A stretch of DNA of 64,000 nucleotides from a virus: the IMG/VR virus record IMGVR_UViG_3300034980_000576, positions 35,322 through 99,321 of that record; one strand, written 5' to 3'. Below, piece after piece: positions 1 through 64,000 of the stretch (the stretch's first letter is position 1; each line of letters starts with the position of its first letter). The notes below the pieces were generated by a model. The model made no database searches and was not told the DNA's origin. It was given only the letters and a program-made list of their open reading frames with translations. The position numbers were made by a program, and so were the translations under genes.

Positions 1-1
1 T

Positions 2-256
2 CTCGAAAATATTCGAAATGATCGAAAAATTGCTAAAGAGTTCTTGAATGAGATAGCAAATCAGATAGCCACAGACGCTGATCAAAACAGAAGTTTAAGT
101 CCAGTCGCCGCAAAACACATTGAAACAATGCAACGCTCTAATGAACAGTTGGTAAAAATAATTAATATTAAACACAAAAATGCCACGATCTCCGAAGAAC
201 TCTCAGAGGATGACAAGACTAATTTATATGATATAATCCAAGGTACGACTTCGTAG
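2..256 (+). CDS. hypothetical protein, 5'-truncated by window edge
   Basis: The frame is open from base 2 (LENIRNDRKIAKEFLNEIAN...) to a TAG that overlaps the next gene's start; the ORF track calls only 44..256. Confidence 0.6.
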   Translation, partial: LENIRNDRKIAKEFLNEIANQIATDADQNRSLSPVAAKHIETMQRSNEQLVKIINIKHKNATISEELSEDDKTNLYDIIQGTTS

Positions 257-1530
257 TGTCTTTTGATTTCCTAAATCGATCAGATTATGTAAACAATGTC
301 GCTTCTTTAGATCTTTTACGTAAATCTATTAAGGAATCAATATCGTTCGACGCGTACGGAAAACGCGATATTTTTCCTGCCTTGGTTCTCATTCCACCGA
401 AAGCGATGACGGTTACCGAAGCTGCATCTCACGGCGCCCCAACCAAACGTGCAGCATCCCAGCAAGCTAAAGGCACTAATTATATCTTTAAAGTTAGAAT
501 TCTAGGAAAAAACTCGCCCCATCAATATCTCCCAGATCCTACAGATCCTTCATTTAATATCAATCCAGATGAAAGTACATGCTCTCCCCTCACGATTGTA
601 AATTTACATACAACCGTAGTCATGATCCATCAAGGCGGCTTTGGTACGCCAGCTTCACCACCCGCCATGGGAGACATAGTTGAGATTAGGCTGCAGCGTA
701 ACGGTGCCGGCGGAGCTTTAAATATGCAAATTGGAGAATACGTCAAAAAGGTGGCAGGTCAGGGCACCGGCGGCTCTAACTTTGATCAGAGCGGCACCTA
801 TAGTGTCGTGGGTAATTTTGATTATCTGGATGAATACATGCCAGTGAAGGCTCTGACTGCCACCTACACAGATCCTGGTGCTACTCCTATTAAAATAACC
901 AACGGAAGTTTATTGAAGGAAGGGATAATAGAGAGCGCCAAAAAGGGCTCTAAACAATACCGCCCCAAAATTCTAAAAAACCTCACTCAAGATTACGATA
1001 ACTTGGCTATGGCATTCGCAAACGCGAACGGCGGCAAGCAGCTGGGCGCTTATGGATATCGTCCCCTCGCGGTACAAATCTCCCTCTCTAAAAATCCAGA
1101 GAAGGCAGGACTTGCTGCCGAGCCTGGCACGTCTAATCACGGCTGGGGTACTGCGATAGATTTACACTATTATAGCTCGGCTACATCGTCGACACAGATC
1201 AAGCTCGAATTTAATAGCCCTGAATACAAGTGGCTATTAAAAAACGCGCACAAACATGGTTGGGAAAATCCAAGCTGGGCACTGCAAGGCCGCGGCCGTG
1301 AAGAGCCCTGGCACTGGGAATCAACTAAGATGAATAGATTTATAAATCTCGGTGGAAACACGCGCCCACCCCCGGGCGCGAGTTCGCGCCCACCGCCTGC
1401 ACCGGAGACGCCCCCGGTAGCAGAATACACATCTGCAGAAGAAGATCTGATGGCTGGCTACGACGCCGACGACGTGTACACATCTGCAGAAGAAGATCTG
1501 ATGGCTGGCTACGGTGAGTACGAAGATTAA
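256..1530 (+). CDS. putative baseplate/tail-associated protein with C-terminal M15B (VanY-like) Zn peptidoglycan peptidase domain
   Basis: M15 motifs GYRPLAVQ...AAEPGTSNHGWGTAIDL (SxHxxGxAxD)...YKWL...EEPWHWE (ExWH). Ends in a Pro-rich linker and an acidic repeat tail. Lies upstream of baseplate genes. Confidence 0.75.
   Translation: MSFDFLNRSDYVNNVASLDLLRKSIKESISFDAYGKRDIFPALVLIPPKAMTVTEAASHGAPTKRAASQQAKGTNYIFKVRILGKNSPHQYLPDPTDPSFNINPDESTCSPLTIVNLHTTVVMIHQGGFGTPASPPAMGDIVEIRLQRNGAGGALNMQIGEYVKKVAGQGTGGSNFDQSGTYSVVGNFDYLDEYMPVKALTATYTDPGATPIKITNGSLLKEGIIESAKKGSKQYRPKILKNLTQDYDNLAMAFANANGGKQLGAYGYRPLAVQISLSKNPEKAGLAAEPGTSNHGWGTAIDLHYYSSATSSTQIKLEFNSPEYKWLLKNAHKHGWENPSWALQGRGREEPWHWESTKMNRFINLGGNTRPPPGASSRPPPAPETPPVAEYTSAEEDLMAGYDADDVYTSAEEDLMAGYGEYED
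1426..1513 (+). repeat. perfect 37-bp direct repeat, 51-bp period, in frame (YTSAEEDLMAGY x2)
   Basis: tacacatctgcagaagaagatctgatggctggctacg at 1426..1462 and 1477..1513. Confidence 0.95.
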
Positions 1531-1616
1531 TTTGCTACTTCTGACTCACAATCAGTCATTTAAACTATACAAAAAACGTTTTTTTTGATACTTATATAAT
1601 ATAAAAGGGAATATTT

Positions 1617-2600
1617 ATGTCTTTTGATCCAAAGAAGCCTGGATTCGTCCCCTACGGGGCCCTGCTGGGATTTTACACACAATTTAAAGAGGCGCCCGAC
1701 GCCCTACGTCTGGTGCCGTCAGATTCCGGTATTTTCCATACATTAGTTCCGGGAAAACCATTACAATTTAAATGCGCCATCGGCGAATCTGTGATTAGCC
1801 ATGCCGGCTCATACATCACATTAGGCTCAGATCGCCCCGGTACAATTTTTAGTGGCTTCGGCGCCCGCGGCTATCAAAATGCCTCCACTATAGACTTGGT
1901 TGTGGGCCGCGGCGCTAGCGCCAAGGGCGGCGCCGGCCCAAAAGCCGAGTCGGTTGTATCCAATATGTTCTCCGCAGATGCAGCTAGAATCTATATTAGC
2001 CAATTGACAAAGATCGATCAAAACTTTGGAATTGCACAAGGGGTACCCGGCACAACGCGCCCTGGAGCCGCAGTTGGAATCAAAGCTGATGACGTCAGAA
2101 TTGTAGCGAGAAATAGCTTCAAGATTTGCACAGGCCGTGGATCAGGTTTCGAAGGGCATGGCACCCGCGGGGAAACAAATGCATTTGGCGGCAAGAGTAC
2201 GATTGCTCCCACTATCGAACTAATCGCAGGAAACTATTCAGAGTCAAAATGGGTTTACGGTGGTTTAAAGAACCCTATCGAGACGGTGCCTTATTTACAA
2301 GCCGCCGTCAAAGGCGAAAATCTCACCAAGGCGCTAACTGAAATGAATGAAATTATGGGAAATATATGGTCAGCTGTATATAATCTAGTCTTGATTCAAG
2401 CCGGCTATAACGTCACCAACTCAATCGATCCATGGCGTTCATGGAACGCTGCACAAGGCCCACCCGCGACAGGCGGCATAATGAGTTATGCTTTGATGAA
2501 TTTGTGGGCTACTCGTGTGAAAGGAACGATGTGGGAACAATATTATTTAGTAGAGTCGGGATATCGATATATCAATAGTCCCAATGTATTTTTAACATAA
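1617..2600 (+). CDS. putative baseplate hub/spike (gp5 C-terminal-like) protein
   Basis: 327-aa ORF of short beta-strand/Gly units (YITLGSDRP, TIDLVVGR, ARIYISQ, VGIKADDVRIVAR, TIELIAG). Sits between the peptidase gene and the gp25/gp6 genes. Function is inferred from context. Confidence 0.4.
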   Translation: MSFDPKKPGFVPYGALLGFYTQFKEAPDALRLVPSDSGIFHTLVPGKPLQFKCAIGESVISHAGSYITLGSDRPGTIFSGFGARGYQNASTIDLVVGRGASAKGGAGPKAESVVSNMFSADAARIYISQLTKIDQNFGIAQGVPGTTRPGAAVGIKADDVRIVARNSFKICTGRGSGFEGHGTRGETNAFGGKSTIAPTIELIAGNYSESKWVYGGLKNPIETVPYLQAAVKGENLTKALTEMNEIMGNIWSAVYNLVLIQAGYNVTNSIDPWRSWNAAQGPPATGGIMSYALMNLWATRVKGTMWEQYYLVESGYRYINSPNVFLT

Positions 2601-2619
2601 TAAATTAATAGGAAAACAA

Positions 2620-5600
2620 ATGGCAGATTCAAAATTTTTAAGATTCCAAGACGTCGATAACGATGGCTTGATCGATGTTTGTGATGATTTAATCACCACT
2701 CCGGAGACTCCGTGTAAAGGCCCGTGTACTCCAAATCCAGCGGCAATCAACCCACAATGGAAAAATCGGGATATTAATGAACCATTCCTTAATGAGAAAA
2801 AATGCTACTATCAAGTAACAAAAGTTACTCCTCACTCTACAATACAGACAGATGTTGATGTTAACTTTAAAGAGTTTAAAGAAGAGGCTGTTGATAGTTT
2901 ATTAAATTTCTACGATAAGGATGATGGTTTCACTTCTAAGGAGAAAGTCCGGAATGCGATGATTTTTGATCGGTATGACTTAGATCCGCATCCCAATACG
3001 CGCTTAAAATTATTATATTCGGTACCGTTTGACGTTATTTATGAACTCCCGGATGCTGTGCCGGAAGATGAGCCATTCGAGGACGATGAGCCCGGAACAG
3101 TTAAGGTAACATTTAATGCTGCACAGTTGACAACTCAAATCATTCGAGTAAGAACAGGCTTAGGCATGTACGGACGCCTATTGAAAGTTTACAGATCTAT
3201 TGGCGAGGGCAATGCTTACTATAAGGCGAATCGTACGATTTTCAATCTTGATGATTACGGCGACATGGGACTCTGGAGCGACAGTATTATGAAACAGCTG
3301 ATGAACGGCCTTGAGGGATTTTTAGACGCTAAAGATTATAGGCTCCCCGGTCAATTTTGGGGTGCATTTAGCAGCGATCGCTTAGTTACAAAACTCAAGT
3401 TTGTGTTCGACGACTACGAATTAAAATCTATGAGAGTCTGGACGGTTGCGTGCGGAAATAAACCCCGCTACTTTGGCAAAAAGAAGCTGCGCCCACTGCG
3501 TGCACAAGGGCCCTGGAAAAACAAAACAGCAGTAGCGTATTTTACTAAGCTACCAGAAATGGCTCGCGCCTTTAATGCGAGAGTACAAATTCCATGGCAA
3601 GACTTTGTTGAAAAGTACACCTACCCAAAAGTATTTTTTGACATAAAAGAAGGCAACACAGAGAAGACAATAGGCTCTTGTGTGGCTGATGCTCTAGCTG
3701 ACGAGTTTAAAGAACTCGGACAAGACGTCTTAGACAAGGTGTTCACCATTGGTGATGCTATAGCCTATTTGTGGAGAAAATCCATTTGCCGCGACTCCAT
3801 TAATGAATCCTTGGCAGACGACTTCTTAGCTGGCACTTACCCCGGCGCCGGAACCCCGGATATGACAAAGGCGTTTGGAATGGGGAAGGAGCAGGCATTT
3901 GGAAATTTATCTAAAGATGATAATGTATTCGTCATGATGTGCATGGCTGTGGCTGCGTCCTCCTCTAACTTGGGCTCAGTATCGTCGATGATGGGAAACA
4001 TGTATAAATTCGGGTTCCAGCGCATAAAAATATGCGGGTTGTTCGATCTACTCGGTTCTGTTATCCAGTGTCTCACTGGCGGCTTAACTCTGGATGAAGC
4101 GCTATCAACGATGTTAGAGGCAGCCCTCAAAAATATGGGAATTGAACAGTTTGGAGATCTTTTCAAGGGCTTACCAACACACAAACAGCGCGAGCTTGGA
4201 GCAATGGTAGAAAAACAACTCAGAGAGGGCAGTTTCTTTTCAAATGAGTCTGTCGCCATTGAAAAACCTTGGGAAAATCAAGCGGTTATTGACAAAGAGC
4301 GCGAAAATATGTCTGAAGATAACTTTGAGGGCATGACACCTACGCCCAACAGCCAAGTGGAAGAACCCAAATATGAAAGAACTTTGGTGGAGCAAAATGA
4401 CAAACCCCAGCGCGATACAGTGCCAGTCGATAAAATTATGCAGGCATATATATCAGCATTGCTAGAATATTATAGCGAGAATCTCTTTGAACTACTCGAC
4501 GAGTTGAATAAATTCCCGGGCGCCCAAATTATTGCAGCTATCATCGGCTCTTTAGATTGTCCTCATCCTCCCCTCCTCAACCCTTCGTTTCCTGATTTCA
4601 TAAAATCAATTATATTCCCATTCTGCACCAGTATGTCGGAGTTTTCACTCCCTCGTCTTGAAAATCCTCTACAATATTATCCCGATTTTGCCGACATTAC
4701 CGCCTTTATCTGGTACATGGCTAAAAAAATCGTTATAATGATCGTTTGGCAAATTTTGATGATTCTCATGGCTAAAATTTGTGAATTAATTGGAAATGCC
4801 ATCTGCAAAGCTCTTGAGGTGACAGGTGCTGTTATCGGGGCCCTCCCTGGCGCCATGGCAGGGACAGCCGATTTGGGGCAAGTCATTAAAGATACAATCT
4901 GTGGGCCAGAAGCTGATGACAAACAAGTAGAGGACACGATCTTAGATCTCATGAGCCAACTCGGACTCGGCTCTGCTGCGTTTGCTAACCGCGATAGAAC
5001 ACTTCAATTCGGCTTAGATCTTTCTTCATCACTCACAACAGCAGAATTGCAGAATGCGCTTCTTGGAAATCCATCCCCGATATTCTTAGAAATAGTGGAT
5101 CACTTAATTGAGTATGAGTACCCAGAATTCCGAGAGGGTATTCAAAATCGGAATGCTGTAGGGAGGTTCTTCAAGAATATTGGTAATCTTATTCCAATAG
5201 AAGCCCGTGCAAAACTCGAAGACGCTGCCAACGAAAATATCTGGGACTTAGGCCCCGATGGGGAGGAAGGGGCAAACATCGTGGCGGCAAACCCGTCCAT
5301 GTGTTCTACTCCCGAACAGATCGAACAATTTAAAGCCTTACGTTGTGAATTGTTAGAAGGCAGAGCAACGCCCGAACAATGTCATGAAATGTTCTGCGAT
5401 ATGCGTGAAGGAACTTTGGAAGATCTAGCCGACTTATCTGACATTCTTCAAGGTGGCTTGGGTAACCATATTGTGAAGAATATGCCACCACTAGTTAGCG
5501 AACCCGGATGCGATGACGGGATCTTCCCATGGGAATCCCCCCAGATGGCAGCCTTGGGTGTTCACGCTCTTAGTGGAGATCTTGAGATGCTTAAAATCGA

Positions 5601-8600
5601 TTACGCCAAAGATATGATGGGTAATGGTAATTTTTGGAATAGTGATTCTCAATGGGGATTTATGAATATGATGTTATCAGACACTCAAGCTTTCGCTCTT
5701 ACTAGTCACCACGCCAAAACATCAAATGAAAAAGCATATGTAAATTATGCCACAAATCTACCAAATGGCGGCGAAGCCACCTCGGGCTTCTTCTCCTTTT
5801 TCCAATCGTCTCAAGGGTTTAGTGGGCAGATCGGGCAATATCCCTATTATGTGGGAGAGTGGATGAAGAGACAATTTTTGAATGCTGGAATGCCGTCGTC
5901 CCAGCGGGATAACTTTGTTATCAAGCCTGGATTTTATTCTCTTACGAGCATGGGGAACGATTTGCGCGCTTCCATGCACGGCAGCGGCTATGGGTTTAGA
6001 AGCTCCAATGGCTCTACCGGTACCAAGAAATATTATGTTGATTTTGAAAAACTGCAGTACAACAACTTTTTTGGCTCCTTAACACAAGGCATCAACCTAT
6101 TCATGGTTCCGGACTTTGGTTATAACACCAGTCTTAGAGCCAACATGAACACGGAACAGGTGGAGGTTACTCGTGAAATTAGGAAAGGAACCGGCATTAA
6201 AGTTAACGGCGGCGACGGATCGCACTCAGGAAAGTCTCTATACTCTCCAGCAGAATTGGGGTGTGACATGGTATTGGATTTCCGAGATAACGCCGCCGGC
6301 ATGCGTCTCGGCGGTAAGGGCTGGATCCCAGCTGACGATAAATGGGACTACATCTCTACCAATGAAGGTGGCAAACCATCGGACTGGGCGCCCGGCGGTA
6401 AGTGGGGCACCGAATGGTCTTATGGATATGAGATTCAATGTTATTTCAATGACATTCACAAGGACGAAACCGGAAATACAAGAAACCGCTTTGATGATAA
6501 TATCCGGCTTGAGCTTGTTGAAAAAGTTAATTATGGATCCGACCACATGGGCCCATTGGGTAAAGCAATGGAAGACGAGATGACGAAAATGGCACCCTTC
6601 GATCTTCCGAACTGGATTGAAGGCATACCGATCGTCGGCTGGGCAATTGAGAGCGTGATTAATCTTATATTGATGCCCTTTACTCAGTTGATTGTGAGAG
6701 CCGTTAAGGTGGCAGCACTCCGAGCTAGCGAAGAAGTACACCGCATTAGAGAATTTGAATTCATTTCAGTAGACGATGGTTTGGATGTCTTCTTCGTCGA
6801 ACCCGATCCGGAGGATACTCAGCATCCCAAGCTCTCAGATTATCCGGAATTCGCAAGGATTAAAAATCAACTCACACCCGAATCTCCACCTGTCCTCCTT
6901 TTATCCGACATGACAGGATTGAGCAAATCGGAAGCCAAAGCAAGGTATGATTCTACAATGAACTCCATGTTTCAGAAATTGGCATATGAGATTGGTGACG
7001 CAGAGGACAAGAGCGGCGGTTGGCTTTATGGTGCAGATTATGATTATTTGACGCAAGATGATACTCTCTACGGCGTTAAAACTGACGCAGGCGAATTTGT
7101 TCCTTATTATCTGTCGGGCTACGAAGAAGAAGATATGGTGCTTGGGATAAGCTGGGATCAATATATGAACCCAAAAAATCCGAGAGTAATTTATTTGAAT
7201 CCTGCAATATATGGGGGGAGTTATAGCAAACCTCCCTTACATATTAAACCGCTGCAATATAAAGGTTGGATGGGATTTGTGCAGGTATTCTTTCCAGAGT
7301 CTACTGCTTGTAAACCCCACTCTGTAGATTTGGTGGATTTTGGAGAAATAGAGTCATTTATTCAGGAACATTTCCCGAAGATGGCAGATGATCCTCGTCT
7401 CACTAAAGATCCAGAGTGTGTTAGAGAGGTGCCATTTAAGAGAATTATGACACGCGCCGGGAAGACGGGCATGTACTCCTTGGTTATGGCAGCCATTAGG
7501 GTGTATGCTTCTACTCATCTATTTAAAGCCATGGGAACCTTTTCACAAATTATGCCGAAGTTCCCCGATAATTTTAGTAGTATTTATTCATCTTATATAG
7601 TGGAAAGGATAGAGGAAGATTTCAGAGATGCACCGGACGGCTTTTGGGGATGGGCACAATCATTTAAGGATGATGAATTCTGGTATGGATTCTTAGAACA
7701 GTCTGTTGAATGTTACAATTTCTTGGTAGAGGCCGGCGAGATAGAGATCCCCAAACAGGGCGGGTACCTCCAGAGTGCCTTTGACACCATCAATGATCTA
7801 CAAACAGAATACAAATTCCCAATGCGCCCAACCCAGACTCGTAATTATGTTAACTCAGAAGGCGAAGAGAAGAAGCAACGAGTGATGGGTTTGTGGGATG
7901 CAAAGATAGCCGGCGAGGCTGGATGGTTCCAATCGCTCAAGGGTTATCGTTCAGATGAAAACTTTGAAGCTATTCAATCTGTTGAAGAGCATGCTAAATT
8001 GATTTTACAACAGTTGGTAAATTTTGAACTTACCAAAATGGGCAAAAGGCTCGTGGAAAATATGAGGCAGTACGGATTTAACCCTCGGATATTTGACTTA
8101 GATTATTACGCATTTACGGAGATGAATGCATCTAATAGCGGCGGTGGTGGCGCCCCCGGATCTGTAAACGGTCCGTTACACTTTGCAGGCCCAGAGGCTG
8201 TTGATATAATTCAAGCGCTCCCCACACCGGACAATCCAGATCCACGTGGCGAGGGTGTTTCATGGCCCGGCCCGTACTATACAAAAGGCGCCGAGTTCCG
8301 CGTGGCAATAGACAATGATTCAACTAACGAATTTTCGTATGCTGATGAATATGTTGGATATTACCATGGGCATATCGATGAGGAGGGAGATGTTATATAT
8401 ATGGTAGGCGAACAACACACTGGAGACGCCCAAGACGTCCTCACCCCAGTTGATAACTTAGTAGCAGTGGGCACTGAAGCATATATTGAAGAAAGAGTAA
8501 ACATCGATGAGATGATGGGAGATTCGAGTCGCAGCGCCTATGAAGCAGCGAGTGACGCAGAAGCAGCGAGAGAAAGACAAAGTTCTCCGTATCCAAAAAT

Positions 8601-9753
8601 GAAAACAGAAAAAGTATATATTGGTACTGTTCCGGCACTCGGCGAAACTTCCGGTGGTTCCGAATCGCAACCTTATGCCATAGAACAGTATGTATCTGTT
8701 AATGGAACTAAAATGACGCCATCAACAGCCAAAGCTACAATAACGGCACAGGACACCAACCTGCGAATATCCGATGTTTACCCCGGCACTTTACAATTAG
8801 TACATAATGACGCCGGCATTGAAGTTGGTATTAAGGGCAATATAGGAGTTCGCTACGGACTTGCTTTTTATTATATGGATGGAATGAAGAAACTAATAAC
8901 TACCGTGGAAGTTGATTCTCTGGATGTCAAAATCGGACAGTGGAATGTTATGCAACCAAGCAGTAAGTTGTTAATGTGTTTGCTTAATAAACTAAAAGAA
9001 GACGAAAGATATAAGCTAATGACAGATTATATTTTCCCACTTAACAAAGTTACTGCGATTTGGGCAATTTATAATGATTTCGGCATTATGTCATCTTTGG
9101 GAGAAGTTACTTGCGGCTCCGGCGATGACACCATGTGGCTTCCAACGGGTGTAGGCGGCGCCCTGCTCGCCTTGGCGGGCATAGACGCCGGCGATATTGC
9201 AAAACCTAGCGATTGGCTTTCCGGAACCCCATTTACTCAAGTTAAGGTTAAGCCCGGCTCACGCGCATATATTCACCGAGACGTACTCGAAAAAGAATAC
9301 GCATGGAGTAGTATGTCAGAAGCAATGAAAGACGCACTAATGCCATTCAGGGTTCCATGGTTCGATGATTCCATCGAATATGAAATAATCTCCTTTGATC
9401 AAAGCAAAAGCGGAATAACAGGAAATGAAGGCTGGGCGGCATATACTGATCGCGGAGACGCACCATTAGCCGGCTGGTGGAGAACGACGTGGGACGAGTG
9501 GGATCGAAGACTGTTGAGGAATAGCGCTTACCGGATTAAGAAACTGTTTAAGTCTTATTATTATTCGCGCGATTATCGCCCGGGCGATGACCTCTTAGGC
9601 GATAGTGAGTCACCTTCATTCTTATTTTTGAAGAACCTCAAGGCAGCGATGTTCCCTGTTCCCGGCAAGAGTATGTTGCCATGGTGGCAGCGTGGAAGAC
9701 TTCGTAGTAGTCCCTTTAATGCTAAGGGTGAAATGTGCAACGGGAAAGACTAA
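2620..9753 (+). CDS. giant (2377 aa) hypothetical virion protein
   Basis: Long ORF with RBS-like aggaaa. Has an N-terminal DVDNDGLIDVCDD motif, many Cys and two hydrophobic segments. Located in the baseplate cluster. Confidence 0.6.
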   Translation: MADSKFLRFQDVDNDGLIDVCDDLITTPETPCKGPCTPNPAAINPQWKNRDINEPFLNEKKCYYQVTKVTPHSTIQTDVDVNFKEFKEEAVDSLLNFYDKDDGFTSKEKVRNAMIFDRYDLDPHPNTRLKLLYSVPFDVIYELPDAVPEDEPFEDDEPGTVKVTFNAAQLTTQIIRVRTGLGMYGRLLKVYRSIGEGNAYYKANRTIFNLDDYGDMGLWSDSIMKQLMNGLEGFLDAKDYRLPGQFWGAFSSDRLVTKLKFVFDDYELKSMRVWTVACGNKPRYFGKKKLRPLRAQGPWKNKTAVAYFTKLPEMARAFNARVQIPWQDFVEKYTYPKVFFDIKEGNTEKTIGSCVADALADEFKELGQDVLDKVFTIGDAIAYLWRKSICRDSINESLADDFLAGTYPGAGTPDMTKAFGMGKEQAFGNLSKDDNVFVMMCMAVAASSSNLGSVSSMMGNMYKFGFQRIKICGLFDLLGSVIQCLTGGLTLDEALSTMLEAALKNMGIEQFGDLFKGLPTHKQRELGAMVEKQLREGSFFSNESVAIEKPWENQAVIDKERENMSEDNFEGMTPTPNSQVEEPKYERTLVEQNDKPQRDTVPVDKIMQAYISALLEYYSENLFELLDELNKFPGAQIIAAIIGSLDCPHPPLLNPSFPDFIKSIIFPFCTSMSEFSLPRLENPLQYYPDFADITAFIWYMAKKIVIMIVWQILMILMAKICELIGNAICKALEVTGAVIGALPGAMAGTADLGQVIKDTICGPEADDKQVEDTILDLMSQLGLGSAAFANRDRTLQFGLDLSSSLTTAELQNALLGNPSPIFLEIVDHLIEYEYPEFREGIQNRNAVGRFFKNIGNLIPIEARAKLEDAANENIWDLGPDGEEGANIVAANPSMCSTPEQIEQFKALRCELLEGRATPEQCHEMFCDMREGTLEDLADLSDILQGGLGNHIVKNMPPLVSEPGCDDGIFPWESPQMAALGVHALSGDLEMLKIDYAKDMMGNGNFWNSDSQWGFMNMMLSDTQAFALTSHHAKTSNEKAYVNYATNLPNGGEATSGFFSFFQSSQGFSGQIGQYPYYVGEWMKRQFLNAGMPSSQRDNFVIKPGFYSLTSMGNDLRASMHGSGYGFRSSNGSTGTKKYYVDFEKLQYNNFFGSLTQGINLFMVPDFGYNTSLRANMNTEQVEVTREIRKGTGIKVNGGDGSHSGKSLYSPAELGCDMVLDFRDNAAGMRLGGKGWIPADDKWDYISTNEGGKPSDWAPGGKWGTEWSYGYEIQCYFNDIHKDETGNTRNRFDDNIRLELVEKVNYGSDHMGPLGKAMEDEMTKMAPFDLPNWIEGIPIVGWAIESVINLILMPFTQLIVRAVKVAALRASEEVHRIREFEFISVDDGLDVFFVEPDPEDTQHPKLSDYPEFARIKNQLTPESPPVLLLSDMTGLSKSEAKARYDSTMNSMFQKLAYEIGDAEDKSGGWLYGADYDYLTQDDTLYGVKTDAGEFVPYYLSGYEEEDMVLGISWDQYMNPKNPRVIYLNPAIYGGSYSKPPLHIKPLQYKGWMGFVQVFFPESTACKPHSVDLVDFGEIESFIQEHFPKMADDPRLTKDPECVREVPFKRIMTRAGKTGMYSLVMAAIRVYASTHLFKAMGTFSQIMPKFPDNFSSIYSSYIVERIEEDFRDAPDGFWGWAQSFKDDEFWYGFLEQSVECYNFLVEAGEIEIPKQGGYLQSAFDTINDLQTEYKFPMRPTQTRNYVNSEGEEKKQRVMGLWDAKIAGEAGWFQSLKGYRSDENFEAIQSVEEHAKLILQQLVNFELTKMGKRLVENMRQYGFNPRIFDLDYYAFTEMNASNSGGGGAPGSVNGPLHFAGPEAVDIIQALPTPDNPDPRGEGVSWPGPYYTKGAEFRVAIDNDSTNEFSYADEYVGYYHGHIDEEGDVIYMVGEQHTGDAQDVLTPVDNLVAVGTEAYIEERVNIDEMMGDSSRSAYEAASDAEAARERQSSPYPKMKTEKVYIGTVPALGETSGGSESQPYAIEQYVSVNGTKMTPSTAKATITAQDTNLRISDVYPGTLQLVHNDAGIEVGIKGNIGVRYGLAFYYMDGMKKLITTVEVDSLDVKIGQWNVMQPSSKLLMCLLNKLKEDERYKLMTDYIFPLNKVTAIWAIYNDFGIMSSLGEVTCGSGDDTMWLPTGVGGALLALAGIDAGDIAKPSDWLSGTPFTQVKVKPGSRAYIHRDVLEKEYAWSSMSEAMKDALMPFRVPWFDDSIEYEIISFDQSKSGITGNEGWAAYTDRGDAPLAGWWRTTWDEWDRRLLRNSAYRIKKLFKSYYYSRDYRPGDDLLGDSESPSFLFLKNLKAAMFPVPGKSMLPWWQRGRLRSSPFNAKGEMCNGKD

Positions 9754-9806
9754 TATTCTTTATAGCGTAAAAAAACAATGATTCTATTTATTAATAGGGG
9801 AAAAAG

Positions 9807-10175
9807 ATGTCTTCTTTAGCTGTGAAATTACCAATTACTCGCAATACAGCCGACGGCTTTACGATGATTAAGAATTTTAAGACTCTGATTAATCAGAATC
9901 TGAAGATGCTCGTCCTCACGGCACCCGGCGAAAGAATAATGGAACCTGCCTTCGGCGTAGGTGCCAGACAATATTTATTTCAAAATTTTGGCAATGATGT
10001 ATATCAAGAAATAGCGGCAAATATCCGGAAACAAGTGAGAGAGTTTATGCCAGCCGTAGGTATACAACAGATAAATTTCGATGATAGTAACCCAAACGTG
10101 CACGTCCTCGGAATAAGAATTGTTTACTCGATACCGGATATTGGAGTAACAGATTTATTAGAATTTACTATTTAA
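9807..10175 (+). CDS. baseplate wedge subunit, GPW/gp25 family
   Basis: QNLKMLVLTAPGERIMEPAFGVG...YLF matches the gp25 signature (LxTxxGERxxxPxFG); 122 aa; directly upstream of the gp6-like gene. Confidence 0.9.
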   Translation: MSSLAVKLPITRNTADGFTMIKNFKTLINQNLKMLVLTAPGERIMEPAFGVGARQYLFQNFGNDVYQEIAANIRKQVREFMPAVGIQQINFDDSNPNVHVLGIRIVYSIPDIGVTDLLEFTI

Positions 10176-10187
10176 AAGAGACTTTTT

Positions 10188-11984
10188 ATGGCAGACGAAC
10201 AGAAAAAAATATTACCAATTGACTATACTAGTCGAGATTTCGAATCAATTAGAAGTGACTTATTGGAGATTGCCGAAAGGTTATACCCAGACTCTTTCCA
10301 AGATTTTAGTGAAGCTTCCTTTGGTTCTCTGATGGTTGATGCCGTTTCTTACATCGGCGATCAGCTATCCTTTTATTTGGACTACAACGTTAATGAGTCG
10401 TTTCTGGATACAGCATATCAATTTAACAATATACTCCGGCATGGCAGAGTGTTGGGTTATAAATATACCGGACGCCCCAGCACATATGGTAAGGCAGCGC
10501 TTTATGTTCTAATTCCCGCCTCGCAAACTGGCTTGGGCCCGGATTCTAAATATTTGCCGATTCTCCGTCGCGGCGCTCAATTCACAAGCGAGACAGGGCT
10601 TAATTTTTCATTGGTAGAAAATGTAGATTTTTCAAATCCAAAATTTCCCGTGGTTGTCGCCAGGGTAGACGACACTACGGGCGCCCCCACCTTCTATGCA
10701 GTAAAAGCATATGGCACTGTTGTGTCCGGTATAATGACAACAGAAAGAGTGCCTGCTGGGAGCTATGAAAAATTTAAAACGATTACCTTAACTACACCGA
10801 ATGTTTCGGAAATTATATCGGTTTTTGACACCGAAGGCAATGAATATTTTGAGGTAGATTATCTTGCGCAAGATATGGTATTTAAAGAAGTAGCAAACAA
10901 GAGCTTTAAGCAGGACAATGTTCCTTCAATTCTAAAGCCATTCCTTGTCTCTAGAAAGTTTATGGTGATAAAAAACTCATCCAGCACGATGCTTCAATTT
11001 GGCAGTGGAAAACACGGTGCTAGCGATGTTGTGGCGAATCCACAAACCGTAGCTATGGATAGTTGGGGAAAAACATACACGACAGCGCTTACGTTTGATC
11101 CCACGAGATTATCCAACAACCAAAGCTTGGGTATAGTACCTCAAAATACTACCCTAATAGTTACGCTGAGATCAACGAACCCCACGAACTCCAACATCGC
11201 CACGGGCGAACTGACAGGAGTGGCATCCTCAACGTTAGAGTTTGAAGATAGAACTCAATTATCTGCTGATGTGATTAACTCAATCCAAACCAGTCTAGAA
11301 GTTTCAAATGAAGAGCCAATCACCGGCGACGTTACAAATCCAAATTCAGCAGAAGTAAAGCAAAGAATTTTTGACACGTTTCCAACTCAGAATCGCGCCG
11401 TTACGCAGGCTGACTATGAAAATATTACATACAGAATGCCGGCAAAATTTGGTTCGGTTAAACGAGTGTCCGCTCAGAGAGATCCAGATTCACAAAAAAG
11501 AAATTTAAATTTATATGTCTTATCAGAAGATAGTTTTGGAAAATTAATAAAAACCAACTCAACTATTAAGAATAATTTAAAAAAATGGCTGAATGAATAT
11601 AGAATGATTAATGACACGATTGACATTTTAGATCCGTATATTATTAATCTGGGAATTAACTTTTCCATAAAAACTATTAACGGCGCCGACAAGTTCGCAA
11701 CCTTAAATCGATGTGTGACAAAATTAGCTAATTTTTATGAAAGTGGCTTTTTCATCGGAGAATCCATGACAATTAGTGATATATACCAACAACTCAAGAA
11801 TGTTGCGGGAGTGTTAGATGTGGTAAATGTTACAATTATAGGCAGAACCGGCGCCAACTATTCAGGATCAAACATAGAAATAAATAAAAGCCTCTCGCCG
11901 GATGGAGATCAACTCTTGTGCCCAAAAAATGCAATTTTTGAGATTAAGTACCCAACCGCAGACATAAAAGGTAAGGTTAAATAA
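10188..11984 (+). CDS. baseplate wedge protein, T4 gp6 / baseplate J-like
   Basis: N-terminal DYTSRDFESIRSDL...SFYLD...NESFLDTA...GY and C-terminal QNRAVTQADY are typical gp6/gpJ motifs. Confidence 0.88.
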   Translation: MADEQKKILPIDYTSRDFESIRSDLLEIAERLYPDSFQDFSEASFGSLMVDAVSYIGDQLSFYLDYNVNESFLDTAYQFNNILRHGRVLGYKYTGRPSTYGKAALYVLIPASQTGLGPDSKYLPILRRGAQFTSETGLNFSLVENVDFSNPKFPVVVARVDDTTGAPTFYAVKAYGTVVSGIMTTERVPAGSYEKFKTITLTTPNVSEIISVFDTEGNEYFEVDYLAQDMVFKEVANKSFKQDNVPSILKPFLVSRKFMVIKNSSSTMLQFGSGKHGASDVVANPQTVAMDSWGKTYTTALTFDPTRLSNNQSLGIVPQNTTLIVTLRSTNPTNSNIATGELTGVASSTLEFEDRTQLSADVINSIQTSLEVSNEEPITGDVTNPNSAEVKQRIFDTFPTQNRAVTQADYENITYRMPAKFGSVKRVSAQRDPDSQKRNLNLYVLSEDSFGKLIKTNSTIKNNLKKWLNEYRMINDTIDILDPYIINLGINFSIKTINGADKFATLNRCVTKLANFYESGFFIGESMTISDIYQQLKNVAGVLDVVNVTIIGRTGANYSGSNIEINKSLSPDGDQLLCPKNAIFEIKYPTADIKGKVK

Positions 11985-13528
11985 TGTCTATCAAAAGATA
12001 TAGAGCAGACATGGACAATACGATTGTTAATGCTTATCAATCGAACTTATCTACACGCGGCACTGGCTCAAATTCAGGACAAGCAGATGTGGTAGAAGTG
12101 TACTCTGTTTTCGGAAGACAGCAAGCTAGCAGTTCTGCTGCAACCGGCTCACAAGAACTATCCAGAATTCTAATGAGGTTTCCGATTAGTGACATTTCGG
12201 CAGATCGAACAGCGAACAGCATCCCAGCTAACGGCAAAGTCAGCTTCTATCTTCGACTGTTTGATGCAAAGACATCAAAGACGGTTCCTAAAAACTATAA
12301 GCTTGTAGTTCAAGCAGTTTCCAGATCTTGGGAAGAAGGCGACGGCTTAGATTTAGAAAACTATACTGATTTAACTAAAAATGGTTCTGGTTCAAATTGG
12401 ATCCGAGCTAGCAAAGCCTCGGCATGGTCGAGTGTTGGTGGAGATTATCACGCGTCTCCAACATATGTTCAGTATTTCACGGGCGGCTTGGGAAACTTAG
12501 ATGTTGATATCACGGCTCTTGTCGAGCAATGGATTGCCGGCTCGAAGAGTAATTATGGTGTTGGTGTACGCTTAACAGCCAGCAATGAAGCTTATTTTTC
12601 AAGTTCTGCCGGCGTAGATTCTGGAAGCGTTATTCAAAACCCCAATGGAGCCAAGACGTCTTACTACACAAAGCGCTTTTTCGCCAGAGGTTCGCAATAC
12701 TTCTTTAAACGCCCGGTGATTGAAGCAAGGTGGGATTCCACCACGCAGGACGATCGTGCAGCATTTTACTTTAGCAGTTCGCTAGCAACGAAGTCAGAAA
12801 ACTTAAACACACTTTATTTGTACAACTATGCCAGAGGAAAGCTCAGAAACATCCCGGCGGTAGGTACGGGGCATATCTACGTTAGTCTCTATTCGGGCTC
12901 TTCTGACAACACCGCACCAAGCGGTTCCAAGCTCGTTTTATATGATGCCGAAACCGCAATGACTGGAGGCCATCATGATACGGGAATTTACACGTGCTCT
13001 ATCGCTCTTACGAAATCAACTTCTGTTACTTTAGAAACCCTTTACGATGTGTGGCACGATAATTCGGGAACAGAGTTCTTCACCGGCTCAATTAAGCCTT
13101 ATACTCTCCGCGGCTCAACACACGCGAGAGAACCAACATACTACCTCTCGATAACAAATTTACAGAATTCATATATGAGAGATCAGAACGCTCGCTTTAA
13201 TTTATATGTTCGAGAGAAGAATTGGAGCCCCACCATCTACACCAAAGCGATCGCCAGCGCCCCAACGGAAACCATCTACAGTGCATCTTATAGAGTTATT
13301 AGGACAATAGATGGACTTGAGGCGGTTCCTTTCTACACGGGCTCAAGTAATAAACATGCTACAGGATTATCATATGATGTCTCGGGTAATTATTTTGATT
13401 TAGATATGAGCTTGTTAGAGCCGGGATATGAATATGCATTTAAATTTGCATTTTATGACGATGAGCTTGGTTCGTGGCAAGAGCAAAATGAACAATTTAA
13501 ATTCCGAGTAGACGATTATGAGCATTAA
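11984..13528 (+). CDS. putative virion structural protein (beta-rich, DNRLRE-like N-terminal region)
   Basis: 514 aa, Ser/Thr/Gly-rich; SRILMRF...WEEGDG...W...GGDY...DIT.LVEQW pattern; translationally coupled to both neighbours. Confidence 0.5.
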   Translation: MSIKRYRADMDNTIVNAYQSNLSTRGTGSNSGQADVVEVYSVFGRQQASSSAATGSQELSRILMRFPISDISADRTANSIPANGKVSFYLRLFDAKTSKTVPKNYKLVVQAVSRSWEEGDGLDLENYTDLTKNGSGSNWIRASKASAWSSVGGDYHASPTYVQYFTGGLGNLDVDITALVEQWIAGSKSNYGVGVRLTASNEAYFSSSAGVDSGSVIQNPNGAKTSYYTKRFFARGSQYFFKRPVIEARWDSTTQDDRAAFYFSSSLATKSENLNTLYLYNYARGKLRNIPAVGTGHIYVSLYSGSSDNTAPSGSKLVLYDAETAMTGGHHDTGIYTCSIALTKSTSVTLETLYDVWHDNSGTEFFTGSIKPYTLRGSTHAREPTYYLSITNLQNSYMRDQNARFNLYVREKNWSPTIYTKAIASAPTETIYSASYRVIRTIDGLEAVPFYTGSSNKHATGLSYDVSGNYFDLDMSLLEPGYEYAFKFAFYDDELGSWQEQNEQFKFRVDDYEH

Positions 13529-16500
13529 AAAACTATTTGAAGACGCAAATAAGACAGACACTTTCGTAGCAGACACCAGCCAGAAAGATGCATTCGAGCC
13601 TGTAGAATCGCAAAGGAATGTTGAACAGAAGTTACGCTCTCAAGCGCGCTATGTACCACAAGTAGACTACTCTGATCCTACAAATTTTGTTAAGTATGGA
13701 TCTGCGCGCTTATACTATGAGTCTGCATTCAATAGAATTCTAGATTATTATCCTTATGACGGCTCTCAGGCTGAAATAACAAAATTTCACAATAACAATC
13801 TAGACATCGAAGAATATATCTTAGACAAGAGATATCCCAAATCTACTGGATACATTACTCTCGCAAAAGATGGTTATTCAGTTAGCTCCATAGTTGATGG
13901 CTATGGCGTTCCAACTACTAATGAGTATATTGACTTAAAGGGCGGTCCAGGAACGGGCTCAGCGCCCTCCCTGCTACTGCAAAAGTTATTACCAAATCCC
14001 TACAACGACAGCTATAAATCATCTAATCTTTATAGTTCAAACATCTACACTGATGCCGGCCTTCCTTCAGATTATGGAAAAGGCTCTCGACAGTCAAACC
14101 TACGCGCCAACTTTGATGATGGTGTTACTGTAGAATTTTGGATGAAGACGGGTTCGATGGTTCCCGGCGCTATTACGGATCGTCAAGTAATTTTTGATTC
14201 GTGGAACAATAATGCCGTTTCATCAGCAGATTATGGAAGGCTCATGATAGAGCTTACAGGCACCGTAAACGACTTTGGTGGAGACAAAAATCCCTTTGTT
14301 ATAACTGTCCAATCCGGGGCAAACCCCCCACGATCGGTGGGATCAATGAAACTTCTTGGTGCTGACTCCCTACACGAGACGATGGGAGACTGGAATCACT
14401 ACGCCATTCGTTTATATAATACAGGCTCCTCGGGGAAAATACTCAAAACAGAACTGTATGTTAATGGTTTCCGATCGGATTCTTCATCTTGGGCGCCCTA
14501 TTCTTTAAAAACTAAGTTGGAAGTACAGCGAACCCTTGGATCAGCCCACTCATACCACATTGCCGACGGACAATATCGATATACATCCTCCGGAAGCCTT
14601 CAAGGCTGGTGGCGTTTTGATAAATCCACGATTACAACCACTTCTCCAGAGCCAGATGCCAGTGGAAACAACCATACTGGTTCGATATCTGCCACAGCAC
14701 ATGCGCCAGCCACCTCCACCTCCACCCCTAGTGCATATGTCCAAACTACAGGCTCCAACGTTTGGGGCGGAGATGCTACCGATGCAGTCAGAATAGGCAC
14801 CGCCGCCACATGGGATGCCATAATTGGAAACAACACTGGATCTGCAACTCCCAGGATGCCCCGCACAACCGAGATGATGACGTTCGCAGCATGGGTTTAT
14901 AAAACCGGCGATGGTGGTGGAAGCCCGGGCAAAGGCAGAATATTTGATTTTGGCAATCAGGATATAGCACTGTATTCGAATACCTCCGAAGCGTTGCTCT
15001 TTAATACAAAGTGGAATGGAAACAATATAGTCCAATGGACTTCAGCAACTGGTGTATTTTCTTTGAATACGTGGACTCATATAGCTATAACATATGACGC
15101 GAGAAGCGCAGAGAACAGACCGAAGCTATATATAAACGGCACCCTGACGGCGATGCCTTTAAGTACCGGAACTCAAACCGGCGCCTACTATGGTATCGCC
15201 GGCCAAGAGTGCGTTATAGGAAACAACGCCGCCGGCAATCGCAACTGGGCAGGAAATCTTGCAGATTTTGCAATCTGGAATTCTATATTAGACGCAGAGG
15301 AGATCCAGACTCTTTATTATGCCGGACAATACACGCAAGCGTTTGACGGCATAACAGAACTAAATTCTAAAAACATGATTGCTAGAATTGGCGCCCTTGT
15401 CACCTCTCCCGTTAGTTCTTCGGCGCCAGCAGGCGCCGGAAGATTAAGCGGCTCGTTGGATGAATTTAGATATTGGAAGGCAGCACGCACACCTAAACAA
15501 ATTGGAGAGTACTGGTTTGATCAGGTAAGGGGCGGCGCAAATTCTGACATAGCGAACGCAGATTTAGGAGTTTACTATAAATTTAATGAAGGAATCACAA
15601 CCAACACAGCAATCGACAGCATTGTGTTAGACTATGCCGGCAGAGCAGTTAACGGCGTATGGACAGGGTACAGTACAACCTCACGAAACACAGGCTCTGC
15701 GATCGTATCTGCTTCTGCCGCAGCCTTCGAGTTCGAAGATCCCATTATAAGAAGCACTCACCCATCGGTGGTAAGTCTTAAGAGCGAGTTAATAACATCG
15801 GGAACGTCATACGATTATAACAATAATGCATCGCTAATGTCCTTGATGCCCGGATGGATTCAGGACGAAGCAGCAGACTCCGACAATTCAGATCTATATT
15901 ATATCAACCACATTGCTGGCACCTATTTTGACAAAATACATCTACAGATTTCTCAACTGCCCGCTCTTCGACATATAAATTATGTAAGCTCTTCTCACAA
16001 GCCCTTACCTTTTTCTAAACACCTGCCGCAATCCTTGGGACTATATGCTCCAGAAATGTTTATCGAATCAGATGTGCTAGAAACATTTGCTGATCGAGAC
16101 TCTACTACCTTATTTGAGAATAAACTCGATGAGACAAAGAATTTAATTTATCAAAATCTTTATAATAACCTTGCTCATATCTTTAAGAGCAAGGGCACAG
16201 AACGAGCAATGCGAAGCGTTTTAAGATGCTTCAATGTTGACAACGGGTTGTATAACGTTAGTATTAATTCCAACAACGAAGAATATGTGCTAAGAAATAA
16301 CTTAAAGCACTCGCTGCTCAGAAAGAATTTTCTTAACTTTGCTAACCTGGAGAATACCACAGGTGTAGTATATCAACGTAAAACCGGCTCGAGCACCGCC
16401 GAGCAAGGATCAATTAGAGGACACAGTATTTATGTCCACCCAGATTGGATGCAGGCTAAGTACGGATTTACTTGTGAGTCTAATATCATATTTCCAGCTT

Positions 16501-19500
16501 ATGTTTCAGATTATACTACATTTGTACGAGATTCAAATTTCAACCGTGTGCACTTGTTTGGATTAGAACAAGTTGAAAACCGCAATGCAGCCAGCATAAC
16601 CGGCTCTGATACCACATATACACCAGGCAGAGAAGCCTCATTTAGAGTATATGCTGTACGGGAAAGTATAGGATCAAGGAATGTATATTTCCACTTGACA
16701 TCCTCTCGAACTGACGGATTGGGAATAAGTCTTACAAGCAGCGTCTTTTTAAATGTTTATGATAATGAGCCGTGGAATCTTTCTATAAGAGTTGAGCCTC
16801 AAAATTTACTCCAAGCAGGCGTTATCAACCGCGGCACATCGACACCTCTGTATAATGTTATATTTGCCGGCTTTAATCCAAAAACAGCTAATGAAATAGA
16901 CTCCTTCAAAGTAAGCGCCTCGGTGTCTGACACAGTAGGGCAGCAATTTATTACGGGATCTCGACGTCTTCTCGTAGGTGCCGATCGCACTAACATAACT
17001 GGGGATCTCAACTATCGAAGTGATGTACAGGTTGCCTCGCTAACATATTGGACAAAGGCACTTCACGACGATGATTTAAAAACGCACGCAGTTGATTTTG
17101 AAAATATAGGAATATCCGGATCTCTGCAGACGATATCCCCATTCGAGAGCGGTTCTGTCGATAGCATCAACAGGTATGCCCTAGCTCTTAATTGGAATTT
17201 TGAGAATGTCACCGGCTCCGGCGCCGGCGGCGATTTTATCGCACAAGACTATTCATCTGGATCTGCTGCCTTAATTAATGGTGACTTCGGTTGGAATGGT
17301 AAATTGGCAGGATATCGATATCCAGGATTTGCAATGCATTTCCCCACATCATCAACAGGTGTAACTACCAAGAAAGAGATTAATACATATAAATTTATCA
17401 ACCCAGAACAAGTCGTCGCGTCAGACTTGGTTCAGACGTTTTCGGATGAAGATATTCTCTACCCTAACTTAAGAAAAGAAGAAATTGTTCCCAATTATGT
17501 CTTTTCAATTGAAAAGAGCATCTACAATGCGGTCACAGAACAAATGTTGGACTTCTTTGCCGGCGCAATTGACTTCCATAGTTTAATCGGAGATCCTGTC
17601 CACACTTATAGAGGTCGCTACAAGGAACTGGAAAAACTGAGAGGAATATTTTTTGAGCGCGTCAAGAGCGTTTCTAATGTAGAAAAGTTCCTTTCGTATT
17701 ATAAATGGTTCGATGAATCTATCACCACGATACTGTCACAATTAGTCCCGGCATCTTCTGAGTTCGTTGACAACTTGTTGAATGTTGTTGAAAGTCATGT
17801 TTTGGAAAGAAACAAATATCAAAATCGAGTAAACATTATTGATTCTAATACTTTTTGGCTTGAAACTGATATGACGAGCGCCCCCACCACCGCAGGGATT
17901 ACAGTCGGTGGCGGCGCCGGCGCACTTGTTTCTCCGCCGGCATCTCCTCGCCCCACAAATAAAGGTGTACAGTACTGGCAAACCCGCGCCGAAAGAGATA
18001 TAGCCGAGATTTCATCCGGCGATGCAACCATCGATGCACAGAGAGACACTTTCCGTAATGTTATATGGTCGCGTCCACACGTATCCGGCGCGCTCCCTAG
18101 GTTGTTTACTGATGCCGGCACAGCATATCTTCCCGGATCCTTCGCGCGCAATAATAGTAGCATGCTGCCCAATATTAGAGCGCAGATTGACAATACTAAT
18201 AATCAAATATACAAATGGGAAAGGCCATCTATTACGCAAAATGAAATAAAAGGCGGCACAAACTTTAACAAGGGTAAGAGTTTAGAATATGCATATTCAG
18301 CCGTTTATCCCGGAGGCCCCGTAAACACAGATGATGGTGTTTTTGTTCCCCAAAATGTCCTGATAGGATTTGTAGGAGAGGCAATTGAGTTAACGAATTA
18401 CGAGAACATTTCTTGGCCAGAAGATTTGGTTCGAACCAGACAGAAGACATTCAAAGTTCAACACGGTCGCGAGTGGGAAGATGGAATAGGATATAAAAAT
18501 ACTAAATCAGAATTTGCATTTCCGTTTAACGTGCTAAGCAGCAGCGTTGAGGTACGCTCCGGTTATAATAAAGAAGTTGTTGATCAGGTGGGAAGAAACA
18601 TAGAGATAACAAACCTACACAACGACGCATATGGAGATCTGCTTGAGGTACCAATGCAGGGCCCATTTACAGAAGAATTAGTCGGCGGTCATCAGTCGCG
18701 ACATGTACCGCTTAATACTGGTACTGATACCCCCTACAATCGTCCTGAAGCATGGCGCCTACTGCTCGGTACGTGCAATATACTGCCATCGGGTGCGATC
18801 GGACTCGTCGGCCCTGACTATCCTCCCGTAGATTTTAATCCATCTCCCGGAACAAATCCCGATCTTGTTTACCCCTATCCCAACTACGAGAAAGCATATC
18901 TGTATCGCGACTTCGTGGCAAAAAGCCCCGTTAACATCAAAAATATTAAGGCAGTAAACTCAACTAATACAAATACCGTGATGGGCAATTATATACGAAA
19001 ATATGAAATTGTGTATTCCTTTGGTGCTTATAATAACCCTCGCGCATTTGTTGAAACTCAGCCAACGTTGCCATCGCAGCTATCACTAGTGAACTATACA
19101 ACAAATGTCCGGACAATTTTAGATATACATCGCGGAGAACAGGATCACTTTGAATTCGTCGGAGATTATAGCACTTCATATCTCACAGGGGCAACTAATA
19201 AGTCAATTATTACAACAAGATTCTCTGCCCCCGGCGGTATAGAAGCGGAAACAAGAGGTTACCAAGACTTTAAGGCAGCTGAATATTCTCCATACAATGT
19301 ACTCACGTACCGCAACCTGTCAGTCAAAAAGCCTTCACAGGGTCCATCTGGTACCCTTTCTGAGCCCCCCGGAGGCACCCCATCTACATCAAGAGTATAC
19401 GATATTCACGGGCTAGACTACGGGCTTAACTCCCACAGGGCACGTTATGCTGCTCGCTTTGGTAGGGATTCCTTACACGTAACATCTTCGGGTAATCTCC

Positions 19501-22500
19501 CCGGAGCATCGTATGATCAATTGCCGGCAATGTTCAAGACAAACCGCAACCCTAAAGAAAGCAACACTATAATATATTCCTTCACTCAGAGCAGCATACC
19601 CGACACGGGACTGATAAATGATAAAACAATAGATATCGATACCGGCGGAACTGGCATAATAGCTGTTATTCAAGACGCAACCAAGCGCACCGAAAGAGTT
19701 TTTGATGCCACATATGCACTGAGCAATGAAAATTCAGTAATGTTCACTTATGGCTGCTGGATAAAGCCCGACGCCGGCGGAATGAAACTTTTTGAGTTAG
19801 GATTCGCGGGCACCAGCGCGAAGCCAATTCACCAACTACAGAAGCAATCTGGCGGAGAATTAAGGTATACATTTGATACGACGGATGGTGCTGGAAACTT
19901 TACATCCGGATATTATCAGACAAGTGGCACACCTATAACTGGCTCACTGTGGAAGCAGGCTATGATAACAGTCAGCGGCGCCCACGGCGTGTTGCCCTCA
20001 ACTGGACCCACTGTTAAATTTTATGTAAACGGCGTAGAGTACGCCAGTACTTATTCCGGCGCCACCGGCCGGGCATATTTCCCAACTAGCTCACAAAATG
20101 TATCTAATTTTAGAGGATATGGAGCCGCGCTTACAAAGCCTGTAGCGTTTTTTGGTAGAATCGATTCCATAAGTGGATATGAGTACACCGGTCAAGCAGA
20201 TGAAATGTCGCTGCATAATACGGTGCTTTCAGCAGCAGACGTCGACGTTCTCTACAATAGCGGATATCCGCAAAATCTTACACAATCGGCAATAGCCGGC
20301 AGTTCTAGTCTCTTGTCTTGGTGGCGAATGGGCGACTCGCCCAGTGATGACATGTCTGGAGAAGGTTTAAACGCCATATCACCACTCAGTGCGTCAGGTG
20401 GAAATGTGATAATAGATGTAAAAAACAGTGCGAATATTCATTTTACTGCTCAGTCAGGAAATCTTTTGAAAGCAGAAACAGGCTCAGCGTCTTCGCTCCC
20501 GGGACAGCCGCCGTCTACCTATTCAGAAGAATACATCAGTGGTTATGGAAGCAAAAAAGAATATGACAACTACAATATTCAACATCAAATTCCGAGATCA
20601 GATAGACAATATATGTGGATATCTAATTCCGTTGTCGATGTATCAAACATCAGATATGCCGGCTATCAATATACGAATGCCGGCATCAACAATCCGGACA
20701 ATTTCCAACGGGAGCCATATAGAACTTCTTCGGCAGGCTTAACGCCATACTGGGATTTTGTCAGCAGTTCGAATGCGAGTACGGGAAGCTTCTATCAGCC
20801 CACAAATAGGTTGAATATCGTAATTAATGATCCTGTAGACTTTACTAACAATACGATAGGTACGACAACAATTGAAGATTATATGAATTATGATTTAATC
20901 GACAGTAGCTCCACCGCCGGCACACGATTGCCAAACTATCTCAACCAACTCCTTGCATCCCGCGGCAGCAATTATGGTTGGGGATGGAACAGAACGCGAC
21001 AAGCAGATAATAGAATCATCTTGAACCAGAAGGCAACCAACACGCTTAGGATGGTTACAGATAGGGCTCGTATGCTGTCGGCTAGTTATAGATTGCCCCC
21101 CCTTTCTATGAAAGGCAGAACAGCGTTGGTGAATTATGATCAGAAAAGTGCCCTTGGGAGAGATGTTAATATATCTTTGAGAATTTCCAATACTAACAAC
21201 AACATCTTTTTTCCAGAGCTTGATTTGAATAATTACGCAGCAATCAATTACAATGCAGTCTATAATCCCTTGCAAAAAGTGCTCTCTGTTGTTCGCAAAG
21301 GCTCTACAGGAACCCCGCTTAATTGGGTATTATATTCTCAAAATATCTTCCCATCTATTAGAAACGAATTTGTTAGCTCCTCATCTAAGAGGCTTAATTT
21401 TGATAATGGATACTGGCGCGCTAGCAATGCGGAAAGGATAACCCTCGGAAATACAGAAGAGAATTCTTTCGGCGTGAACCTCAGTCAAAGTAGTTGGGTG
21501 TTGGACGTGGCAGAAAACTTTTTGACGAGATCGGCGGTGGTGACTGCCTCAACTGGCGACAATCGCTTCTATAACCTCCGCCAAACTAAAGCAGGAGAAC
21601 TACAAAACACTTACTATAAATATTTCACAGTCCCCCCAAACTTCACCCGGATAAGTGCAGTCTACGCCAGAACGCACGAATTGGATACAATGGCTTCGGT
21701 TGTCTCCCCGCAAGGCCCAGTGGTGCCACAGACAGGTTCCGGAGGAAAGTCAGGCTCCGCCGGATCCGGACACTTTCAAAGAGGCTCAGCATCGTTTGAA
21801 ACAGCAGCGCTCTTAAATCAGCCATTTGGAGGCGAAGCGGTGTGGGAGGCAGGCTCCCAAGCCGGCACAGTCACGAAAACCGCAGCAGGGCTAACATTTA
21901 CGTCAGCACCTTCAGAACCTTGGTTCGGAACTTACGACTTATTCAATGAGAATATAAAGCTTAAAGCAAAGGGTTTTTCGGTTGTCCCGGAATATAGAAT
22001 GAGCGAACATGTTTCGAATTACTACAAGTATGGATACATGAATAAGACAGTTTCTGATATGTTTGAAATACCAGGAACCATTTTCGATAGTTCAACGGGA
22101 TCTTTCTATAAGGATTTCTCAAATACTGACTTCCTTGAGGGATTCTTAGGAGTAAAAGCACAAACGCTGCTAAGTGCATCAGAGATTAGAATCTCGTGCA
22201 CCGGCGCAATAAAATACAACCCGTACGAAGGATTTTACCCAGCGCAAAGAACACAGCAGCTTGTTGCTCAATTTAGTTCTTCTTTCATGAACTATTTCGG
22301 CGTTAAAGAATACGGCGCTGCGCCATGGTTTCCATCGAGTGTTGGATCCAGCTACTTTAACAGTAAAGTTGCGGGCATTATGAAAAATCTTACCGATTGC
22401 GTCTTTTCGCCCGGCATTCTATACAACTCTATTAAGTCTGGAATCGCTGTCGATTATCCAGTTATTCACGATGCATCTAAAAGAGCTACCGGCTCCTTTG

Positions 22501-24695
22501 GAGGGAGCGTCCTCACCACAAACAACTATGCTCTTGTGATTACTGGCTCTGTCGCCGCGGCTTCCGAACAAACAACGGGATACCATGGCGGAGAGATCTG
22601 GGATCGAAGAATACCCTTCGAAGCCATTGTTGATCCAAACAGACACCTCCCGGGACATCAATATTATTCGATGGAAAGTCACCCCTCCATGAGTCTAGGC
22701 GCCACTTTCAGCACGTACGAAAATGCGTACGCATTCCTGCAAGAAGGGGGAGACGATATATACTCACTCATGGCTTCAAACTTCTTTGGACAATCGACGG
22801 CTTTTTTCTTAAAGAATTCAGACTTAACAAAACTTAAATCAAAAACAGTTACGGATGATTTGAAATTTAGACCAAATGAAGTATATGTATCACGAATTAA
22901 GCTTCGGCGTTCCGTCAATGGAACGCGCACCTACGACTGGGAATATGACGCTTCCAGCCAACCAGCATCGGTTGGCGGCACTCCGGTATCCTCCATCGCC
23001 AACGCAAGCAGTGCGTGGGCAACATTCGGAGCAAAAGTCATCTCAAGCGGCTCGGGGTATTCCCTATACGATAGTGTTTTTCCAGTCCCGCAGGATCCAA
23101 AGAGGAATCCATATTTCCATGAAACCTTTACAATGTATTCTCGTCCAACTGCATTCGGCCCCTCCTGCGCTGGACGCCCATCGGGCTCCCGCGCCGTTAG
23201 TGGTGCCTTTGAGCACGCTTCCTTTGATAGCTTTGAGGGGTATAATTCCGCCTTTACTCCACCATATACCAATGGCGAAGCCTGGGTTGACTTAATTTTC
23301 CGCCCCTCTGCTAGTATTAGTTACGATCTTGAGAGGATCCTGGCAGAAACTAAGGCAGTTAGTTGGCGATTTGATGCAGGCTATAGAGTCCTTCCCCCCA
23401 CCGCTCTCACTGCTTCTGAACCAGCAATGCCGGCACTTATTCCGGTTGAAAAACAAGTCCACAATGGCGGCTCAACAATAACCCCAGGCAGCGATAAAAC
23501 AACCCCCTCGATCTATGATGGATATAGAATCAACGTCAACTCAATGCAAGCTACATCTAGTCTAGACATTTTTGGAGTTGAGCGTGTTTTGGAACAGAAG
23601 ACAGGGAAGTTCGATACCATCGGAGAGTCAACTAACAAATCTGTCGGCAAAAAATGGGTAATCTCTCCCAAGTGGGAGTCCCCCATGCTGAACTTTAACG
23701 ACAAGGGTGTTCATCCAATTAGCACCGCTGCCGGCACCTTAACGCTGCCAGTATACGCTTCAGCCTCTGTCTCTCGGGGCATGTGGCATCAATTCGGTGT
23801 AATACCAAACGATCAGAACACAGGTGTATTCATGGAGATCGACACTATTCCAGAAGAATGGATTAAGAATCATTATGATGTAACAATCAACCCAAGTGCT
23901 TACAACAACAATAATCCCGGTGATAATCATGATTCCAGAGGACTCTATAAACGCGTGAAGTCTTTAGCAACGTTGTGTGGATTTGATAAGACTAACTCTT
24001 CGAAGCGATTAGGTGAACTTAAAGAAAAGATGACGGTCAAAGAAGCTGTCGTTGCGGTACCATACGTGATCGATGCCTTGGATGAGTTCGAATTGGCACA
24101 GGTTCCCGCATCGTCTCCGCAAAAGAGACAGCGCAAAAGATTTGTAACAATTCCACAGGCACGCTTCGATGCCGCCCTGAAAGAATTAGAAGGTTCCGCA
24201 ACTGGCGATTCCATGGCAACTGCCGGCGCCTCAATTAGAAAATTAGCAAAAGCCGTAGAAACATATGTGTTTCCTCCACAATTCGATTTTCTTAATAATC
24301 CCGATATTTCACCAATGGCGATGTACGTGTTTGAATTCTCTTACGAGTTTGACAAGGATGCATTATCATATATTTGGCAAAACTTGGCGCCAATAGATTA
24401 CAAGAAGCTGGAATTCCAAGCAGCATCAATCGCTCACAATTTAGGAAATAATGAAATCTTAAATGAACAAATCTTGATGAATAAGAATTTACGATGGATG
24501 GTTTTCAAAGTCAAACAAAGAGCCACCCAAAATTATTACGAACTTCTCCCCGATCAAGCAGGTGCCTCGACTGATCAGATTGATTTTAAAACTGGCAAAC
24601 TTGGAGAATATAATTTTGGATTCAACTGGCCATATGATTACTTATCTTTTGTAGAGCTAATTAAGATGGACGTTGATATATTACTTAAAAAGTAA
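13518..24695 (+). CDS. giant (3725 aa) baseplate wedge/receptor-binding protein with multiple LamG/concanavalin-A-like domains
   Basis: LamG motifs TVEFWMK..WNHYAI..ELYVNG; TFAAWVY..WTHIAITYD..KLYING..GNLADFAIWNSIL; GSLDEFRYW; TYGCWIK..KFYVNG..GQADEMSLHNTVLS. The motif FKSKGTERAMRSVLRCF resembles gp7/P2 gpI wedge proteins. Confidence 0.7.
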   Translation: MSIKKLFEDANKTDTFVADTSQKDAFEPVESQRNVEQKLRSQARYVPQVDYSDPTNFVKYGSARLYYESAFNRILDYYPYDGSQAEITKFHNNNLDIEEYILDKRYPKSTGYITLAKDGYSVSSIVDGYGVPTTNEYIDLKGGPGTGSAPSLLLQKLLPNPYNDSYKSSNLYSSNIYTDAGLPSDYGKGSRQSNLRANFDDGVTVEFWMKTGSMVPGAITDRQVIFDSWNNNAVSSADYGRLMIELTGTVNDFGGDKNPFVITVQSGANPPRSVGSMKLLGADSLHETMGDWNHYAIRLYNTGSSGKILKTELYVNGFRSDSSSWAPYSLKTKLEVQRTLGSAHSYHIADGQYRYTSSGSLQGWWRFDKSTITTTSPEPDASGNNHTGSISATAHAPATSTSTPSAYVQTTGSNVWGGDATDAVRIGTAATWDAIIGNNTGSATPRMPRTTEMMTFAAWVYKTGDGGGSPGKGRIFDFGNQDIALYSNTSEALLFNTKWNGNNIVQWTSATGVFSLNTWTHIAITYDARSAENRPKLYINGTLTAMPLSTGTQTGAYYGIAGQECVIGNNAAGNRNWAGNLADFAIWNSILDAEEIQTLYYAGQYTQAFDGITELNSKNMIARIGALVTSPVSSSAPAGAGRLSGSLDEFRYWKAARTPKQIGEYWFDQVRGGANSDIANADLGVYYKFNEGITTNTAIDSIVLDYAGRAVNGVWTGYSTTSRNTGSAIVSASAAAFEFEDPIIRSTHPSVVSLKSELITSGTSYDYNNNASLMSLMPGWIQDEAADSDNSDLYYINHIAGTYFDKIHLQISQLPALRHINYVSSSHKPLPFSKHLPQSLGLYAPEMFIESDVLETFADRDSTTLFENKLDETKNLIYQNLYNNLAHIFKSKGTERAMRSVLRCFNVDNGLYNVSINSNNEEYVLRNNLKHSLLRKNFLNFANLENTTGVVYQRKTGSSTAEQGSIRGHSIYVHPDWMQAKYGFTCESNIIFPAYVSDYTTFVRDSNFNRVHLFGLEQVENRNAASITGSDTTYTPGREASFRVYAVRESIGSRNVYFHLTSSRTDGLGISLTSSVFLNVYDNEPWNLSIRVEPQNLLQAGVINRGTSTPLYNVIFAGFNPKTANEIDSFKVSASVSDTVGQQFITGSRRLLVGADRTNITGDLNYRSDVQVASLTYWTKALHDDDLKTHAVDFENIGISGSLQTISPFESGSVDSINRYALALNWNFENVTGSGAGGDFIAQDYSSGSAALINGDFGWNGKLAGYRYPGFAMHFPTSSTGVTTKKEINTYKFINPEQVVASDLVQTFSDEDILYPNLRKEEIVPNYVFSIEKSIYNAVTEQMLDFFAGAIDFHSLIGDPVHTYRGRYKELEKLRGIFFERVKSVSNVEKFLSYYKWFDESITTILSQLVPASSEFVDNLLNVVESHVLERNKYQNRVNIIDSNTFWLETDMTSAPTTAGITVGGGAGALVSPPASPRPTNKGVQYWQTRAERDIAEISSGDATIDAQRDTFRNVIWSRPHVSGALPRLFTDAGTAYLPGSFARNNSSMLPNIRAQIDNTNNQIYKWERPSITQNEIKGGTNFNKGKSLEYAYSAVYPGGPVNTDDGVFVPQNVLIGFVGEAIELTNYENISWPEDLVRTRQKTFKVQHGREWEDGIGYKNTKSEFAFPFNVLSSSVEVRSGYNKEVVDQVGRNIEITNLHNDAYGDLLEVPMQGPFTEELVGGHQSRHVPLNTGTDTPYNRPEAWRLLLGTCNILPSGAIGLVGPDYPPVDFNPSPGTNPDLVYPYPNYEKAYLYRDFVAKSPVNIKNIKAVNSTNTNTVMGNYIRKYEIVYSFGAYNNPRAFVETQPTLPSQLSLVNYTTNVRTILDIHRGEQDHFEFVGDYSTSYLTGATNKSIITTRFSAPGGIEAETRGYQDFKAAEYSPYNVLTYRNLSVKKPSQGPSGTLSEPPGGTPSTSRVYDIHGLDYGLNSHRARYAARFGRDSLHVTSSGNLPGASYDQLPAMFKTNRNPKESNTIIYSFTQSSIPDTGLINDKTIDIDTGGTGIIAVIQDATKRTERVFDATYALSNENSVMFTYGCWIKPDAGGMKLFELGFAGTSAKPIHQLQKQSGGELRYTFDTTDGAGNFTSGYYQTSGTPITGSLWKQAMITVSGAHGVLPSTGPTVKFYVNGVEYASTYSGATGRAYFPTSSQNVSNFRGYGAALTKPVAFFGRIDSISGYEYTGQADEMSLHNTVLSAADVDVLYNSGYPQNLTQSAIAGSSSLLSWWRMGDSPSDDMSGEGLNAISPLSASGGNVIIDVKNSANIHFTAQSGNLLKAETGSASSLPGQPPSTYSEEYISGYGSKKEYDNYNIQHQIPRSDRQYMWISNSVVDVSNIRYAGYQYTNAGINNPDNFQREPYRTSSAGLTPYWDFVSSSNASTGSFYQPTNRLNIVINDPVDFTNNTIGTTTIEDYMNYDLIDSSSTAGTRLPNYLNQLLASRGSNYGWGWNRTRQADNRIILNQKATNTLRMVTDRARMLSASYRLPPLSMKGRTALVNYDQKSALGRDVNISLRISNTNNNIFFPELDLNNYAAINYNAVYNPLQKVLSVVRKGSTGTPLNWVLYSQNIFPSIRNEFVSSSSKRLNFDNGYWRASNAERITLGNTEENSFGVNLSQSSWVLDVAENFLTRSAVVTASTGDNRFYNLRQTKAGELQNTYYKYFTVPPNFTRISAVYARTHELDTMASVVSPQGPVVPQTGSGGKSGSAGSGHFQRGSASFETAALLNQPFGGEAVWEAGSQAGTVTKTAAGLTFTSAPSEPWFGTYDLFNENIKLKAKGFSVVPEYRMSEHVSNYYKYGYMNKTVSDMFEIPGTIFDSSTGSFYKDFSNTDFLEGFLGVKAQTLLSASEIRISCTGAIKYNPYEGFYPAQRTQQLVAQFSSSFMNYFGVKEYGAAPWFPSSVGSSYFNSKVAGIMKNLTDCVFSPGILYNSIKSGIAVDYPVIHDASKRATGSFGGSVLTTNNYALVITGSVAAASEQTTGYHGGEIWDRRIPFEAIVDPNRHLPGHQYYSMESHPSMSLGATFSTYENAYAFLQEGGDDIYSLMASNFFGQSTAFFLKNSDLTKLKSKTVTDDLKFRPNEVYVSRIKLRRSVNGTRTYDWEYDASSQPASVGGTPVSSIANASSAWATFGAKVISSGSGYSLYDSVFPVPQDPKRNPYFHETFTMYSRPTAFGPSCAGRPSGSRAVSGAFEHASFDSFEGYNSAFTPPYTNGEAWVDLIFRPSASISYDLERILAETKAVSWRFDAGYRVLPPTALTASEPAMPALIPVEKQVHNGGSTITPGSDKTTPSIYDGYRINVNSMQATSSLDIFGVERVLEQKTGKFDTIGESTNKSVGKKWVISPKWESPMLNFNDKGVHPISTAAGTLTLPVYASASVSRGMWHQFGVIPNDQNTGVFMEIDTIPEEWIKNHYDVTINPSAYNNNNPGDNHDSRGLYKRVKSLATLCGFDKTNSSKRLGELKEKMTVKEAVVAVPYVIDALDEFELAQVPASSPQKRQRKRFVTIPQARFDAALKELEGSATGDSMATAGASIRKLAKAVETYVFPPQFDFLNNPDISPMAMYVFEFSYEFDKDALSYIWQNLAPIDYKKLEFQAASIAHNLGNNEILNEQILMNKNLRWMVFKVKQRATQNYYELLPDQAGASTDQIDFKTGKLGEYNFGFNWPYDYLSFVELIKMDVDILLKK

Positions 24696-24710
24696 CCAAT
24701 TTAGATAGAT

Positions 24711-25808
24711 ATGGCAAAATTTCTCGACAAAAAAGAACAGGTAATTGATTTTCAGTTGACACCATATGGGGTGCAGAGGCTGTCTGTTGGCAAGTTAAAG
24801 CCTGAGTATTATGCATTTTTTGATGATGGAGTGCTGTATGATTCGCAATACGCTGGTTTCTCTGAAGATCAGAACGCGATAAATCCTCGAATAAAAGAAG
24901 AAACCCAATATTTAGAGGGAATCCTTCGTTTCGAAGAGATAGAAACCTCCGCGCCACCCCCTCTCTATCTGGAGGCGACAGAAGGAGACTCCACAATTCT
25001 CAGATCTGATATTGATATATCCCCAGCAAAAACAAAATTAAATGCTAATAAATATTCTTTTGGAACCGCCATAGGATCTGCAAAATTTGAAGGAAAGAAC
25101 ACACAAGCTGCACCAGCATGGAAAGTAGTTACATGTCAAGGTGAAATTCAATCTTCAACTGCAATTGATGAAGCAAAATATAACTTGACGCCAGCTAGTT
25201 CTGACACAGAAGCTACTGAATTTAATATTCCACAAATTAATGTTACTCTAAAGTATACTAAATTAGTTGAACCGCCCTCTACTTATGCTGGCAGAGATAC
25301 TGTTGGCGATATGATTAGCGAAACGCCAGCTTTTGCTGATGGAAACGTTATAAAATTGATTAGAAATGATTTGGTTATATATGTTGAAGAACAAAACACC
25401 GCGTTGCTGGCTGAAAATTTTGATATAGAAGTATTTGAAGTGACGCGAACTACCGTCGAGGACTCATCAATCACCCAACTTGAGAAAAAATACTTTGAGA
25501 GAGAGGTGAACCAGATAGTAGACGGACTGATGGTTAGCCCCACACCCCACAATAAAAAAGAGACAAAGTTAACAACTGCCGCGGTAGAATATTATTTTGA
25601 TGTCTTAAAAGATAAACAAATAAATGATAAAATAGCATGTCAATGCGCAAGTTCTTTTAATAGAGGCTCTTATTATATTGATATAGATTATGATTGCGAC
25701 AGCAAAGAAATAGAGGAAGTTTACTATGATATCTATGGCAGCGTTACGGTACCCGAAATATGCGAACCATACCCCACGGATCCGACAGATTGCGAGGATG
25801 ATGAATAA
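24711..25808 (+). CDS. putative tail/baseplate protein; N-terminus paralogous to 35177 and 36332
   Basis: FLDKKEQVIDFQLTPYGVQRLSVGKLKPEYYAFFDDGVLYD aligns by eye with FLDNSGNIILDTVLTEIGRKRMATGNFKISKFALGDDEIDY. Confidence 0.55.
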   Translation: MAKFLDKKEQVIDFQLTPYGVQRLSVGKLKPEYYAFFDDGVLYDSQYAGFSEDQNAINPRIKEETQYLEGILRFEEIETSAPPPLYLEATEGDSTILRSDIDISPAKTKLNANKYSFGTAIGSAKFEGKNTQAAPAWKVVTCQGEIQSSTAIDEAKYNLTPASSDTEATEFNIPQINVTLKYTKLVEPPSTYAGRDTVGDMISETPAFADGNVIKLIRNDLVIYVEEQNTALLAENFDIEVFEVTRTTVEDSSITQLEKKYFEREVNQIVDGLMVSPTPHNKKETKLTTAAVEYYFDVLKDKQINDKIACQCASSFNRGSYYIDIDYDCDSKEIEEVYYDIYGSVTVPEICEPYPTDPTDCEDDE

Positions 25809-28800
25809 TGGGCTCTGATCTATCACCGTTGTTTCCGTCTTTTGGTAAAGTGTTGGGGAAAAATCTCCCGACACCGGTGTTCCGTTCTATCGAGATAGGA
25901 ACCCAACCCGTCGGCGAAGAGTACGCCGTCCACGACTTAGCTATAAGTGCCAATTTAACCATAAGCCTAACGAAGCCCGACAACGACAAGATGAACATAA
26001 CAGAATTGTTGGAAAACTATTTTAACGATTTATATTTGTATGTTTATTTTAGCCCATTTGAAAATGTCAATACCACGTTGGAGGAGAAAAGATTAAATTT
26101 AAGAGATCTTTTCGACGCTTATAGCGATAAAGACGTAACGGCACATAATTTTGTCGGCCCTGGATATGGAAGTACCGGAGGGGCGTCGGATTTTCCAACC
26201 TCTATATATGAATATGTTATAGAATTTCAAAAAACTTCATTTTTAGAGAAAATGTTTCCGTCATATTTTGAACCGATGACAAAAACATCAGACGCCGAAG
26301 ATACAATTTTGGGATATACGATCGATCAGGCAAGGAATTTATTAGAAAATCCAACCCAGGACGCCATCTCCGGCATTGGCGTGAATCCCATATATCGATT
26401 GTTTTGGGGATACAAGGGGCCCGCTGGCAGATGGATCGCGGACACCGATATCGGCACCACCGCACTCACCGGCAATTTTGGCGGTGCCGGCGGCTGGCTA
26501 GAGAGTGAAGGTAGAGGTAACCCGCCATCAGACCGCAGTTGGATGCGCCACACTTTGGAGTGGACTCTCACCTTTTTGAGCCGCGGCGGATATGAGGGAG
26601 GAAACAGTTCATGGCGCCATAAGATACGCTTATCTGATTTTGCTTCTACTGACAATGACTATGGCGCTATAATAAATGAAAATCAAGAATACGACAAAGA
26701 AGGCAATGCAATATTTAAGATAAGCAATATTAACACCAAAACTTTTCTAAATACGGCGCACGCATCCACCGGCGACGAATTTGGCTCAGTGACGTCTCGC
26801 TTGAACGTACTAGAAAAAGTATTTTCTATTGCTTTCGTTGGGCTTGATATCGAAAAAATCGGTACTACTACCGGTCCGGACGACTCGCGAAGCGATTCGT
26901 ATGGGTGGGGAGTTCCCTATCTCGATGCCGACACCTATACTATGGAATTCGGCGGCACCCCCGGCGTTTATGATATGTTACCCCGCCGTTCCTTATTCAA
27001 CACTTATTTCGGAAATATAGTTTATGAACATGTCTTAGAAAAAGGAAAAGTAGTCGAAAAACCAACAGAGGCATTCTATAGAGTTTCAGATGAAACTCAG
27101 TACGACGATGTCCCAATACAAGCATTGAATTCAAGGTACTATGTGAACGAACCGGTTAGTAGAATCACTATAGAAAAAGAAATGAAAAAATTAATAGACT
27201 CTTTCGAACTGTGGCGCCCCAGCAATGAATCGTTAGACTCAAATATAAAAAATTTGGAACATATCTTAGAAACCACCAAAGAATCTCCAAACATTTTTAT
27301 GAAATTTAGAGATTACATGCGAACTTATAGCGACAAATCTCCCATCAATCATGCAGGCAAATTTTACAGCGAGTTTAGATCTTTGTCAACACAATTAGTC
27401 AAATCTGTTATGACACAGGATAGAGTCACTAAAAAGGTTTTCAAGAACACGGTAGTATATGATGCTCGGTCCACTTTTAGTACCGGCGGAGTTATCTCGA
27501 CGGAATATGTTGCACCATATATATATACTGAACAGGAGGGTTTCAAGGCAGGACGAGAAGACAATCCATTTGGAGATTATATTCCCACCGATTGGGCGCG
27601 ATATACCAGCAACGTAGTTTTCAAAAGGGGCGCCGGCGCTGGCTTCTGGGGTGCTGCCGCAGATAAGGAAGATTCAGAGTGGTTTAACATTTATTATCTT
27701 TTTATAGCGGGCTTGAAGGGCCCCATAGATCACACAGTCGGTGGCCCCGGGGATCCGACACCACCAGCAATCGAGGCGCTCCTAAGCGCGCATGATGTAT
27801 CCTTGTTAAAACCATGGCAAGACGCCTGGGCTGCCGAGCCGCCCACCGTCACCGAACCAGAAATTCTCGCCGAAGCTGTGCGCCTAACAGATAATTATTT
27901 TAGATATAACAGCGAGTATGAAATACTAGGGATACACGACTACGCCGGCGGCGGAGGAGGCTGGTCCGCATCCGCAGATCATCAGGGAAATAGGGTGGTT
28001 ATCAATGACGGATGGTTTTTCTTCGACTGGGAAAAGGCGCTACATACTTATTCTGCCTTGGCTCATTTTGCAAGTCCGTCTGCAATACAGAGATTCCTGG
28101 GATATAGAATACCATATGAGAACTTCCCTGTGCTGACGGCTGCAGTAACTCGCCGCGGCGTCAACAATAATACTGAAGAAGCCGGCCATTTTATTGAATG
28201 TCGCATGGGTTCTGAATACAACGATTATAGGGGGGGCACCGCCAGCAGCAAATATCCCTACAGTGCATATAGTATAGCCTCTCATACTGAGGATTCTGAT
28301 AAGTTTGCTATTGGTTCAATGCTCTATCATAGTCCAGGCGGCGCCGCCGCAAGAGACTCAGAACCCACAATTCAAACTGAATCCTATTTAAAATTCGTGA
28401 ATTTTGATGTTGTTAATCGCGATATTTATACTGGTTTGAAAACATTGCGAAATTTTGCTCCATGGACACCTGAATATCCATATGCTCCAATAGAACTAGG
28501 TTCCCGTGTTGGTGGTGATTATCGTTTAATGGCATATCAATTTAGAGATATAATGGATGATGACGTCGCCTATTATAATGCGATCGCCGGAAACATTCCG
28601 GACGACGAAGATACAACCGCCGAGTCTAACGCCAAGAGTGCCCTCGAATCGATCAACACTGAAGGCGTACCATTCGGACAGTATCTTTTTTATGTTGCCG
28701 TTGAAGATAAAAGTCTTATGGTTTTAAAAGAATTGTACAATAGCTTGGTATCTCCTGTCGGTGATAGATTCGGGGAATATAGAGAAAGAGCTGAAGAAAT

Positions 28801-29929
28801 GTGCAGTTATAACAATATAGAAAATAAATTTAATACTTTTTTTGCTAATGGTATGGAAGAACATTATGGCGTCGGAACTCCCCCAACGCTGACAACTCCT
28901 GCCGGCCCACCAGAACCCCAACCACCATGGTTTGAAACACCATATCTTATTGCAGCTTTCACAATGGTACTACAAAGGCAGTACAAGTCTAGCGATATTA
29001 AAAATTATGATCTAGAACAGCAGGTACTCGACCGCGCGATAATTATAGCTAAGCAATGTAACCCCCGTACGGGAAGCCTGCAGGGCATAGAGCAAGTACA
29101 GCTTACCCTTAAAAAAATTGAGGATATGCTCTTATTGCAGGATGAAAATACTTTTGCAAAGGTTCATGAGATCCTCGGTGACCCCCACGTGTACGATGCC
29201 CACACGGCTGCGACGACATATTACTACCTTTCGAGTAGAAACTATGCCCTGACTCCGCATATCAATGCGGCAGGATCCGCCGGTTTTGAATTTTTTCCAT
29301 GGAGCGGCGGAACGCTACCTGCCAAATGCGCATACTTCTTAGGCTCTATGATTCAAGATCAGCCTATTTTTGGAGATGTCATGCTCGATAATGAGGACTT
29401 GCGCTTGGACATAGAAGAAGTTATAACGACGACGGCCCGCCACCCCCCAGCCGGCGATCTACGATCTGGGTATATATATATTACTGCCGGCCAACGGGAA
29501 AATAACTATAATGACTCGGAAAGTCCGGACTTAAACCTATATATTAGCGCGTCACCCTACAGCGGTGGCGATTTGGTGCAGAGGGGTATACCAGCCGCGT
29601 TTGGCGGAGAAGACTTCGACTTGCTTGGGTTCGACAATATTACGGCACGTGTTGGAAACTTCATCGGCACCACCGGCTACGAAACCGGGGCTGATGCCGC
29701 CGATGAAGACGACCCGTACTGGGATAACCTGGATCTATCGCCAGAAGACTTCGCCGGTACCACCTCAGACAGATGGTATAACTTGAAGCCTACTGGCTAC
29801 GGTACCTGGATATGGGAAAAAAGAAGCTGGGCGGATTATGACGGCGACCCGGGGAGCCAAGTGGCAACAGGCGAATTCCATTGGCCATGGTTAACCCACA
29901 CCCCCGGCGGCAGTTGGACGCTCGAGTGA
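25808..29929 (+). CDS. large hypothetical (probable virion) protein, 1373 aa
   Basis: Long ORF coupled to the upstream stop (TAATG) within the structural cluster; no family recognised. Confidence 0.6.
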   Translation: MGSDLSPLFPSFGKVLGKNLPTPVFRSIEIGTQPVGEEYAVHDLAISANLTISLTKPDNDKMNITELLENYFNDLYLYVYFSPFENVNTTLEEKRLNLRDLFDAYSDKDVTAHNFVGPGYGSTGGASDFPTSIYEYVIEFQKTSFLEKMFPSYFEPMTKTSDAEDTILGYTIDQARNLLENPTQDAISGIGVNPIYRLFWGYKGPAGRWIADTDIGTTALTGNFGGAGGWLESEGRGNPPSDRSWMRHTLEWTLTFLSRGGYEGGNSSWRHKIRLSDFASTDNDYGAIINENQEYDKEGNAIFKISNINTKTFLNTAHASTGDEFGSVTSRLNVLEKVFSIAFVGLDIEKIGTTTGPDDSRSDSYGWGVPYLDADTYTMEFGGTPGVYDMLPRRSLFNTYFGNIVYEHVLEKGKVVEKPTEAFYRVSDETQYDDVPIQALNSRYYVNEPVSRITIEKEMKKLIDSFELWRPSNESLDSNIKNLEHILETTKESPNIFMKFRDYMRTYSDKSPINHAGKFYSEFRSLSTQLVKSVMTQDRVTKKVFKNTVVYDARSTFSTGGVISTEYVAPYIYTEQEGFKAGREDNPFGDYIPTDWARYTSNVVFKRGAGAGFWGAAADKEDSEWFNIYYLFIAGLKGPIDHTVGGPGDPTPPAIEALLSAHDVSLLKPWQDAWAAEPPTVTEPEILAEAVRLTDNYFRYNSEYEILGIHDYAGGGGGWSASADHQGNRVVINDGWFFFDWEKALHTYSALAHFASPSAIQRFLGYRIPYENFPVLTAAVTRRGVNNNTEEAGHFIECRMGSEYNDYRGGTASSKYPYSAYSIASHTEDSDKFAIGSMLYHSPGGAAARDSEPTIQTESYLKFVNFDVVNRDIYTGLKTLRNFAPWTPEYPYAPIELGSRVGGDYRLMAYQFRDIMDDDVAYYNAIAGNIPDDEDTTAESNAKSALESINTEGVPFGQYLFYVAVEDKSLMVLKELYNSLVSPVGDRFGEYRERAEEMCSYNNIENKFNTFFANGMEEHYGVGTPPTLTTPAGPPEPQPPWFETPYLIAAFTMVLQRQYKSSDIKNYDLEQQVLDRAIIIAKQCNPRTGSLQGIEQVQLTLKKIEDMLLLQDENTFAKVHEILGDPHVYDAHTAATTYYYLSSRNYALTPHINAAGSAGFEFFPWSGGTLPAKCAYFLGSMIQDQPIFGDVMLDNEDLRLDIEEVITTTARHPPAGDLRSGYIYITAGQRENNYNDSESPDLNLYISASPYSGGDLVQRGIPAAFGGEDFDLLGFDNITARVGNFIGTTGYETGADAADEDDPYWDNLDLSPEDFAGTTSDRWYNLKPTGYGTWIWEKRSWADYDGDPGSQVATGEFHWPWLTHTPGGSWTLE

Positions 29930-30040
29930 CACACCACCCTCTAGAAATATACATATTTAATTAACTTTAGTGATTATGATAACAAAAAGCGCTCATTCTC
30001 ATAATTATTTAAATACAAATACATTTTTTATAAAAACACA

Positions 30041-30619
30041 ATGAAAATAAATCCAACAAATCCAAGAATTAACGCATCTTCCGCCGCAGAACTCATTCTG
30101 AGTACAACGCAGGATATATTAATTAAGCAAGGTTATCAAATCAATTCAAACCCGTTGGGGATTACCGTCTCTCGAATGTCCGCAGCTATTTTGGATACGT
30201 TTAGTGTGGTGGTATCGCCCGAACTAAAGGAGTTCTCCTTAATACAAAAAGCAACATCAGAACTCTCAATTGATAATCCTTCTATAATCGATCCCTCGAT
30301 CGCCCTTATGACGCCCGGGCTCTCAGACGCATTCGAAATTGGCATGACGCTTGATACTGACGATCCTCTTTTCGAGCAAGATGCTCAGCTTACTTATGCT
30401 CAAAGCCAAGTATTCGTACGAGACACCGCAGCCACACGCGGCACCGTAAACTTATATCCCATAGCACAAAAAATGAGTGCAGCACAGATCTCAGTCGGCG
30501 GCTCAGACAATAAATATATGATAAACAAAGAGAACCATACGCGCCTGAATATTTCAGGTAAGGGTAAATCTGCCCAGAAATCTAGAACCCCGGGTCCTGG
30601 TGATGGTGGAGCATACTGA
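30041..30619 (+). CDS. hypothetical protein
   Basis: 192-aa ORF after an AT-rich intergenic gap; its stop overlaps the next ATG. Confidence 0.6.
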   Translation: MKINPTNPRINASSAAELILSTTQDILIKQGYQINSNPLGITVSRMSAAILDTFSVVVSPELKEFSLIQKATSELSIDNPSIIDPSIALMTPGLSDAFEIGMTLDTDDPLFEQDAQLTYAQSQVFVRDTAATRGTVNLYPIAQKMSAAQISVGGSDNKYMINKENHTRLNISGKGKSAQKSRTPGPGDGGAY

Positions 30620-32100
30620 TGAAAAGTACAAGAGAAAATTATTTAGAATACTTTATGCTTCCTTCTCCTCTAAATCCATTCGTGGCTGAGTACGACGCCC
30701 CAAATGGATACACAACCACATGGTGGAGCTTCGAGGAAGCCCTCGAATCCGCCCTAGGCGGCGCCTTAGAGGATCTTGACACGGGCGCGATGACAATCGA
30801 TACCATGATGGCAGGCCTGCCTGGCGCCGAATCTGGCTACGCATCGGCTGACTCCGCACTCTACGGCTATGGCGTATCGTCAGATGGCAAGACACTCCAT
30901 ACCAAAACTACCGCCGAGGAAGGTGCCTCAGTATATCTGAGAGCGAGGCTCAGCGACTCCATCACAACGATTGACAATTTTTTCCCTGATGTTTCCAGCA
31001 CCACGTCATGGATAGATGGACAGAACCACATCTCAAAGATGACTAATACGGGGATATATTATGCCGTCCCACCGATAACAAGCAAGGGTTTTCTAAAACA
31101 CACTAAGCCTTTTGCTCTGGCCAGCAAAAACGCCTTTTCTAAGAAGAGCGACACAGGTTTCGAATCTATCAATCCGTGCCCGGGCTGTAAAACGATTGGA
31201 AGAGCAAACAACGGCTGGCATGAAATGAAGTCATTTTTCAGCGGCGCCGCTCACTTCGTCTACGAGGCCGAGCCCGGCCCCCGCGGACCTCTGGACATGT
31301 CATCGATTTTGGATATGTCACAAACATCCGCGGCGGCATATGGATCTGGGGCATTTACCTCTTTCTATATATACGAAGTTTGGTATGCCATCTTAACGAC
31401 ATATAGTGCCATGGCATCGAGCACGCTCGATGACATTTTTACTGTTTCTTATTATCACACACAAGCCTCCGCGCGCCGGTTGACTTACGACTCCAATATC
31501 ATCCGATCCGGAGGCTATCCTAATAATACGTCCCTCAGCAACACTGATGCACCCGACTCGGACCGCTTCCTCCACTACGGTGGTGGCGTCGTGACTCCCA
31601 ATCTCTCCTCTCGTACCGGCCAGTCCGAAGTTACATCCATCCCCTATGTTGTCCACTCCGATGATGCCAGGAGCCTCGCCGTTGCAGAGGCATTGGATGG
31701 TGCCAGCGCCGGCGGAGGAGACACAGCGCTAGAGTCAGCTACCGACGGTGGCAATACAACCGTGTGTTACCTTAATAATAGATCCTCCTTCCCTGGAGGC
31801 CAGTTCGTCATAGGCGATAAGATGAGGAGATTCCAGCGAAAAACAGATACCGCTGACGGCGATTACCAGCGCATGGGATCTTATACTTTAGCTAAGGGAT
31901 TTTTAGCCCACAAGGCATGGTTATTACAGAATTCGCTAACAATTTGGAATGGAAAATTAGAGAACATGGTACATCAACAGTTAACTAGAAATCTAGACAT
32001 CGATCTGATGCATCCTGTTGGAGATTCTCCGGACAGCACATCTTACACCCCCTCTCCCTCTGCGCCAATGACAACCACACCCGGCGACTCGTCTTACTAG
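30619..32100 (+). CDS. hypothetical protein (Ser/Thr/Gly-rich, probable virion)
   Basis: 493-aa ORF, translationally coupled, same strand as the cluster. Confidence 0.6.
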   Translation: MKSTRENYLEYFMLPSPLNPFVAEYDAPNGYTTTWWSFEEALESALGGALEDLDTGAMTIDTMMAGLPGAESGYASADSALYGYGVSSDGKTLHTKTTAEEGASVYLRARLSDSITTIDNFFPDVSSTTSWIDGQNHISKMTNTGIYYAVPPITSKGFLKHTKPFALASKNAFSKKSDTGFESINPCPGCKTIGRANNGWHEMKSFFSGAAHFVYEAEPGPRGPLDMSSILDMSQTSAAAYGSGAFTSFYIYEVWYAILTTYSAMASSTLDDIFTVSYYHTQASARRLTYDSNIIRSGGYPNNTSLSNTDAPDSDRFLHYGGGVVTPNLSSRTGQSEVTSIPYVVHSDDARSLAVAEALDGASAGGGDTALESATDGGNTTVCYLNNRSSFPGGQFVIGDKMRRFQRKTDTADGDYQRMGSYTLAKGFLAHKAWLLQNSLTIWNGKLENMVHQQLTRNLDIDLMHPVGDSPDSTSYTPSPSAPMTTTPGDSSY

Positions 32101-32108
32101 GAAATTAA

Positions 32109-35100
32109 ATGCCACTTATTCATTATAAAACAATAAACATTTTAAGTCGCGACTTGTTAGATACCGGTCCCGATAAGCTAAGGTTAGCCCTAGGCAATAG
32201 TTGGACAGTAGAGGAGGAGGGATATGAATATGTCCCCAGCGGTATGCAGTATTCACTTGAACAACCACATAAGTACGGCGGCATCGACTATACATCAGCC
32301 GATCCTGTCCGCAATCTTACGGCATATCGTCCCGAAACAGATCCTGATTATGAACCATTTGGAGTGCCTAGGCTTATTGAAAGCTTCGAAACAAATGTAT
32401 ATAATGTGACGATGATTAATCCGAATTCTTATGTGCCAAACTTTAAAATACCAATTCGCTTTTATGCCGACGCCGCTAACAGCAAAGGTGATTTATATTG
32501 GAATACATACTGGCTCGGCGGCAATTATGATGATAAAGATTATTTTCCCCTAATCGATGAGACGCGCACGTTTTATACAACAAATTCCACAATATTTTTA
32601 CCTTACTGGCGCGCCAGCATTGATAAAGGTGGGTTTGTACCTGCGTCCACATCTCAGTATGGATTCAGAACATTTAGTGTAAAAGCAAATTATCCAAACT
32701 ACGACGAACATGTACAGTCTAGAATTGACTATGAAAGTCAATTGAGCGAGAGATTGCTGCCTAACTATAACTTTATGTTAGATGTAACGCGCCGCTCGTT
32801 CGACTCTGATTTCGACGAAGGTGTGTATGAATCAGGCATGACAATTGGTGCAGAAGTACGACAGCCCCAAGAGACACAACTAAGAAGATGGTATGTTCAG
32901 GACTCTCTCCACCGGTCCCGGCATGCTTCTCAACACAGAAATATATATTTCGGAACACACTGGCCAATGGTGTGGGGAGCGGATGTCCCCGCCGCGGCAC
33001 GCGAGAATGCCGATCGGCATCAAGAAAATATAATGTTTGATCAATACTATTATGAAAAGTACACCGGCGCCGACACCTTCTCACCGTCAGCCAGTACCGC
33101 AAAGAATTTATTAGAATCATCAAAAATGTATGACATAACAGTGGAATTTACAACAAGTCGCGATAATCCCTTCGCCACCCTTCCGCTTGCCTTTGACATG
33201 ATCCAGGCCCGGGCCAGAGAGTCCCATGGCCCAAATTTAATTAGAGATATCATTGAAGAAAATAATTTTTCTTCTAAATTTTTGGAAACATTGAAAGACA
33301 TAGAAGAGGGAGCCTACCCTGACTTCCCACAGACTAATATAAATTACCCCACGCTAGAATCCTATGGCTCTCTCGCCGGCGATGAAATAGAAAAGAGCAC
33401 CTATATGGGCGGCTGGGTATGGGAGACGCATCTCTGGGCACCAACCGCAACACGCATGATCGAGCAACGATTTAAATCTTTCGATTGGCTAGATATGTTG
33501 GCATATGTGTACAATAATCCAACCGCCGGAATAAATGATAATTTCTATTTCATGGGCCCCCCAGAGATACGTCGGCATACAACTATTGCAGATAACACCA
33601 CATATCGCTATATTGACACAATAGGAAATCTATCGGTTTTGGATGCTACAATGGATCATCTCGGACAATGGTACCTGCCGATGTTTGAAGCTTTACGCCA
33701 AAATGAATATTATACACATGATGATCTAAAAATGTCAACCCCGAATACTCTTAGTTCCAAGATAAATTCAATTTTCATGAAAGCTGAAGATCCATCCAGC
33801 GCACAGATACTAGCATATAGAGTTGATAAATTTGAAGCAACCCCGGCAGGACTTCCGGCAGGGGAACCAATACAAAAGTTTTGGTTTTTCAATGCGAAAG
33901 ATATTCCATCAAAAATAAGCCTCGTTGATAGTCAGGTAAAATTTGGAAAACATTATGTGTATCGCTGTACAGCATATGTTGCAACTATCGCTCACAAATA
34001 TAAATATACGAATTTAAGATTGACAAAACAAATAGGTAAATATGATTTAACCGAAGACGGGGTTGAAGATACCTACTGTGTTCAGTTTTACAATCCTTAC
34101 ACACAATTGGGAGCAGATCAAACATTTTCTACCAAACTAGCATCCCCAGACATCGCCGGTGATGTCACTTACCAAACAACAGGATTGTCGAATTATAACC
34201 TAGTCGCAACCTTAGCACAGGATTTCATAAATTATCCGCAAGCGGCAGATCTCTTTCTCAATATCCAACCATGCATCAAAATTTTGGAAGTACCATTATT
34301 TGAAAAAACATGTGGAGTATACGATAATCCATCGAGCGGTTTATCTGTAGAACCGTTCCACTTCATGGATGATAGTAATCGAGTTGGGTTCTCAATCAAA
34401 GGGGATCCCTACAAGCCATATTTTTACCCTGCTTTGCTCAAACAAAGTGATAAGCAGATGAAGGGCGACTATCTTAATTCTAGAGAACTTTTCGAAGATC
34501 AGTACGTTGACAATTATTCTAGAACTGCACCACGATACCTAGAAATGTATCGAATATCTAAAAAGCCAACGTCTTTTTATGATTTTGGAAGAAATTTGGT
34601 AAGCAGAATAGATTTACGAATCCCCGGAGAGACATATAATTTAAAAGATTATGTGGCTGTTGACAAAATCATTCCCAATAAGACATATTATTATGTGTTT
34701 AGGTTTATTAATGAGAGCGGCATGCCTTCGTGGCCATCATCAATTATAGAAGCTCAGCTTGTTAACGACGGGGGCTATATTTACTCTCTATTCGAACACT
34801 TCGATACGGCAGAGTTTATAAAAGATCCCTTTGAAAGCCCAACAACCTCATTTAAGAAATTGGTTCACATAGAGCCTAACATCCAACAATTACAGCTTGA
34901 CACAACCGGCGCCGACTTCTCCTTGCCGGCGAATACGCAACTAAACGCTGTTAAATTGGGAGTAAGCGATGAGAAATTGTGGGATAAGGAATTTAAAATA
35001 CGCTTAACTTCAAAGAAGACAGGTAAGAAAATTGATTTAAATGTTACGTATAATGTCGAAGGTGTCGACATGAGTTCTACAAGTGATTATCATCTTGATC

Positions 35101-35153
35101 CAGAAGATACCGACGGCGCCCGCAGCTTCATAAAGAGTACCCCACCCAGCTAA
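32109..35153 (+). CDS. large hypothetical virion protein with FN3-like C-terminal segments
   Basis: 1014 aa; DSQVKFGKHYVYRC and DKIIPNKTYYYVFRFIN..G.PS.PS resemble fibronectin-type-III strand patterns. Confidence 0.5.
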   Translation: MPLIHYKTINILSRDLLDTGPDKLRLALGNSWTVEEEGYEYVPSGMQYSLEQPHKYGGIDYTSADPVRNLTAYRPETDPDYEPFGVPRLIESFETNVYNVTMINPNSYVPNFKIPIRFYADAANSKGDLYWNTYWLGGNYDDKDYFPLIDETRTFYTTNSTIFLPYWRASIDKGGFVPASTSQYGFRTFSVKANYPNYDEHVQSRIDYESQLSERLLPNYNFMLDVTRRSFDSDFDEGVYESGMTIGAEVRQPQETQLRRWYVQDSLHRSRHASQHRNIYFGTHWPMVWGADVPAAARENADRHQENIMFDQYYYEKYTGADTFSPSASTAKNLLESSKMYDITVEFTTSRDNPFATLPLAFDMIQARARESHGPNLIRDIIEENNFSSKFLETLKDIEEGAYPDFPQTNINYPTLESYGSLAGDEIEKSTYMGGWVWETHLWAPTATRMIEQRFKSFDWLDMLAYVYNNPTAGINDNFYFMGPPEIRRHTTIADNTTYRYIDTIGNLSVLDATMDHLGQWYLPMFEALRQNEYYTHDDLKMSTPNTLSSKINSIFMKAEDPSSAQILAYRVDKFEATPAGLPAGEPIQKFWFFNAKDIPSKISLVDSQVKFGKHYVYRCTAYVATIAHKYKYTNLRLTKQIGKYDLTEDGVEDTYCVQFYNPYTQLGADQTFSTKLASPDIAGDVTYQTTGLSNYNLVATLAQDFINYPQAADLFLNIQPCIKILEVPLFEKTCGVYDNPSSGLSVEPFHFMDDSNRVGFSIKGDPYKPYFYPALLKQSDKQMKGDYLNSRELFEDQYVDNYSRTAPRYLEMYRISKKPTSFYDFGRNLVSRIDLRIPGETYNLKDYVAVDKIIPNKTYYYVFRFINESGMPSWPSSIIEAQLVNDGGYIYSLFEHFDTAEFIKDPFESPTTSFKKLVHIEPNIQQLQLDTTGADFSLPANTQLNAVKLGVSDEKLWDKEFKIRLTSKKTGKKIDLNVTYNVEGVDMSSTSDYHLDPEDTDGARSFIKSTPPS

Positions 35154-35176
35154 CAAATGGAAACTAATTAAAGTAT

Positions 35177-36256
35177 ATGGCATATTTAAAAACCAGTGAT
35201 TCGATCGTCATCCAGGCGACTTTGACAGATAAAGGTAAAAAGCTTTTATCTCGTGGAAACTTTAAGATAGCAAAATTTGCTTTGGGTGATGACGAGATAG
35301 ACTATTCTCTTTACCGCGCCGCGGACAGAGATGAGGAAGATTATGAGCCCGCCTTGTTAAACTCGGAAATGTTTGAAGCATACAAGCCAACTCACTCAAA
35401 CATTCAATATGGACTTGATTCGTTTGATGCTGCCATACTACATTTAACTTCGGAAGAAAAGAGCAAAATTCTCGAACTTGGTGACGCCCTGCATGCCAAC
35501 ATCCTATATTTACCAATATTAAAGACTAATTCCAAGTTATCCGTGAGCCCGACGCTCAGTAGCTCAGTCCATTATCTCTCAGTAAACGACGAGACTACCC
35601 AGAAGCTAGACTCAATCGACAATTTTAAATTTTTGACAACCAATCGATTGGAGAACATTAAATTTGTGGTAGAATCAGGTTTAGATATACCGGCAGACAT
35701 AGTTGTTCCACCAAGTCGAACCAATCGCAGAGAATACATTCTAGAGAAGTATTTGCTGGACGTAGATTATTTTTTATACGCAGACAACAGGTTCATAACT
35801 AAAGTCTGTGGAATTCAACAATCCTCAGAGTTTAAGAATTTTCCTAGTGGCGAAGTTCTAATTAACTTTTTAACTGCTCGCGAGTCTCCACCTATATCTT
35901 ATGCATCGGAGTTTGATAATTACGCGACATATATCACAAAAGGGATATCAAACCATACCTACGTCTTCCCAGATGTAAGTGCAACATGGGAATCTTCCCC
36001 TAATTCCTCATCTTTTGTCGGCCCTCGCGGCGGAGTAGTCGCCTTCAATCCCTTAATTAACGAAGAATTAAAAGGAACCTCAACCTCAACCAGAGATTTC
36101 AGATATTCCGATTTTGGCAAGACAGAGCAAATAGTTTTTAGTGAATTGCCAACAAGCAAGTTCGATTATATAGATACTACTATTTATATTATAGGCGCGA
36201 CAACCAACGCTCGCCTCCAGATACCAGTCAGGTTAATTCGTTACGTTGGAACATAA
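35177..36256 (+). CDS. putative tail protein, paralogue of 36332
   Basis: Shares LT..G......GNFKI.KFALGDDEIDY.LY and the C-terminal YIDT.......G.......P.R.I with the next gene. Confidence 0.6.
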   Translation: MAYLKTSDSIVIQATLTDKGKKLLSRGNFKIAKFALGDDEIDYSLYRAADRDEEDYEPALLNSEMFEAYKPTHSNIQYGLDSFDAAILHLTSEEKSKILELGDALHANILYLPILKTNSKLSVSPTLSSSVHYLSVNDETTQKLDSIDNFKFLTTNRLENIKFVVESGLDIPADIVVPPSRTNRREYILEKYLLDVDYFLYADNRFITKVCGIQQSSEFKNFPSGEVLINFLTARESPPISYASEFDNYATYITKGISNHTYVFPDVSATWESSPNSSSFVGPRGGVVAFNPLINEELKGTSTSTRDFRYSDFGKTEQIVFSELPTSKFDYIDTTIYIIGATTNARLQIPVRLIRYVGT

Positions 36257-36331
36257 ATTTTAAAATAAATCAAGAATATAGTAAACTCTTTGTATGAAAT
36301 TTACTATTTATTTAGTTAAAGAGGAAAATAA

Positions 36332-37321
36332 ATGGCTTTTTTAGATAATTCAGGCAACATCATACTCGATACCGTCTTAACCGAGATAGGTAGAAAGCGA
36401 ATGGCAACAGGCAACTTTAAGATTAGTAAGTTTGCTTTGGGCGATGATGAGATAGACTACAACCTGTACGACAAAAACAATGCGTCCGGCTCCGCATATT
36501 ATGATTTGGAGATTTTGCAAACTCCTGTTTTTCAAGCAACCACGGGTGTTAACGCTAACATAAATTATGGATTACTTTCATATAGCAATACAAACTTATT
36601 GTATCTGCCAACAATGAAGAGAAATAATTTAGCTACGAATGCTGTAGCTCAAAGAAACAACATATTTTATCTCGCCGTAAATGATGGCGGCGTAACCTCC
36701 GCGGCACTTATCACTGCATTCGGCGGCGTCACGGGCGGCGGAACGCGCCAGCTTCTGCAGTCAGGACAATTAAACGGATCCTGTATCATGATGGAAACCG
36801 GACTCGACACCACGGAACTCCGTGCAACCGCAGCAAATAAACAAAACTATCTTGCCGGCCAAGGGCTCATTGATTCAAGTTTTCAAGTTTCTGTGGATAC
36901 TAGATTTATTAGTGCCGTTTTGGGCCCCGGAAATGCCGCCAAGTTCAATAACGCCGGCGTCGGCGGTGAGTCCAACATAGTTACCACTCTGCAGTCAATA
37001 CTGCCGACGACTAACAATCAATCAATGAATAATTTTTCGATAGCTCAAATAAGAGCAGTCAACAATCAAGTCACATATAGAGTGGCTGACACGACAGCCG
37101 ACACAACTATCTCTGTTATCTCTGGTCCGAGATCATCAGTGACTTTCTTGAATTTTGATACCGCAATTTTAGCGATTACTGATTTCTCTAGATACGGCAA
37201 AACAGGACAATCAATTTCAGGCGCCGCCGGAACCTATAGATATATCGATACATCGGTATCTATTTTGGGATCCGCCGGCACCATGGATCAGTTACCAATC
37301 AGAATTATACAAAAAGAATAA
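36332..37321 (+). CDS. putative tail protein (tail-fibre N-terminal/DUF3751-like first half)
   Basis: RBS gaggaaaa; VLTEIGRKRMATGNFKISKFALGDDEIDY resembles the P2 gpH-type N-terminus (VITxxG...MAVGDG). Confidence 0.55.
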   Translation: MAFLDNSGNIILDTVLTEIGRKRMATGNFKISKFALGDDEIDYNLYDKNNASGSAYYDLEILQTPVFQATTGVNANINYGLLSYSNTNLLYLPTMKRNNLATNAVAQRNNIFYLAVNDGGVTSAALITAFGGVTGGGTRQLLQSGQLNGSCIMMETGLDTTELRATAANKQNYLAGQGLIDSSFQVSVDTRFISAVLGPGNAAKFNNAGVGGESNIVTTLQSILPTTNNQSMNNFSIAQIRAVNNQVTYRVADTTADTTISVISGPRSSVTFLNFDTAILAITDFSRYGKTGQSISGAAGTYRYIDTSVSILGSAGTMDQLPIRIIQKE

Positions 37322-37333
37322 CGGAGTTTATAA

Positions 37334-38386
37334 ATGCCAGTAAAAAGTTTTGAAGCTATCAACCCATCAACGGATGTAACGTCGACACGTACGTTTCTTC
37401 ATGAAGTGATCCCAGTTACGGGATCTATTGTGAGTGGAACCTATGCCGATAACAACATCAAGAACTATACCCACGGGATGTTCCAGTCGGTATACGACTA
37501 CCCTTATCTGAGTTCTTCCGCAAATCACATCTTTGATTTAGCATGTGCATATGCAGGCACCTCAGTGTTGTCTTCGAGCACCGCAACGCAGAACTCAAAG
37601 AAAATTAACATGTACAACGAGTTTGCACAAGTACTTCTTGGATACACAGGTTCTAAAAATCAAGTTCGCTATTTTGAAAGCGACTTGGCATTAGATCAAA
37701 CCGGCTCGATGAAGGAAGTTTTCTTCGTCAACTTGTCGCGACTTCTTACCAAAGATGAAATCAAGAAAGGCTCCTTTAGGCTTTCGCTTTCTACATCAAG
37801 CTGGGCAACACCAAGCGCCGGCACTAGAACCTTGGGAGACTACCATGCTAAAGTAGATGGAACCGGTGTTACAAATTGTGTTGGTGGTGATTATGGTGTT
37901 CTTTACGACAATACCACCGCGTCAGTGGGAGATAATGGCTATGGTGTCGTATTCTATCAAGCTGGAATTGCAGTTATAACAGCATCGTTATTCCAAAAAA
38001 CCGGAACAGGTTTTAACCACGAGGGTACTTCTGGCGCCACGTATGACGTCGAACAATCTCTTGTTTCCGCATCTATCACAGGATCCCTGAACGCGCTTAG
38101 ACATAGAATCCAGAACATTACGTTCAACAATACAACAGAAATTAATTCAACAATTTACTTCTGCCGCGCACCAGCAAACAAGTTTAACTACAGTTCTAAC
38201 CCGACATATACAACGGGTAGTAAAATCCGAATTAAGAACGTTGCCTCCGACAATCCTGTTTCATACATTACAACAGTCGGATTGTATAACGCCGCAAACG
38301 AATTATTAGCAGTTGCGAAGCTTTCCGAGCCAATTAAGAAAAGTGTTGATAATGAGTTGACAATCCGCGTTAGACTGGACTACTAA
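37334..38386 (+). CDS. putative tail protein (tail-fibre N-terminal/DUF3751-like second half)
   Basis: RBS ggag; C-terminal FNYSSNPT...YITTVGLYNAANELLAVAKLSEPIKK resembles the GLYDDAGTLIAVA...YK motif of P2 gpH-type fibres. Confidence 0.55.
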   Translation: MPVKSFEAINPSTDVTSTRTFLHEVIPVTGSIVSGTYADNNIKNYTHGMFQSVYDYPYLSSSANHIFDLACAYAGTSVLSSSTATQNSKKINMYNEFAQVLLGYTGSKNQVRYFESDLALDQTGSMKEVFFVNLSRLLTKDEIKKGSFRLSLSTSSWATPSAGTRTLGDYHAKVDGTGVTNCVGGDYGVLYDNTTASVGDNGYGVVFYQAGIAVITASLFQKTGTGFNHEGTSGATYDVEQSLVSASITGSLNALRHRIQNITFNNTTEINSTIYFCRAPANKFNYSSNPTYTTGSKIRIKNVASDNPVSYITTVGLYNAANELLAVAKLSEPIKKSVDNELTIRVRLDY

Positions 38387-38387
38387 A

Positions 38388-39671
38388 ATGTCTTACCGGA
38401 AGTTCGGTAAAAATGATGTTTTAATAAACACAATGAAGACTCACCCAAAAAGTGAGTTCTTTATTTATAGTGGAAACATCTTCTACAACAATCGCACGTT
38501 TCATCCGGGCGAGATTAGAACTTCACCCAACAACGTATATATGACGCCACCGGGCTATGCCAACCTGTATGAATACAACATTGATCGTACCGGATCCGGC
38601 GGCACCGGTAAAGACGGTTTAATATACCCTTACATAATTAAAGATGGTTCCCGCGCCACTTTTGAGATCGACGCGTCCATGACTAGGGAAGAAGTTGTCG
38701 ACGCGTACGACACTGCAGAGTTTGGGGACTGGTTCACCGGCAGCTACCCGCAATACGCCAGCATAAAGAGGGAATTCATAACCAGTCCTTCTGGCTCCTG
38801 CACCGGCGAGATAAAATCATCTTGTGGACATAACATGAACTATTGGTCCTTAAAGAATGTCTTAAATCACTATGGAACCCTGAGTCCCCATTATTTAGTA
38901 ACATCGAGTATCGACGGCGGATGGAACAAAGATACTCAGACATTAAACTTGATTCACATTCCCTCTATCTTCTATGGTTCTAAAATACGCCCGGGCACTG
39001 TATCTCTAAAGTGGTATTTGACAGGCTCTCTAATTGGAGAATTAAGAGACACTAAAGAGAATGGCGAACTAATACAGGTATCCGGCGCGTATAGCGCATC
39101 AGCCGAAACTGATATAGGAAAGGTTGCCGGCGTTGTGCTTTATGATGAGGGGTTCATATTACTCACCGGCTCCTGGCCAATGAGTACTCAAACTATCAAG
39201 ATGGACGAGAGATGGCCAACTCTAGCTCAATACCCACGATGGCGCTACTGGGGATTTGGTGCCCGAGACGGCGATTACGTACGCGAATCAAGGGACTTCG
39301 GCGCCGGTTCCAGCGCCTCCTTTGGCTTAAACTTTGAGGGCATCAACAAAACTGAAGTCTTGACGATGTATGCTCATGCACCTCGCGGAGAGATTAACTA
39401 TTCAAATAATCCAACATTTCTTAAATATAATCAAAGACTTATGGCATTCACATCCTCGCACATATATGAAGAAAACAAGGAGAGACTTATAAAAAATACA
39501 GTTTCATCAAGTTTTGAGGGTTATGACGAGAAATTTAAAAGACAAGTATACATCAACAAGGTTGGTATTTATGATGCCCACAAAAACCTTATAGGAATAG
39601 CAACATTGGCAGATCCTGTGTTAAAAGAAGAAGCTGATCAATTGACGTTTAAAATTAAGCTGGACATATAA
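38388..39671 (+). CDS. putative tail protein, paralogue of 37334
   Basis: C-terminal INYSNNPT...YINKVGIYDAHKNLIGIATLADPVLK...FKIKLDI parallels the C-terminus of 37334. Confidence 0.55.
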   Translation: MSYRKFGKNDVLINTMKTHPKSEFFIYSGNIFYNNRTFHPGEIRTSPNNVYMTPPGYANLYEYNIDRTGSGGTGKDGLIYPYIIKDGSRATFEIDASMTREEVVDAYDTAEFGDWFTGSYPQYASIKREFITSPSGSCTGEIKSSCGHNMNYWSLKNVLNHYGTLSPHYLVTSSIDGGWNKDTQTLNLIHIPSIFYGSKIRPGTVSLKWYLTGSLIGELRDTKENGELIQVSGAYSASAETDIGKVAGVVLYDEGFILLTGSWPMSTQTIKMDERWPTLAQYPRWRYWGFGARDGDYVRESRDFGAGSSASFGLNFEGINKTEVLTMYAHAPRGEINYSNNPTFLKYNQRLMAFTSSHIYEENKERLIKNTVSSSFEGYDEKFKRQVYINKVGIYDAHKNLIGIATLADPVLKEEADQLTFKIKLDI

Positions 39672-39683
39672 TATAATAGTAAT

Positions 39684-40238
39684 ATGATTTTAGGTGTCGA
39701 CGTATCAACTAGTATAACGGGATTTGCTGTTGTGGCAGACAATCAATTGGTTTATTATGACTCAATTGATATGAGGAAACACAAAAATGTTTTTGATAAA
39801 ACAATAGCAATCAAAGAAAAGATTTTAGATTTGTTTGAAATGTATCAATGTAATAATGACGATTCAATGCGCCTAGGCAATTCGGATTATCCTATCGAAC
39901 ATATCTATATCGAACAGCCATTCACGTTCTTTAACTCAGGTGGCTCTTCTGCAAAGACGATGGCAACGCTACAAAAGTTTAATGGTATTGTGTCGTGGTT
40001 ATTATTTGAAACTTTTGAAATCCGCCCAGAATATGTAGGGGCTACTACTGCAAGGAAGCATGCCGGCATTAAGGTACCCCGCGGCCAAAAGGCAAAGCAG
40101 GTAGTATTGCAGCATCTTTTAGATACTGAGCCGGCATTTAAAATAGAATATACAAAACATGGAAACCCAAAGCCGGAGTCATATGATCGCGCCGACGCAA
40201 TAGTCGTAGCGAAGGCTGGGTGGAAAATTGAAAATTAA
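39684..40238 (+). CDS. RuvC-like Holliday junction resolvase
   Basis: MILGVDVSTSITG (first catalytic Asp), IYIEQP (Glu) and DRADAIVVA (C-terminal Asps) form the RNase H-fold RuvC pattern. Confidence 0.8.
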   Translation: MILGVDVSTSITGFAVVADNQLVYYDSIDMRKHKNVFDKTIAIKEKILDLFEMYQCNNDDSMRLGNSDYPIEHIYIEQPFTFFNSGGSSAKTMATLQKFNGIVSWLLFETFEIRPEYVGATTARKHAGIKVPRGQKAKQVVLQHLLDTEPAFKIEYTKHGNPKPESYDRADAIVVAKAGWKIEN

Positions 40239-40241
40239 AGT

Positions 40242-40270
40242 TTGACACTCTTATAGAAAGGTGTTATTAT
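40242..40270 (+). promoter_or_regulatory. sigma70-type promoter for the PPIase gene
   Basis: TTGACA (40242-47), 17-bp spacer, TATTAT (40265-70) with extended -10 TG; intergenic. Confidence 0.75.
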
Positions 40271-40304
40271 ATAATTGCATTTTCATTGCAATGAAGGAGA
40301 AAAA

Positions 40305-40751
40305 ATGCTAGCAAAAAACGGAAGCATGGTTAACGTGCACTACAAAGGTACCCTAAAGGATGGGACTGAGTTCGACAACTCTCACAAAAGAGGGGAGACA
40401 CTTAGTTTTCAGATTGGTTCGGGTAGAATGATCAGAGGATTTAACGATGCTGTGGTTGGTATGAAGATAGGACAGACAAAGAGCGTCACCCTGTCTCCAT
40501 TGGAGGCTTATGGTCCTCGCGTCGAAGAGGCACAACAGGTTGTCCCCAGGGCAGCTTTCAAGGATATCGATAACTTTGAAATTGGTGGAATGGTTCAAGG
40601 AAATGGTCCACAGGGTCCATTCTTGGCAAAGATTAAGGAATTGGCAGAAGAATCTGTTACTCTCGATCTAAATCACCCGCTCGCCGGCGAAGAGCTTAAT
40701 TTCGAAATTGAGCTTGTGGCTGTCGATGAAGAAAGCACAACAGCAGAATAG
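40305..40751 (+). CDS. FKBP-type peptidyl-prolyl cis-trans isomerase (SlpA/short SlyD-like)
   Basis: VNVHYKGTLKDGTEFDNS...F.IG.G.MIRGF..AVVGM..G......P.EAYG...DLNHPLAGEELNFEIELV. Start chosen at ATG 40305 after RBS aggaga. Confidence 0.93.
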   Translation: MLAKNGSMVNVHYKGTLKDGTEFDNSHKRGETLSFQIGSGRMIRGFNDAVVGMKIGQTKSVTLSPLEAYGPRVEEAQQVVPRAAFKDIDNFEIGGMVQGNGPQGPFLAKIKELAEESVTLDLNHPLAGEELNFEIELVAVDEESTTAE

Positions 40752-40764
40752 TTTAATAAAATAG

Positions 40765-40793
40765 TTGACTCTAATTATTAAATGGGGTATAAT
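40765..40793 (+). promoter_or_regulatory. sigma70-type promoter for the primase gene
   Basis: TTGACT (40765-70), 17-bp spacer, TATAAT (40788-93). Confidence 0.78.
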
Positions 40794-40808
40794 GTTTCTT
40801 GAGGGAAC

Positions 40809-41747
40809 ATGAACAAGAAGGAAGCGAAGAAGGTATTATATGAAACTCTTGGCACGTATTACGACAAAGGTGAAGAATTACTTTTTTCGTGTCCGGTATG
40901 CGATCACCACAAACGTAAGTTCTCTATTAATTTGGATAAGAATGCTTATAAGTGTTGGGTTTGTGATTATCGGGGTCGCAATATTAGGCGTGTTATTAGG
41001 CGTTTTGGTACCTATACACAACTTAGCAACTGGAACCAACTATCAGACGAAACATGTCTTCAGAGAATTGGTGAGATCTTTATGGATCTCGGCGTACGCG
41101 AGAGCAAGGTTGCGGTACAACTCCCAGCAGAATTCTTAAGCCTTACGACATCCCCGCTCCCCGCAACAGGTGTGAGAGCATTTAAATACTTGCAATCGCG
41201 AGGAGTTACAGAAGCCGATATTCTTAAATGGAAGATCGGTTTTTGTTTTAGTGGAGAATACCGCAATAGAATCATTATCCCCTCATTCGCCGAGAATGGC
41301 GATTGTAGCTACTTTATCGCGAGATCCTATACTGGAGACTCCTATAAGTACAAAAACCCGCCAGCATCCAAGGATGTGGTGTTTAATGAACTATTTATAG
41401 ACTGGAACAGAGACTTAACTATAGTCGAAGGAGTGTTTGATGCTTTGGTTGTCGGGAATGCCGTACCGATACTTGGTTCGACTTTACGTAAGGGATCAGA
41501 TCTCTTACGCCAAATTGTACAAAACGACACCCCAGTCTTCATCGCCCTCGATCCCGACGCCGCCAACAAAGAAAGGCGGATTATTAAAATGTTGCTGGAA
41601 TACGATATCGAACTTTATAAAATCGATGTTACCGGATACGAAGACGTAGGCTCGATGCCCAAAGAGATATTTAGAGAGCGTAAGAATAACGCAGCCTTTA
41701 TCGATAGAGACAACTATTTACTGTTGAATTTGTTATCAGCAGTATAG
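40809..41747 (+). CDS. DNA primase (Zn-finger + TOPRIM)
   Basis: CPVC...CWVC zinc ribbon, YLQSRGV, RIIIP, TOPRIM IVEGVFDAL and ALDPDA (DxD); RBS gaggg. Confidence 0.9.
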   Translation: MNKKEAKKVLYETLGTYYDKGEELLFSCPVCDHHKRKFSINLDKNAYKCWVCDYRGRNIRRVIRRFGTYTQLSNWNQLSDETCLQRIGEIFMDLGVRESKVAVQLPAEFLSLTTSPLPATGVRAFKYLQSRGVTEADILKWKIGFCFSGEYRNRIIIPSFAENGDCSYFIARSYTGDSYKYKNPPASKDVVFNELFIDWNRDLTIVEGVFDALVVGNAVPILGSTLRKGSDLLRQIVQNDTPVFIALDPDAANKERRIIKMLLEYDIELYKIDVTGYEDVGSMPKEIFRERKNNAAFIDRDNYLLLNLLSAV

Positions 41748-41755
41748 GAATATCA

Positions 41756-42376
41756 ATGAGACATCAACTTATAATGGAAAACTGGCGCAGCTTTTTAATA
41801 GAAGCACCAGAGAAAGCCGCAATATTACAATATATAAAAGATAGTAATATACAACTTACTGAACAACAAATCGACGAAGCTATGCCAAGGTGGTTAAGAA
41901 ATATGGTTGCAACTGGCATGTTAATAACTACCGCAGCAGGAGTGCTAGCTCCTAATCCTGCCATGGCAGATGAATGGGATGATATGTTTAACCAGTCGGC
42001 ATCAGAACAACAGGCAGAGGCTCCCAGTCCCGAAGCGTCTAGCGAGACTGGTGAAAAGATGGCTGCCAAAATTTTTGATGCTATCAAGGACAAGGTATCC
42101 GATGGTTCCACTATTAACTTAAGTAGTGAAACGTTGCCAAGTGCCGATTTAGACGGAAATGCTTTCGGTAATTCTGTAATGGATGGTCTGCAAGATCTAT
42201 TAGCTAATAAAAATATCGAAGTACTTGAGAAGAGTACTGCCGGCCATCCTAGTAATGATGCTAGCGGCGGAATACATATTTCTATAATGGATCACACACA
42301 AGCCGGCGAATACACGCTACAACTCGGCGGGACAGGCGCCCTCAAAAATATTAATGTGATGTCTCAAGTAAAATGA
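41756..42376 (+). CDS. hypothetical protein with type-B leader (LIMENWRSFLIE) and internal signal-peptide-like segment
   Basis: The leader is shared with 49743, 50365 and 51426; hydrophobic MVATGMLITTAAGVLAPNPAMA. Confidence 0.65.
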   Translation: MRHQLIMENWRSFLIEAPEKAAILQYIKDSNIQLTEQQIDEAMPRWLRNMVATGMLITTAAGVLAPNPAMADEWDDMFNQSASEQQAEAPSPEASSETGEKMAAKIFDAIKDKVSDGSTINLSSETLPSADLDGNAFGNSVMDGLQDLLANKNIEVLEKSTAGHPSNDASGGIHISIMDHTQAGEYTLQLGGTGALKNINVMSQVK

Positions 42377-42399
42377 AATTCAGTAAGGAATAAACAATA

Positions 42400-43065
42400 A
42401 TGAAAATCACAAAACAACAACTTAGACAGATTATCCTAGAAGAAATGGAAAACATGGACGAAGGACTCTGGGATCAGATCAAGGGCACCTTTGCTGGTGT
42501 CGGCTCTGCTTTAACATCCCCGCTTGGATCAGTCGGACAAGGCTATCGCCGCGGCAAAGCAGCCTCGGTTTTGAGATCTGCTGCAGTTGATATCAACAAG
42601 GTAAGACAAGACTTTGTTGGCAACATCGAAGGGTTGTTTAAGTCTGTATTCTCAGACGTAGCTAAGGTTGACTCATCTATGAGACCGGTAGTGGAAAAGT
42701 GGAACGAGGCGATTGCCATGATGGACGAGGTATCCGACATACTGCAGGAGTTGAGTGTTGAGGTTAAAGCCAAGGCGTCAACAGGACCAAGAGATGACTT
42801 GAATGTGCGGGTTGCTGAAAGCGAGAAAAAAGATGAGTTAGATGATCTTATAATCAAAAACCCATCATATCTTGAAGAAGATGAGGATTTTCTGGGCGAT
42901 GTAAAGTCGACAGGCGAATGGACAGATTACACAATTACACAGCTTCAGAAGAAGAAAGACGCTTTAATGAAAAAGAAAAAGAGAACAGCCGCAGAAGTCA
43001 AAACAGTGCGCCAGTTAAACTTTGCTATCAACGCAAAGCAGGGCGACTATAAAGAAAAGAAATGA
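42400..43065 (+). CDS. hypothetical protein with type-A leader (MKITKQQLRQIILEEM)
   Basis: RBS aagga; shared leader. Confidence 0.7.
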   Translation: MKITKQQLRQIILEEMENMDEGLWDQIKGTFAGVGSALTSPLGSVGQGYRRGKAASVLRSAAVDINKVRQDFVGNIEGLFKSVFSDVAKVDSSMRPVVEKWNEAIAMMDEVSDILQELSVEVKAKASTGPRDDLNVRVAESEKKDELDDLIIKNPSYLEEDEDFLGDVKSTGEWTDYTITQLQKKKDALMKKKKRTAAEVKTVRQLNFAINAKQGDYKEKK

Positions 43066-43994
43066 GAATCACCGAAGCCAAACTTCGGCAGATCATTCGT
43101 GAAGAAGCCGAGATCCGTCTTGTAAGGCAGGTGATTACGGAAGTCGTCGGCGATATGCAGTTGGATCTCACCGAAGAACAACGCTTGATTTTGGAAGCTT
43201 CGGTTTTGGACGCTTTGAAGAATGCAGTGGGTAATAATACGAAATTGCTTCTTTTTATGGCTACTGCTGCCTTTGGTTCTCAAATTGGAAATGATCTTCA
43301 GGTTTTGGATAAAGTTGGAATAGCTCCAGCCGCGGCGCAACAAATGCAAAACGCTGAGGATTCAAGAGAGTTTGTTAGGGCACTAAAAGATAAAGATTTG
43401 CAAGATCGAGTTCAGGCAGCTATGGATAGAGGAACCGCTGAGATGGGCAAGGATTTACCAGATGCCGGCAGGAAGGAAGTGGTAGATAATTTTATAAGTA
43501 ATCATTCTAGCGATTTCAAATTATTACAAATTGGTTCAGGGCCAATAACTGACAAAATGGGCAATTTGTATTATTATGTTCCATATGGGAAAATTGTTGA
43601 TAAAGATGCAACTTATACCGATTATACAACCGGAGAAGAAGGTATCGATGGAAAACGAAAGGGATACCAACAAAGTTCTACATCTACACTAAAAAATGTT
43701 ATCAAGGGGGGCAACATAAACTTATTCGCTCATTATGGACCCGGAAAATTCGTTACTGTCGATGGACCCAATGGCCCGGGCCAATTACTAACGGCTGATT
43801 TTTCAGCCTTCATACAGGGCTATCTTGATAAGATGCAAGCAAGAAGCCCGGAAGGCCGCGCCGCCGCAGCAGATGCTGATGCGGCTATGACAGTCACACC
43901 CGACGACACTACTGAACTTAATCCAGAATTGATTAAAAAAACACAACAGCGCGTAGCTAAAAACATCAAGAATCTTCAACAAAAACGTAAATAA
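43062..43994 (+). CDS. hypothetical protein with type-A leader (MRITEAKLRQIIREEA)
   Basis: ATGA overlap with the upstream gene; leader variant. Confidence 0.7.
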   Translation: MRITEAKLRQIIREEAEIRLVRQVITEVVGDMQLDLTEEQRLILEASVLDALKNAVGNNTKLLLFMATAAFGSQIGNDLQVLDKVGIAPAAAQQMQNAEDSREFVRALKDKDLQDRVQAAMDRGTAEMGKDLPDAGRKEVVDNFISNHSSDFKLLQIGSGPITDKMGNLYYYVPYGKIVDKDATYTDYTTGEEGIDGKRKGYQQSSTSTLKNVIKGGNINLFAHYGPGKFVTVDGPNGPGQLLTADFSAFIQGYLDKMQARSPEGRAAAADADAAMTVTPDDTTELNPELIKKTQQRVAKNIKNLQQKRK

Positions 43995-43999
43995 AGTAC

Positions 44000-44028
44000 T
44001 TGACAACGGTTCCGTAGAGTGATATGAT
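44000..44028 (+). promoter_or_regulatory. sigma70-type promoter for the small ORF and Mre11-Rad50 gene
   Basis: TTGACA (44000-05), 17-bp spacer, TATGAT (44023-28) with extended -10 TG. Confidence 0.78.
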
Positions 44029-44047
44029 ATAGTATAAAGGGGCACAT

Positions 44048-44143
44048 ATGCTAGATTTTGCTGCGGATACGTTTGTGAAAGCGTTCATTATTTACACAGG
44101 TTGGTATGGGTTCAATGCCCTCTTTTGGATGATGTTAAACTAG
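44048..44143 (+). CDS. putative 31-aa hydrophobic small protein (MLDFAADTFVKAFIIYTGWYGFNALFWMMLN)
   Basis: Read manually. Preceded by a promoter and an aaagggg RBS; its stop overlaps the RBS of the next gene. Confidence 0.45.
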   Translation: MLDFAADTFVKAFIIYTGWYGFNALFWMMLN

Positions 44144-44151
44144 GAGAGCAT

Positions 44152-47100
44152 GTGAGCATTAAGATTGCGCACGTATCGGATATCCATGTCCGAAAATTAA
44201 AGTACCATAAGGAATACCGCGTAGTATTCCAGCGACTATATGATAAGTTACGCGAACTAAAACCGGATATTATCGTCAATACTGGCGATACGTTCCACAC
44301 TAAATTAGACTTATCCCCGGAGGCTATTCGTATGATGAGCGAGCTATTTGCTGGCTTAGCAGACATTGCTCCGTATTATATGATTCTGGGGAACCATGAT
44401 ATGAATTTGAAGAATGGCGCCCGACTGGATGCCATCACACCGATTGTCGAGAATCTAAAGCACAAGAACGTTCACTTCATTAAGAATAGTGAAGTTATTG
44501 AAGTTGCTGACGGCATTGATCTTCATGTGCTTTCTATTGTCGATCCTGAAAACTGGCAAGAGACACCACCAGACGATCGCGTCAACATCGCATTATATCA
44601 TGGTGCAGTCGTTGGTTCAAAGACGGACACCGGCTGGGTGATGACTCACGGCGATATCGACATAGATACGCTAGCTAAGTATGATTACGGATTATTAGGC
44701 GATATTCATAAGACACACCAGAAGATCGACAATGATGGCAAGTGCGCTTATCCGGGCTCTCTTATTCAACAGAATCACGGGGAAACACCAGACAAGGGTT
44801 TTTTGCTATGGGAGATCGAAGACAAGGACACTTTTGCTTGTAAGCATTTTCAGCTTGAGAACCCAAAACCGTTTATCACCATTCAGCTAACCCCAAAGGG
44901 CAAAATGCCCCGCCGAGCAGATCCTCCAAAGGGCGCCCGTTTGCGCTTAGTGAGCAACAACAATTTACCACTGAATACAATGAAACGAGCAATAGATATT
45001 GCAAAACACCGGTTCAGTCCAGAAGTTGTAACATTCTTGAACAGGGCAGCCGGCGAACGCGGTAACGTAGCAGATATAACAGACTCTTTGAAGACAGAAA
45101 ACCTGAGAGACATCGAGGTTCAAGAAGAGTTGATAGATGAATATCTCAAGGACTATCAAGCTGACGAAGGCACTTTAGAAATGGTTTATCAGCTGAATCG
45201 CAAGTACAAGAAGCAAGTGGAGGATAGCGAAGAGGTGTCCCGCAATGTCAATTGGAAATTAGTAAACTTTGAATTTGATAATCTTTTTAATTACGGCGAA
45301 GGCAACAAGGTTTCGTTTGATAAGCTTAATGGAATTATCGGTGTTTTTGGAAAGAATTATTCTGGAAAGAGTAGCGTTGTCGACAGCGTTCTGTGGACGC
45401 TCTTTAACACAACTTCCAAAAATGAAAGAAAGAATGTCAATGTTATTAATCAAAATAAAGAATCTAGCAGAGGGAAACTAACGATTGAAGTGGGACATAA
45501 GACATACACAATTGAAAGAACAGCAGAGAAATATATCAAGAAACTGAAAGGAGAAGCAACAGAAGAGGCGAAGACGGATTTGAACTTTGAGGTATTTGAC
45601 AAAACCACCGGCGACACCCACTCTCTGAATGGGCTCAGTCGGCCCCAGACAGATGCAAACATTCGCAAGCACTTCGGTACCATCGATGACTTTTTGGTGT
45701 CCTCACTGGCATCCCAACACGGCGCCTTGGCGTTTATTGATGAAGGCTCAACAAGACGAAAAGAGATCATTGCCAAGTTCCTCGATCTGGAAGTGTTCGA
45801 ACAAAAGTTTAAACTAGCGAAAGAAGATAGCACCGATCTGAAAGGGGCACTAAAACGTTTAGAGTCCCGAGAATATGAAGAAGAAATAGAGGAAGCAAAA
45901 GAAGAATTGGACTCGTGCCGAAGTAACCTAGCAGAGCATGAGGCAGTGTGCGAAGAATTGAATAGCGAGATAGAACGACTAACTGACGAGTGCGTGAAAC
46001 TAAACAATATGATCGAATCAATACCGGCAGAGATCATTGACATTGCTGCGACAAGGAAAGAAATTCTTCAAAAGAATGCGAGAGTTAAATCATTAACAAA
46101 CGAGAACAAGAAGAGTGAGATAAACCTCGGAATCAAGAACAAACTCTATGGGAAAATTGAAACGTTTTTAGGCGAAATCGACATCGAGGAACTCACAAAA
46201 ACTCAGAATGAAATTAACACACTAACCGACAACAAACAAATAAAAGAGCAAGAGCTAGCTTCTCTGATTACACAGATAGTAGACATAGAAAAGAAGTCAC
46301 ATCTTCTTGATGATATTCCTTGTGGAACTCAGTTCTCAAGTTGTAAGTTTATTAACGATGCCAACATCGCTGTTGCCAACCTACCACATGTAGAGAATGA
46401 TAGAAGCGATGTTGCTAACAACATTGAAGGATTACAGGATAATATTGATGTCTTAAATCCCATCGATGTTTCAAGACAGATAGATCAACATATACAAATG
46501 GTTGACAAAAGAAACGATATTGCAAACCACATTGCAGCACTTAACCTATCAATAGAAAGAAACATATCCTCTATTGAACGACTTGGCTACGAACTCAAAG
46601 AACTCGAAAGCAAGAAGCAAGAATATGACGAAAACAAAGAAGCCATTGAAAATCTTGAAGAATTAAATGCAGAGTTAATTGCATGCGAAAGAAACCTTAT
46701 CTCCTCAAAACAACGCTGCGATGAGTGTGCTGAGCAGACATTAGAACTATATAAAAATGTAGGCTCGATCGAACAAAAAGTCGAGACAATCGAAAATCAA
46801 AAACAAGAATACCTAGACTTACAGGAGGAATATTCAGCTTATGATCTTTACATGCGTTGTATGCATACATCTGGGATTGCTTATGATATTATTAAGCGCA
46901 AACTCCCGGTTATCAATCAAGAAGTCGCGAAAGTCCTTGCTAACATTGTCGAGTTTGAAGTCTTCTTCGAAGATAGTGGAAAGAAATTTGACATATTTAT
47001 CAAGCACCCAAGACATGAACCCCGCCCAATTGAAATGGCATCAGGAGCAGAGAAATCTTTGGCTGCCATAGCCATTCGTTTGGCTTTGTTGGGAGTATCT

Positions 47101-47310
47101 TCGTTGCCTAAATCTGATCTTTTTGCCCTAGATGAGCCGGGTACCGCTCTAGACGAATCAAATATGGAGGGTTTTATTAGGATTTTGGAACTAATTAAGG
47201 TGTATTTTAAAAACGTTTTGTTGATCTCGCACCTTGATTCGCTCAAAGACTGTGTTGATATGCAAATCGAGATAGATAAGAAAGATGGATACGCGAGAGT
47301 AAATCAATAG
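44152..47310 (+). CDS. fused Mre11/SbcD nuclease - Rad50/SbcC ATPase (gp47-gp46-like recombination nuclease)
   Basis: Phosphoesterase motifs HVSDIH, TGDTFH, GNHD, HG, GDIH, YPGS are followed in frame by Walker A GKNYSGKSS, a coiled coil, signature ASGAE, Walker B ALDEP and ISH. Start placed at GTG 44152 after aggag. Confidence 0.9.
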   Translation: MSIKIAHVSDIHVRKLKYHKEYRVVFQRLYDKLRELKPDIIVNTGDTFHTKLDLSPEAIRMMSELFAGLADIAPYYMILGNHDMNLKNGARLDAITPIVENLKHKNVHFIKNSEVIEVADGIDLHVLSIVDPENWQETPPDDRVNIALYHGAVVGSKTDTGWVMTHGDIDIDTLAKYDYGLLGDIHKTHQKIDNDGKCAYPGSLIQQNHGETPDKGFLLWEIEDKDTFACKHFQLENPKPFITIQLTPKGKMPRRADPPKGARLRLVSNNNLPLNTMKRAIDIAKHRFSPEVVTFLNRAAGERGNVADITDSLKTENLRDIEVQEELIDEYLKDYQADEGTLEMVYQLNRKYKKQVEDSEEVSRNVNWKLVNFEFDNLFNYGEGNKVSFDKLNGIIGVFGKNYSGKSSVVDSVLWTLFNTTSKNERKNVNVINQNKESSRGKLTIEVGHKTYTIERTAEKYIKKLKGEATEEAKTDLNFEVFDKTTGDTHSLNGLSRPQTDANIRKHFGTIDDFLVSSLASQHGALAFIDEGSTRRKEIIAKFLDLEVFEQKFKLAKEDSTDLKGALKRLESREYEEEIEEAKEELDSCRSNLAEHEAVCEELNSEIERLTDECVKLNNMIESIPAEIIDIAATRKEILQKNARVKSLTNENKKSEINLGIKNKLYGKIETFLGEIDIEELTKTQNEINTLTDNKQIKEQELASLITQIVDIEKKSHLLDDIPCGTQFSSCKFINDANIAVANLPHVENDRSDVANNIEGLQDNIDVLNPIDVSRQIDQHIQMVDKRNDIANHIAALNLSIERNISSIERLGYELKELESKKQEYDENKEAIENLEELNAELIACERNLISSKQRCDECAEQTLELYKNVGSIEQKVETIENQKQEYLDLQEEYSAYDLYMRCMHTSGIAYDIIKRKLPVINQEVAKVLANIVEFEVFFEDSGKKFDIFIKHPRHEPRPIEMASGAEKSLAAIAIRLALLGVSSLPKSDLFALDEPGTALDESNMEGFIRILELIKVYFKNVLLISHLDSLKDCVDMQIEIDKKDGYARVNQ

Positions 47311-47321
47311 GAGATTGCAAA

Positions 47322-48590
47322 GTGAAAGTAACCAAGAGACAACTTAAGAAGTTAATCAGGGAAGAACTTGAAAACACCAAAGAACTGGATGAGGTATTCG
47401 GCTTGTTCGGTGATTCTAGGCTCGAAAAGCTTGTACAAAAAAATAAGGCTATGTATCAAAAACTAGCGCAAGATGGACCACTGAACAACATGTCAGTACC
47501 GGATTCTTTTCCGCTTTGGGGCTCAAGCAGAGGCGGCACGAAAGGCGCTTGGCGCAACGCCGATGTCAGGGGCGCCCCAGAGGAGCATATAGAAGCGGTG
47601 ATTGACTTCCTTGCCCGGGCAAACGTCGCCGATGCTCATGACGCCATTCCGAAGATGGGTGAAAGAAAAAGCCCCGTATCTGTGACGTCCCAGATGTATC
47701 GTGCCTATCAATATTTTTTTAATCCAGATAGAGAGTCCGGATCTTGGGAAAAAGACAAAGAAAAGCAAGCCAAAGACGCCGCGTGGAAACAAGGCGCCCC
47801 GGGCCGAGAAAAGGCAGCAGCACAAAGGCGCGCCGGCAAACAACAAGATCTTCTAAATGCATTGATGCCATGGAAGGAGCGTTTGGATTCGTATCAGAAT
47901 GGTATCATGTCACGCAAAGGAATCATTCGAGATCTCAATCGCGATGGTATTACTGATCTGGAGAAAGCCCATGGCTATTTAAAAGATGCCAATGCCGCCT
48001 TGAGAGCAGCCACACAACTTCTAAGAACACCAGAAGGCAAAAAAGCGCTCGGGGACTTTTCCTCACTGACGAGCAACCCTGAAGGTTTTGTGCAAGACCT
48101 TACGAAGATGGTACAACACTTGAAACAGCTGGGCCGCGATGAAGAATCTGTGCGTTCGAGAGACAAGCACGTTGATGATCGTGAAGTTGCCACCGACACC
48201 CATTACGGCGCCGGCGGCGCTCGCAAACGCAAGAGCGACTTTCAACGAACTTCGCGCTTTAACGAATCCCAACTTAAACAGATTATCAAAGAAGAGCTTG
48301 AGGCAGCTTTAAGCGAAAATAAAAGAAATAAAAGCAACAAATTTAAAGATACAGATTTATCAAAGATAAGCAACGACGATCTCACAAGAATGTTGGGTGA
48401 CAACAACGTAGCATTCGGAAATCTTACCGGCGCCAATATCGAGGACTTCGACCAGTGGACCGACGACGAGCATGACAGATTGAACGCTATAGACGGCACC
48501 GCCGAATTACATGCCATCAATCGCGATATTAGGGTTGCCCTAAGAGACAAGTCCGATCGTCGAGCCGGCACGAACGTATTCGGATTTTAA
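47322..48590 (+). CDS. hypothetical protein with type-A leader and a second, internal leader copy
   Basis: GTG start after aggag; MKVTKRQLKKLIREEL at the N-terminus and ESQLKQIIKEELE at 48264..48302. Confidence 0.7.
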   Translation: MKVTKRQLKKLIREELENTKELDEVFGLFGDSRLEKLVQKNKAMYQKLAQDGPLNNMSVPDSFPLWGSSRGGTKGAWRNADVRGAPEEHIEAVIDFLARANVADAHDAIPKMGERKSPVSVTSQMYRAYQYFFNPDRESGSWEKDKEKQAKDAAWKQGAPGREKAAAQRRAGKQQDLLNALMPWKERLDSYQNGIMSRKGIIRDLNRDGITDLEKAHGYLKDANAALRAATQLLRTPEGKKALGDFSSLTSNPEGFVQDLTKMVQHLKQLGRDEESVRSRDKHVDDREVATDTHYGAGGARKRKSDFQRTSRFNESQLKQIIKEELEAALSENKRNKSNKFKDTDLSKISNDDLTRMLGDNNVAFGNLTGANIEDFDQWTDDEHDRLNAIDGTAELHAINRDIRVALRDKSDRRAGTNVFGF

Positions 48591-48603
48591 CAAGGAATAA
48601 ACA

Positions 48604-49746
48604 ATGTCAGACGAAAAAGAAGATAAAAACGAATTTGATTTTCTGCCTCCCGCAGAACCACCTCCCGCGTTCGCGCAGGAAAAAGACAGCTACCACGAAT
48701 CAGTAGACGCTGAAGACTTCGGTATGGTAGAGGACTTCGGATTACAGATGGAATACTCTGATGAAGATTTACTCCCCGAGAACACCGCGCCTTCTTCGAT
48801 TAACGTTGGCTTTGTCGGGGTTGGCGGCGGAGGCAACAAAATGGCGAATGCGTTCATTGAACTTGGATTCAATAAGACGCTACTCGTAAATTCAACAGGT
48901 AAAGACATTCCAAAGAATGTAGAAGAGGATCACGTTGTCCTTATTCCCGACTCAGACGGGATTGGAAAAAACGTAGAATATGGAAAAGAGGTTTTAAGTC
49001 AAAATGGTGCGATTGTTGAAGATGCCCTGCGTATCAAACTCGGTAAAGTTGATTGGTTATTCGTCCTTGCTGGCGGCGGTGGCGGTACCGGTAGTAGTGT
49101 TACCGCTCTGCACCCTGTCTTTGAGCGTTACATGCGCTCTGTGCAGTCGAGTGGCAAGGTCGTTTATATAGTCTCATGGCCCACAGCACAAGAAAACCTT
49201 AACCCAACAATCGCTCGTAATGCGTTGACGCTGGCAAATGATGTTGCACAGCATCCGCATATCGTTCTTGATAACGAACGAGCCACTCGATTACTCCGCG
49301 GCCGAATCGGCATGCTCGGCATGTATCCAGTCGCCAACACAACTTTTGCTAAGTCACTTGCCCAAGTGTTAAAACTCTCCACCGAGGATTCACCGATCCA
49401 ATCTTTCGACAGCAAGGACTTGGAAACATGTCTGGGCAATGACGGTCGTGCCTTTTTAGGCTCAACTATGATAAAGGATCCAAATACTGCTAAGCTTGGA
49501 TCGGTGATTCTCCACAACTGCATGAATCGTTCTGCATGTCCTCCACCGAAAGGTAAGGCTGCTGCAGGATCGTTAGTGCTGGTTGTGTCAGAAGAGATGG
49601 TGGCTGACCCTAAAGTCAGTAAAAACATTGAGTCTGCGATTGCTTATGTCGGCGGTCGATGCGAGACACTTTTCTCTGGCGTTTACGTCCGAAAGAATGT
49701 GCCCGGATTGATTGCGATACTAAGCATGAATGGATTAGCAACATGA
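48604..49746 (+). CDS. tubulin/FtsZ-family GTPase (PhuZ/TubZ/CetZ-like)
   Basis: T1 loop VGVGGGGNKMA, GIGKN, tubulin signature GGGGGTGSS, VLDNE, and T7-like loop SFDSKDL; RBS aagga. Confidence 0.88.
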   Translation: MSDEKEDKNEFDFLPPAEPPPAFAQEKDSYHESVDAEDFGMVEDFGLQMEYSDEDLLPENTAPSSINVGFVGVGGGGNKMANAFIELGFNKTLLVNSTGKDIPKNVEEDHVVLIPDSDGIGKNVEYGKEVLSQNGAIVEDALRIKLGKVDWLFVLAGGGGGTGSSVTALHPVFERYMRSVQSSGKVVYIVSWPTAQENLNPTIARNALTLANDVAQHPHIVLDNERATRLLRGRIGMLGMYPVANTTFAKSLAQVLKLSTEDSPIQSFDSKDLETCLGNDGRAFLGSTMIKDPNTAKLGSVILHNCMNRSACPPPKGKAAAGSLVLVVSEEMVADPKVSKNIESAIAYVGGRCETLFSGVYVRKNVPGLIAILSMNGLAT

Positions 49747-50036
49747 AACTAATATTTGAAAATTGGCGAAAGCATTTGGTAGAATACGGATTAGATCGGG
49801 ATGAGCAAGCTAAGGCCCGTGATCATTATTATAATATTAAAAGCGCCATCGCCGATGCTCTAACAGAGCAGGGCAATGATTGGGCTCTTGATGAGTCGAA
49901 ATGGGAAGAAATTATAATTCCATCTGGCGGAAGCGAACAGGACCATGTTAGGTTTGTTCAAGAACTCCAAGCATTTATGCAAACTATGCAACTTGGCGAT
50001 CTAAAAGATTTAGGTGTCTTAATTGAGCCATACTAG
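49743..50036 (+). CDS. cassette protein, type-B leader (MKLIFENWRKHLVE)
   Basis: The ATG lies within the repeat and overlaps the tubulin TGA; the track's upstream extension overlaps tubulin and is unlikely. Confidence 0.7.
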   Translation: MKLIFENWRKHLVEYGLDRDEQAKARDHYYNIKSAIADALTEQGNDWALDESKWEEIIIPSGGSEQDHVRFVQELQAFMQTMQLGDLKDLGVLIEPY

Positions 50037-50054
50037 TATAACAGGATTAACTAC

Positions 50055-50345
50055 ATGAAGATTACAAAACAACAACTTAAACAAATTATCAAAGAAGAGC
50101 TTTCAAAGGTTATGAATGAAAGCATGCCCGGTATGGAGCCTTATGACTTGAGTGCTTTGGTGCCAAAAGGCGAAGACCCTAAAAAAAGGGCTGCAGCCAT
50201 CAAAGCTGGTCGCGACGATTTTCATAATCTCGGCAAACTCGACGATACATGGAAAAAGACCCGTTACTATAAGTATTATAAGGATGCCTTTTATAATGCG
50301 AAGGATGAACAAGATGCCGGCTTCGTAGATAGAATGGGCGAATAA
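50055..50345 (+). CDS. cassette protein, type-A leader
   Basis: MKITKQQLKQIIKEEL; flanked by repeats. Confidence 0.75.
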   Translation: MKITKQQLKQIIKEELSKVMNESMPGMEPYDLSALVPKGEDPKKRAAAIKAGRDDFHNLGKLDDTWKKTRYYKYYKDAFYNAKDEQDAGFVDRMGE

Positions 50346-50364
50346 GTATGAATGGATTAGCAAC

Positions 50365-50601
50365 ATGAAACAACTGTTTGAAAATTGGCGAAAGTGTTTA
50401 AACGAAGTCTCAATGGACGATGTGCACAAATTGTTTGTAAAGTACGATCTTCCAGAAAAAGAAGAACAACTTGTTGTCAAAGCCGCCGAACAAGCTGTCT
50501 TAAATAAAGACAAGGTGATGTTTGATAACTTGCCGGCAAACTTAAAAGCTGCAGCAAAAGAATTAATTGATATAAACATGCAACTGCGCAAGGGTTTATA
50601 A
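50365..50601 (+). CDS. cassette protein, type-B leader
   Basis: MKQLFENWRKCLNE; flanked by two identical 28-bp repeats. Confidence 0.75.
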   Translation: MKQLFENWRKCLNEVSMDDVHKLFVKYDLPEKEEQLVVKAAEQAVLNKDKVMFDNLPANLKAAAKELIDINMQLRKGL

Positions 50602-50620
50602 GTATGAATGGATTAGCAAC

Positions 50621-51118
50621 ATGAAAATCACAAAATCACAACTTAAACAGATTATCAAAGAAGAGCTTACAAATACTTTGAGCGAGATCTCGGCCGCCGA
50701 CGCCGAATCAATACTGGCACCCGCAGAGCCGCAAGACAACCTGCCGCGTGATGTCAGGAAAAAGGCTTTCGGCTCCGAAGGAGCAGAAGTGCTCGACATG
50801 CTCGACCCCGAAGCAGTGCTCAGCGCCGCCCGAAACTCAGAAGAATATAAACACACAACAGCCCGCTACTCTCGGTCCGCGGCCAACCAACTAGGATATG
50901 TAAGTCATGACCCAGTTTTACACATGGTGATAAACGGTATGTGTAAAACCATGGGGAAGGGCGACAATTGCCAACCTATTTATCATCATGGTGATCGTGA
51001 ATATGGATATCGGATAAACTTTGGATTATTCGGCCCAGTAGGTAAAAGAACCAAATTTGGAAAAATGGTAGATGATCTTTATGATCAAATATCGAACGAG
51101 TTAAAGCCCAAAGCATGA
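50621..51118 (+). CDS. cassette protein, type-A leader
   Basis: MKITKSQLKQIIKEEL; ends KA* within the next repeat. Confidence 0.75.
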   Translation: MKITKSQLKQIIKEELTNTLSEISAADAESILAPAEPQDNLPRDVRKKAFGSEGAEVLDMLDPEAVLSAARNSEEYKHTTARYSRSAANQLGYVSHDPVLHMVINGMCKTMGKGDNCQPIYHHGDREYGYRINFGLFGPVGKRTKFGKMVDDLYDQISNELKPKA

Positions 51119-51146
51119 ATGGATTAGCAACATAAAGGATAATAAA

Positions 51147-51425
51147 ATGAAGATTACAAAACAACAACTTAAACAGATTATCAAAGAAGAGCTTGAGAAT
51201 TTAATAGAAGCAGACGAAGCATGGGTTTTAAGAAAGTCTGGCGCCAGTGACGCTAGCTCCTTCCTACATCCAACCCCTGCATCGGATCAGAAAAAGGGAA
51301 ATTATAAGTGGGGAGCCAAGGAAGGCGCCCGCACTTTTAAAGGCGAAAATGCGAAGCTTCGTGCCGAGGACGAGAAAAAAAGATTAGCAGAGAAAGGCAT
51401 TACTGTTAGTATAGAGAAGAAATAG
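51147..51425 (+). CDS. cassette protein, type-A leader
   Basis: MKITKQQLKQIIKEEL; RBS aagga. Confidence 0.75.
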   Translation: MKITKQQLKQIIKEELENLIEADEAWVLRKSGASDASSFLHPTPASDQKKGNYKWGAKEGARTFKGENAKLRAEDEKKRLAEKGITVSIEKK

Positions 51426-51899
51426 ATGAAACAACTATTTGAAAATTGGAACAGATACTTGAATGAAGGAGGCGCCGTCGGGCACCTTTTTGGAGTAGAT
51501 GATAATCCAGATTTATCCCAAGATCGAGATGGATTTAAAACCGCTAAAAAACCCATTCCATTAGAATTTAGATATGCCGAAGCCGATGAGACAATCGAAA
51601 CAAAGGAAGGCCCCGTTGGCGCTAATGCTGGAGATGCTATTATGACCGGCACAGAAGGCGAGCAATGGCCAATCCCCGCAGAGAAGTTCGCGCAAACATA
51701 TAACGATCTTGGAGATGGCACAGCATCGAAGAAAGACATTCCAGTTTTTGCCAAGCAAATGATGGTTCCCTTCAAGGTCAAAGTATCGTGGTCAAATGAT
51801 TTACTCCAAGGAGAGCCGGGAGACTATTTAGTACAATACGGCCCGGGCGATTATGGGGTGGTTGGTAGAGAAATCTTTGCCAAAACTTACAAAGCATGA
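51426..51899 (+). CDS. cassette protein, type-B leader fused to PGDYG-family domain
   Basis: MKQLFENWNRYLNE, then IETKEGPV...GDAIMTGTEGEQWPI...F..TY, repeated as GDYLVQYGPGDYGVVGREIFAKTY. Confidence 0.75.
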   Translation: MKQLFENWNRYLNEGGAVGHLFGVDDNPDLSQDRDGFKTAKKPIPLEFRYAEADETIETKEGPVGANAGDAIMTGTEGEQWPIPAEKFAQTYNDLGDGTASKKDIPVFAKQMMVPFKVKVSWSNDLLQGEPGDYLVQYGPGDYGVVGREIFAKTYKA

Positions 51900-51929
51900 A
51901 TGGATTAGCAATATAAAAGGAATAATATA

Positions 51930-52508
51930 ATGGCTATAAGAAAAAACAAGAAATTTATTGATCCTCGTTACTTTATGGACGAGAAGACCGAGACCACTAA
52001 CGAAGCGTGGGATCCACATGGGAACTGGAAATCCCGATTCCCAGACGGACGCTCTAAAGGTAGTGACGCCGAGCCTGAAACGGATGAAGAGCGTGCACAC
52101 CGCCGGGCAAAAGAAGCCCGCGAAGATGAACGACGCAGAGAGGCTGGTCTCCCGCCAAGAAAAAGCAAGTACTTTGAAGAGAACGAAAACGAATCACCAT
52201 ACGAGCCAGATCCTCGTCTAACCCGCGGCCTGGAAAAATCTATGGCTGCCGGAGAAGCAGATAGGGCGCCCGAAGAGATCATGCGCGATGTCGCCGACGC
52301 CATAGCAGACAAGTTTAATGTCGAGGCATCCGTTGAGATCGCTAGCGATGGAAAGCCTGCTATTTTGGTAACACATCAAGATGGAGAAACTACAGCATAT
52401 GACGACACCGAAGAAATGTACAAAGATTTAGCAGATGAAATAGGTCGCGATATACATGGCGACTCCGATCGAGATGAAGATAATTGGCTGTACGGTGCGG
52501 AGTATTAA
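51930..52508 (+). CDS. cassette protein, highly charged hypothetical
   Basis: RBS aagga; N-terminus MAIRKNKKFIDPRYFMDE. Confidence 0.65.
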   Translation: MAIRKNKKFIDPRYFMDEKTETTNEAWDPHGNWKSRFPDGRSKGSDAEPETDEERAHRRAKEAREDERRREAGLPPRKSKYFEENENESPYEPDPRLTRGLEKSMAAGEADRAPEEIMRDVADAIADKFNVEASVEIASDGKPAILVTHQDGETTAYDDTEEMYKDLADEIGRDIHGDSDRDEDNWLYGAEY

Positions 52509-52513
52509 GAAAA

Positions 52514-52801
52514 ATGAAAATCACTAAATCACAACTTAAACAGATTATTGTAGAAGAACTTAGAGACTACTACGGTGGAGAATCGCACCCTCAATCAGAG
52601 CGTGATGCTGCGCAGCCTCGCCGTCCCGAAGCCGACAGTTTTTCGGGTCATTTGTCCCTGTCCAATTCCATCCGCGATGCTATCATCGGTCATCTGGAGA
52701 ATGAGAAGTTTTTCGAGATGGGCGCGATTCCGCAATCCGTTATCAGAGTTATTGAAAATTCCTCCGTACGTATCTCCGACGCAGTGGAAGGAATGGATTA
52801 G
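52514..52801 (+). CDS. cassette protein, type-A leader
   Basis: MKITKSQLKQIIVEEL from ATG 52514; its TAG stop is inside the repeat. Confidence 0.7.
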   Translation: MKITKSQLKQIIVEELRDYYGGESHPQSERDAAQPRRPEADSFSGHLSLSNSIRDAIIGHLENEKFFEMGAIPQSVIRVIENSSVRISDAVEGMD

Positions 52802-52805
52802 CAAC

Positions 52806-52898
52806 ATGAAGATCACCAAGTCCCAACTTAAACAAATTATCAAAGAAGACACCGAGGATTCCACAAAGAACTCAAAACGAGCAAAAGGATTAAGTTAA
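52806..52898 (+). CDS. 30-aa leader-only ORF (possible cassette remnant)
   Basis: MKITKSQLKQIIKEDTEDSTKNSKRAKGLS*; the ATG is in the repeat and the stop overlaps the next ATG. Confidence 0.5.
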   Translation: MKITKSQLKQIIKEDTEDSTKNSKRAKGLS

Positions 52899-53191
52899 TG
52901 AATTTATTAAAAGAATTTTGGAATTGGTTTACAACACCAAAAGAGGATGCATGTTGTACAGAACCGCAGGAGGCTACACCAGTCGAGGTCGAGGAAGACT
53001 GCTGTGGAAAATTATTTCTTGAAATGCTCCAGCGCGCCGGCATCTCAAAATATGTGATCAAGGTCAACGGTATAGAGCTTTTTGAAGGTTGGTATGACGG
53101 CCCGTGCACCGAAGAGGCAATTCTAGAAGCACTTCCGGGGTTTAAAGAAGTCTACCCTGTTGTGGGTGCAAAAATGTGTGGGCGCCTATAA
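52898..53191 (+). CDS. hypothetical Cys-rich protein
   Basis: 97 aa, coupled to its neighbours; two CC pairs. Confidence 0.55.
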   Translation: MNLLKEFWNWFTTPKEDACCTEPQEATPVEVEEDCCGKLFLEMLQRAGISKYVIKVNGIELFEGWYDGPCTEEAILEALPGFKEVYPVVGAKMCGRL

Positions 53192-53192
53192 A

Positions 53193-53630
53193 ATGAAAAT
53201 CACTAAGTCTCAACTCAAGCAGATCATTAAAGAAGAAATCTTTTCTATGAATGAGTACGGTTCAGTCTCTAATTTTGGAGGCATGGCCACAAGTTTGGCG
53301 TCCGTTAGGGAACCAGTGAACCACATGCAGGATGGGCCTGACTCTATTGTGCAGTCAAAAGCGACAGGATTTTTTATGGACTTAGGCTTGAACGCCGAGA
53401 TTACGGCCGTTATGGTTAATAATATTGCTATTCCGGATTTAATTTCTGTCATGGAGAAAATACCCAAAATCTGGACGGCAGATGAAGAGCCGTTGGAAGA
53501 AGTGTCCTCGGAAAAACAACGCCGCTGGGCATGCGCGCAAAAAGATAAGCCGGCCAGCGACCGCGCTGATAGCCTCTCAGCAAAAGAAGCAGAAGAGATG
53601 TGCACATCAAAAATAGAAGAAGACGATTGA
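53193..53630 (+). CDS. hypothetical protein with type-A leader
   Basis: MKITKSQLKQIIKEEI from ATG 53193; C-terminal SEKQRRWACAQ. Confidence 0.7.
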   Translation: MKITKSQLKQIIKEEIFSMNEYGSVSNFGGMATSLASVREPVNHMQDGPDSIVQSKATGFFMDLGLNAEITAVMVNNIAIPDLISVMEKIPKIWTADEEPLEEVSSEKQRRWACAQKDKPASDRADSLSAKEAEEMCTSKIEEDD

Positions 53631-53674
53631 GCGGATAAAGAGAAGTCCGGTCGGACTCGACATTGGAGTGATAA

Positions 53675-53875
53675 ATGATGGTAAAAGCACAGGCGTTTGT
53701 AGACACATGGTTAGCTAAACTCACATCCCGTAAGCTTATGGTGTGGGCTACTGCAACTGCCCTAACTTTTACTGGGCATGTAACGAGCGAAGACTGGGTT
53801 TTGATTTCGGCGATCTATATTGGAGGCCAGACTATTATTGATGGTGTTGCTAGGCTGCGAGGATATAATGATTAA
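53675..53875 (+). CDS. putative holin
   Basis: 66 aa, dual Met start after RBS ggag, LTSRKL followed by two hydrophobic segments. Confidence 0.5.
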   Translation: MMVKAQAFVDTWLAKLTSRKLMVWATATALTFTGHVTSEDWVLISAIYIGGQTIIDGVARLRGYND

Positions 53876-54251
53876 GAAACAAATATTGAGCTTCACGTTA
53901 AAGAACTGGAAGGCAATACTAATCGTGTTGCTTTCTCTCGTTGTGGCTATGAAAACTCGCTATGATTATAGCTTGATGCTCAAAGCACATGAGGTTCAAT
54001 CGGATTCCCACAAAGCACAAATTGCCGGGCTCAAAGAAATTCACAAGCAGGAGATTCGAGAAAAGCAATTGTTGATGGAAAGCTTCTTAGAGTCAATTGC
54101 AACAATTGAAGAAGAGTACGAGAAGGCTCAAGAGGAGCTTGAAACACTTCGAGAGAAAAAGAATAGCGAATACAAAAGAAAATTCAGACATGATAAGCAT
54201 GCACTAATTAAAGATATAGAGACAAAGTTTGGTATTGAATATGTTCCTTAA
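53868..54251 (+). CDS. putative i-spanin-like protein (N-terminal TM + coiled coil)
   Basis: WKAILIVLLSLVVAM TM segment, then a helical charged region; follows the holin-like gene; ATG 53868 after gagga. Confidence 0.45.
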   Translation: MIKKQILSFTLKNWKAILIVLLSLVVAMKTRYDYSLMLKAHEVQSDSHKAQIAGLKEIHKQEIREKQLLMESFLESIATIEEEYEKAQEELETLREKKNSEYKRKFRHDKHALIKDIETKFGIEYVP

Positions 54252-54660
54252 TCTTCTTTTGATGTTGAGTCTTTCGGCAAATGCAACGGAGCCTGCCAAA
54301 TTTTCCATACTGGAGTATAAGGCGCCCGCACCGTTCGCAGGTGTAATTTTTGATGAGAAAGCCATGGCAAAGATGTTATCAGATTATGATCTTGCTATGT
54401 ATGCTTGTGACATAAAAACTGAATACCAACTAAAGATTCAAAAAGAAGAGTACGACTTTAAGCTGAAAAATCTAAAAATAGAACATAAAGCCTTAACAGA
54501 TGAATACGATTTGTTTATAATGCAAAAGGATAAAGAGATTAATATATTGGCAGACTCACTAAAAAAAACTTCCCCGGGCTACAAATGGTTGTATTTTGCT
54601 GGTGGGATCCTTATTGGTACTGCAAGCTCTTACGGCGTATATAGGGCATTAAATGACTAA
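54241..54660 (+). CDS. secreted/membrane protein (signal peptide, coiled coil, C-terminal TM); possible spanin partner
   Basis: MFLNLLLMLSLSANA signal-like N-terminus; WLYFAGGILIGTASSYGVY C-terminal TM; overlaps the previous gene. Confidence 0.45.
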   Translation: MFLNLLLMLSLSANATEPAKFSILEYKAPAPFAGVIFDEKAMAKMLSDYDLAMYACDIKTEYQLKIQKEEYDFKLKNLKIEHKALTDEYDLFIMQKDKEINILADSLKKTSPGYKWLYFAGGILIGTASSYGVYRALND

Positions 54661-55042
54661 AAAAGATTTAAATTATATTGCAGCCGTTGAGAAAGCAATC
54701 ACCGACAAATATGGAGAAGAAACCGTACAGAACCCAAGAACTGAGTGGGGCCCCGATCGAGAGAAAGAACACCTCTTGCAAATGAAAGAGTTATATGAAA
54801 AAACACTCAGGAATGAAGCAGCTACAGAGAAAGTAGACATAAATGGTATAAAGGTTTCAAAAAAACTACTTAATAGGGAGCCTTTGAAGAAATGTCCCAC
54901 TTGCGGTATATTGCCGCGAAAATCCCGGGATGATATTAGTCTTCTAAAATTTCAGTGTTGTTATACATGCTATATTCAATACGTGGAAGGAAGAGAGGAT
55001 AGGTGGGAAAAAGGATGGAGACCCAATGAAACTAAATTCTAG
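54653..55042 (+). CDS. hypothetical protein with C-terminal CxxC..CxxC zinc finger
   Basis: CPTC ... CYTC. Confidence 0.6.
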   Translation: MTKKDLNYIAAVEKAITDKYGEETVQNPRTEWGPDREKEHLLQMKELYEKTLRNEAATEKVDINGIKVSKKLLNREPLKKCPTCGILPRKSRDDISLLKFQCCYTCYIQYVEGREDRWEKGWRPNETKF

Positions 55043-55373
55043 AACCCTTAAAGACATGATAAAAGAAGTTCTTTCTGAGGAAAACCAAGTCGATCCCACC
55101 AAATTAAAATCAACTGCGATGTCCACGTCGCAGAGGAAACAAACCAGTGTTGATAGAATCACCACAGATGATTCCGAGTTTACTTCACAAGAAAAGGGAA
55201 TCCTAGATCAAATAGAAGGCTTTCTGTCAGACCTGGCAGCCCAACCCGGAGTTGATATGACAAAGTATCGCAGCCAACTCGAACGAGTCATGAAACTTTT
55301 ACAACAATCTGTTTCTTCGACAAGCTCAGCTGCAGAGCAACCCCAACCACCAACAATAAGAGGACAACAATAA
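55026..55373 (+). CDS. hypothetical protein with divergent type-A leader
   Basis: MKLNSRTLKDMIKEVLSE; RBS ggag. Confidence 0.6.
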   Translation: MKLNSRTLKDMIKEVLSEENQVDPTKLKSTAMSTSQRKQTSVDRITTDDSEFTSQEKGILDQIEGFLSDLAAQPGVDMTKYRSQLERVMKLLQQSVSSTSSAAEQPQPPTIRGQQ

Positions 55374-55921
55374 TGGCAACGGTTTATGAAATTGTACAGG
55401 GTTTATCCCAAGCAGCAGCAAATGCATATGACGGAGCATTGGACGAGAAGGGCGAGCCCCTCAAAGCCAGTCTCCAGAGAGAAGAAGGAGACCCAATTCT
55501 TGATAGAAGAGTTATCGACGGCTTCGGTGTTAAATTTTACGGAAACATGATGTGTATCACATATCACTCAGAAGTTCAGTTAAAAGAAGTACACGTACCC
55601 GGCTTTGAAGATGATATTGTTAGCAAGATTGGAGATATATCAAAATTTCTTAAAAAAGAATATAAAAAGATCACCGGCTCCCCCGTCACTTTAACTGCGT
55701 CTGGAGACGCCGAGGTTACTGTCGAGTCTACATCCCGGATCCGGTCTTGGGTCGTCGCGAAGATGCACTATAAGGTCGGCGGCCTTGACGAAGAAATGGG
55801 GATACTGCCAGACTCAAAAAAGAAACCAGAAGGCAGTTGGCAGGATTTTATGTCCCAGGGCGGCTGGAATGGAACCGGCGGCAAGCGCCCACAAAACGAT
55901 ACCAGAAAAAAGGAATCGTAA
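55373..55921 (+). CDS. hypothetical protein
   Basis: 182-aa ORF, RBS gagga, coupled to the upstream stop. Confidence 0.65.
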   Translation: MATVYEIVQGLSQAAANAYDGALDEKGEPLKASLQREEGDPILDRRVIDGFGVKFYGNMMCITYHSEVQLKEVHVPGFEDDIVSKIGDISKFLKKEYKKITGSPVTLTASGDAEVTVESTSRIRSWVVAKMHYKVGGLDEEMGILPDSKKKPEGSWQDFMSQGGWNGTGGKRPQNDTRKKES

Positions 55922-55922
55922 A

Positions 55923-56672
55923 ATGAAAATCGCCAAGTCCCAACTGCAACAAATTATTATAGAAGAATATCTCCGCGAAGAAGGAATTCAGTTAGAGGCT
56001 TTAGATCCAGATAAATTTGAAGAGTTTAAGGCGTGGGTTAATAAGACCGGCCCAAAACCCGACTGGCTCGATGACTATGGTAAAAGCAAAAAGCACGTAC
56101 CGAATGCTCCCTCCGTACCGGACAACGCTCTCAGTGCCCTCGAAACAATGCCCATGGATATCCCATCAGATGACGCCACAGAGCGCGATGTTGGTAGCTT
56201 CCAAGATCGATCCGGCCCATCTGACGGCCCTTTAGCGGATCCGAGAGACATGTCAGATGAAGATCTTGTTGATGCTATTTCGAATATGATCCAAGGTCGA
56301 GATCCTGAGCGCGTAGCTGAGCTTTTTCAGGTGGTGTTTTCTAATCTCCCTGACGTGGAAATGTCTTCTCCGGAAGATGAAATACCCGGCACGGAATATG
56401 TTCCCGGAGCAATGGGCCGACCAACAGCTGGCTTCAAGCTTGAAGAACTAAAGGGTTTGATCAGAGAAGTATTGGCAGAAGGCCACTACCACGACATGGG
56501 CGCCGAAGACGAAATGTACGACGCATTAGATCCTCACGGATTTAACAAAATGTCTGATGCGCAGATAGTTGATCAAGCTTGGAAAGATGGAATTGAAGAA
56601 ATGATTGCGCTTGATGGCGAAGGCACCATCGCCAATAGAGAAGAGGTTATAGCAGCACTACAAGATGTATGA
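55923..56672 (+). CDS. acidic hypothetical protein with type-A leader
   Basis: MKIAKSQLQQIIIEEYL from ATG 55923 after aagga; internal LEELKGLIREVLAE. Confidence 0.65.
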   Translation: MKIAKSQLQQIIIEEYLREEGIQLEALDPDKFEEFKAWVNKTGPKPDWLDDYGKSKKHVPNAPSVPDNALSALETMPMDIPSDDATERDVGSFQDRSGPSDGPLADPRDMSDEDLVDAISNMIQGRDPERVAELFQVVFSNLPDVEMSSPEDEIPGTEYVPGAMGRPTAGFKLEELKGLIREVLAEGHYHDMGAEDEMYDALDPHGFNKMSDAQIVDQAWKDGIEEMIALDGEGTIANREEVIAALQDV

Positions 56673-58252
56673 GTTTTCAACTAACGAAAAAAGAGCAAGT
56701 AAAAGAAATATTGAAATGTGGCAAGGATCCATCTTACTTTCTTAAAAATTTCGCCCGGATATCTCATCCGATGCACGGGCAGATCCTTTTTGATACATAT
56801 GATTTTCAAGATTTGCTCCTCACTGATTTTAACGATTATCGATTTAACGTTATTTTGAAAGCAAGACAACTTGGGATATCAACCATTACCGCGGGCTATA
56901 TCGCTTGGATGATGTTATTCCACAGGGATAAGTCTATTTTGGTTATGGCAACAAAGTTTGCAACTGCTGGTAACTTGGTTAAAAAAGTCAAGAGCATTAT
57001 GAAAAATCTACCGCATTGGATACGTATTTCTTCCATATCTGTCGACAACCGAACTTCATTTGAATTATCGAATGGCTCTTCAATTAAAGCGGCATCTACT
57101 TCTGGTGATGCGGGTCGTTCTGAAGCCCTGTCTCTCTTGGTCCTCGACGAAGCTGCCCACATTGAGGGTCTTGAAGGATTGTGGACCGGTCTATATCCCA
57201 CGCTCTCAACTGGTGGCCGCTGCATCGCGCTCTCAACCCCGAATGGCGTGGGGAACTGGTTTCATAGAGCTTGTATGGATGCGGAAGCCGGCACTAATAA
57301 TTTCAATTTAACTACGCTCGCTTGGGATGTTCACCCCGATCGCGACGAGATCTGGTATCAGAAAGAAACCAAGAATATGTCTAAGAGACAGATTGCACAA
57401 GAGCTAGAATGTAATTTTAACACTTCTGGAGAAACTGTAGTAGATCCAGAATGTATGGAGTGGCTGCTTTCTAATGTGACCGATCCTAAACATAAAACCG
57501 GCTTCGATCGCAACTTTTGGATTTGGGAAGAATTCGATCCCACCTGCAACTATTTGATGGTTGCAGATGTTGCCCGCGGCGATGGAGCGGACTTCTCAGC
57601 GTTTCATATAATAAAGCTTGAAACACTACAAGTGGTAGGGGAATACCAAGGAAAGCCCTCCCTGGATATGTACGCGGGGATGCTTAATCAAATAGGAAGA
57701 GAGTACGGCAATTGTATGCTTGTGGTCGAAAATAATAATGTCGGTTACTCTGTGCTAAATAAATTGATAGAACATGGATACCCAAATGTATATCATTCTA
57801 TAAAGTCTAGTCACGAATATATAGAGCAATATCAAGCCGAAGGCATATCTTCGGCGGTCCCCGGATTTACAACTTCTATGAAAACTAGACCACTTATAAT
57901 CGCGAAAATGGAAGAGTTTATAAGAAATAAACTAATTACCATATATTCTTCTCGCACAATCAGCGAGATGAAGACTTTTATTTGGAGGAATGGTAAACCC
58001 CAGGCGATGAAAGGATACCATGATGATCTTATCATGGCTCTCGCAATTGCATGCTGGGTTAGAGACACCGCACTTCAAAGTAATGCCCGAGACTTAAATT
58101 ATCAAAGAGCTTTTGCAAATGCGATTATAACTTCAAAAACCACAATGAATACGAAAATAAGTGGTCAACATGGCTACAAAAAAGATAATATTTTTGATAA
58201 AATGAGTGAAGCAGAGAAAATGTACCAACAATATAAATGGATTATAAAGTGA
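56669..58252 (+). CDS. terL: terminase large subunit (T4 gp17-like)
   Basis: Walker A KARQLGIS, Walker B LVLDEAAH, coupling motif STPNG, nuclease motifs ADVARGDGADFSA and HDDLIMA. Confidence 0.95.
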   Translation: MSFQLTKKEQVKEILKCGKDPSYFLKNFARISHPMHGQILFDTYDFQDLLLTDFNDYRFNVILKARQLGISTITAGYIAWMMLFHRDKSILVMATKFATAGNLVKKVKSIMKNLPHWIRISSISVDNRTSFELSNGSSIKAASTSGDAGRSEALSLLVLDEAAHIEGLEGLWTGLYPTLSTGGRCIALSTPNGVGNWFHRACMDAEAGTNNFNLTTLAWDVHPDRDEIWYQKETKNMSKRQIAQELECNFNTSGETVVDPECMEWLLSNVTDPKHKTGFDRNFWIWEEFDPTCNYLMVADVARGDGADFSAFHIIKLETLQVVGEYQGKPSLDMYAGMLNQIGREYGNCMLVVENNNVGYSVLNKLIEHGYPNVYHSIKSSHEYIEQYQAEGISSAVPGFTTSMKTRPLIIAKMEEFIRNKLITIYSSRTISEMKTFIWRNGKPQAMKGYHDDLIMALAIACWVRDTALQSNARDLNYQRAFANAIITSKTTMNTKISGQHGYKKDNIFDKMSEAEKMYQQYKWIIK

Positions 58253-58260
58253 GTAAATAA

Positions 58261-60255
58261 ATGGCCGGTTCGATAAGAGATAACCCGAAAAATGTACGAT
58301 CAGCATTATTCAAATCTTTAACTAGATTGTTTTCGGGCCCTATTATAAATTATAGATCCCAGTCTGGTCGCCGCATCCGGCGCCAACATTTGGATAAATT
58401 TTCATCAAGATTCGCTTCAGCCTCTGGTCAACAGTTCAAAAAGCAACATTATAGCCCTCTGGATACTTTGTCAACAAAAGCTATTCAAAATCAGCAAAGA
58501 ACCGAAAGGTACATTGATTTTGACCAGATGGAGTATATGCCAGAGATTGCCTCTACGATGGATATCTATGCAGACGAAATGACAACCTATTCGGCTCTGC
58601 GTCCAATGCTCAACATCAACTGCCCCAACGAAGAAATTAAAGCAGTTCTAGCAATACTTTATAGCAATATTTTGAATATCGAATATAATCTTTTCGGTTG
58701 GGCCCGCACCATGTGCAAGTATGGAGACTTTTTTCTATATCTGGATATTGATGACAAGTATGGAGTTCAGTCTGTTATCTCTCTTCCGGTCAATGAGGTG
58801 GAAAGATTAGAAGGTATGGACTCAACCAATCCGAATTACATCCAATACCAATGGAACTCCGCCGGAATGACATTTGAAAATTGGCAGGTATCCCATTTCC
58901 GTGTATTGGGTAATGATAAATATCAACCATATGGTACTTCAATTTTGGAACCTGCTCGGCGCATATGGCGACAACTTACTCTTATGGAAGATGCGATGAT
59001 GGCCTATCGGGTTATTCGTTCTTCTGAGCGCCGCGTCTTCAAAATTGATGTTGGTGGGATCCCCCCCAATGAAGTTGAGCAATTTATGCAAAAGACCGTA
59101 ACGAGCCTCAAGCGACACAGCGTTGTTGATCCGGAAACAGGTAAAGTAGATCTTAGATATAACCCGATGTCGATCGAAGAAGATTATTTTATTCCCGTGC
59201 GCCAGGGTTCTGTCACTGACATTCAAAATCTTGCCGGCGGGACCAATACCACAGAGATAGATGATATCAAGTATCTCCGCGACAAGCTCTTCTCTGCGTT
59301 AAAAATTCCCCAGTCTTATCTCGCGATGGGTGACGGCGCCAACGAAGATAAAACCACTTTAGCCCAAAAGGACATAAGGTTTGCGAGAACGATTCAGCGA
59401 CTCCAGAGAGTGGTGATATCAGAACTTGAAAAGATTGGAATTATCCATCTTTATACGCTGGGCTTCCGCGGCGATGATCTTCTTTCTTTCAAGCTCTCTC
59501 TAAATAATCCTTCAAAGATCGCAGAGTTGCAAGAAATAGAGCACTGGAAACAAAAGTTTGATATTGCTGGCTCAGCTACAGAGGGGTATTTCTCTCGGCG
59601 CTGGGTTGCTGATAACATATTTGGTATGTCCCATGAAGAATTCATGCGGAACCAGAGAGAAATGTATTATGATCGGAAGCACGACGCGTCACTTCAACAA
59701 GTCGCAGAAGCTGCAGCAGCCGGCGAAACGGCCGGCCTAGGCGGTGATATGGGCTTAGGCGATGCCGGCGGTGAACTTGACCTAGGCGGCGAAGAAGGGT
59801 TAGAGCTGGGCGATGCCCCGGATGAGATGCCAGCCGGCGAGGCCGGCGGTACCGAAGAGCCCGCTGGCGATGAATCGCCGTTGCTAGCAGTTCCGCCGGG
59901 ATCCCGTAACGCTCCTCGCTTGACGCCTGGAGCCAAAGGAAAAGTATATACACCGGTCAAGAGTGACAAACGCTCTGCTGGCGCCAGGACACGCTCGTAT
60001 TCCTCAAAATATTCCAAGGAAAAGGCTAGCCCAACTACAAGAAATATTGTACCCGGTTATGCTGATTTAAAAACTTTAACTAAAATGGATGGTCTATCTA
60101 CGGGGATTTATGAGACGGACGACTCTATATACTCCTTAGAAGAACAAGATCAAGAAAAACAAATATTTGAGGTCAATAAATCTGTCAGAAGTTTAATAGA
60201 TGTTTTAGAAAAAAAGGAAAGTGTACCCACGGAGCAAAATGATGAAGCACAATAA
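58261..60255 (+). CDS. portal protein (T4 gp20-like) with long acidic C-terminal extension
   Basis: PEIASTMDIYADE, YGTSILEPARRIWRQLTLMEDAMMAYRV.RS.ERRVFKIDVG, EDYFIP.R, IDDIKYLRDKLFSALKIP, DIRFARTIQRLQ; follows the terminase. Confidence 0.95.
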   Translation: MAGSIRDNPKNVRSALFKSLTRLFSGPIINYRSQSGRRIRRQHLDKFSSRFASASGQQFKKQHYSPLDTLSTKAIQNQQRTERYIDFDQMEYMPEIASTMDIYADEMTTYSALRPMLNINCPNEEIKAVLAILYSNILNIEYNLFGWARTMCKYGDFFLYLDIDDKYGVQSVISLPVNEVERLEGMDSTNPNYIQYQWNSAGMTFENWQVSHFRVLGNDKYQPYGTSILEPARRIWRQLTLMEDAMMAYRVIRSSERRVFKIDVGGIPPNEVEQFMQKTVTSLKRHSVVDPETGKVDLRYNPMSIEEDYFIPVRQGSVTDIQNLAGGTNTTEIDDIKYLRDKLFSALKIPQSYLAMGDGANEDKTTLAQKDIRFARTIQRLQRVVISELEKIGIIHLYTLGFRGDDLLSFKLSLNNPSKIAELQEIEHWKQKFDIAGSATEGYFSRRWVADNIFGMSHEEFMRNQREMYYDRKHDASLQQVAEAAAAGETAGLGGDMGLGDAGGELDLGGEEGLELGDAPDEMPAGEAGGTEEPAGDESPLLAVPPGSRNAPRLTPGAKGKVYTPVKSDKRSAGARTRSYSSKYSKEKASPTTRNIVPGYADLKTLTKMDGLSTGIYETDDSIYSLEEQDQEKQIFEVNKSVRSLIDVLEKKESVPTEQNDEAQ

Positions 60256-61066
60256 AAAAAGAAATACCGCGTTTGTTTACGAATGTTTAATAAAAGAAGC
60301 AACCGTGGCGGTTATTAAAAATGATGTACCCATGCAAAAAAGGGTGGTCAATGTTATAAAGAAACATTTTTCACCATCGTCGCCCTTGGGGCGGCACTTG
60401 GAATGTTATAAATCCCTGTATGAAAGGGAGAGGCTACCGCAGCATATGTGCGAGAGAATACTAAAAGAATCAAAGTTAGCTAGCCGATTAATAGATCCCG
60501 ATGGGCTATTTAAAGATCAAACGGAACTTATCAATGATATCAACACAAATCTGAATCCAGCAATTTTTAATAACTTTGTTCCCAATTATAAGACGCTAGC
60601 AACAATCGACCAAATATTTAGTTCGAAGACAAATCCAAAGAAAAGAGTTATGCTAGAAAATCAATTAGTTGGTTCCATGCTATATGACGCTCCGGAATCG
60701 GATGAGCTAACTGAAATAGATGATATAGCCGTGAGTACCTTTGTACACAAGTTCAACCAAAAATATTCCGATACGCTGTTGCAGGAACAAAAAACGCTGT
60801 TAAACTATTATATCGCATCCTTTACCGATAACGCACTCCAGCTTAAAATATTTTTAAATGAAGAAATTTCTCGTCTTAAGACAGAGATGGTCAATTCCAC
60901 AGAAACGGAGATGCTTAAAGAAGACCCCGACATGAAAGCTAGAACGCTCCAGGTTATAGAGAAGCTATCGAATTTTAAGGATTCAGATATAAATGATGTG
61001 GTGTTGCTTACCGTATTAAAGGCACAACTAATAGTCAAGGAGATCGGTGATGGCAGTAATCATTAA
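60242..61066 (+). CDS. hypothetical head-module protein
   Basis: MKHNKKRNTAFVYE...; helical ORF overlapping the portal stop; RBS ggag. Confidence 0.65.
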   Translation: MKHNKKRNTAFVYECLIKEATVAVIKNDVPMQKRVVNVIKKHFSPSSPLGRHLECYKSLYERERLPQHMCERILKESKLASRLIDPDGLFKDQTELINDINTNLNPAIFNNFVPNYKTLATIDQIFSSKTNPKKRVMLENQLVGSMLYDAPESDELTEIDDIAVSTFVHKFNQKYSDTLLQEQKTLLNYYIASFTDNALQLKIFLNEEISRLKTEMVNSTETEMLKEDPDMKARTLQVIEKLSNFKDSDINDVVLLTVLKAQLIVKEIGDGSNH

Positions 61067-61580
61067 AGTGGGTAAAAAGGCGAATGCCAAAAAAGTCAGA
61101 TTAGAACTTAACCTACGTCGCTCTATTTCTGGAGATTTGATGATTTTCGATCACGGAGACATCGATATTGTTTTGTCACCAGATAAAAATAAAATCTTAG
61201 CTTTTCCTAAAGAGAATATGTCAGACTTGGTATACGGAGCCCAGAACAGATTGTTTAAACTTTTACACCACCAAGGGCTTGTCCTTCCGGAAAGCATTCA
61301 AGCCGGCTCATTTTTTGGCTCCATTGAAGCATCGATGGAGAAATCGATTGATCCAGATGCGTCTGCAGCCAAAATGGCTCTTATAAAGATTCACGAATTC
61401 ATTGAAGAGGAGCGCCCGTACTTCGAACAGGCCGAGGCGGTTGTTTCCGTGACTGATGATCATTTGCTCGATCCAGACAAAGAATACTCGACAGAGCTAG
61501 GAGAGGTACCCCAGAAGAATACTCAAGGTTCCATGTATATCCGAGATCCATATGCTTTAAATTATATGTACACAATGTAG
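61050..61580 (+). CDS. hypothetical protein
   Basis: ATG after aggag; overlaps the upstream stop. Confidence 0.65.
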   Translation: MAVIIKVGKKANAKKVRLELNLRRSISGDLMIFDHGDIDIVLSPDKNKILAFPKENMSDLVYGAQNRLFKLLHHQGLVLPESIQAGSFFGSIEASMEKSIDPDASAAKMALIKIHEFIEEERPYFEQAEAVVSVTDDHLLDPDKEYSTELGEVPQKNTQGSMYIRDPYALNYMYTM

Positions 61581-61590
61581 GATTGCTATA

Positions 61591-62130
61591 ATGACATCTA
61601 AAATGAAAATTATATTAGAAAGATGGGATAGCTATCTTATCTTTGAGGAGGATACACTGTCACAACTCAAAGACGATCCTGCTGCAGTGGAAGAGCTAGC
61701 AGACGATGTTGCGCGCATTAAGGATAGAAAGAGGCTGCAAGCCGTTTTAAATGCATTAGCAGCCGATCCTCAAGTAATGCAGGTGGTTAGCGCACTCAAG
61801 GAGCTTGCACAAGAGGTTGATGACACCCCTGCCGATGTAGAGGAGAACCTATCCGACGACTTCCTCGGACTCGCGACTCAAGGATATGTAAGTGCCCGGA
61901 ACTTGTTGGACACTGAAGCCGCTCGAAAAATAATGAAGGTGGCACCACCCCTGCTGGCTTTGGGTCTTATCGCCTTCAAGCTAACGAGTGGCGGTGGCAT
62001 GGACCCTGATGACGGTGGTATGCTGTCAACAATTTTAAAAACCACCGGCAAGACTGACTTCGAGTCAGTCCTCGGTTTCATGGGTGCCGGCGCTGAGGGC
62101 GCCATAACGGAGAGACGATGGAGCTACTAA
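61591..62130 (+). CDS. hypothetical protein with type-B-like leader and hydrophobic segment
   Basis: MKIILERWDSYLIFE; VAPPLLALGLIAF. Confidence 0.6.
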   Translation: MTSKMKIILERWDSYLIFEEDTLSQLKDDPAAVEELADDVARIKDRKRLQAVLNALAADPQVMQVVSALKELAQEVDDTPADVEENLSDDFLGLATQGYVSARNLLDTEAARKIMKVAPPLLALGLIAFKLTSGGGMDPDDGGMLSTILKTTGKTDFESVLGFMGAGAEGAITERRWSY

Positions 62131-62426
62131 CATTTATATTATGCGCGTATGGGTTAACACAAGTCATCGTCTATGGTAGAATATTCTATAAAGTTAGACC
62201 AGTAAAAGGAAAACTGGGAGAGTTATTTAAGTGCCCTATGTGTGTAGGCTTCCACGTAGGCTGGTTTTTAATGCTACTTTCGCCATTTACAGAACTATTT
62301 AACTTTGATGTCTCGGTGGCAAATTTCTTTTTATTAGGCTGGTTATCATCGGGTACTTCGTACATTTTTAATATGGTCTTTGGAGACGAGGGAATAAAAC
62401 ATGAACACAAATATCTGGACAAATAA
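62118..62426 (+). CDS. small membrane protein, DUF1360-like (CPMC)
   Basis: Three hydrophobic segments with ELFKCPMCVGFHVGW. Confidence 0.55.
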   Translation: MELLTFILCAYGLTQVIVYGRIFYKVRPVKGKLGELFKCPMCVGFHVGWFLMLLSPFTELFNFDVSVANFFLLGWLSSGTSYIFNMVFGDEGIKHEHKYLDK

Positions 62427-62469
62427 GTGGATGTTACAGCCAGTTAGGCACTGCTGTAAAGGATCTTAG
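62401..62469 (+). CDS. possible 22-aa peptide MNTNIWTNKWMLQPVRHCCKGS
   Basis: ATG after gaggga; fills the gap exactly up to the protease start. Confidence 0.3.
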   Translation: MNTNIWTNKWMLQPVRHCCKGS

Positions 62470-62471
62470 CT

Positions 62472-63080
62472 ATGGGTCAAAAATTATTGAGAGAATATTA
62501 CGAACTTTGCGATGGCGGAGTTTGTCAGGATTTGCTTACAGAAGAAGAGAAGAGATTCGTTTCTGGAGGTGGTATGATTTTGAGCGGCATTATTCAGCGC
62601 TCTGATACCGTTAATGGTAACGGTCGAGTATATCCCCACGGAGTTCTCGTAAGAGAGATGAAAAACTACGAGAAGCTCGTCAAAGAACGGAGAGCCCTAG
62701 GTGAACTAGATCACCCGGAAGACTCTGTTATCAATCTTCGTAATGCCTCACACATGATGACTGAGGTATGGTGGGACGGTAAGAGTGTCATGGGTAAGGC
62801 CAAAGTACTCGACACGCCCTCCGGCAAGGTGCTTCAGGAGCTTGTGAGAGCCGGTGTAGCCATCGGCATATCCTCGAGGGGTATGGGCTCTGTCTCAGAG
62901 TCACAAGGCAACACAGTGGTGGAGGACGACTTTCAACTAATCTGTTTTGATTTCGTCTCTGAACCATCGACGCCCGGCGCTTTCATGATGAAAGAGGCCA
63001 AAGATTATGAGAACAAAGTATTCACCAAAGCTGATAAAATTAACAGGCTTTTAAACGAGATATTATTCGATGAAGAATGA
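62472..63080 (+). CDS. prohead core protease (T4 gp21-like)
   Basis: GIIQ....NGNGRVYP, ALGELDHP (catalytic His), GISSRGMGS (catalytic Ser), DFVSEPSTPGA. Confidence 0.93.
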   Translation: MGQKLLREYYELCDGGVCQDLLTEEEKRFVSGGGMILSGIIQRSDTVNGNGRVYPHGVLVREMKNYEKLVKERRALGELDHPEDSVINLRNASHMMTEVWWDGKSVMGKAKVLDTPSGKVLQELVRAGVAIGISSRGMGSVSESQGNTVVEDDFQLICFDFVSEPSTPGAFMMKEAKDYENKVFTKADKINRLLNEILFDEE

Positions 63081-63861
63081 AGAATTCAAAATCATAAACG
63101 AACGCTGGGATAGATATTTAAAAGAAGAACCTGAGCCGCTTGACGAGAGTGTATATGACATTCTTGATTTTATTAATAATCTGATTAGCTCAGGCAAGAT
63201 AGCAGAACTTAAAGCTATGTGGGATCTGGTGTCTATGATTGGTGGTTTCGTTTTGCCAAAGGTCGCGGCGGCCATGAGCATTCCTCTCGCCGGCGTAGTT
63301 CTGTTGACCCCCTTCTTTATTTCTATGCAGAAGAAGGGAAATGACAAGGCTATGATCAAAGATCTCGACGGAGAATTCGAAAAACTACGCCAGGCACACC
63401 CCGACAAAGAAGAAAATATCAACAAAGCTCATACAACTGTTAGGCACTCATATGCATATATTATGAAAAAATCCCTGTTTGCAGTTAATGGAAAGAAGCT
63501 TGAAAAAGAATTATCGCAAGAAGTAGATCCCACATCGGAAGGAATGGCGGAGAAAATTCAAGAACTTATATTAAAGAAACTAAACTTAGAGTTCTTCAGC
63601 GAGAACGCTGTCGGCGGCATCAACGCGTTTATTGCAGGCAATTTTGCAGATCCCAAATTGAGAAAAGCTTTGATTGAGTTTATTATAGGGTATGCCGGCA
63701 CCAACATAGGGAAACACTTACAAGATAAGACAAACTATGACCCTGCGACCGGTGCCTTGAGATTTAAGGCGCCACCCCCCACTAAGGGCCCAGAAGGAAG
63801 AGAAGAGACCCCCGGCGGCCTTACTCTCCCATCTGGGGATGATGTGAAGAAGTTTGGATAG
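63070..63861 (+). CDS. hypothetical protein with type-B-like leader and TM segment
   Basis: FKIINERWDRYLKE; hydrophobic VAAAMSIPLAGVVLLTPFFISM. Confidence 0.6.
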   Translation: MKNEEFKIINERWDRYLKEEPEPLDESVYDILDFINNLISSGKIAELKAMWDLVSMIGGFVLPKVAAAMSIPLAGVVLLTPFFISMQKKGNDKAMIKDLDGEFEKLRQAHPDKEENINKAHTTVRHSYAYIMKKSLFAVNGKKLEKELSQEVDPTSEGMAEKIQELILKKLNLEFFSENAVGGINAFIAGNFADPKLRKALIEFIIGYAGTNIGKHLQDKTNYDPATGALRFKAPPPTKGPEGREETPGGLTLPSGDDVKKFG

Positions 63862-63864
63862 AAA

Positions 63865-64000
63865 ATGAATAAAAAAGAATTAAAGAAATTACTGAAGCCG
63901 CTCGTAAAAGAGTGTATACAGGAAGCCCTCATAGAAGAGGGCCTCCTTTCTAATGTTGTTTCTGAGGTCGTAAAGGGCCTTGGAACACAGACTATTGTAG
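63865..64000 (+). CDS. hypothetical protein, 3'-truncated by window edge
   Basis: MNKKELKKLLKPLVKECIQEALIEEGLLS..., open to the window end; N-terminus loosely resembles the type-A leader. Confidence 0.6.
   Translation, partial: MNKKELKKLLKPLVKECIQEALIEEGLLSNVVSEVVKGLGTQTIV

Follow-up and report, generated by a model that had tools for sequence, protein, structure and literature searches.

Why should many genes that have little else in common begin with the same few short peptides? The question is raised by IMGVR_UViG_3300034980_000576, a 99,321-bp contig that represents ∼54% of the ∼180-kb genome of a T4-type myovirus and encodes a gp20-type portal and an S77/gp21-type protease. Its source is an uncultured marine T4-like phage, with relatives in IMG/VR, and this half-genome alone carries ∼19 genes headed by such leaders. 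An initial annotation, made from the sequence of a 64,000-nt window (positions 35,322–99,321 of the contig), distinguished two leader types and proposed that they are candidate capsid-targeting tags, perhaps trimmed by the head protease, on cargo proteins that are packaged and ejected. Coordinates below refer to this window unless stated otherwise, and the genes listed with their extents lie on the plus strand.

Leader types and the genes that carry them

Leader A (MKITKxQLKQIIKEEL) was traced with an HMM built from the ten claimed N-termini, with which all six frames of the complete 99,321-bp contig were searched. All ten ORF starts (42400, 43062, 47322, 50055, 50621, 51147, 52514, 52806, 53193 and 55923) were recovered with E-values between 5e-8 and 1e-12; there was one further match, to a copy inside an ORF at 48264, and the next best hit had an E-value above 1. 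Two looser assignments did not hold, since neither was significant with this HMM. The ORF at 55026–55373 is unsupported as a leader gene, and that at 63865–63999, cut by the contig end, is a conserved post-protease gene (ortholog at 70992 in the relative G001) with a loosely A-like N-terminus (MNKKELKKLLKP...ALIEE). The ortholog of the latter in a relative starts with MKKSELKKVIKP..., resembling the A-like tags of phage immuto.

The first leader-A gene, at 42400–43065 (221 aa; E = 1e-10), encodes a protein without a Pfam or PHROG family match. The second, at 43062–43994 (310 aa; E = 8e-9), begins with a variant of the leader (MRITEAKLRQIIREE) and is kept 3' of the primase gene in relatives, the G001 ortholog at 54691 starting with MLITETRLKEIIREE. 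The gene at 47322–48590 (422 aa, GTG start) is made of two fused cassettes, with the second, internal leader A at positions 48264–48311. Shorter genes are found at 50055–50345 (96 aa; E = 3e-10), 50621–51118 (165 aa; E = 1e-11), where a 17-nt element lies directly 5' of the gene, 51147–51425 (92 aa; E = 6e-11) and 52514–52801 (95 aa), and the ORF at 52806–52898 (E = 1e-11) is a stub of 30 aa, a remnant cassette. The gene at 53193–53630 (145 aa) contains two payload modules, and its payload belongs to the commonest payload family; in the AF2 model the leader helix (residues 5–21) is followed by a low-confidence linker (23–46) and a small helical domain. The last of the ten, at 55923–56672 (249 aa), encodes an acidic protein and is located directly 5' of the large terminase gene. 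This position is kept in relatives, in which the c55373-to-TerL interval holds 23 leader genes.

Six ORFs of the window begin with leader B (MKxLxENWxxYLxE), exactly those proposed initially (E-values from 4e-7 to 3e-11), and two more copies are present upstream of the window, at contig positions 1528 and 2397. The six genes occupy positions 41756–42376 (206 aa; E = 4e-7), 49743–50036 (97 aa; E = 2e-10), where the ATG overlaps the tubulin stop codon, 50365–50601 (78 aa; E = 3e-11), 51426–51899 (157 aa; E = 1e-10), 61591–62130 (179 aa; E = 7e-8) and 63070–63861 (263 aa, one hydrophobic segment). The payload of the 51426 gene is a PGDYG domain (PF14083, E = 9e-19, residues 62–156). The 61591 gene lies between the conserved gene 61047 and gene 62118, its canonical start probably being the ATG at 61603 (MKIILERW...), and a leader-B gene is absent from the matching position in G001. 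The 63070 gene is an insertion that separates the protease gene from the conserved post-protease gene.

Two leader types proved to be an undercount. There is a third, leader C (MAxRKNxKxIDPRYF...IVKEEL), which ends in I-V/I-K-E-E and heads the gene at 51930–52508 (192 aa; MAIRKNKKFIDPRYFMDEKTE); the system also has copies beyond the window. Both this gene and the 17-nt element had been overlooked in the earlier reading. In IMG/VR, leaders A and B are each found in at least 118 contigs, almost all from the same phage family, on hundreds of unrelated payloads, and relatives contain 328 copies of leader A and 177 copies of leader B.

Payload diversity and cassette structure

Conservation is confined to the leaders themselves. 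Positions 1–16 of leader A are near-invariant among 309 copies (I12 in 298 and E14 in 304 of them) and conservation collapses beyond, and in leader B it falls off after E14 (175 copies; L12 in 143, E14 in 157). The 358 payloads fell into 243 BLAST clusters, 200 of which were singletons, and the contig's own payloads were assigned to separate clusters, in agreement with the original impression that the proteins share nothing obvious after the leader. Independent Pfam domains, namely YkuD, PGDYG, RNase_T, Zeta_toxin, NTP_transf_2 and FliG_C, are rare behind the tags, and more than 90% of payloads lack a recognisable family. Short, charged, low-complexity sequences are common among the payloads, and a membrane-spanning-like segment is present in only 4–10% of them.

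The same payload can be found behind different leaders. The 51930 payload, which follows leader C in the contig, is located behind leader B in loci L046 and L009, and the 52514 payload, preceded here by leader A, stands behind leader C in locus L045. Furthermore, the part of the 47322 gene 3' of the internal leader A corresponds to the payload that a free-standing leader-C gene carries in L014. The 'address tag plus payload' organisation suggested at the outset is therefore upheld by unrelated payloads, independent Pfam domains, leader swapping and selection at the peptide level (see below). Synteny with a 146-kb relative and 118 loci likewise confirmed that the leader genes are insertions among conserved genes.

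A cassette array at 49726–52805 contains six copies of a 17-mer (ATGAATGGATTAGCAAC), with 0 copies expected by chance. The copies start at 49726, 50348, 50604, 51115, 51896 and 52789, each 0–17 nt 5' of the start codon (ATG) of a gene headed by leader A, B or C, and in relatives 79 copies across 44 loci occupy the same position. The tubulin gene itself terminates with the 17-mer sequence. The element encodes a mini-ORF of six codons with a stop codon overlapping the next start codon, and ATGA stop-start overlaps are present 5' of many leader genes; no promoter or stem-loop was identified in the 17-mer. T4-type phages reportedly possess PeSL-type mobile regulatory cassettes (attributed to Arbiol, Comeau and Krisch, 2010), in which small variable ORFs of plastic regions are said to be bordered by short conserved intergenic sequences, the presumed drivers of a recombinational shuffling of modules. 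The 17-mer differs from these in its derivation from the 3' terminus of the tubulin gene and in containing the six-codon mini-ORF.

Head genes and the possible fate of the leaders

The gene at 62472–63080 encodes a prohead protease of the T4 gp21 family (Peptidase_S77; PF03420, E = 1.5e-32), as had been recognised from the sequence. It has 22 orthologs in relatives, and its N-terminus, MGQKLLREYY, contains the motif LLRE. Upstream are the genes for the large terminase (56669–58252; PF03354 and PF03237) and the T4 gp20-type portal protein (58261–60255; Portal_T4, PF07230, E = 5e-78). A scan for co-occurrence of leaders and protease, suggested along with the original proposal, found S77 proteases in this contig, in four of five large relatives and in five of ten more distantly related contigs with leader B, one of them the sole complete genome that was examined.

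Hydrophobic-x-Glu, the type of site cut by T4 gp21, closes every leader type, and in A and B it takes the form [LI]-x-E at residues 12–14. The capsid protein and scaffold genes are outside this contig. In the syntenic relative G001, where the scaffold gene was assigned from position only, a gp23-like protein has LLRE in alignment with the T4 cleavage site, and LL[RK]E is aligned to the T4 gp23 site LTE↓A in seven of seven relatives. The T4 propeptides of gp24 (MAKINELLRE) and gp22 (MLKEQLIAE), taken from NC_000866, match the hydrophobic-x-Glu end of the leaders in form. Collectively, these similarities provide good, circumstantial evidence suggesting a link between the leaders and the gp21-type protease.

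With a probability of roughly 55%, we favour reading the leaders as T4-type capsid-targeting propeptides that are clipped from cargo proteins. Since each tag ends in a head-protease cut motif, the system most likely represents a greatly expanded form of the T4 load-then-clip head signal. In this scheme, an amphipathic N-terminal helix of 14–16 residues (A, B or C) would dock the new protein on the prohead scaffolding core, the S77 protease would cleave at the closing hydrophobic-x-Glu motif, on the C-terminal side of its Glu (IIKE↓E for leaders A and C, [YF]L[NK]E↓ for leader B), and the mature payload would remain in the head and enter the host together with the DNA. As address and payload are separable, new payloads could be gained by recombination, presumably at the leader DNA and the conserved 17-nt inter-cassette element, and the outcome would be a large, fast-turning cargo repertoire at few genomic hot spots. 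Of the original interpretation, modularity and the circumstantial link to the protease thus stand; docking, cleavage, packaging, ejection and payload functions are inferred by analogy with T4, and a role of the payloads as anti-defence or host-takeover effectors is pure conjecture.

Several observations count against capsid targeting. Most leader genes have genes for replication and recombination as neighbours (primase, Mre11-Rad50, tubulin) and lie outside the head module, and no late-promoter motif was found upstream of leader genes. Hydrophobic-x-Glu carries little information in a helix rich in Glu and Lys, which weakens this reading, and three leaders would need a docking site each, or else a single site that tolerates them all. 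Furthermore, leader B is stable on enzyme-like families, including a HAD-like phosphatase, which keeps it down to 30% identity, a DnaQ-like exonuclease and an NT5C-like nucleotidase, all of which could equally work in the cytoplasm; PGDYG is also found behind it. The occurrence of a leader on clearly non-virion enzymes had been named as a finding that would speak against the proposal; by that measure, the enzyme-like proteins call for caution.

The same leader-B families, as well as the location of the largest cassette array directly 3' of the tubulin gene and amid replication genes, would fit a different explanation, which we nevertheless consider unlikely: the tags may be unremoved docking peptides for another intracellular partner, such as a phage chaperone, phage tubulin, a replication or nucleotide-metabolism complex or a modifying enzyme, with the tagged proteins working in the cytoplasm. 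A candidate partner gene was not identified, and such docking leaves unexplained the common hydrophobic-x-Glu end of the three leader types, the correspondence of the leader-A end to capsid LL[RK]E at the predicted maturation site, and the repeated occurrence of leader genes beside terminase, portal and protease genes in the relatives' loci. It is also disfavoured by the lack of radical SAM enzymes (PF04055) in five family contigs (G000, G001, G002, G004 and G005), an absence that is not absolute because these are only 54–79% complete; all 14 control genomes gave matches. On this ground, and within the limits of these incomplete contigs, a RiPP-like or radical-SAM client tag system is not supported. 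Sec, Tat and lipoprotein signal peptides were likewise rejected, the leaders being charged amphipathic helices without a hydrophobic run.

Other alternatives concern the origin of the conserved segment. The leader is predicted to be helical with an amphipathic, heptad-like pattern, and this, along with the shortness and low complexity of many charged payloads, might indicate a retained structural part, e.g., for coiled-coil oligomerisation or DNA binding, in one very old paralog family with diverged C-termini. We find this improbable, given the unrelated Pfam folds among the payloads, the presence of the same payload behind leader A, B or C, and AF2 models that place the leader helix apart from the payload fold, with a low-confidence linker between them; the abrupt drop in conservation at residue 16 is also unlike gradual divergence. 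Finally, conservation might operate on DNA or RNA, the leader serving as a recombination handle or translation-initiation region and the peptide being functionless. Leader DNA is A-rich, an identical 30-nt stretch (CAACTTAAACAGATTATCAAAGAAGAGCTT) is common to several leader copies within the contig, and the 17-nt element and ATGA overlaps are consistent with this notion. However, the leader-A 60-mers comprise 274 distinct sequences, with every synonymous codon used at every position and a third-position identity of only 0.60. Because synonymous codons vary freely with the amino acids fixed, selection acts on the peptide, and the DNA identity of some copies fits recent exchange on top of peptide function. 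Conservation at the nucleic acid level is accordingly a very remote prospect.

Returning to capsid targeting, a bolder version of it is possible, albeit doubtful. The abundant marine T4-type family (∼180 kb) might run an integron-like cassette system for capsid-delivered proteins, with three interchangeable address peptides, several hundred payload families, fused poly-cargo and a 17-nt junction. The address peptides would possibly differ in docking sites or copy numbers, and payload enzymes may include L,D-transpeptidase, exonuclease, HAD phosphatase, zeta-toxin-like kinase and nucleotidyltransferase. The head protease would separate fused poly-cargo at internal tags, and the 17-nt junction with its six-codon coupling mini-ORF may allow insertion or exchange of cassettes at fixed hot spots. 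If true, the phage head would act as a programmable vehicle for delivery, with a library of first-strike effectors existing at the level of the population.

Comparison with head-packaged proteins of other phages

T-even internal proteins are diverse and have only the capsid-targeting sequence in common (PMC3012670), and the concept is therefore not new. In T4, propeptides of 10–20 residues are capsid-targeting sequences removed by gp21 (PMC5694885). As in the T4 proteins IPI, IPII, IPIII and Alt, a short N-terminal peptide ending in (L/I)-x-Glu is the sole common part of the proteins described here; a gp21-family (S77) prohead protease and a gp20-type portal are encoded as in T4, and the gene set differs among related phages as in the polymorphic internal-protein loci of T-even phages. 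Visual comparison with T4 N-termini from NC_000866 revealed no significant sequence similarity between the leaders and the T4 targeting sequence MKTYQEFIAE, the resemblance being limited to a loose pattern of MK, aromatic and acidic residues and then hydrophobic-x-Glu. The leaders are also longer (14–21 residues), and three tag types are swapped among payloads, in contrast to the single tag of T4. Whereas T4 has three or four such genes, this half-genome has ∼19 and the phage family as a whole hundreds of payload families, with cassettes arranged in arrays and the conserved 17-nt element between them. Packaging and cleavage, predicted for the leader system, have been demonstrated for T4.

In phiKZ-like giant phages (SPN3US, phiKZ and 201phi2-1), many inner-head proteins are processed at x-x-Glu by a protease homologous to gp21, and the diverged paralogs gp53 and gp54 of SPN3US have identical N-termini that were interpreted as similar to capsid-targeting sequences (PMC5694885). 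Unlike the leaders, propeptides of the giant phages mostly exceed 100 residues and have A/S/G-x-Glu sites, and the proteins that carry them form paralog families instead of hundreds of unrelated payloads. Closer to the contig, the cultured relative Flavobacterium phage immuto displays the same arrangement with diverged, related tags.

N-terminal leaders and their payloads

The initial annotation described two conserved N-terminal leaders, A and B, heading otherwise unrelated proteins. An HMM built from the ten claimed type-A N-termini and searched against every six-frame segment of the contig recovered exactly those ten starts (E values of 5e-8 to 1e-12) and one extra, internal copy at 48264; all other segments had E ≥ 1. 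The 52806 copy amounts to a stub of just 30 residues, and two cases assigned to type A more loosely (55026 and 63865) fell below significance. All six claimed type-B starts were recovered by a type-B HMM, which also identified two further leader-B genes beyond the window, at contig positions 1528 and 2397. A third leader, C (MA[IR]RKN[KT]K[FR]IDPRYF[ML]xEKTE, often continuing into IVKEEL), had been missed; it starts the ORF at 51930-52508 (MAIRKNKKFIDPRYFMDEKTE...) and, in the relatives fetched, 28 other ORFs with varied payloads, i.e. the remainders of the tagged proteins. The initial observation is confirmed and extended.

Five results agree with the modularity originally proposed, and the architecture of tag plus payload is solid. 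The near-fixed block comprises positions 1-16 in leader A (M K I T K x Q L K Q I I K E E [LIV]) and positions 1-14 in leader B (M K L [LI] x E N W [RN] x [YF] L x E), the residues that follow being variable in both. Among 274 distinct leader-A 60-mers every synonymous codon is in use and third-position identity is 0.60; selection on leader A works at the peptide level. The payloads are unrelated: those of the studied contig display no BLAST similarity to each other, as had been claimed, and 358 payloads fell into 243 clusters, of which 200 are singletons. A Pfam family could be assigned to only ∼6 of 138 payload representatives, different in each case (YkuD, PGDYG, FliG_C, RNase_T, Zeta_toxin and NTP_transf_2). 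For all leader proteins of the contig, searches against Pfam and PHROGs yielded only PGDYG (51426) and a weak match to phrog_7338. Payloads rich in membrane-spanning segments or unusually charged were also considered and rejected, the payloads being only slightly more acidic than other ORFs.

Leaders are also exchanged on a given payload. The protein at 52514, where leader A (...IIVEEL) precedes RDYYGGESHPQSERD..., matches one from locus L045, where leader C (...EIVKEEL) precedes RDYYDGESHSQSERD..., and the payload of the leader-C ORF at 51930 is found behind leader B in loci L046 and L009. An apparent A/B exchange within payload cluster 9 was discarded as a single-linkage artefact caused by a two-module protein. 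The internal leader A at 48264, which lacks Met (RFNESQLKQIIKEEL), lies within a 422-residue ORF with a GTG start (47322-48590). The segment past this internal leader matches what a free-standing leader-C gene in locus L014 carries as its payload, so that the ORF represents two fused cassettes; it would be a two-cargo polyprotein if the tags serve as protease sites. Finally, AlphaFold2 models place the leader outside the predicted payload fold. In the 53193 protein it forms a helix (residues 5-21), which a linker modelled with low confidence (23-46) connects to a small helical domain; in the leader-B protein encoded at contig 2397, a confident alpha/beta fold comes after the tag (pLDDT < 50).

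Genomic context and cassette organisation

The window covers the final 64 kb of one viral contig (99,321 bp), which is open at both ends and carries all its long genes on the + strand. Pfam searches identified a T4 gp20-type portal (58261; E 5e-78), a large terminase (56669), a tubulin/FtsZ GTPase (48604), an FKBP, a VanY-domain protein and a Mre11-Rad50 fusion (44101-47310), in which the Mre11 nuclease and the Rad50 ATPase are joined in one 1069-residue protein; the fusion is kept in relatives. Assignment to magroviruses or other archaeal viruses, prompted by the contig size and the Mre11-Rad50 gene, was ruled out: the primase is of the DnaG type, a VanY domain is present, and both portal and protease are T4-type.

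Leader genes across the relatives fall in a few intervals: from tubulin to the next conserved block (71 genes), from primase to Mre11-Rad50 (32), just before the terminase (23), just before the protease (21), from Mre11-Rad50 to tubulin (20) and after the protease (8). The 21 matches just upstream of the protease could be taken to mean that the enzyme itself bears leader A; they proved to be separate inserted genes. Insertion between core genes, as proposed initially, is borne out by the genes at 63070 and 61591, both insertions relative to G001, a syntenic 146-kb IMG/VR relative.

The post-tubulin array (49726-52805) is punctuated by a 17-mer, ATGAATGGATTAGCAAC, which occurs six times in the window (49726, 50348, 50604, 51115, 51896 and 52789), where none would be expected by chance, and precedes leader genes of all three types. 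In relatives, its 79 copies at 44 loci invariably lie 0-17 nt ahead of the ATG that starts a leader gene of type A, B or C. The tubulin gene has this sequence at its 3' end, and at the other sites the 17-mer forms a six-codon mini-ORF (MNGLAT-stop) with a TGA that overlaps the ATG following it, an arrangement suggestive of translational coupling, of a recombination junction or of both. Identical 30-nt stretches are present in some leader copies and, together with the 17-mer, provide an obvious route by which, we infer, cassettes are gained and exchanged through homologous recombination. No common promoter was seen in the 70 nt upstream of 34 genes, which are tightly packed; the only clear sigma-70-like promoter (TTGACT, 17 nt, TATAAT; ∼40750-40808) immediately precedes the DnaG-type primase, and the leader genes showed nothing comparable.

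Proposed capsid targeting and its alternative

The best-supported reading, to which we assign a probability of roughly 0.55, is that the leaders are, by analogy with T4, capsid-targeting signals clipped by the head protease. In T4, N-terminal propeptides of 10-20 residues serve as capsid-targeting sequences (CTS) and are removed by gp21 (PMC5694885), and the internal proteins of T-even phages are diverse proteins that have only this sequence in common (PMC3012670). The leaders described here are not homologous in sequence to the T4 CTS, but T4 propeptides of like form are found in gp24 (MAKINELLRE), gp22 (MLKEQLIAE) and Alt (MELITELFDE) (NC_000866). The hydrophobic-x-Glu ends noted initially hold for all three leaders, A and C ending in I-I/V-K-E-E and B in [YF]-L-[NKT]-E. 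The gp21-like protease claimed at 62472 (+ strand) is indeed a prohead protease of the Peptidase_S77 family (Pfam E 1.5e-32). The genes for the gp23-like capsid protein and the scaffold would fall past the contig end; in G001 the capsid gene and a scaffold candidate, assigned by position (78252), come after the protease. When the gp23-like protein of the family is aligned with T4 gp23, the T4 maturation site FLTE/AE falls on LLRE/SS. LL[RK]E occupies this position in all seven family capsid proteins and shares its hydrophobic-hydrophobic-basic-Glu pattern with the end of leader A; LLRE is also present in the N-terminus of the S77 protease. S77 is encoded in four of five large relatives and in five of ten more distant leader-B contigs, those without it being fragments. 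The only complete-rated genome among the ten (184 kb) carries S77, and its leader-A genes immediately follow the protease and precede the terminase.

There is nonetheless a sizeable chance that the tag binds some other common partner instead of the head. Replication genes surround many of the leader genes, and a late-promoter signal was not found before them. Leader B sits stably on enzyme-like families. One of these (contig 2397-3092, upstream of the window) combines an invariant DxDxT motif with an alpha/beta fold and retains the tag down to 30% identity; its best structural matches, albeit weak (E 5e-4, TM ∼0.35), are two HAD phosphatase effectors from Legionella, Ceg4 and Lem4. Further examples are a DnaQ-like exonuclease (FFDTETTG), an NT5C-like nucleotidase and DUF192-like proteins. 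As a cytoplasmic role would suit such families just as well, the alternative is retained; packaged enzymes are known, however, T4 Alt being an example. A radical-SAM partner for the tags was rejected, since none is encoded in five contigs of this phage family (54-79% complete).

If the tags are capsid-targeting signals, a single motif would mark the proteins that an abundant marine phage group co-injects with its DNA, and hundreds of 'hypothetical proteins' would become candidate anti-defence or takeover factors acting before phage gene expression. The T4 internal-protein system would then be not a coliphage oddity but a general feature of phages with gp21-type proteases, greatly expandable and with several parallel address codes and a cassette mechanism, and foreign proteins could in practice be loaded into the heads of non-coli phages by means of the tags. 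Compared with the T4 CTS and internal proteins, a system of known kind, the three swappable tags, the large scale and the cassette organisation stand out as notable.

Distribution and a cultured relative

A degenerate DNA pattern for leader A matched at least 118 IMG/VR contigs; among the matches listed, the 118 loci contain 328 leader-A and 38 leader-B copies. Homologues of the non-leader genes of the studied contig are present in 102 of these loci and most others match other parts of G001, so that they represent one phage family. The leader-B pattern matched at least 119 stretches (177 B copies among the matches listed), and 92 of 112 leader-B loci listed belong to the same family. Its genome is estimated at ∼180 kb from the completeness ratings of the studied contig (54%) and its syntenic IMG/VR relatives of 105-146 kb (58-79%). 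Searching a 5.8-billion-protein set with residues 1-40 retrieved at least 516 proteins with an A-like leader, their sources being marine (Tara, GOS, POV); none of the 516 has a Pfam family or informative name. A tblastn search of 50,697 GenBank phage records (low-complexity filter on) with a whole leader-A protein and 20-22-residue leaders returned nothing useful.

Several other genes were noted. In G001, a very basic 80-residue ORF two genes past the protease (71388-71630) resembles ribosomal protein S21, a likeness seen without profile comparison. The contig-start region with the extra leader-B genes contains a 730-residue protein (contig 6039-8228), the first 385 residues of which correspond to DUF6267 (E 3e-96), adjoined by a 315-residue protein with a HELVHH motif (contig 4745-5689).

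Judged by the portal, the nearest relatives in culture are Flavobacterium phage vB_FspM_immuto (40% identity, 160 kb) and Microcystis phage Mel-JY01. Literature searches on the proteomics of either phage and on CTS in marine metagenomic phages found nothing relevant. In immuto (MW353176; loci L133 and L135-L139), about eleven genes carry three types of shared N-terminal tags, diverged versions of the leaders, making the capsid-targeting idea testable now in a cultured phage. These genes begin at positions 1803, 25470, 102250, 102836, 103762, 111631, 113144, 117587, 118588, 123311 and 125197 of the immuto record. The A-like tags are MKKSELVKLIKEEL, MKKSQLREIIRKEL, MKKSQLRQIIKEAL and MKKSQIVKAVQEVLEE; a second type, MENxFDLKKFLVENKL, has five copies, including genes adjoining the terminase and the protease, and a third, MKKQILSEQF.RMQ.LAGIITES, has two. 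One tagged immuto gene (117587) is annotated as 'cob(I)alamin adenosyltransferase', which is probably a mis-annotation.

Follow-up and report, generated by a model that had tools for sequence, protein, structure and literature searches.

In an uncultured, marine, T4-like phage (genome of ~190-195 kb, T4-type terminase), the row of small genes that separates a tubulin/FtsZ-like gene from the next conserved gene can be read, with a probability of about 0.7 on the sequence comparisons below, as a polar hyperplastic region in which copies of the tubulin gene's tail and shared leader codons would let general homologous recombination add, drop or reorder ready-to-translate cassettes. The tail copies, called R, appear to be footprints of ordinary recombination and short handles for it. 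The array is not an integron; it extends the gene shuffling already described in T4-type phages. The window, i.e., the whole stretch of 64,000 nucleotides that was analysed, is presented in Table 1 for the relevant part, and it was compared with 80 IMG/VR relatives, denoted by L numbers.

Table 1. Features of the cassette array and its borders (window positions)
Feature	Position	Strand	Remarks
Tubulin/FtsZ-family gene, 380 aa	48604..49746	+	Last codons ..ILSMNGLAT* form repeat copy R0
R0, tubulin tail	49717..49742	+	ATACTAAGCATGA + core ATGGATTAGCAAC
Start codon of cassette 1	49743		ATG directly after R0, overlaps tubulin stop TGA (49744-49746)
Cassette 1, 97 aa	49743..50036	+	Leader B (MKLIFENWRK..); homologues (80-82%) in L006 and L016 only
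Degenerate copy of R	50030..50054	+	Before ATG 50055; ~19/24 matches and one gap
Cassette 2, 96 aa	50055..50345	+	Leader A (MKITKQQLKQIIKEEL); stop TAA within R1
R1	50343..50364	+	TAAGTATGA + core; ATG 50365 directly after
Cassette 3, 78 aa	50365..50601	+	Leader B; stop TAA within R2
R2	50599..50620	+	28-mer identical to R1; then ATG 50621
Cassette 4, 165 aa	50621..51118	+	Leader A; stop TGA within R3
R3	51110..51131	+	AAAGCATGA + core; ATG changed to ATA, then AAGGATAATAAA and ATG 51147
Cassette 5, 92 aa	51147..51425	+	Leader A; no repeat between cassettes 5 and 6
Cassette 6, 157 aa	51426..51899	+	Leader B + PGDYG domain (Pfam PF14083, E 9e-19); stop TGA within R4; homologues directly after a copy of R in L009 and L023
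R4	51888..51912	+	TACAAAGCATGA + core variant ATGGATTAGCAAT; then ATAAAAGGAATAATATA and ATG 51930
Cassette 7, 192 aa	51930..52508	+	Leader C (MAIRKNKKFIDPRYFMDEKT)
Cassette 8, 95 aa	52514..52801	+	Leader A; stop TAG within R5; homologues of the body in L024, L049, L062
R5	52790..52805	+	Core, left extension only 3 nt; then ATG 52806
30-aa ORF	52806..52898	+	Leader A and little else (truncated cassette)
Cassette 10, 97 aa	52898..53191	+	Leader D (MNLLKEFWNW..); comparatively conserved distal member
Cassette 11, 145 aa	53193..53630	+	Leader A; distal member without repeat
d1, first conserved gene after the array	53675..53875	+	Right-hand anchor; present in 80/80 relatives

R is ~22-26 nt long, runs from the last tubulin codons up to the start codon of the next gene, and has the consensus (ATA)CTAAG(T/C)ATGA-ATGGATTAGC(A/G)AC. 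Six copies lie at 49717-52805, plus a degenerate seventh at 50030 which, read by eye, is real but weak. The 20-mer GAATGGATTAGCAACATGAA was found without mismatch at 49728, 50350, 50606 and 52791, with one mismatch at 51117 and with two at 51898, all on the + strand, whereas shuffled sequences gave an expectation of zero. Searches for the 13-nt core with up to one mismatch revealed no additional copies across the whole 99,321-bp contig. Exact core copies were confined to the tubulin locus in all five CheckV-complete relatives (~190 kb), in which only two one-mismatch matches fell outside that locus. These results bear out what a sequence-only reading of this DNA had proposed, namely that the 3' end of the tubulin gene recurs in the array, twice as identical 28-mers and once in degenerate form. 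The motif is not genome-wide.

The same reading had assigned R a double duty as the end of one gene and the start of the next, and we found the upstream stops and downstream ATGs where it had placed them (Table 1). In the copies at 51117 and 51898, the ATG is now ATA, and a separate AAGGA Shine-Dalgarno sequence with an ATG follows 10 to 15 nt on. As different upstream genes read R in different frames, R is a DNA- or RNA-level element, not a shared peptide. No RNA structure was detected around R (z-scores of -0.17 to +1.67), and neither a promoter or terminator nor an attC-type hairpin or inverted repeat was found in it.

Such an arrangement might mean that expression in cis is the main reason why R is kept: R would be either a compact module for stop and restart (translational coupling) or the site bound by a translational regulator specific to the locus, and its role in recombination would be incidental. 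R always lies immediately 5' of a start codon; the GGA that precedes its own ATG by 8 nt is spaced much as at the tubulin start (GGA-7 nt-ATG), and, like good initiation regions, R lacks RNA structure. Two of its reading frames contain stops, and in 46 of 61 internal copies an upstream ORF of at least 40 codons terminates at a stop within R. Conservation of the 13-nt core reaches at least 90% among the internal copies, whereas the flanks have decayed; this conservation stems in part from the way the copies were found. The internal copies do not follow the tubulin 3' end of their own relative: they are of the consensus type even where the tubulin tail of the same relative has drifted at synonymous sites, which also favors a selected element. 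However, 32 of the 61 internal copies have lost their own ATG and precede a separate, stronger AGGAG/AAGGA Shine-Dalgarno sequence and ATG, so that R persists there though it is not the initiation region. Furthermore, two-thirds of the cassettes have no R, R is absent from the rest of the five ~190-kb genomes, and the copy in L001 described below is a plain duplication footprint that truncates a gene. We therefore regard a mainly regulatory role as unlikely.

The footprints at the locus instead show that the internal copies originate from tubulin tails. The tubulin call is above cut-off (Pfam PF00091, E 2.3e-8), and the protein is 86-99% identical in the 80 relatives. The left extension of most R copies matches tubulin codons up to 13 nt; this sharp limit fits a single ancestral duplication spread by recombination and, equally, selection on a defined element. 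In L001, a 66-nt duplicate of the tubulin tail, 98.5% identical, is fused through microhomology to codon 8 of a leader-C gene, which plainly looks like the footprint of a fresh duplication. The 3' variants of R (direct ATG; ATAGGAG..ATG; A(A)AAGGA..ATG) occur both at tubulin tails and at internal copies, the AAGGA forms being relatively commoner at the latter, and 39 different downstream families are joined to the tubulin tail. Internal copies are, on this reading, former tubulin tails, created when the end of one array joins the tubulin tail of another genome or of a sister molecule by illegitimate, microhomology-mediated or unequal crossover.

A new finding is that the tubulin gene is itself a low-dS, recently exchanged island. 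Its dS to five relatives is 0.33-0.43, whereas the neighboring core genes (nuclease, TerL, portal) are saturated, and its population pS is 0.6 versus 0.78, a relation that is never reversed. The identity island extends from 12-20 nt upstream of the tubulin ATG as far as R or a leader. In L067, the tubulin module is located on the other side of the nuclease gene. Also new is an HNH endonuclease gene in the tubulin tail of one relative, L075. This 222-aa HNH/EndoVII-like ORF (phrog_1035, E 1.5e-20; motif HIDH..NL.PLC) lies ~30 nt upstream of the tubulin stop codon. The tubulin tail shows dense recoding, and downstream of the inserted ORF the ancestral tail and R are still present. A paralogue, 48-52% identical, is found just upstream of tubulin in L063, L067 and L075.

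In T4, free-standing homing endonucleases (seg and mob genes) cause localized marker exclusion. The L075 arrangement resembles them in that an HNH-type ORF lies next to or in a conserved gene whose flanking target is recoded, within an island of unusually low divergence. R might accordingly be the target of such an enzyme: breaks at R in co-infections would be repaired from other genomes, making R a nuclease-programmed hot spot, and tubulin alleles would be swept by co-conversion. The location of the paralogue, the identity island ending at R or a leader and the displaced module in L067 would all agree with this scheme. Nevertheless, only 3 of 154 fetched loci contain the endonuclease gene, in a single case at the tail, and it occurs neither in the window nor elsewhere in the window's contig; cleavage at R is putative, and recombination between two flanking hypervariable regions or a selective sweep would also fit the low-dS island. 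We consider this explanation quite improbable.

Recombination of cassettes through R and the leaders is the reading that we favor, and variation among the relatives argues for it. The interval from tubulin to d1 ranges from 28 to 6332 bp, the number of R copies per locus from 0 to 6, and cassette content differs in nearly every relative; the accordion postulated earlier is thus seen at the population level. Loose clustering groups the 303 cassette ORFs into 107 families and strict clustering into 194, of which 147 are singletons; at least 107 families are unrelated to one another. These counts are approximate because ORFs were called naively (ATG starts only, greedy). The array is polar, with the fastest turnover at the tubulin-proximal end and the most stable genes at the distal end: in 75 loci, the cassette directly behind tubulin comes from 41 families and the last one before d1 from 13 (likewise in 75 loci), and the median relative position is 0.02 for R-led cassettes versus 0.51 for the others.

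The proposed shuffling of cassettes is also visible, since homology between relatives stops at the repeat. L017 and L029 have cassettes A23, B24 and C3 in common in a different order, and their homology blocks start 9-20 nt before the R core, two of the three ending just past the next core. L010, L019 and L029 share one upstream cassette and R and diverge thereafter. Among internal homology blocks, 29 of 122 left ends lie at R versus 3% expected; right ends showed no enrichment there. Many cassette junctions occur at the leader start or in an ordinary Shine-Dalgarno region instead. As, in addition, only about one-third of all cassettes are R-led, R is one of several handles and not the sole one. 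Since singletons make up most of the families, only 6 of 74 families were found behind at least two different partners, so that few cases provide direct evidence of reshuffling.

The proteins that might carry out these exchanges are those of general recombination, as had been suggested. Neither a Phage_integrase nor a Resolvase domain (tyrosine or serine recombinase) was detected in the five complete relatives, with positive controls included, whereas a RecA/UvsX recombinase gene is present in all five, and an SbcC-like (SbcCD-type) nuclease gene at 44332-47310 lies close to the locus. A RuvC-like gene, also named as a candidate, was placed at 39684-40238 and has no Pfam support. In the proposed mechanism, R ends the upstream cassette, as it has stops in two frames, and its position directly before the next start codon means that a single polycistronic message can still be translated cassette by cassette. 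Shared leader codons, 45-60 nt in length, often come next, and R and these codons together would form a homology patch of 25-95 nt for a UvsX/RecA-type recombinase and an SbcCD/gp46-47-type nuclease. The comparative breakpoints lead us to infer that cassettes are gained, lost and reordered at this patch, both within a genome and between co-infecting relatives.

A true integron-like system, in which R would be the att-like site where a site-specific recombinase takes up circular cassettes, is effectively refuted. The array resembles integrons in layout only, with one-gene cassettes in one orientation, a repeated site per junction, and polar growth with the highest turnover at one end; it differs in having no IntI-type integrase (five complete relatives searched) and no attC hairpin, and its breakpoints fall in R, in leaders or in microhomologies instead of at one fixed position. 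The earlier label 'integron-like' is thus not valid in the strict sense. Chance similarity or an assembly artefact can practically be dismissed, given the excess of matches over shuffles, the length of R, which we judge to be shorter than a typical read or assembly k-mer, and the recurrence of this architecture in dozens of contigs that were assembled independently and come from different samples.

The sequence-only reading had known of no phage system with this layout; however, two described systems follow the same logic. In hyperplastic regions of T4-type phages, modular shuffling involves PeSL (promoter-early stem-loop) cassettes (Arbiol et al. 2010, PMC2839356; Comeau et al. 2014, PMC4122927). 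PeSLs are composites of sigma70-type early promoters and terminator stem-loops, and each cassette is transcriptionally insulated (PMC2839356, PMC4122927). There, as in the T4-type phage described here, small ORFan genes stand singly between short, conserved, intergenic repeats of a hyperplastic region, insertions, deletions and replacements among relatives are explained by homologous recombination between the repeats, and small homology patches are enough, with no dedicated recombinase known. Unlike PeSLs, R has no promoter, terminator or hairpin, and it stems from the 3' coding end of a conserved gene. It links cassettes in an apparently single, translationally coupled polycistronic message. 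R occurs at one polar locus only, PeSLs in many hyperplastic regions.

The second system, the T-even internal-protein (ip) loci, was reportedly treated by Repoila et al. in 1994 (EMBO J 13:4181; cited as reference 27 of PMC12373910; see also PMC3012670). The cassettes described here had been called mutually unrelated, which is correct for their bodies; most of them nevertheless begin with one of a few common N-terminal leaders. The boundaries of leaders A to D are sharp, and the same body was found with leader A, B or C. The leaders (MKITKxQLKQIIKEEL, MKxLFENWRKxLNE, MARRKNxKRIDPRYF..; at least four types) end in L/I/M-x-E, and the cassette proteins are mostly acidic (median length 115 aa, median pI 5.1). 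A Peptidase_S77 (gp21) protease is encoded at 62472-63080, with leader-B genes on its flanks. By analogy with T4, the cassettes probably code for capsid-targeted accessory proteins that would be cut by the gp21-type prohead protease and then injected like T4 internal proteins.

The known T4 proteins Ip1-3 are injected and act against restriction. The ip loci are highly polymorphic, with small genes that vary in number, order and identity between close relatives and have only a short conserved leader at the N-terminus in common, and conserved boundary blocks with translation signals were reportedly proposed to mediate recombinational shuffling. The gp21-type protease is a further likeness. In contrast, the leaders of our array have no sequence relation to the capsid-targeting sequence of T4, the junction repeat of the array is a copy of the neighboring gene's tail, and packaging and cleavage of its proteins are putative. 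The gene pool is also much larger, with at least 107 families in 80 contigs compared with roughly ten ip genes described, and the four or more leader types are swapped on the same body.

That the feature is a real, recombination-shuffled, polar array of cassettes, small genes lying between the tubulin gene and the first conserved gene to its right (the anchor, at 53675 in the window), is well supported. Among 80 IMG/VR relatives, the tubulin stop and the anchor were between 28 bp and 6332 bp apart, and almost none of the eleven cassette genes of the window recurred. Naive ORF calling yielded 303 cassette ORFs, whose bodies (the protein behind its N-terminal leader) fell into 107 families under loose clustering and 194 under strict clustering, 147 of the strict families being singletons. 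The number, order and identity of the array genes differed between close relatives. Pfam and PHROGs searches with the cassettes of the window returned only a PGDYG domain, in cassette 6. The core of R, the repeat of 22 to 26 nt that runs from the last codons of tubulin up to the start codon of the next gene, was found at the tail of tubulin in most relatives, with 0 to 5 further copies within the interval. The array is polar: the first gene after tubulin belonged to 41 families in 75 loci and the last before the anchor to 13, and R-led cassettes were placed on the tubulin-proximal side. The gene with leader D (cassette 10 here) often follows the tubulin tail directly in short arrays and is distal in long ones, a pattern consistent with nested additions next to tubulin.

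The host of this array is a T4-type phage. Its large terminase (TerL), T4-type, shares 46% identity with the terminases of Flavobacterium immuto phages and 44% with that of Microcystis phage Mel-JY01; the portal, also T4-type, and a gp21-type prohead protease are encoded downstream of the array, and an SbcC-like nuclease gene lies directly upstream of the tubulin region. At least 150 contigs in IMG/VR carry this tubulin, and the complete relatives measure 187 to 196 kb. A RecA/UvsX gene is present in each of five complete relatives. The RuvC-like gene proposed by the sequence-only reading at 39684-40238 had no match in a Pfam search.

Repeat R, leaders and prohead protease in the window and its relatives
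Feature	Window position	Strand	Sequence	Details
R core	starts 49730, 50352, 50608, 51119, 51900, 52793	+	ATGGATTAGCAAC	13 nt
Stop codons inside R	TAA 50343, TAA 50599, TGA 51116, TGA 51897, TAG 52799			tubulin's own TGA at 49744
gp21-type prohead protease	62472-63080			Peptidase_S77 (PF03420), E 1.5e-32; phrog_207
Leader A			MKITKSQLKQIIKEEL	16 aa; 102 unique sequences
Leader B			MKKLFENWRKHLNE	14 aa
Leader C			MARRKNTKRIDPRYFMDEKT	20 aa
Leader D			MNWLKxLW..	

Both a reading of the sequence and a mismatch-tolerant search bore out six copies of R, all on the plus strand, where shuffled sequences are expected to give none; a degenerate seventh copy precedes the ATG at 50055. The first is the end of a tubulin/FtsZ-family gene (48604-49746; Pfam Tubulin, E 2.3e-8). 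Since the frame in which R is read differs between the upstream cassette genes, R acts at the nucleic-acid level. The consensus of 61 internal copies, about 25 nt long, is CTAAGTATGA-ATGGATTAGCAAC-AT. On the left, the copies extend into the tubulin codons with modes of 9, 11 and 13 nt and seldom beyond 13. On the right they continue in three ways, directly with ATG, with ATAGGAGnnnnnAAATG, or with A(A)AAGGAATAAT..ATG; all three forms are common to tubulin tails and internal copies, the AAGGA forms being relatively commoner internally. The tubulin stop alternates between TGA, TAG and TAA among relatives while the peptide ..SMNGLAT is kept. The shared right-hand forms and the toggling stop are what is expected if each internal copy was once a tubulin tail and has kept the junction that followed it. 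The prediction that the repeats of each genome would match its own tubulin tail did not hold: in lineages with divergent tails, internal copies were absent, whether of the lineage's own type or of the canonical one. When R was compared with the adjacent cassette bodies in homologous pairs (3 strict, 23 loose), its left half was found to vary, and the conservation of its core is partly an effect of ascertainment.

Footprints of recombination were found at R itself. In L001, one of the relatives, a second tubulin tail with the first codons of the next gene is present at 3870-3960 (66 nt, 98.5% identical). A short microhomology marks the point in this duplicate where the last ~52 nt of tubulin meet the opening 8 codons (MAIRKNKK) of a leader-C gene, which the fusion truncates at codon 8. 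It is a young duplication of the tubulin tail caught before decay. Two other relatives, L017 and L029, have three cassettes in common in a different order; their homology blocks start 9 to 20 nt before an R core, and in two of these three blocks homology stops about 15 nt inside the following R. Three loci (L010, L019 and L029) share one upstream cassette and its R, followed by three different cassettes. Over all non-identical loci, 29 of 122 left ends of internal homology blocks fell at R, compared with 3% of random positions, an 8-fold enrichment. Right ends were not enriched at R, and showed mild enrichment only, in leaders. Some junctions are found at leader starts without R, as for the PGDYG cassette of the window compared with L009, so that R is a frequent handle and not the sole one.

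R could alternatively be an expression element only, ending one gene and starting the next. It provides the stop of a substantial upstream ORF in 46 of the 61 internal copies, and the GGA of its core lies 8 nt before its ATG, close to the spacing of GGA-7 nt-ATG at the tubulin start. Half of the internal copies have lost this ATG and precede a stronger Shine-Dalgarno sequence, and an expression role alone was therefore ranked below that of footprint and handle. The copies without ATG are relics or handles rather than initiation sites. Between 47000 and 57000, neither promoters (15, with 16.7 expected) nor terminators (9, with 10.5 expected) were in excess, and none was predicted at R; an Rfam scan of the same region found nothing at R, its sole match being an sRNA family on the minus strand (53515-53602, E 0.88), far under the gathering score. 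The six R junctions formed no hairpin upon RNA folding, with z-scores of -0.17 to +1.67, no better than shuffles. A genome-wide promoter or operator is excluded because the whole 99,321-bp contig holds no further copy of R; in the five complete genomes all exact copies of the core are at this locus, and only two matches with 1 mismatch occur elsewhere.

Four leaders with sharp boundaries, A to D, account for the starts of most cassettes. The same body (..KSPERADDQQSYEMAM..) was found with leader A, C or B (L019:2546-2812, L029:2083-2382, L033:5137-5754 and L017:11410-11805), indicating that leaders can be swapped as modules and offer recombination a second handle besides R. For some C leaders, the fusion point lies within the IIKEE segment of leader A. 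The L/I/M-x-E motif at the end of leaders A, B and C is of the kind that T4 gp21 cleaves. The protease gene is flanked at 61591-62130 and 63070-63861 by two genes whose starts resemble leader B (..KIILERWDSYL and ..KIINERWDRYLKEE), in the positions of the prohead core and scaffold genes of T4. Compared by eye with the capsid-targeting sequence of T4 (MKTYQEFIAE type), the leaders share no more than an initial MK and a final L/I-x-E, and they are too short for an alignment statistic. Over all loci, the cassette proteins have a median length of 115 aa and a median pI of 5.1, 69% being below pI 6. By analogy with the T-even internal-protein (ip) loci, the cargo probably consists of injected, anti-defence accessory proteins. 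We also observed a 30-aa ORF at 52806-52898 composed of leader A and a short basic tail, probably the remnant of a cassette that recombination cut short.

The leader-tagged array matches the logic of the ip loci (PMC3012670; PMC12373910 and reference 27 therein). Common to both are unrelated small genes with a short conserved N-terminal leader, the variability of gene number, order and identity between close relatives, and a gp21-type prohead protease in the genome. The T-even proteins enter the capsid, where they are processed before injection, a route that the array proteins would probably share. A second comparison is with the promoter-early stem-loop (PeSL) cassettes of T4-type phages, which also show short conserved repeats around ORFan cassettes in a hyperplastic region, with indels and replacements whose breakpoints lie in the repeats, although here left ends are enriched and right ends are not. 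Excised mini-circles arising from recombination between neighbouring repeats are a feature of PeSL, where they were studied by inverse PCR (PMC2839356). The defining composition of PeSL is a promoter plus a stem-loop (PMC2839356, PMC4122927), and R has neither a sigma70-like early promoter nor a terminator stem-loop; it thus departs from PeSL in composition, but its apparent mode of action is the same. The array had also been called integron-like, a reading that we reject as it lacks the defining features of integrons, an IntI-type tyrosine recombinase encoded beside the array and attC sites, imperfect inverted repeats folding into hairpins at cassette ends: none of five complete relatives matched the tyrosine (PF00589; controls positive in 14/14) or serine (PF00239) recombinase profiles, and no attC-type hairpin was found at the six junctions.

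Tubulin is more than a passive anchor of the array. Compared with five relatives (L003, L004, L005, L009 and L017; window 48584-49777), its dS was 0.33 to 0.43, whereas the nuclease, terminase and portal genes were saturated in the same comparisons (pS about 0.8). The island of identity (92% at the nucleotide level, compared with about 72% outside) extends from 12 to 20 nt ahead of the tubulin ATG as far as R or the leader. Between random pairs of loci, the median pS was 0.6 for tubulin and 0.78 for TerL; the gap exceeded 0.2 in a third of the pairs and the reverse was seen in none, with the same outcome in a TerL-ascertained subset. The best TerL match among 491 contigs was 90% identical in amino acids, while tubulin reached 99%. 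In the relative L067, tubulin (1362-2486) lies before the SbcCD-like nuclease gene (4286-7261), in inverted order relative to the window, accompanied by three leader-A cassettes and, upstream, by an HNH gene, which suggests that the module was relocated as a whole. The low divergence of tubulin next to saturated neighbours and its placement in L067 indicate that tubulin alleles pass between genomes whose backgrounds have diverged deeply. The array adjoins this mobile island on its right-hand side.

HNH genes lie beside tubulin at three loci and are rare. In L075, a 222-aa HNH/EndoVII-like ORF (11136-11804; phrog_1035, E 1.5e-20) forms an insertion ~30 nt short of the tubulin stop, the tail being recoded in front of the ORF and the ancestral tail and R kept behind it. 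Pfam gave no match to this insert at E 0.01, but PHROGs did match endonuclease families, and it looks like a free-standing homing endonuclease. A paralogue, 48 to 52% identical, is located just upstream of tubulin (L075:9320-9961, L063:9320-9961 and L067:664-1311). These genes are one possible driver of allele exchange. We consider it improbable that the R of the tail is a nuclease hot spot, at which HNH-type homing endonucleases like that of L075 would cut canonical R in co-infection and repair would drive both the capture of cassettes on the side next to tubulin and sweeps of tubulin alleles through phage genomes that have otherwise diverged deeply; with capsid-targeting leaders, the locus would then work as a programmed generator of diversity among injected anti-defence proteins, a functional analogue of integrons made from homing and general recombination.

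If these readings are true, abundant marine T4-like phages hold in one place a very large common pool of small tagged genes, whose exchange rules can be read from sequence; the pool sampled here, at least 107 families in 80 contigs, is far from saturation. The diversification of accessory proteins, probably injected and anti-defence, would become testable in phages that have no integrase, as would the ability of a short leader to predict capsid cargo. Unlike the PeSLs, R copies a coding 3′ end and has neither promoter nor terminator, showing that recombination handles in the hyperplastic regions of T4-type phages need not be regulatory cassettes. The low-dS island suggests that a "conserved anchor" gene is itself exchanged, which bears on the use of such genes as phylogenetic markers.

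R-like copies with 1 core mismatch were also observed upstream of the tubulin start, in L039 (~9950-10000) and L001 (~554). The copy in L039 is joined to the 3′ end of a conserved upstream gene (..GCAAGAGTAAATCAATAGGAG), and the 3′ end of that gene resembles the R core (GGATACGCAAG compared with GGATTAGCAAC). In the window, the gene between the nuclease and tubulin (47322-48590) has a leader-A-like start at a GTG codon and a second, internal leader-A-like stretch, ..NESQLKQIIKEELEAAL, at about 48246-48300. This gene is missing from nearly all relatives, and the region upstream of tubulin is thus hypervariable too.
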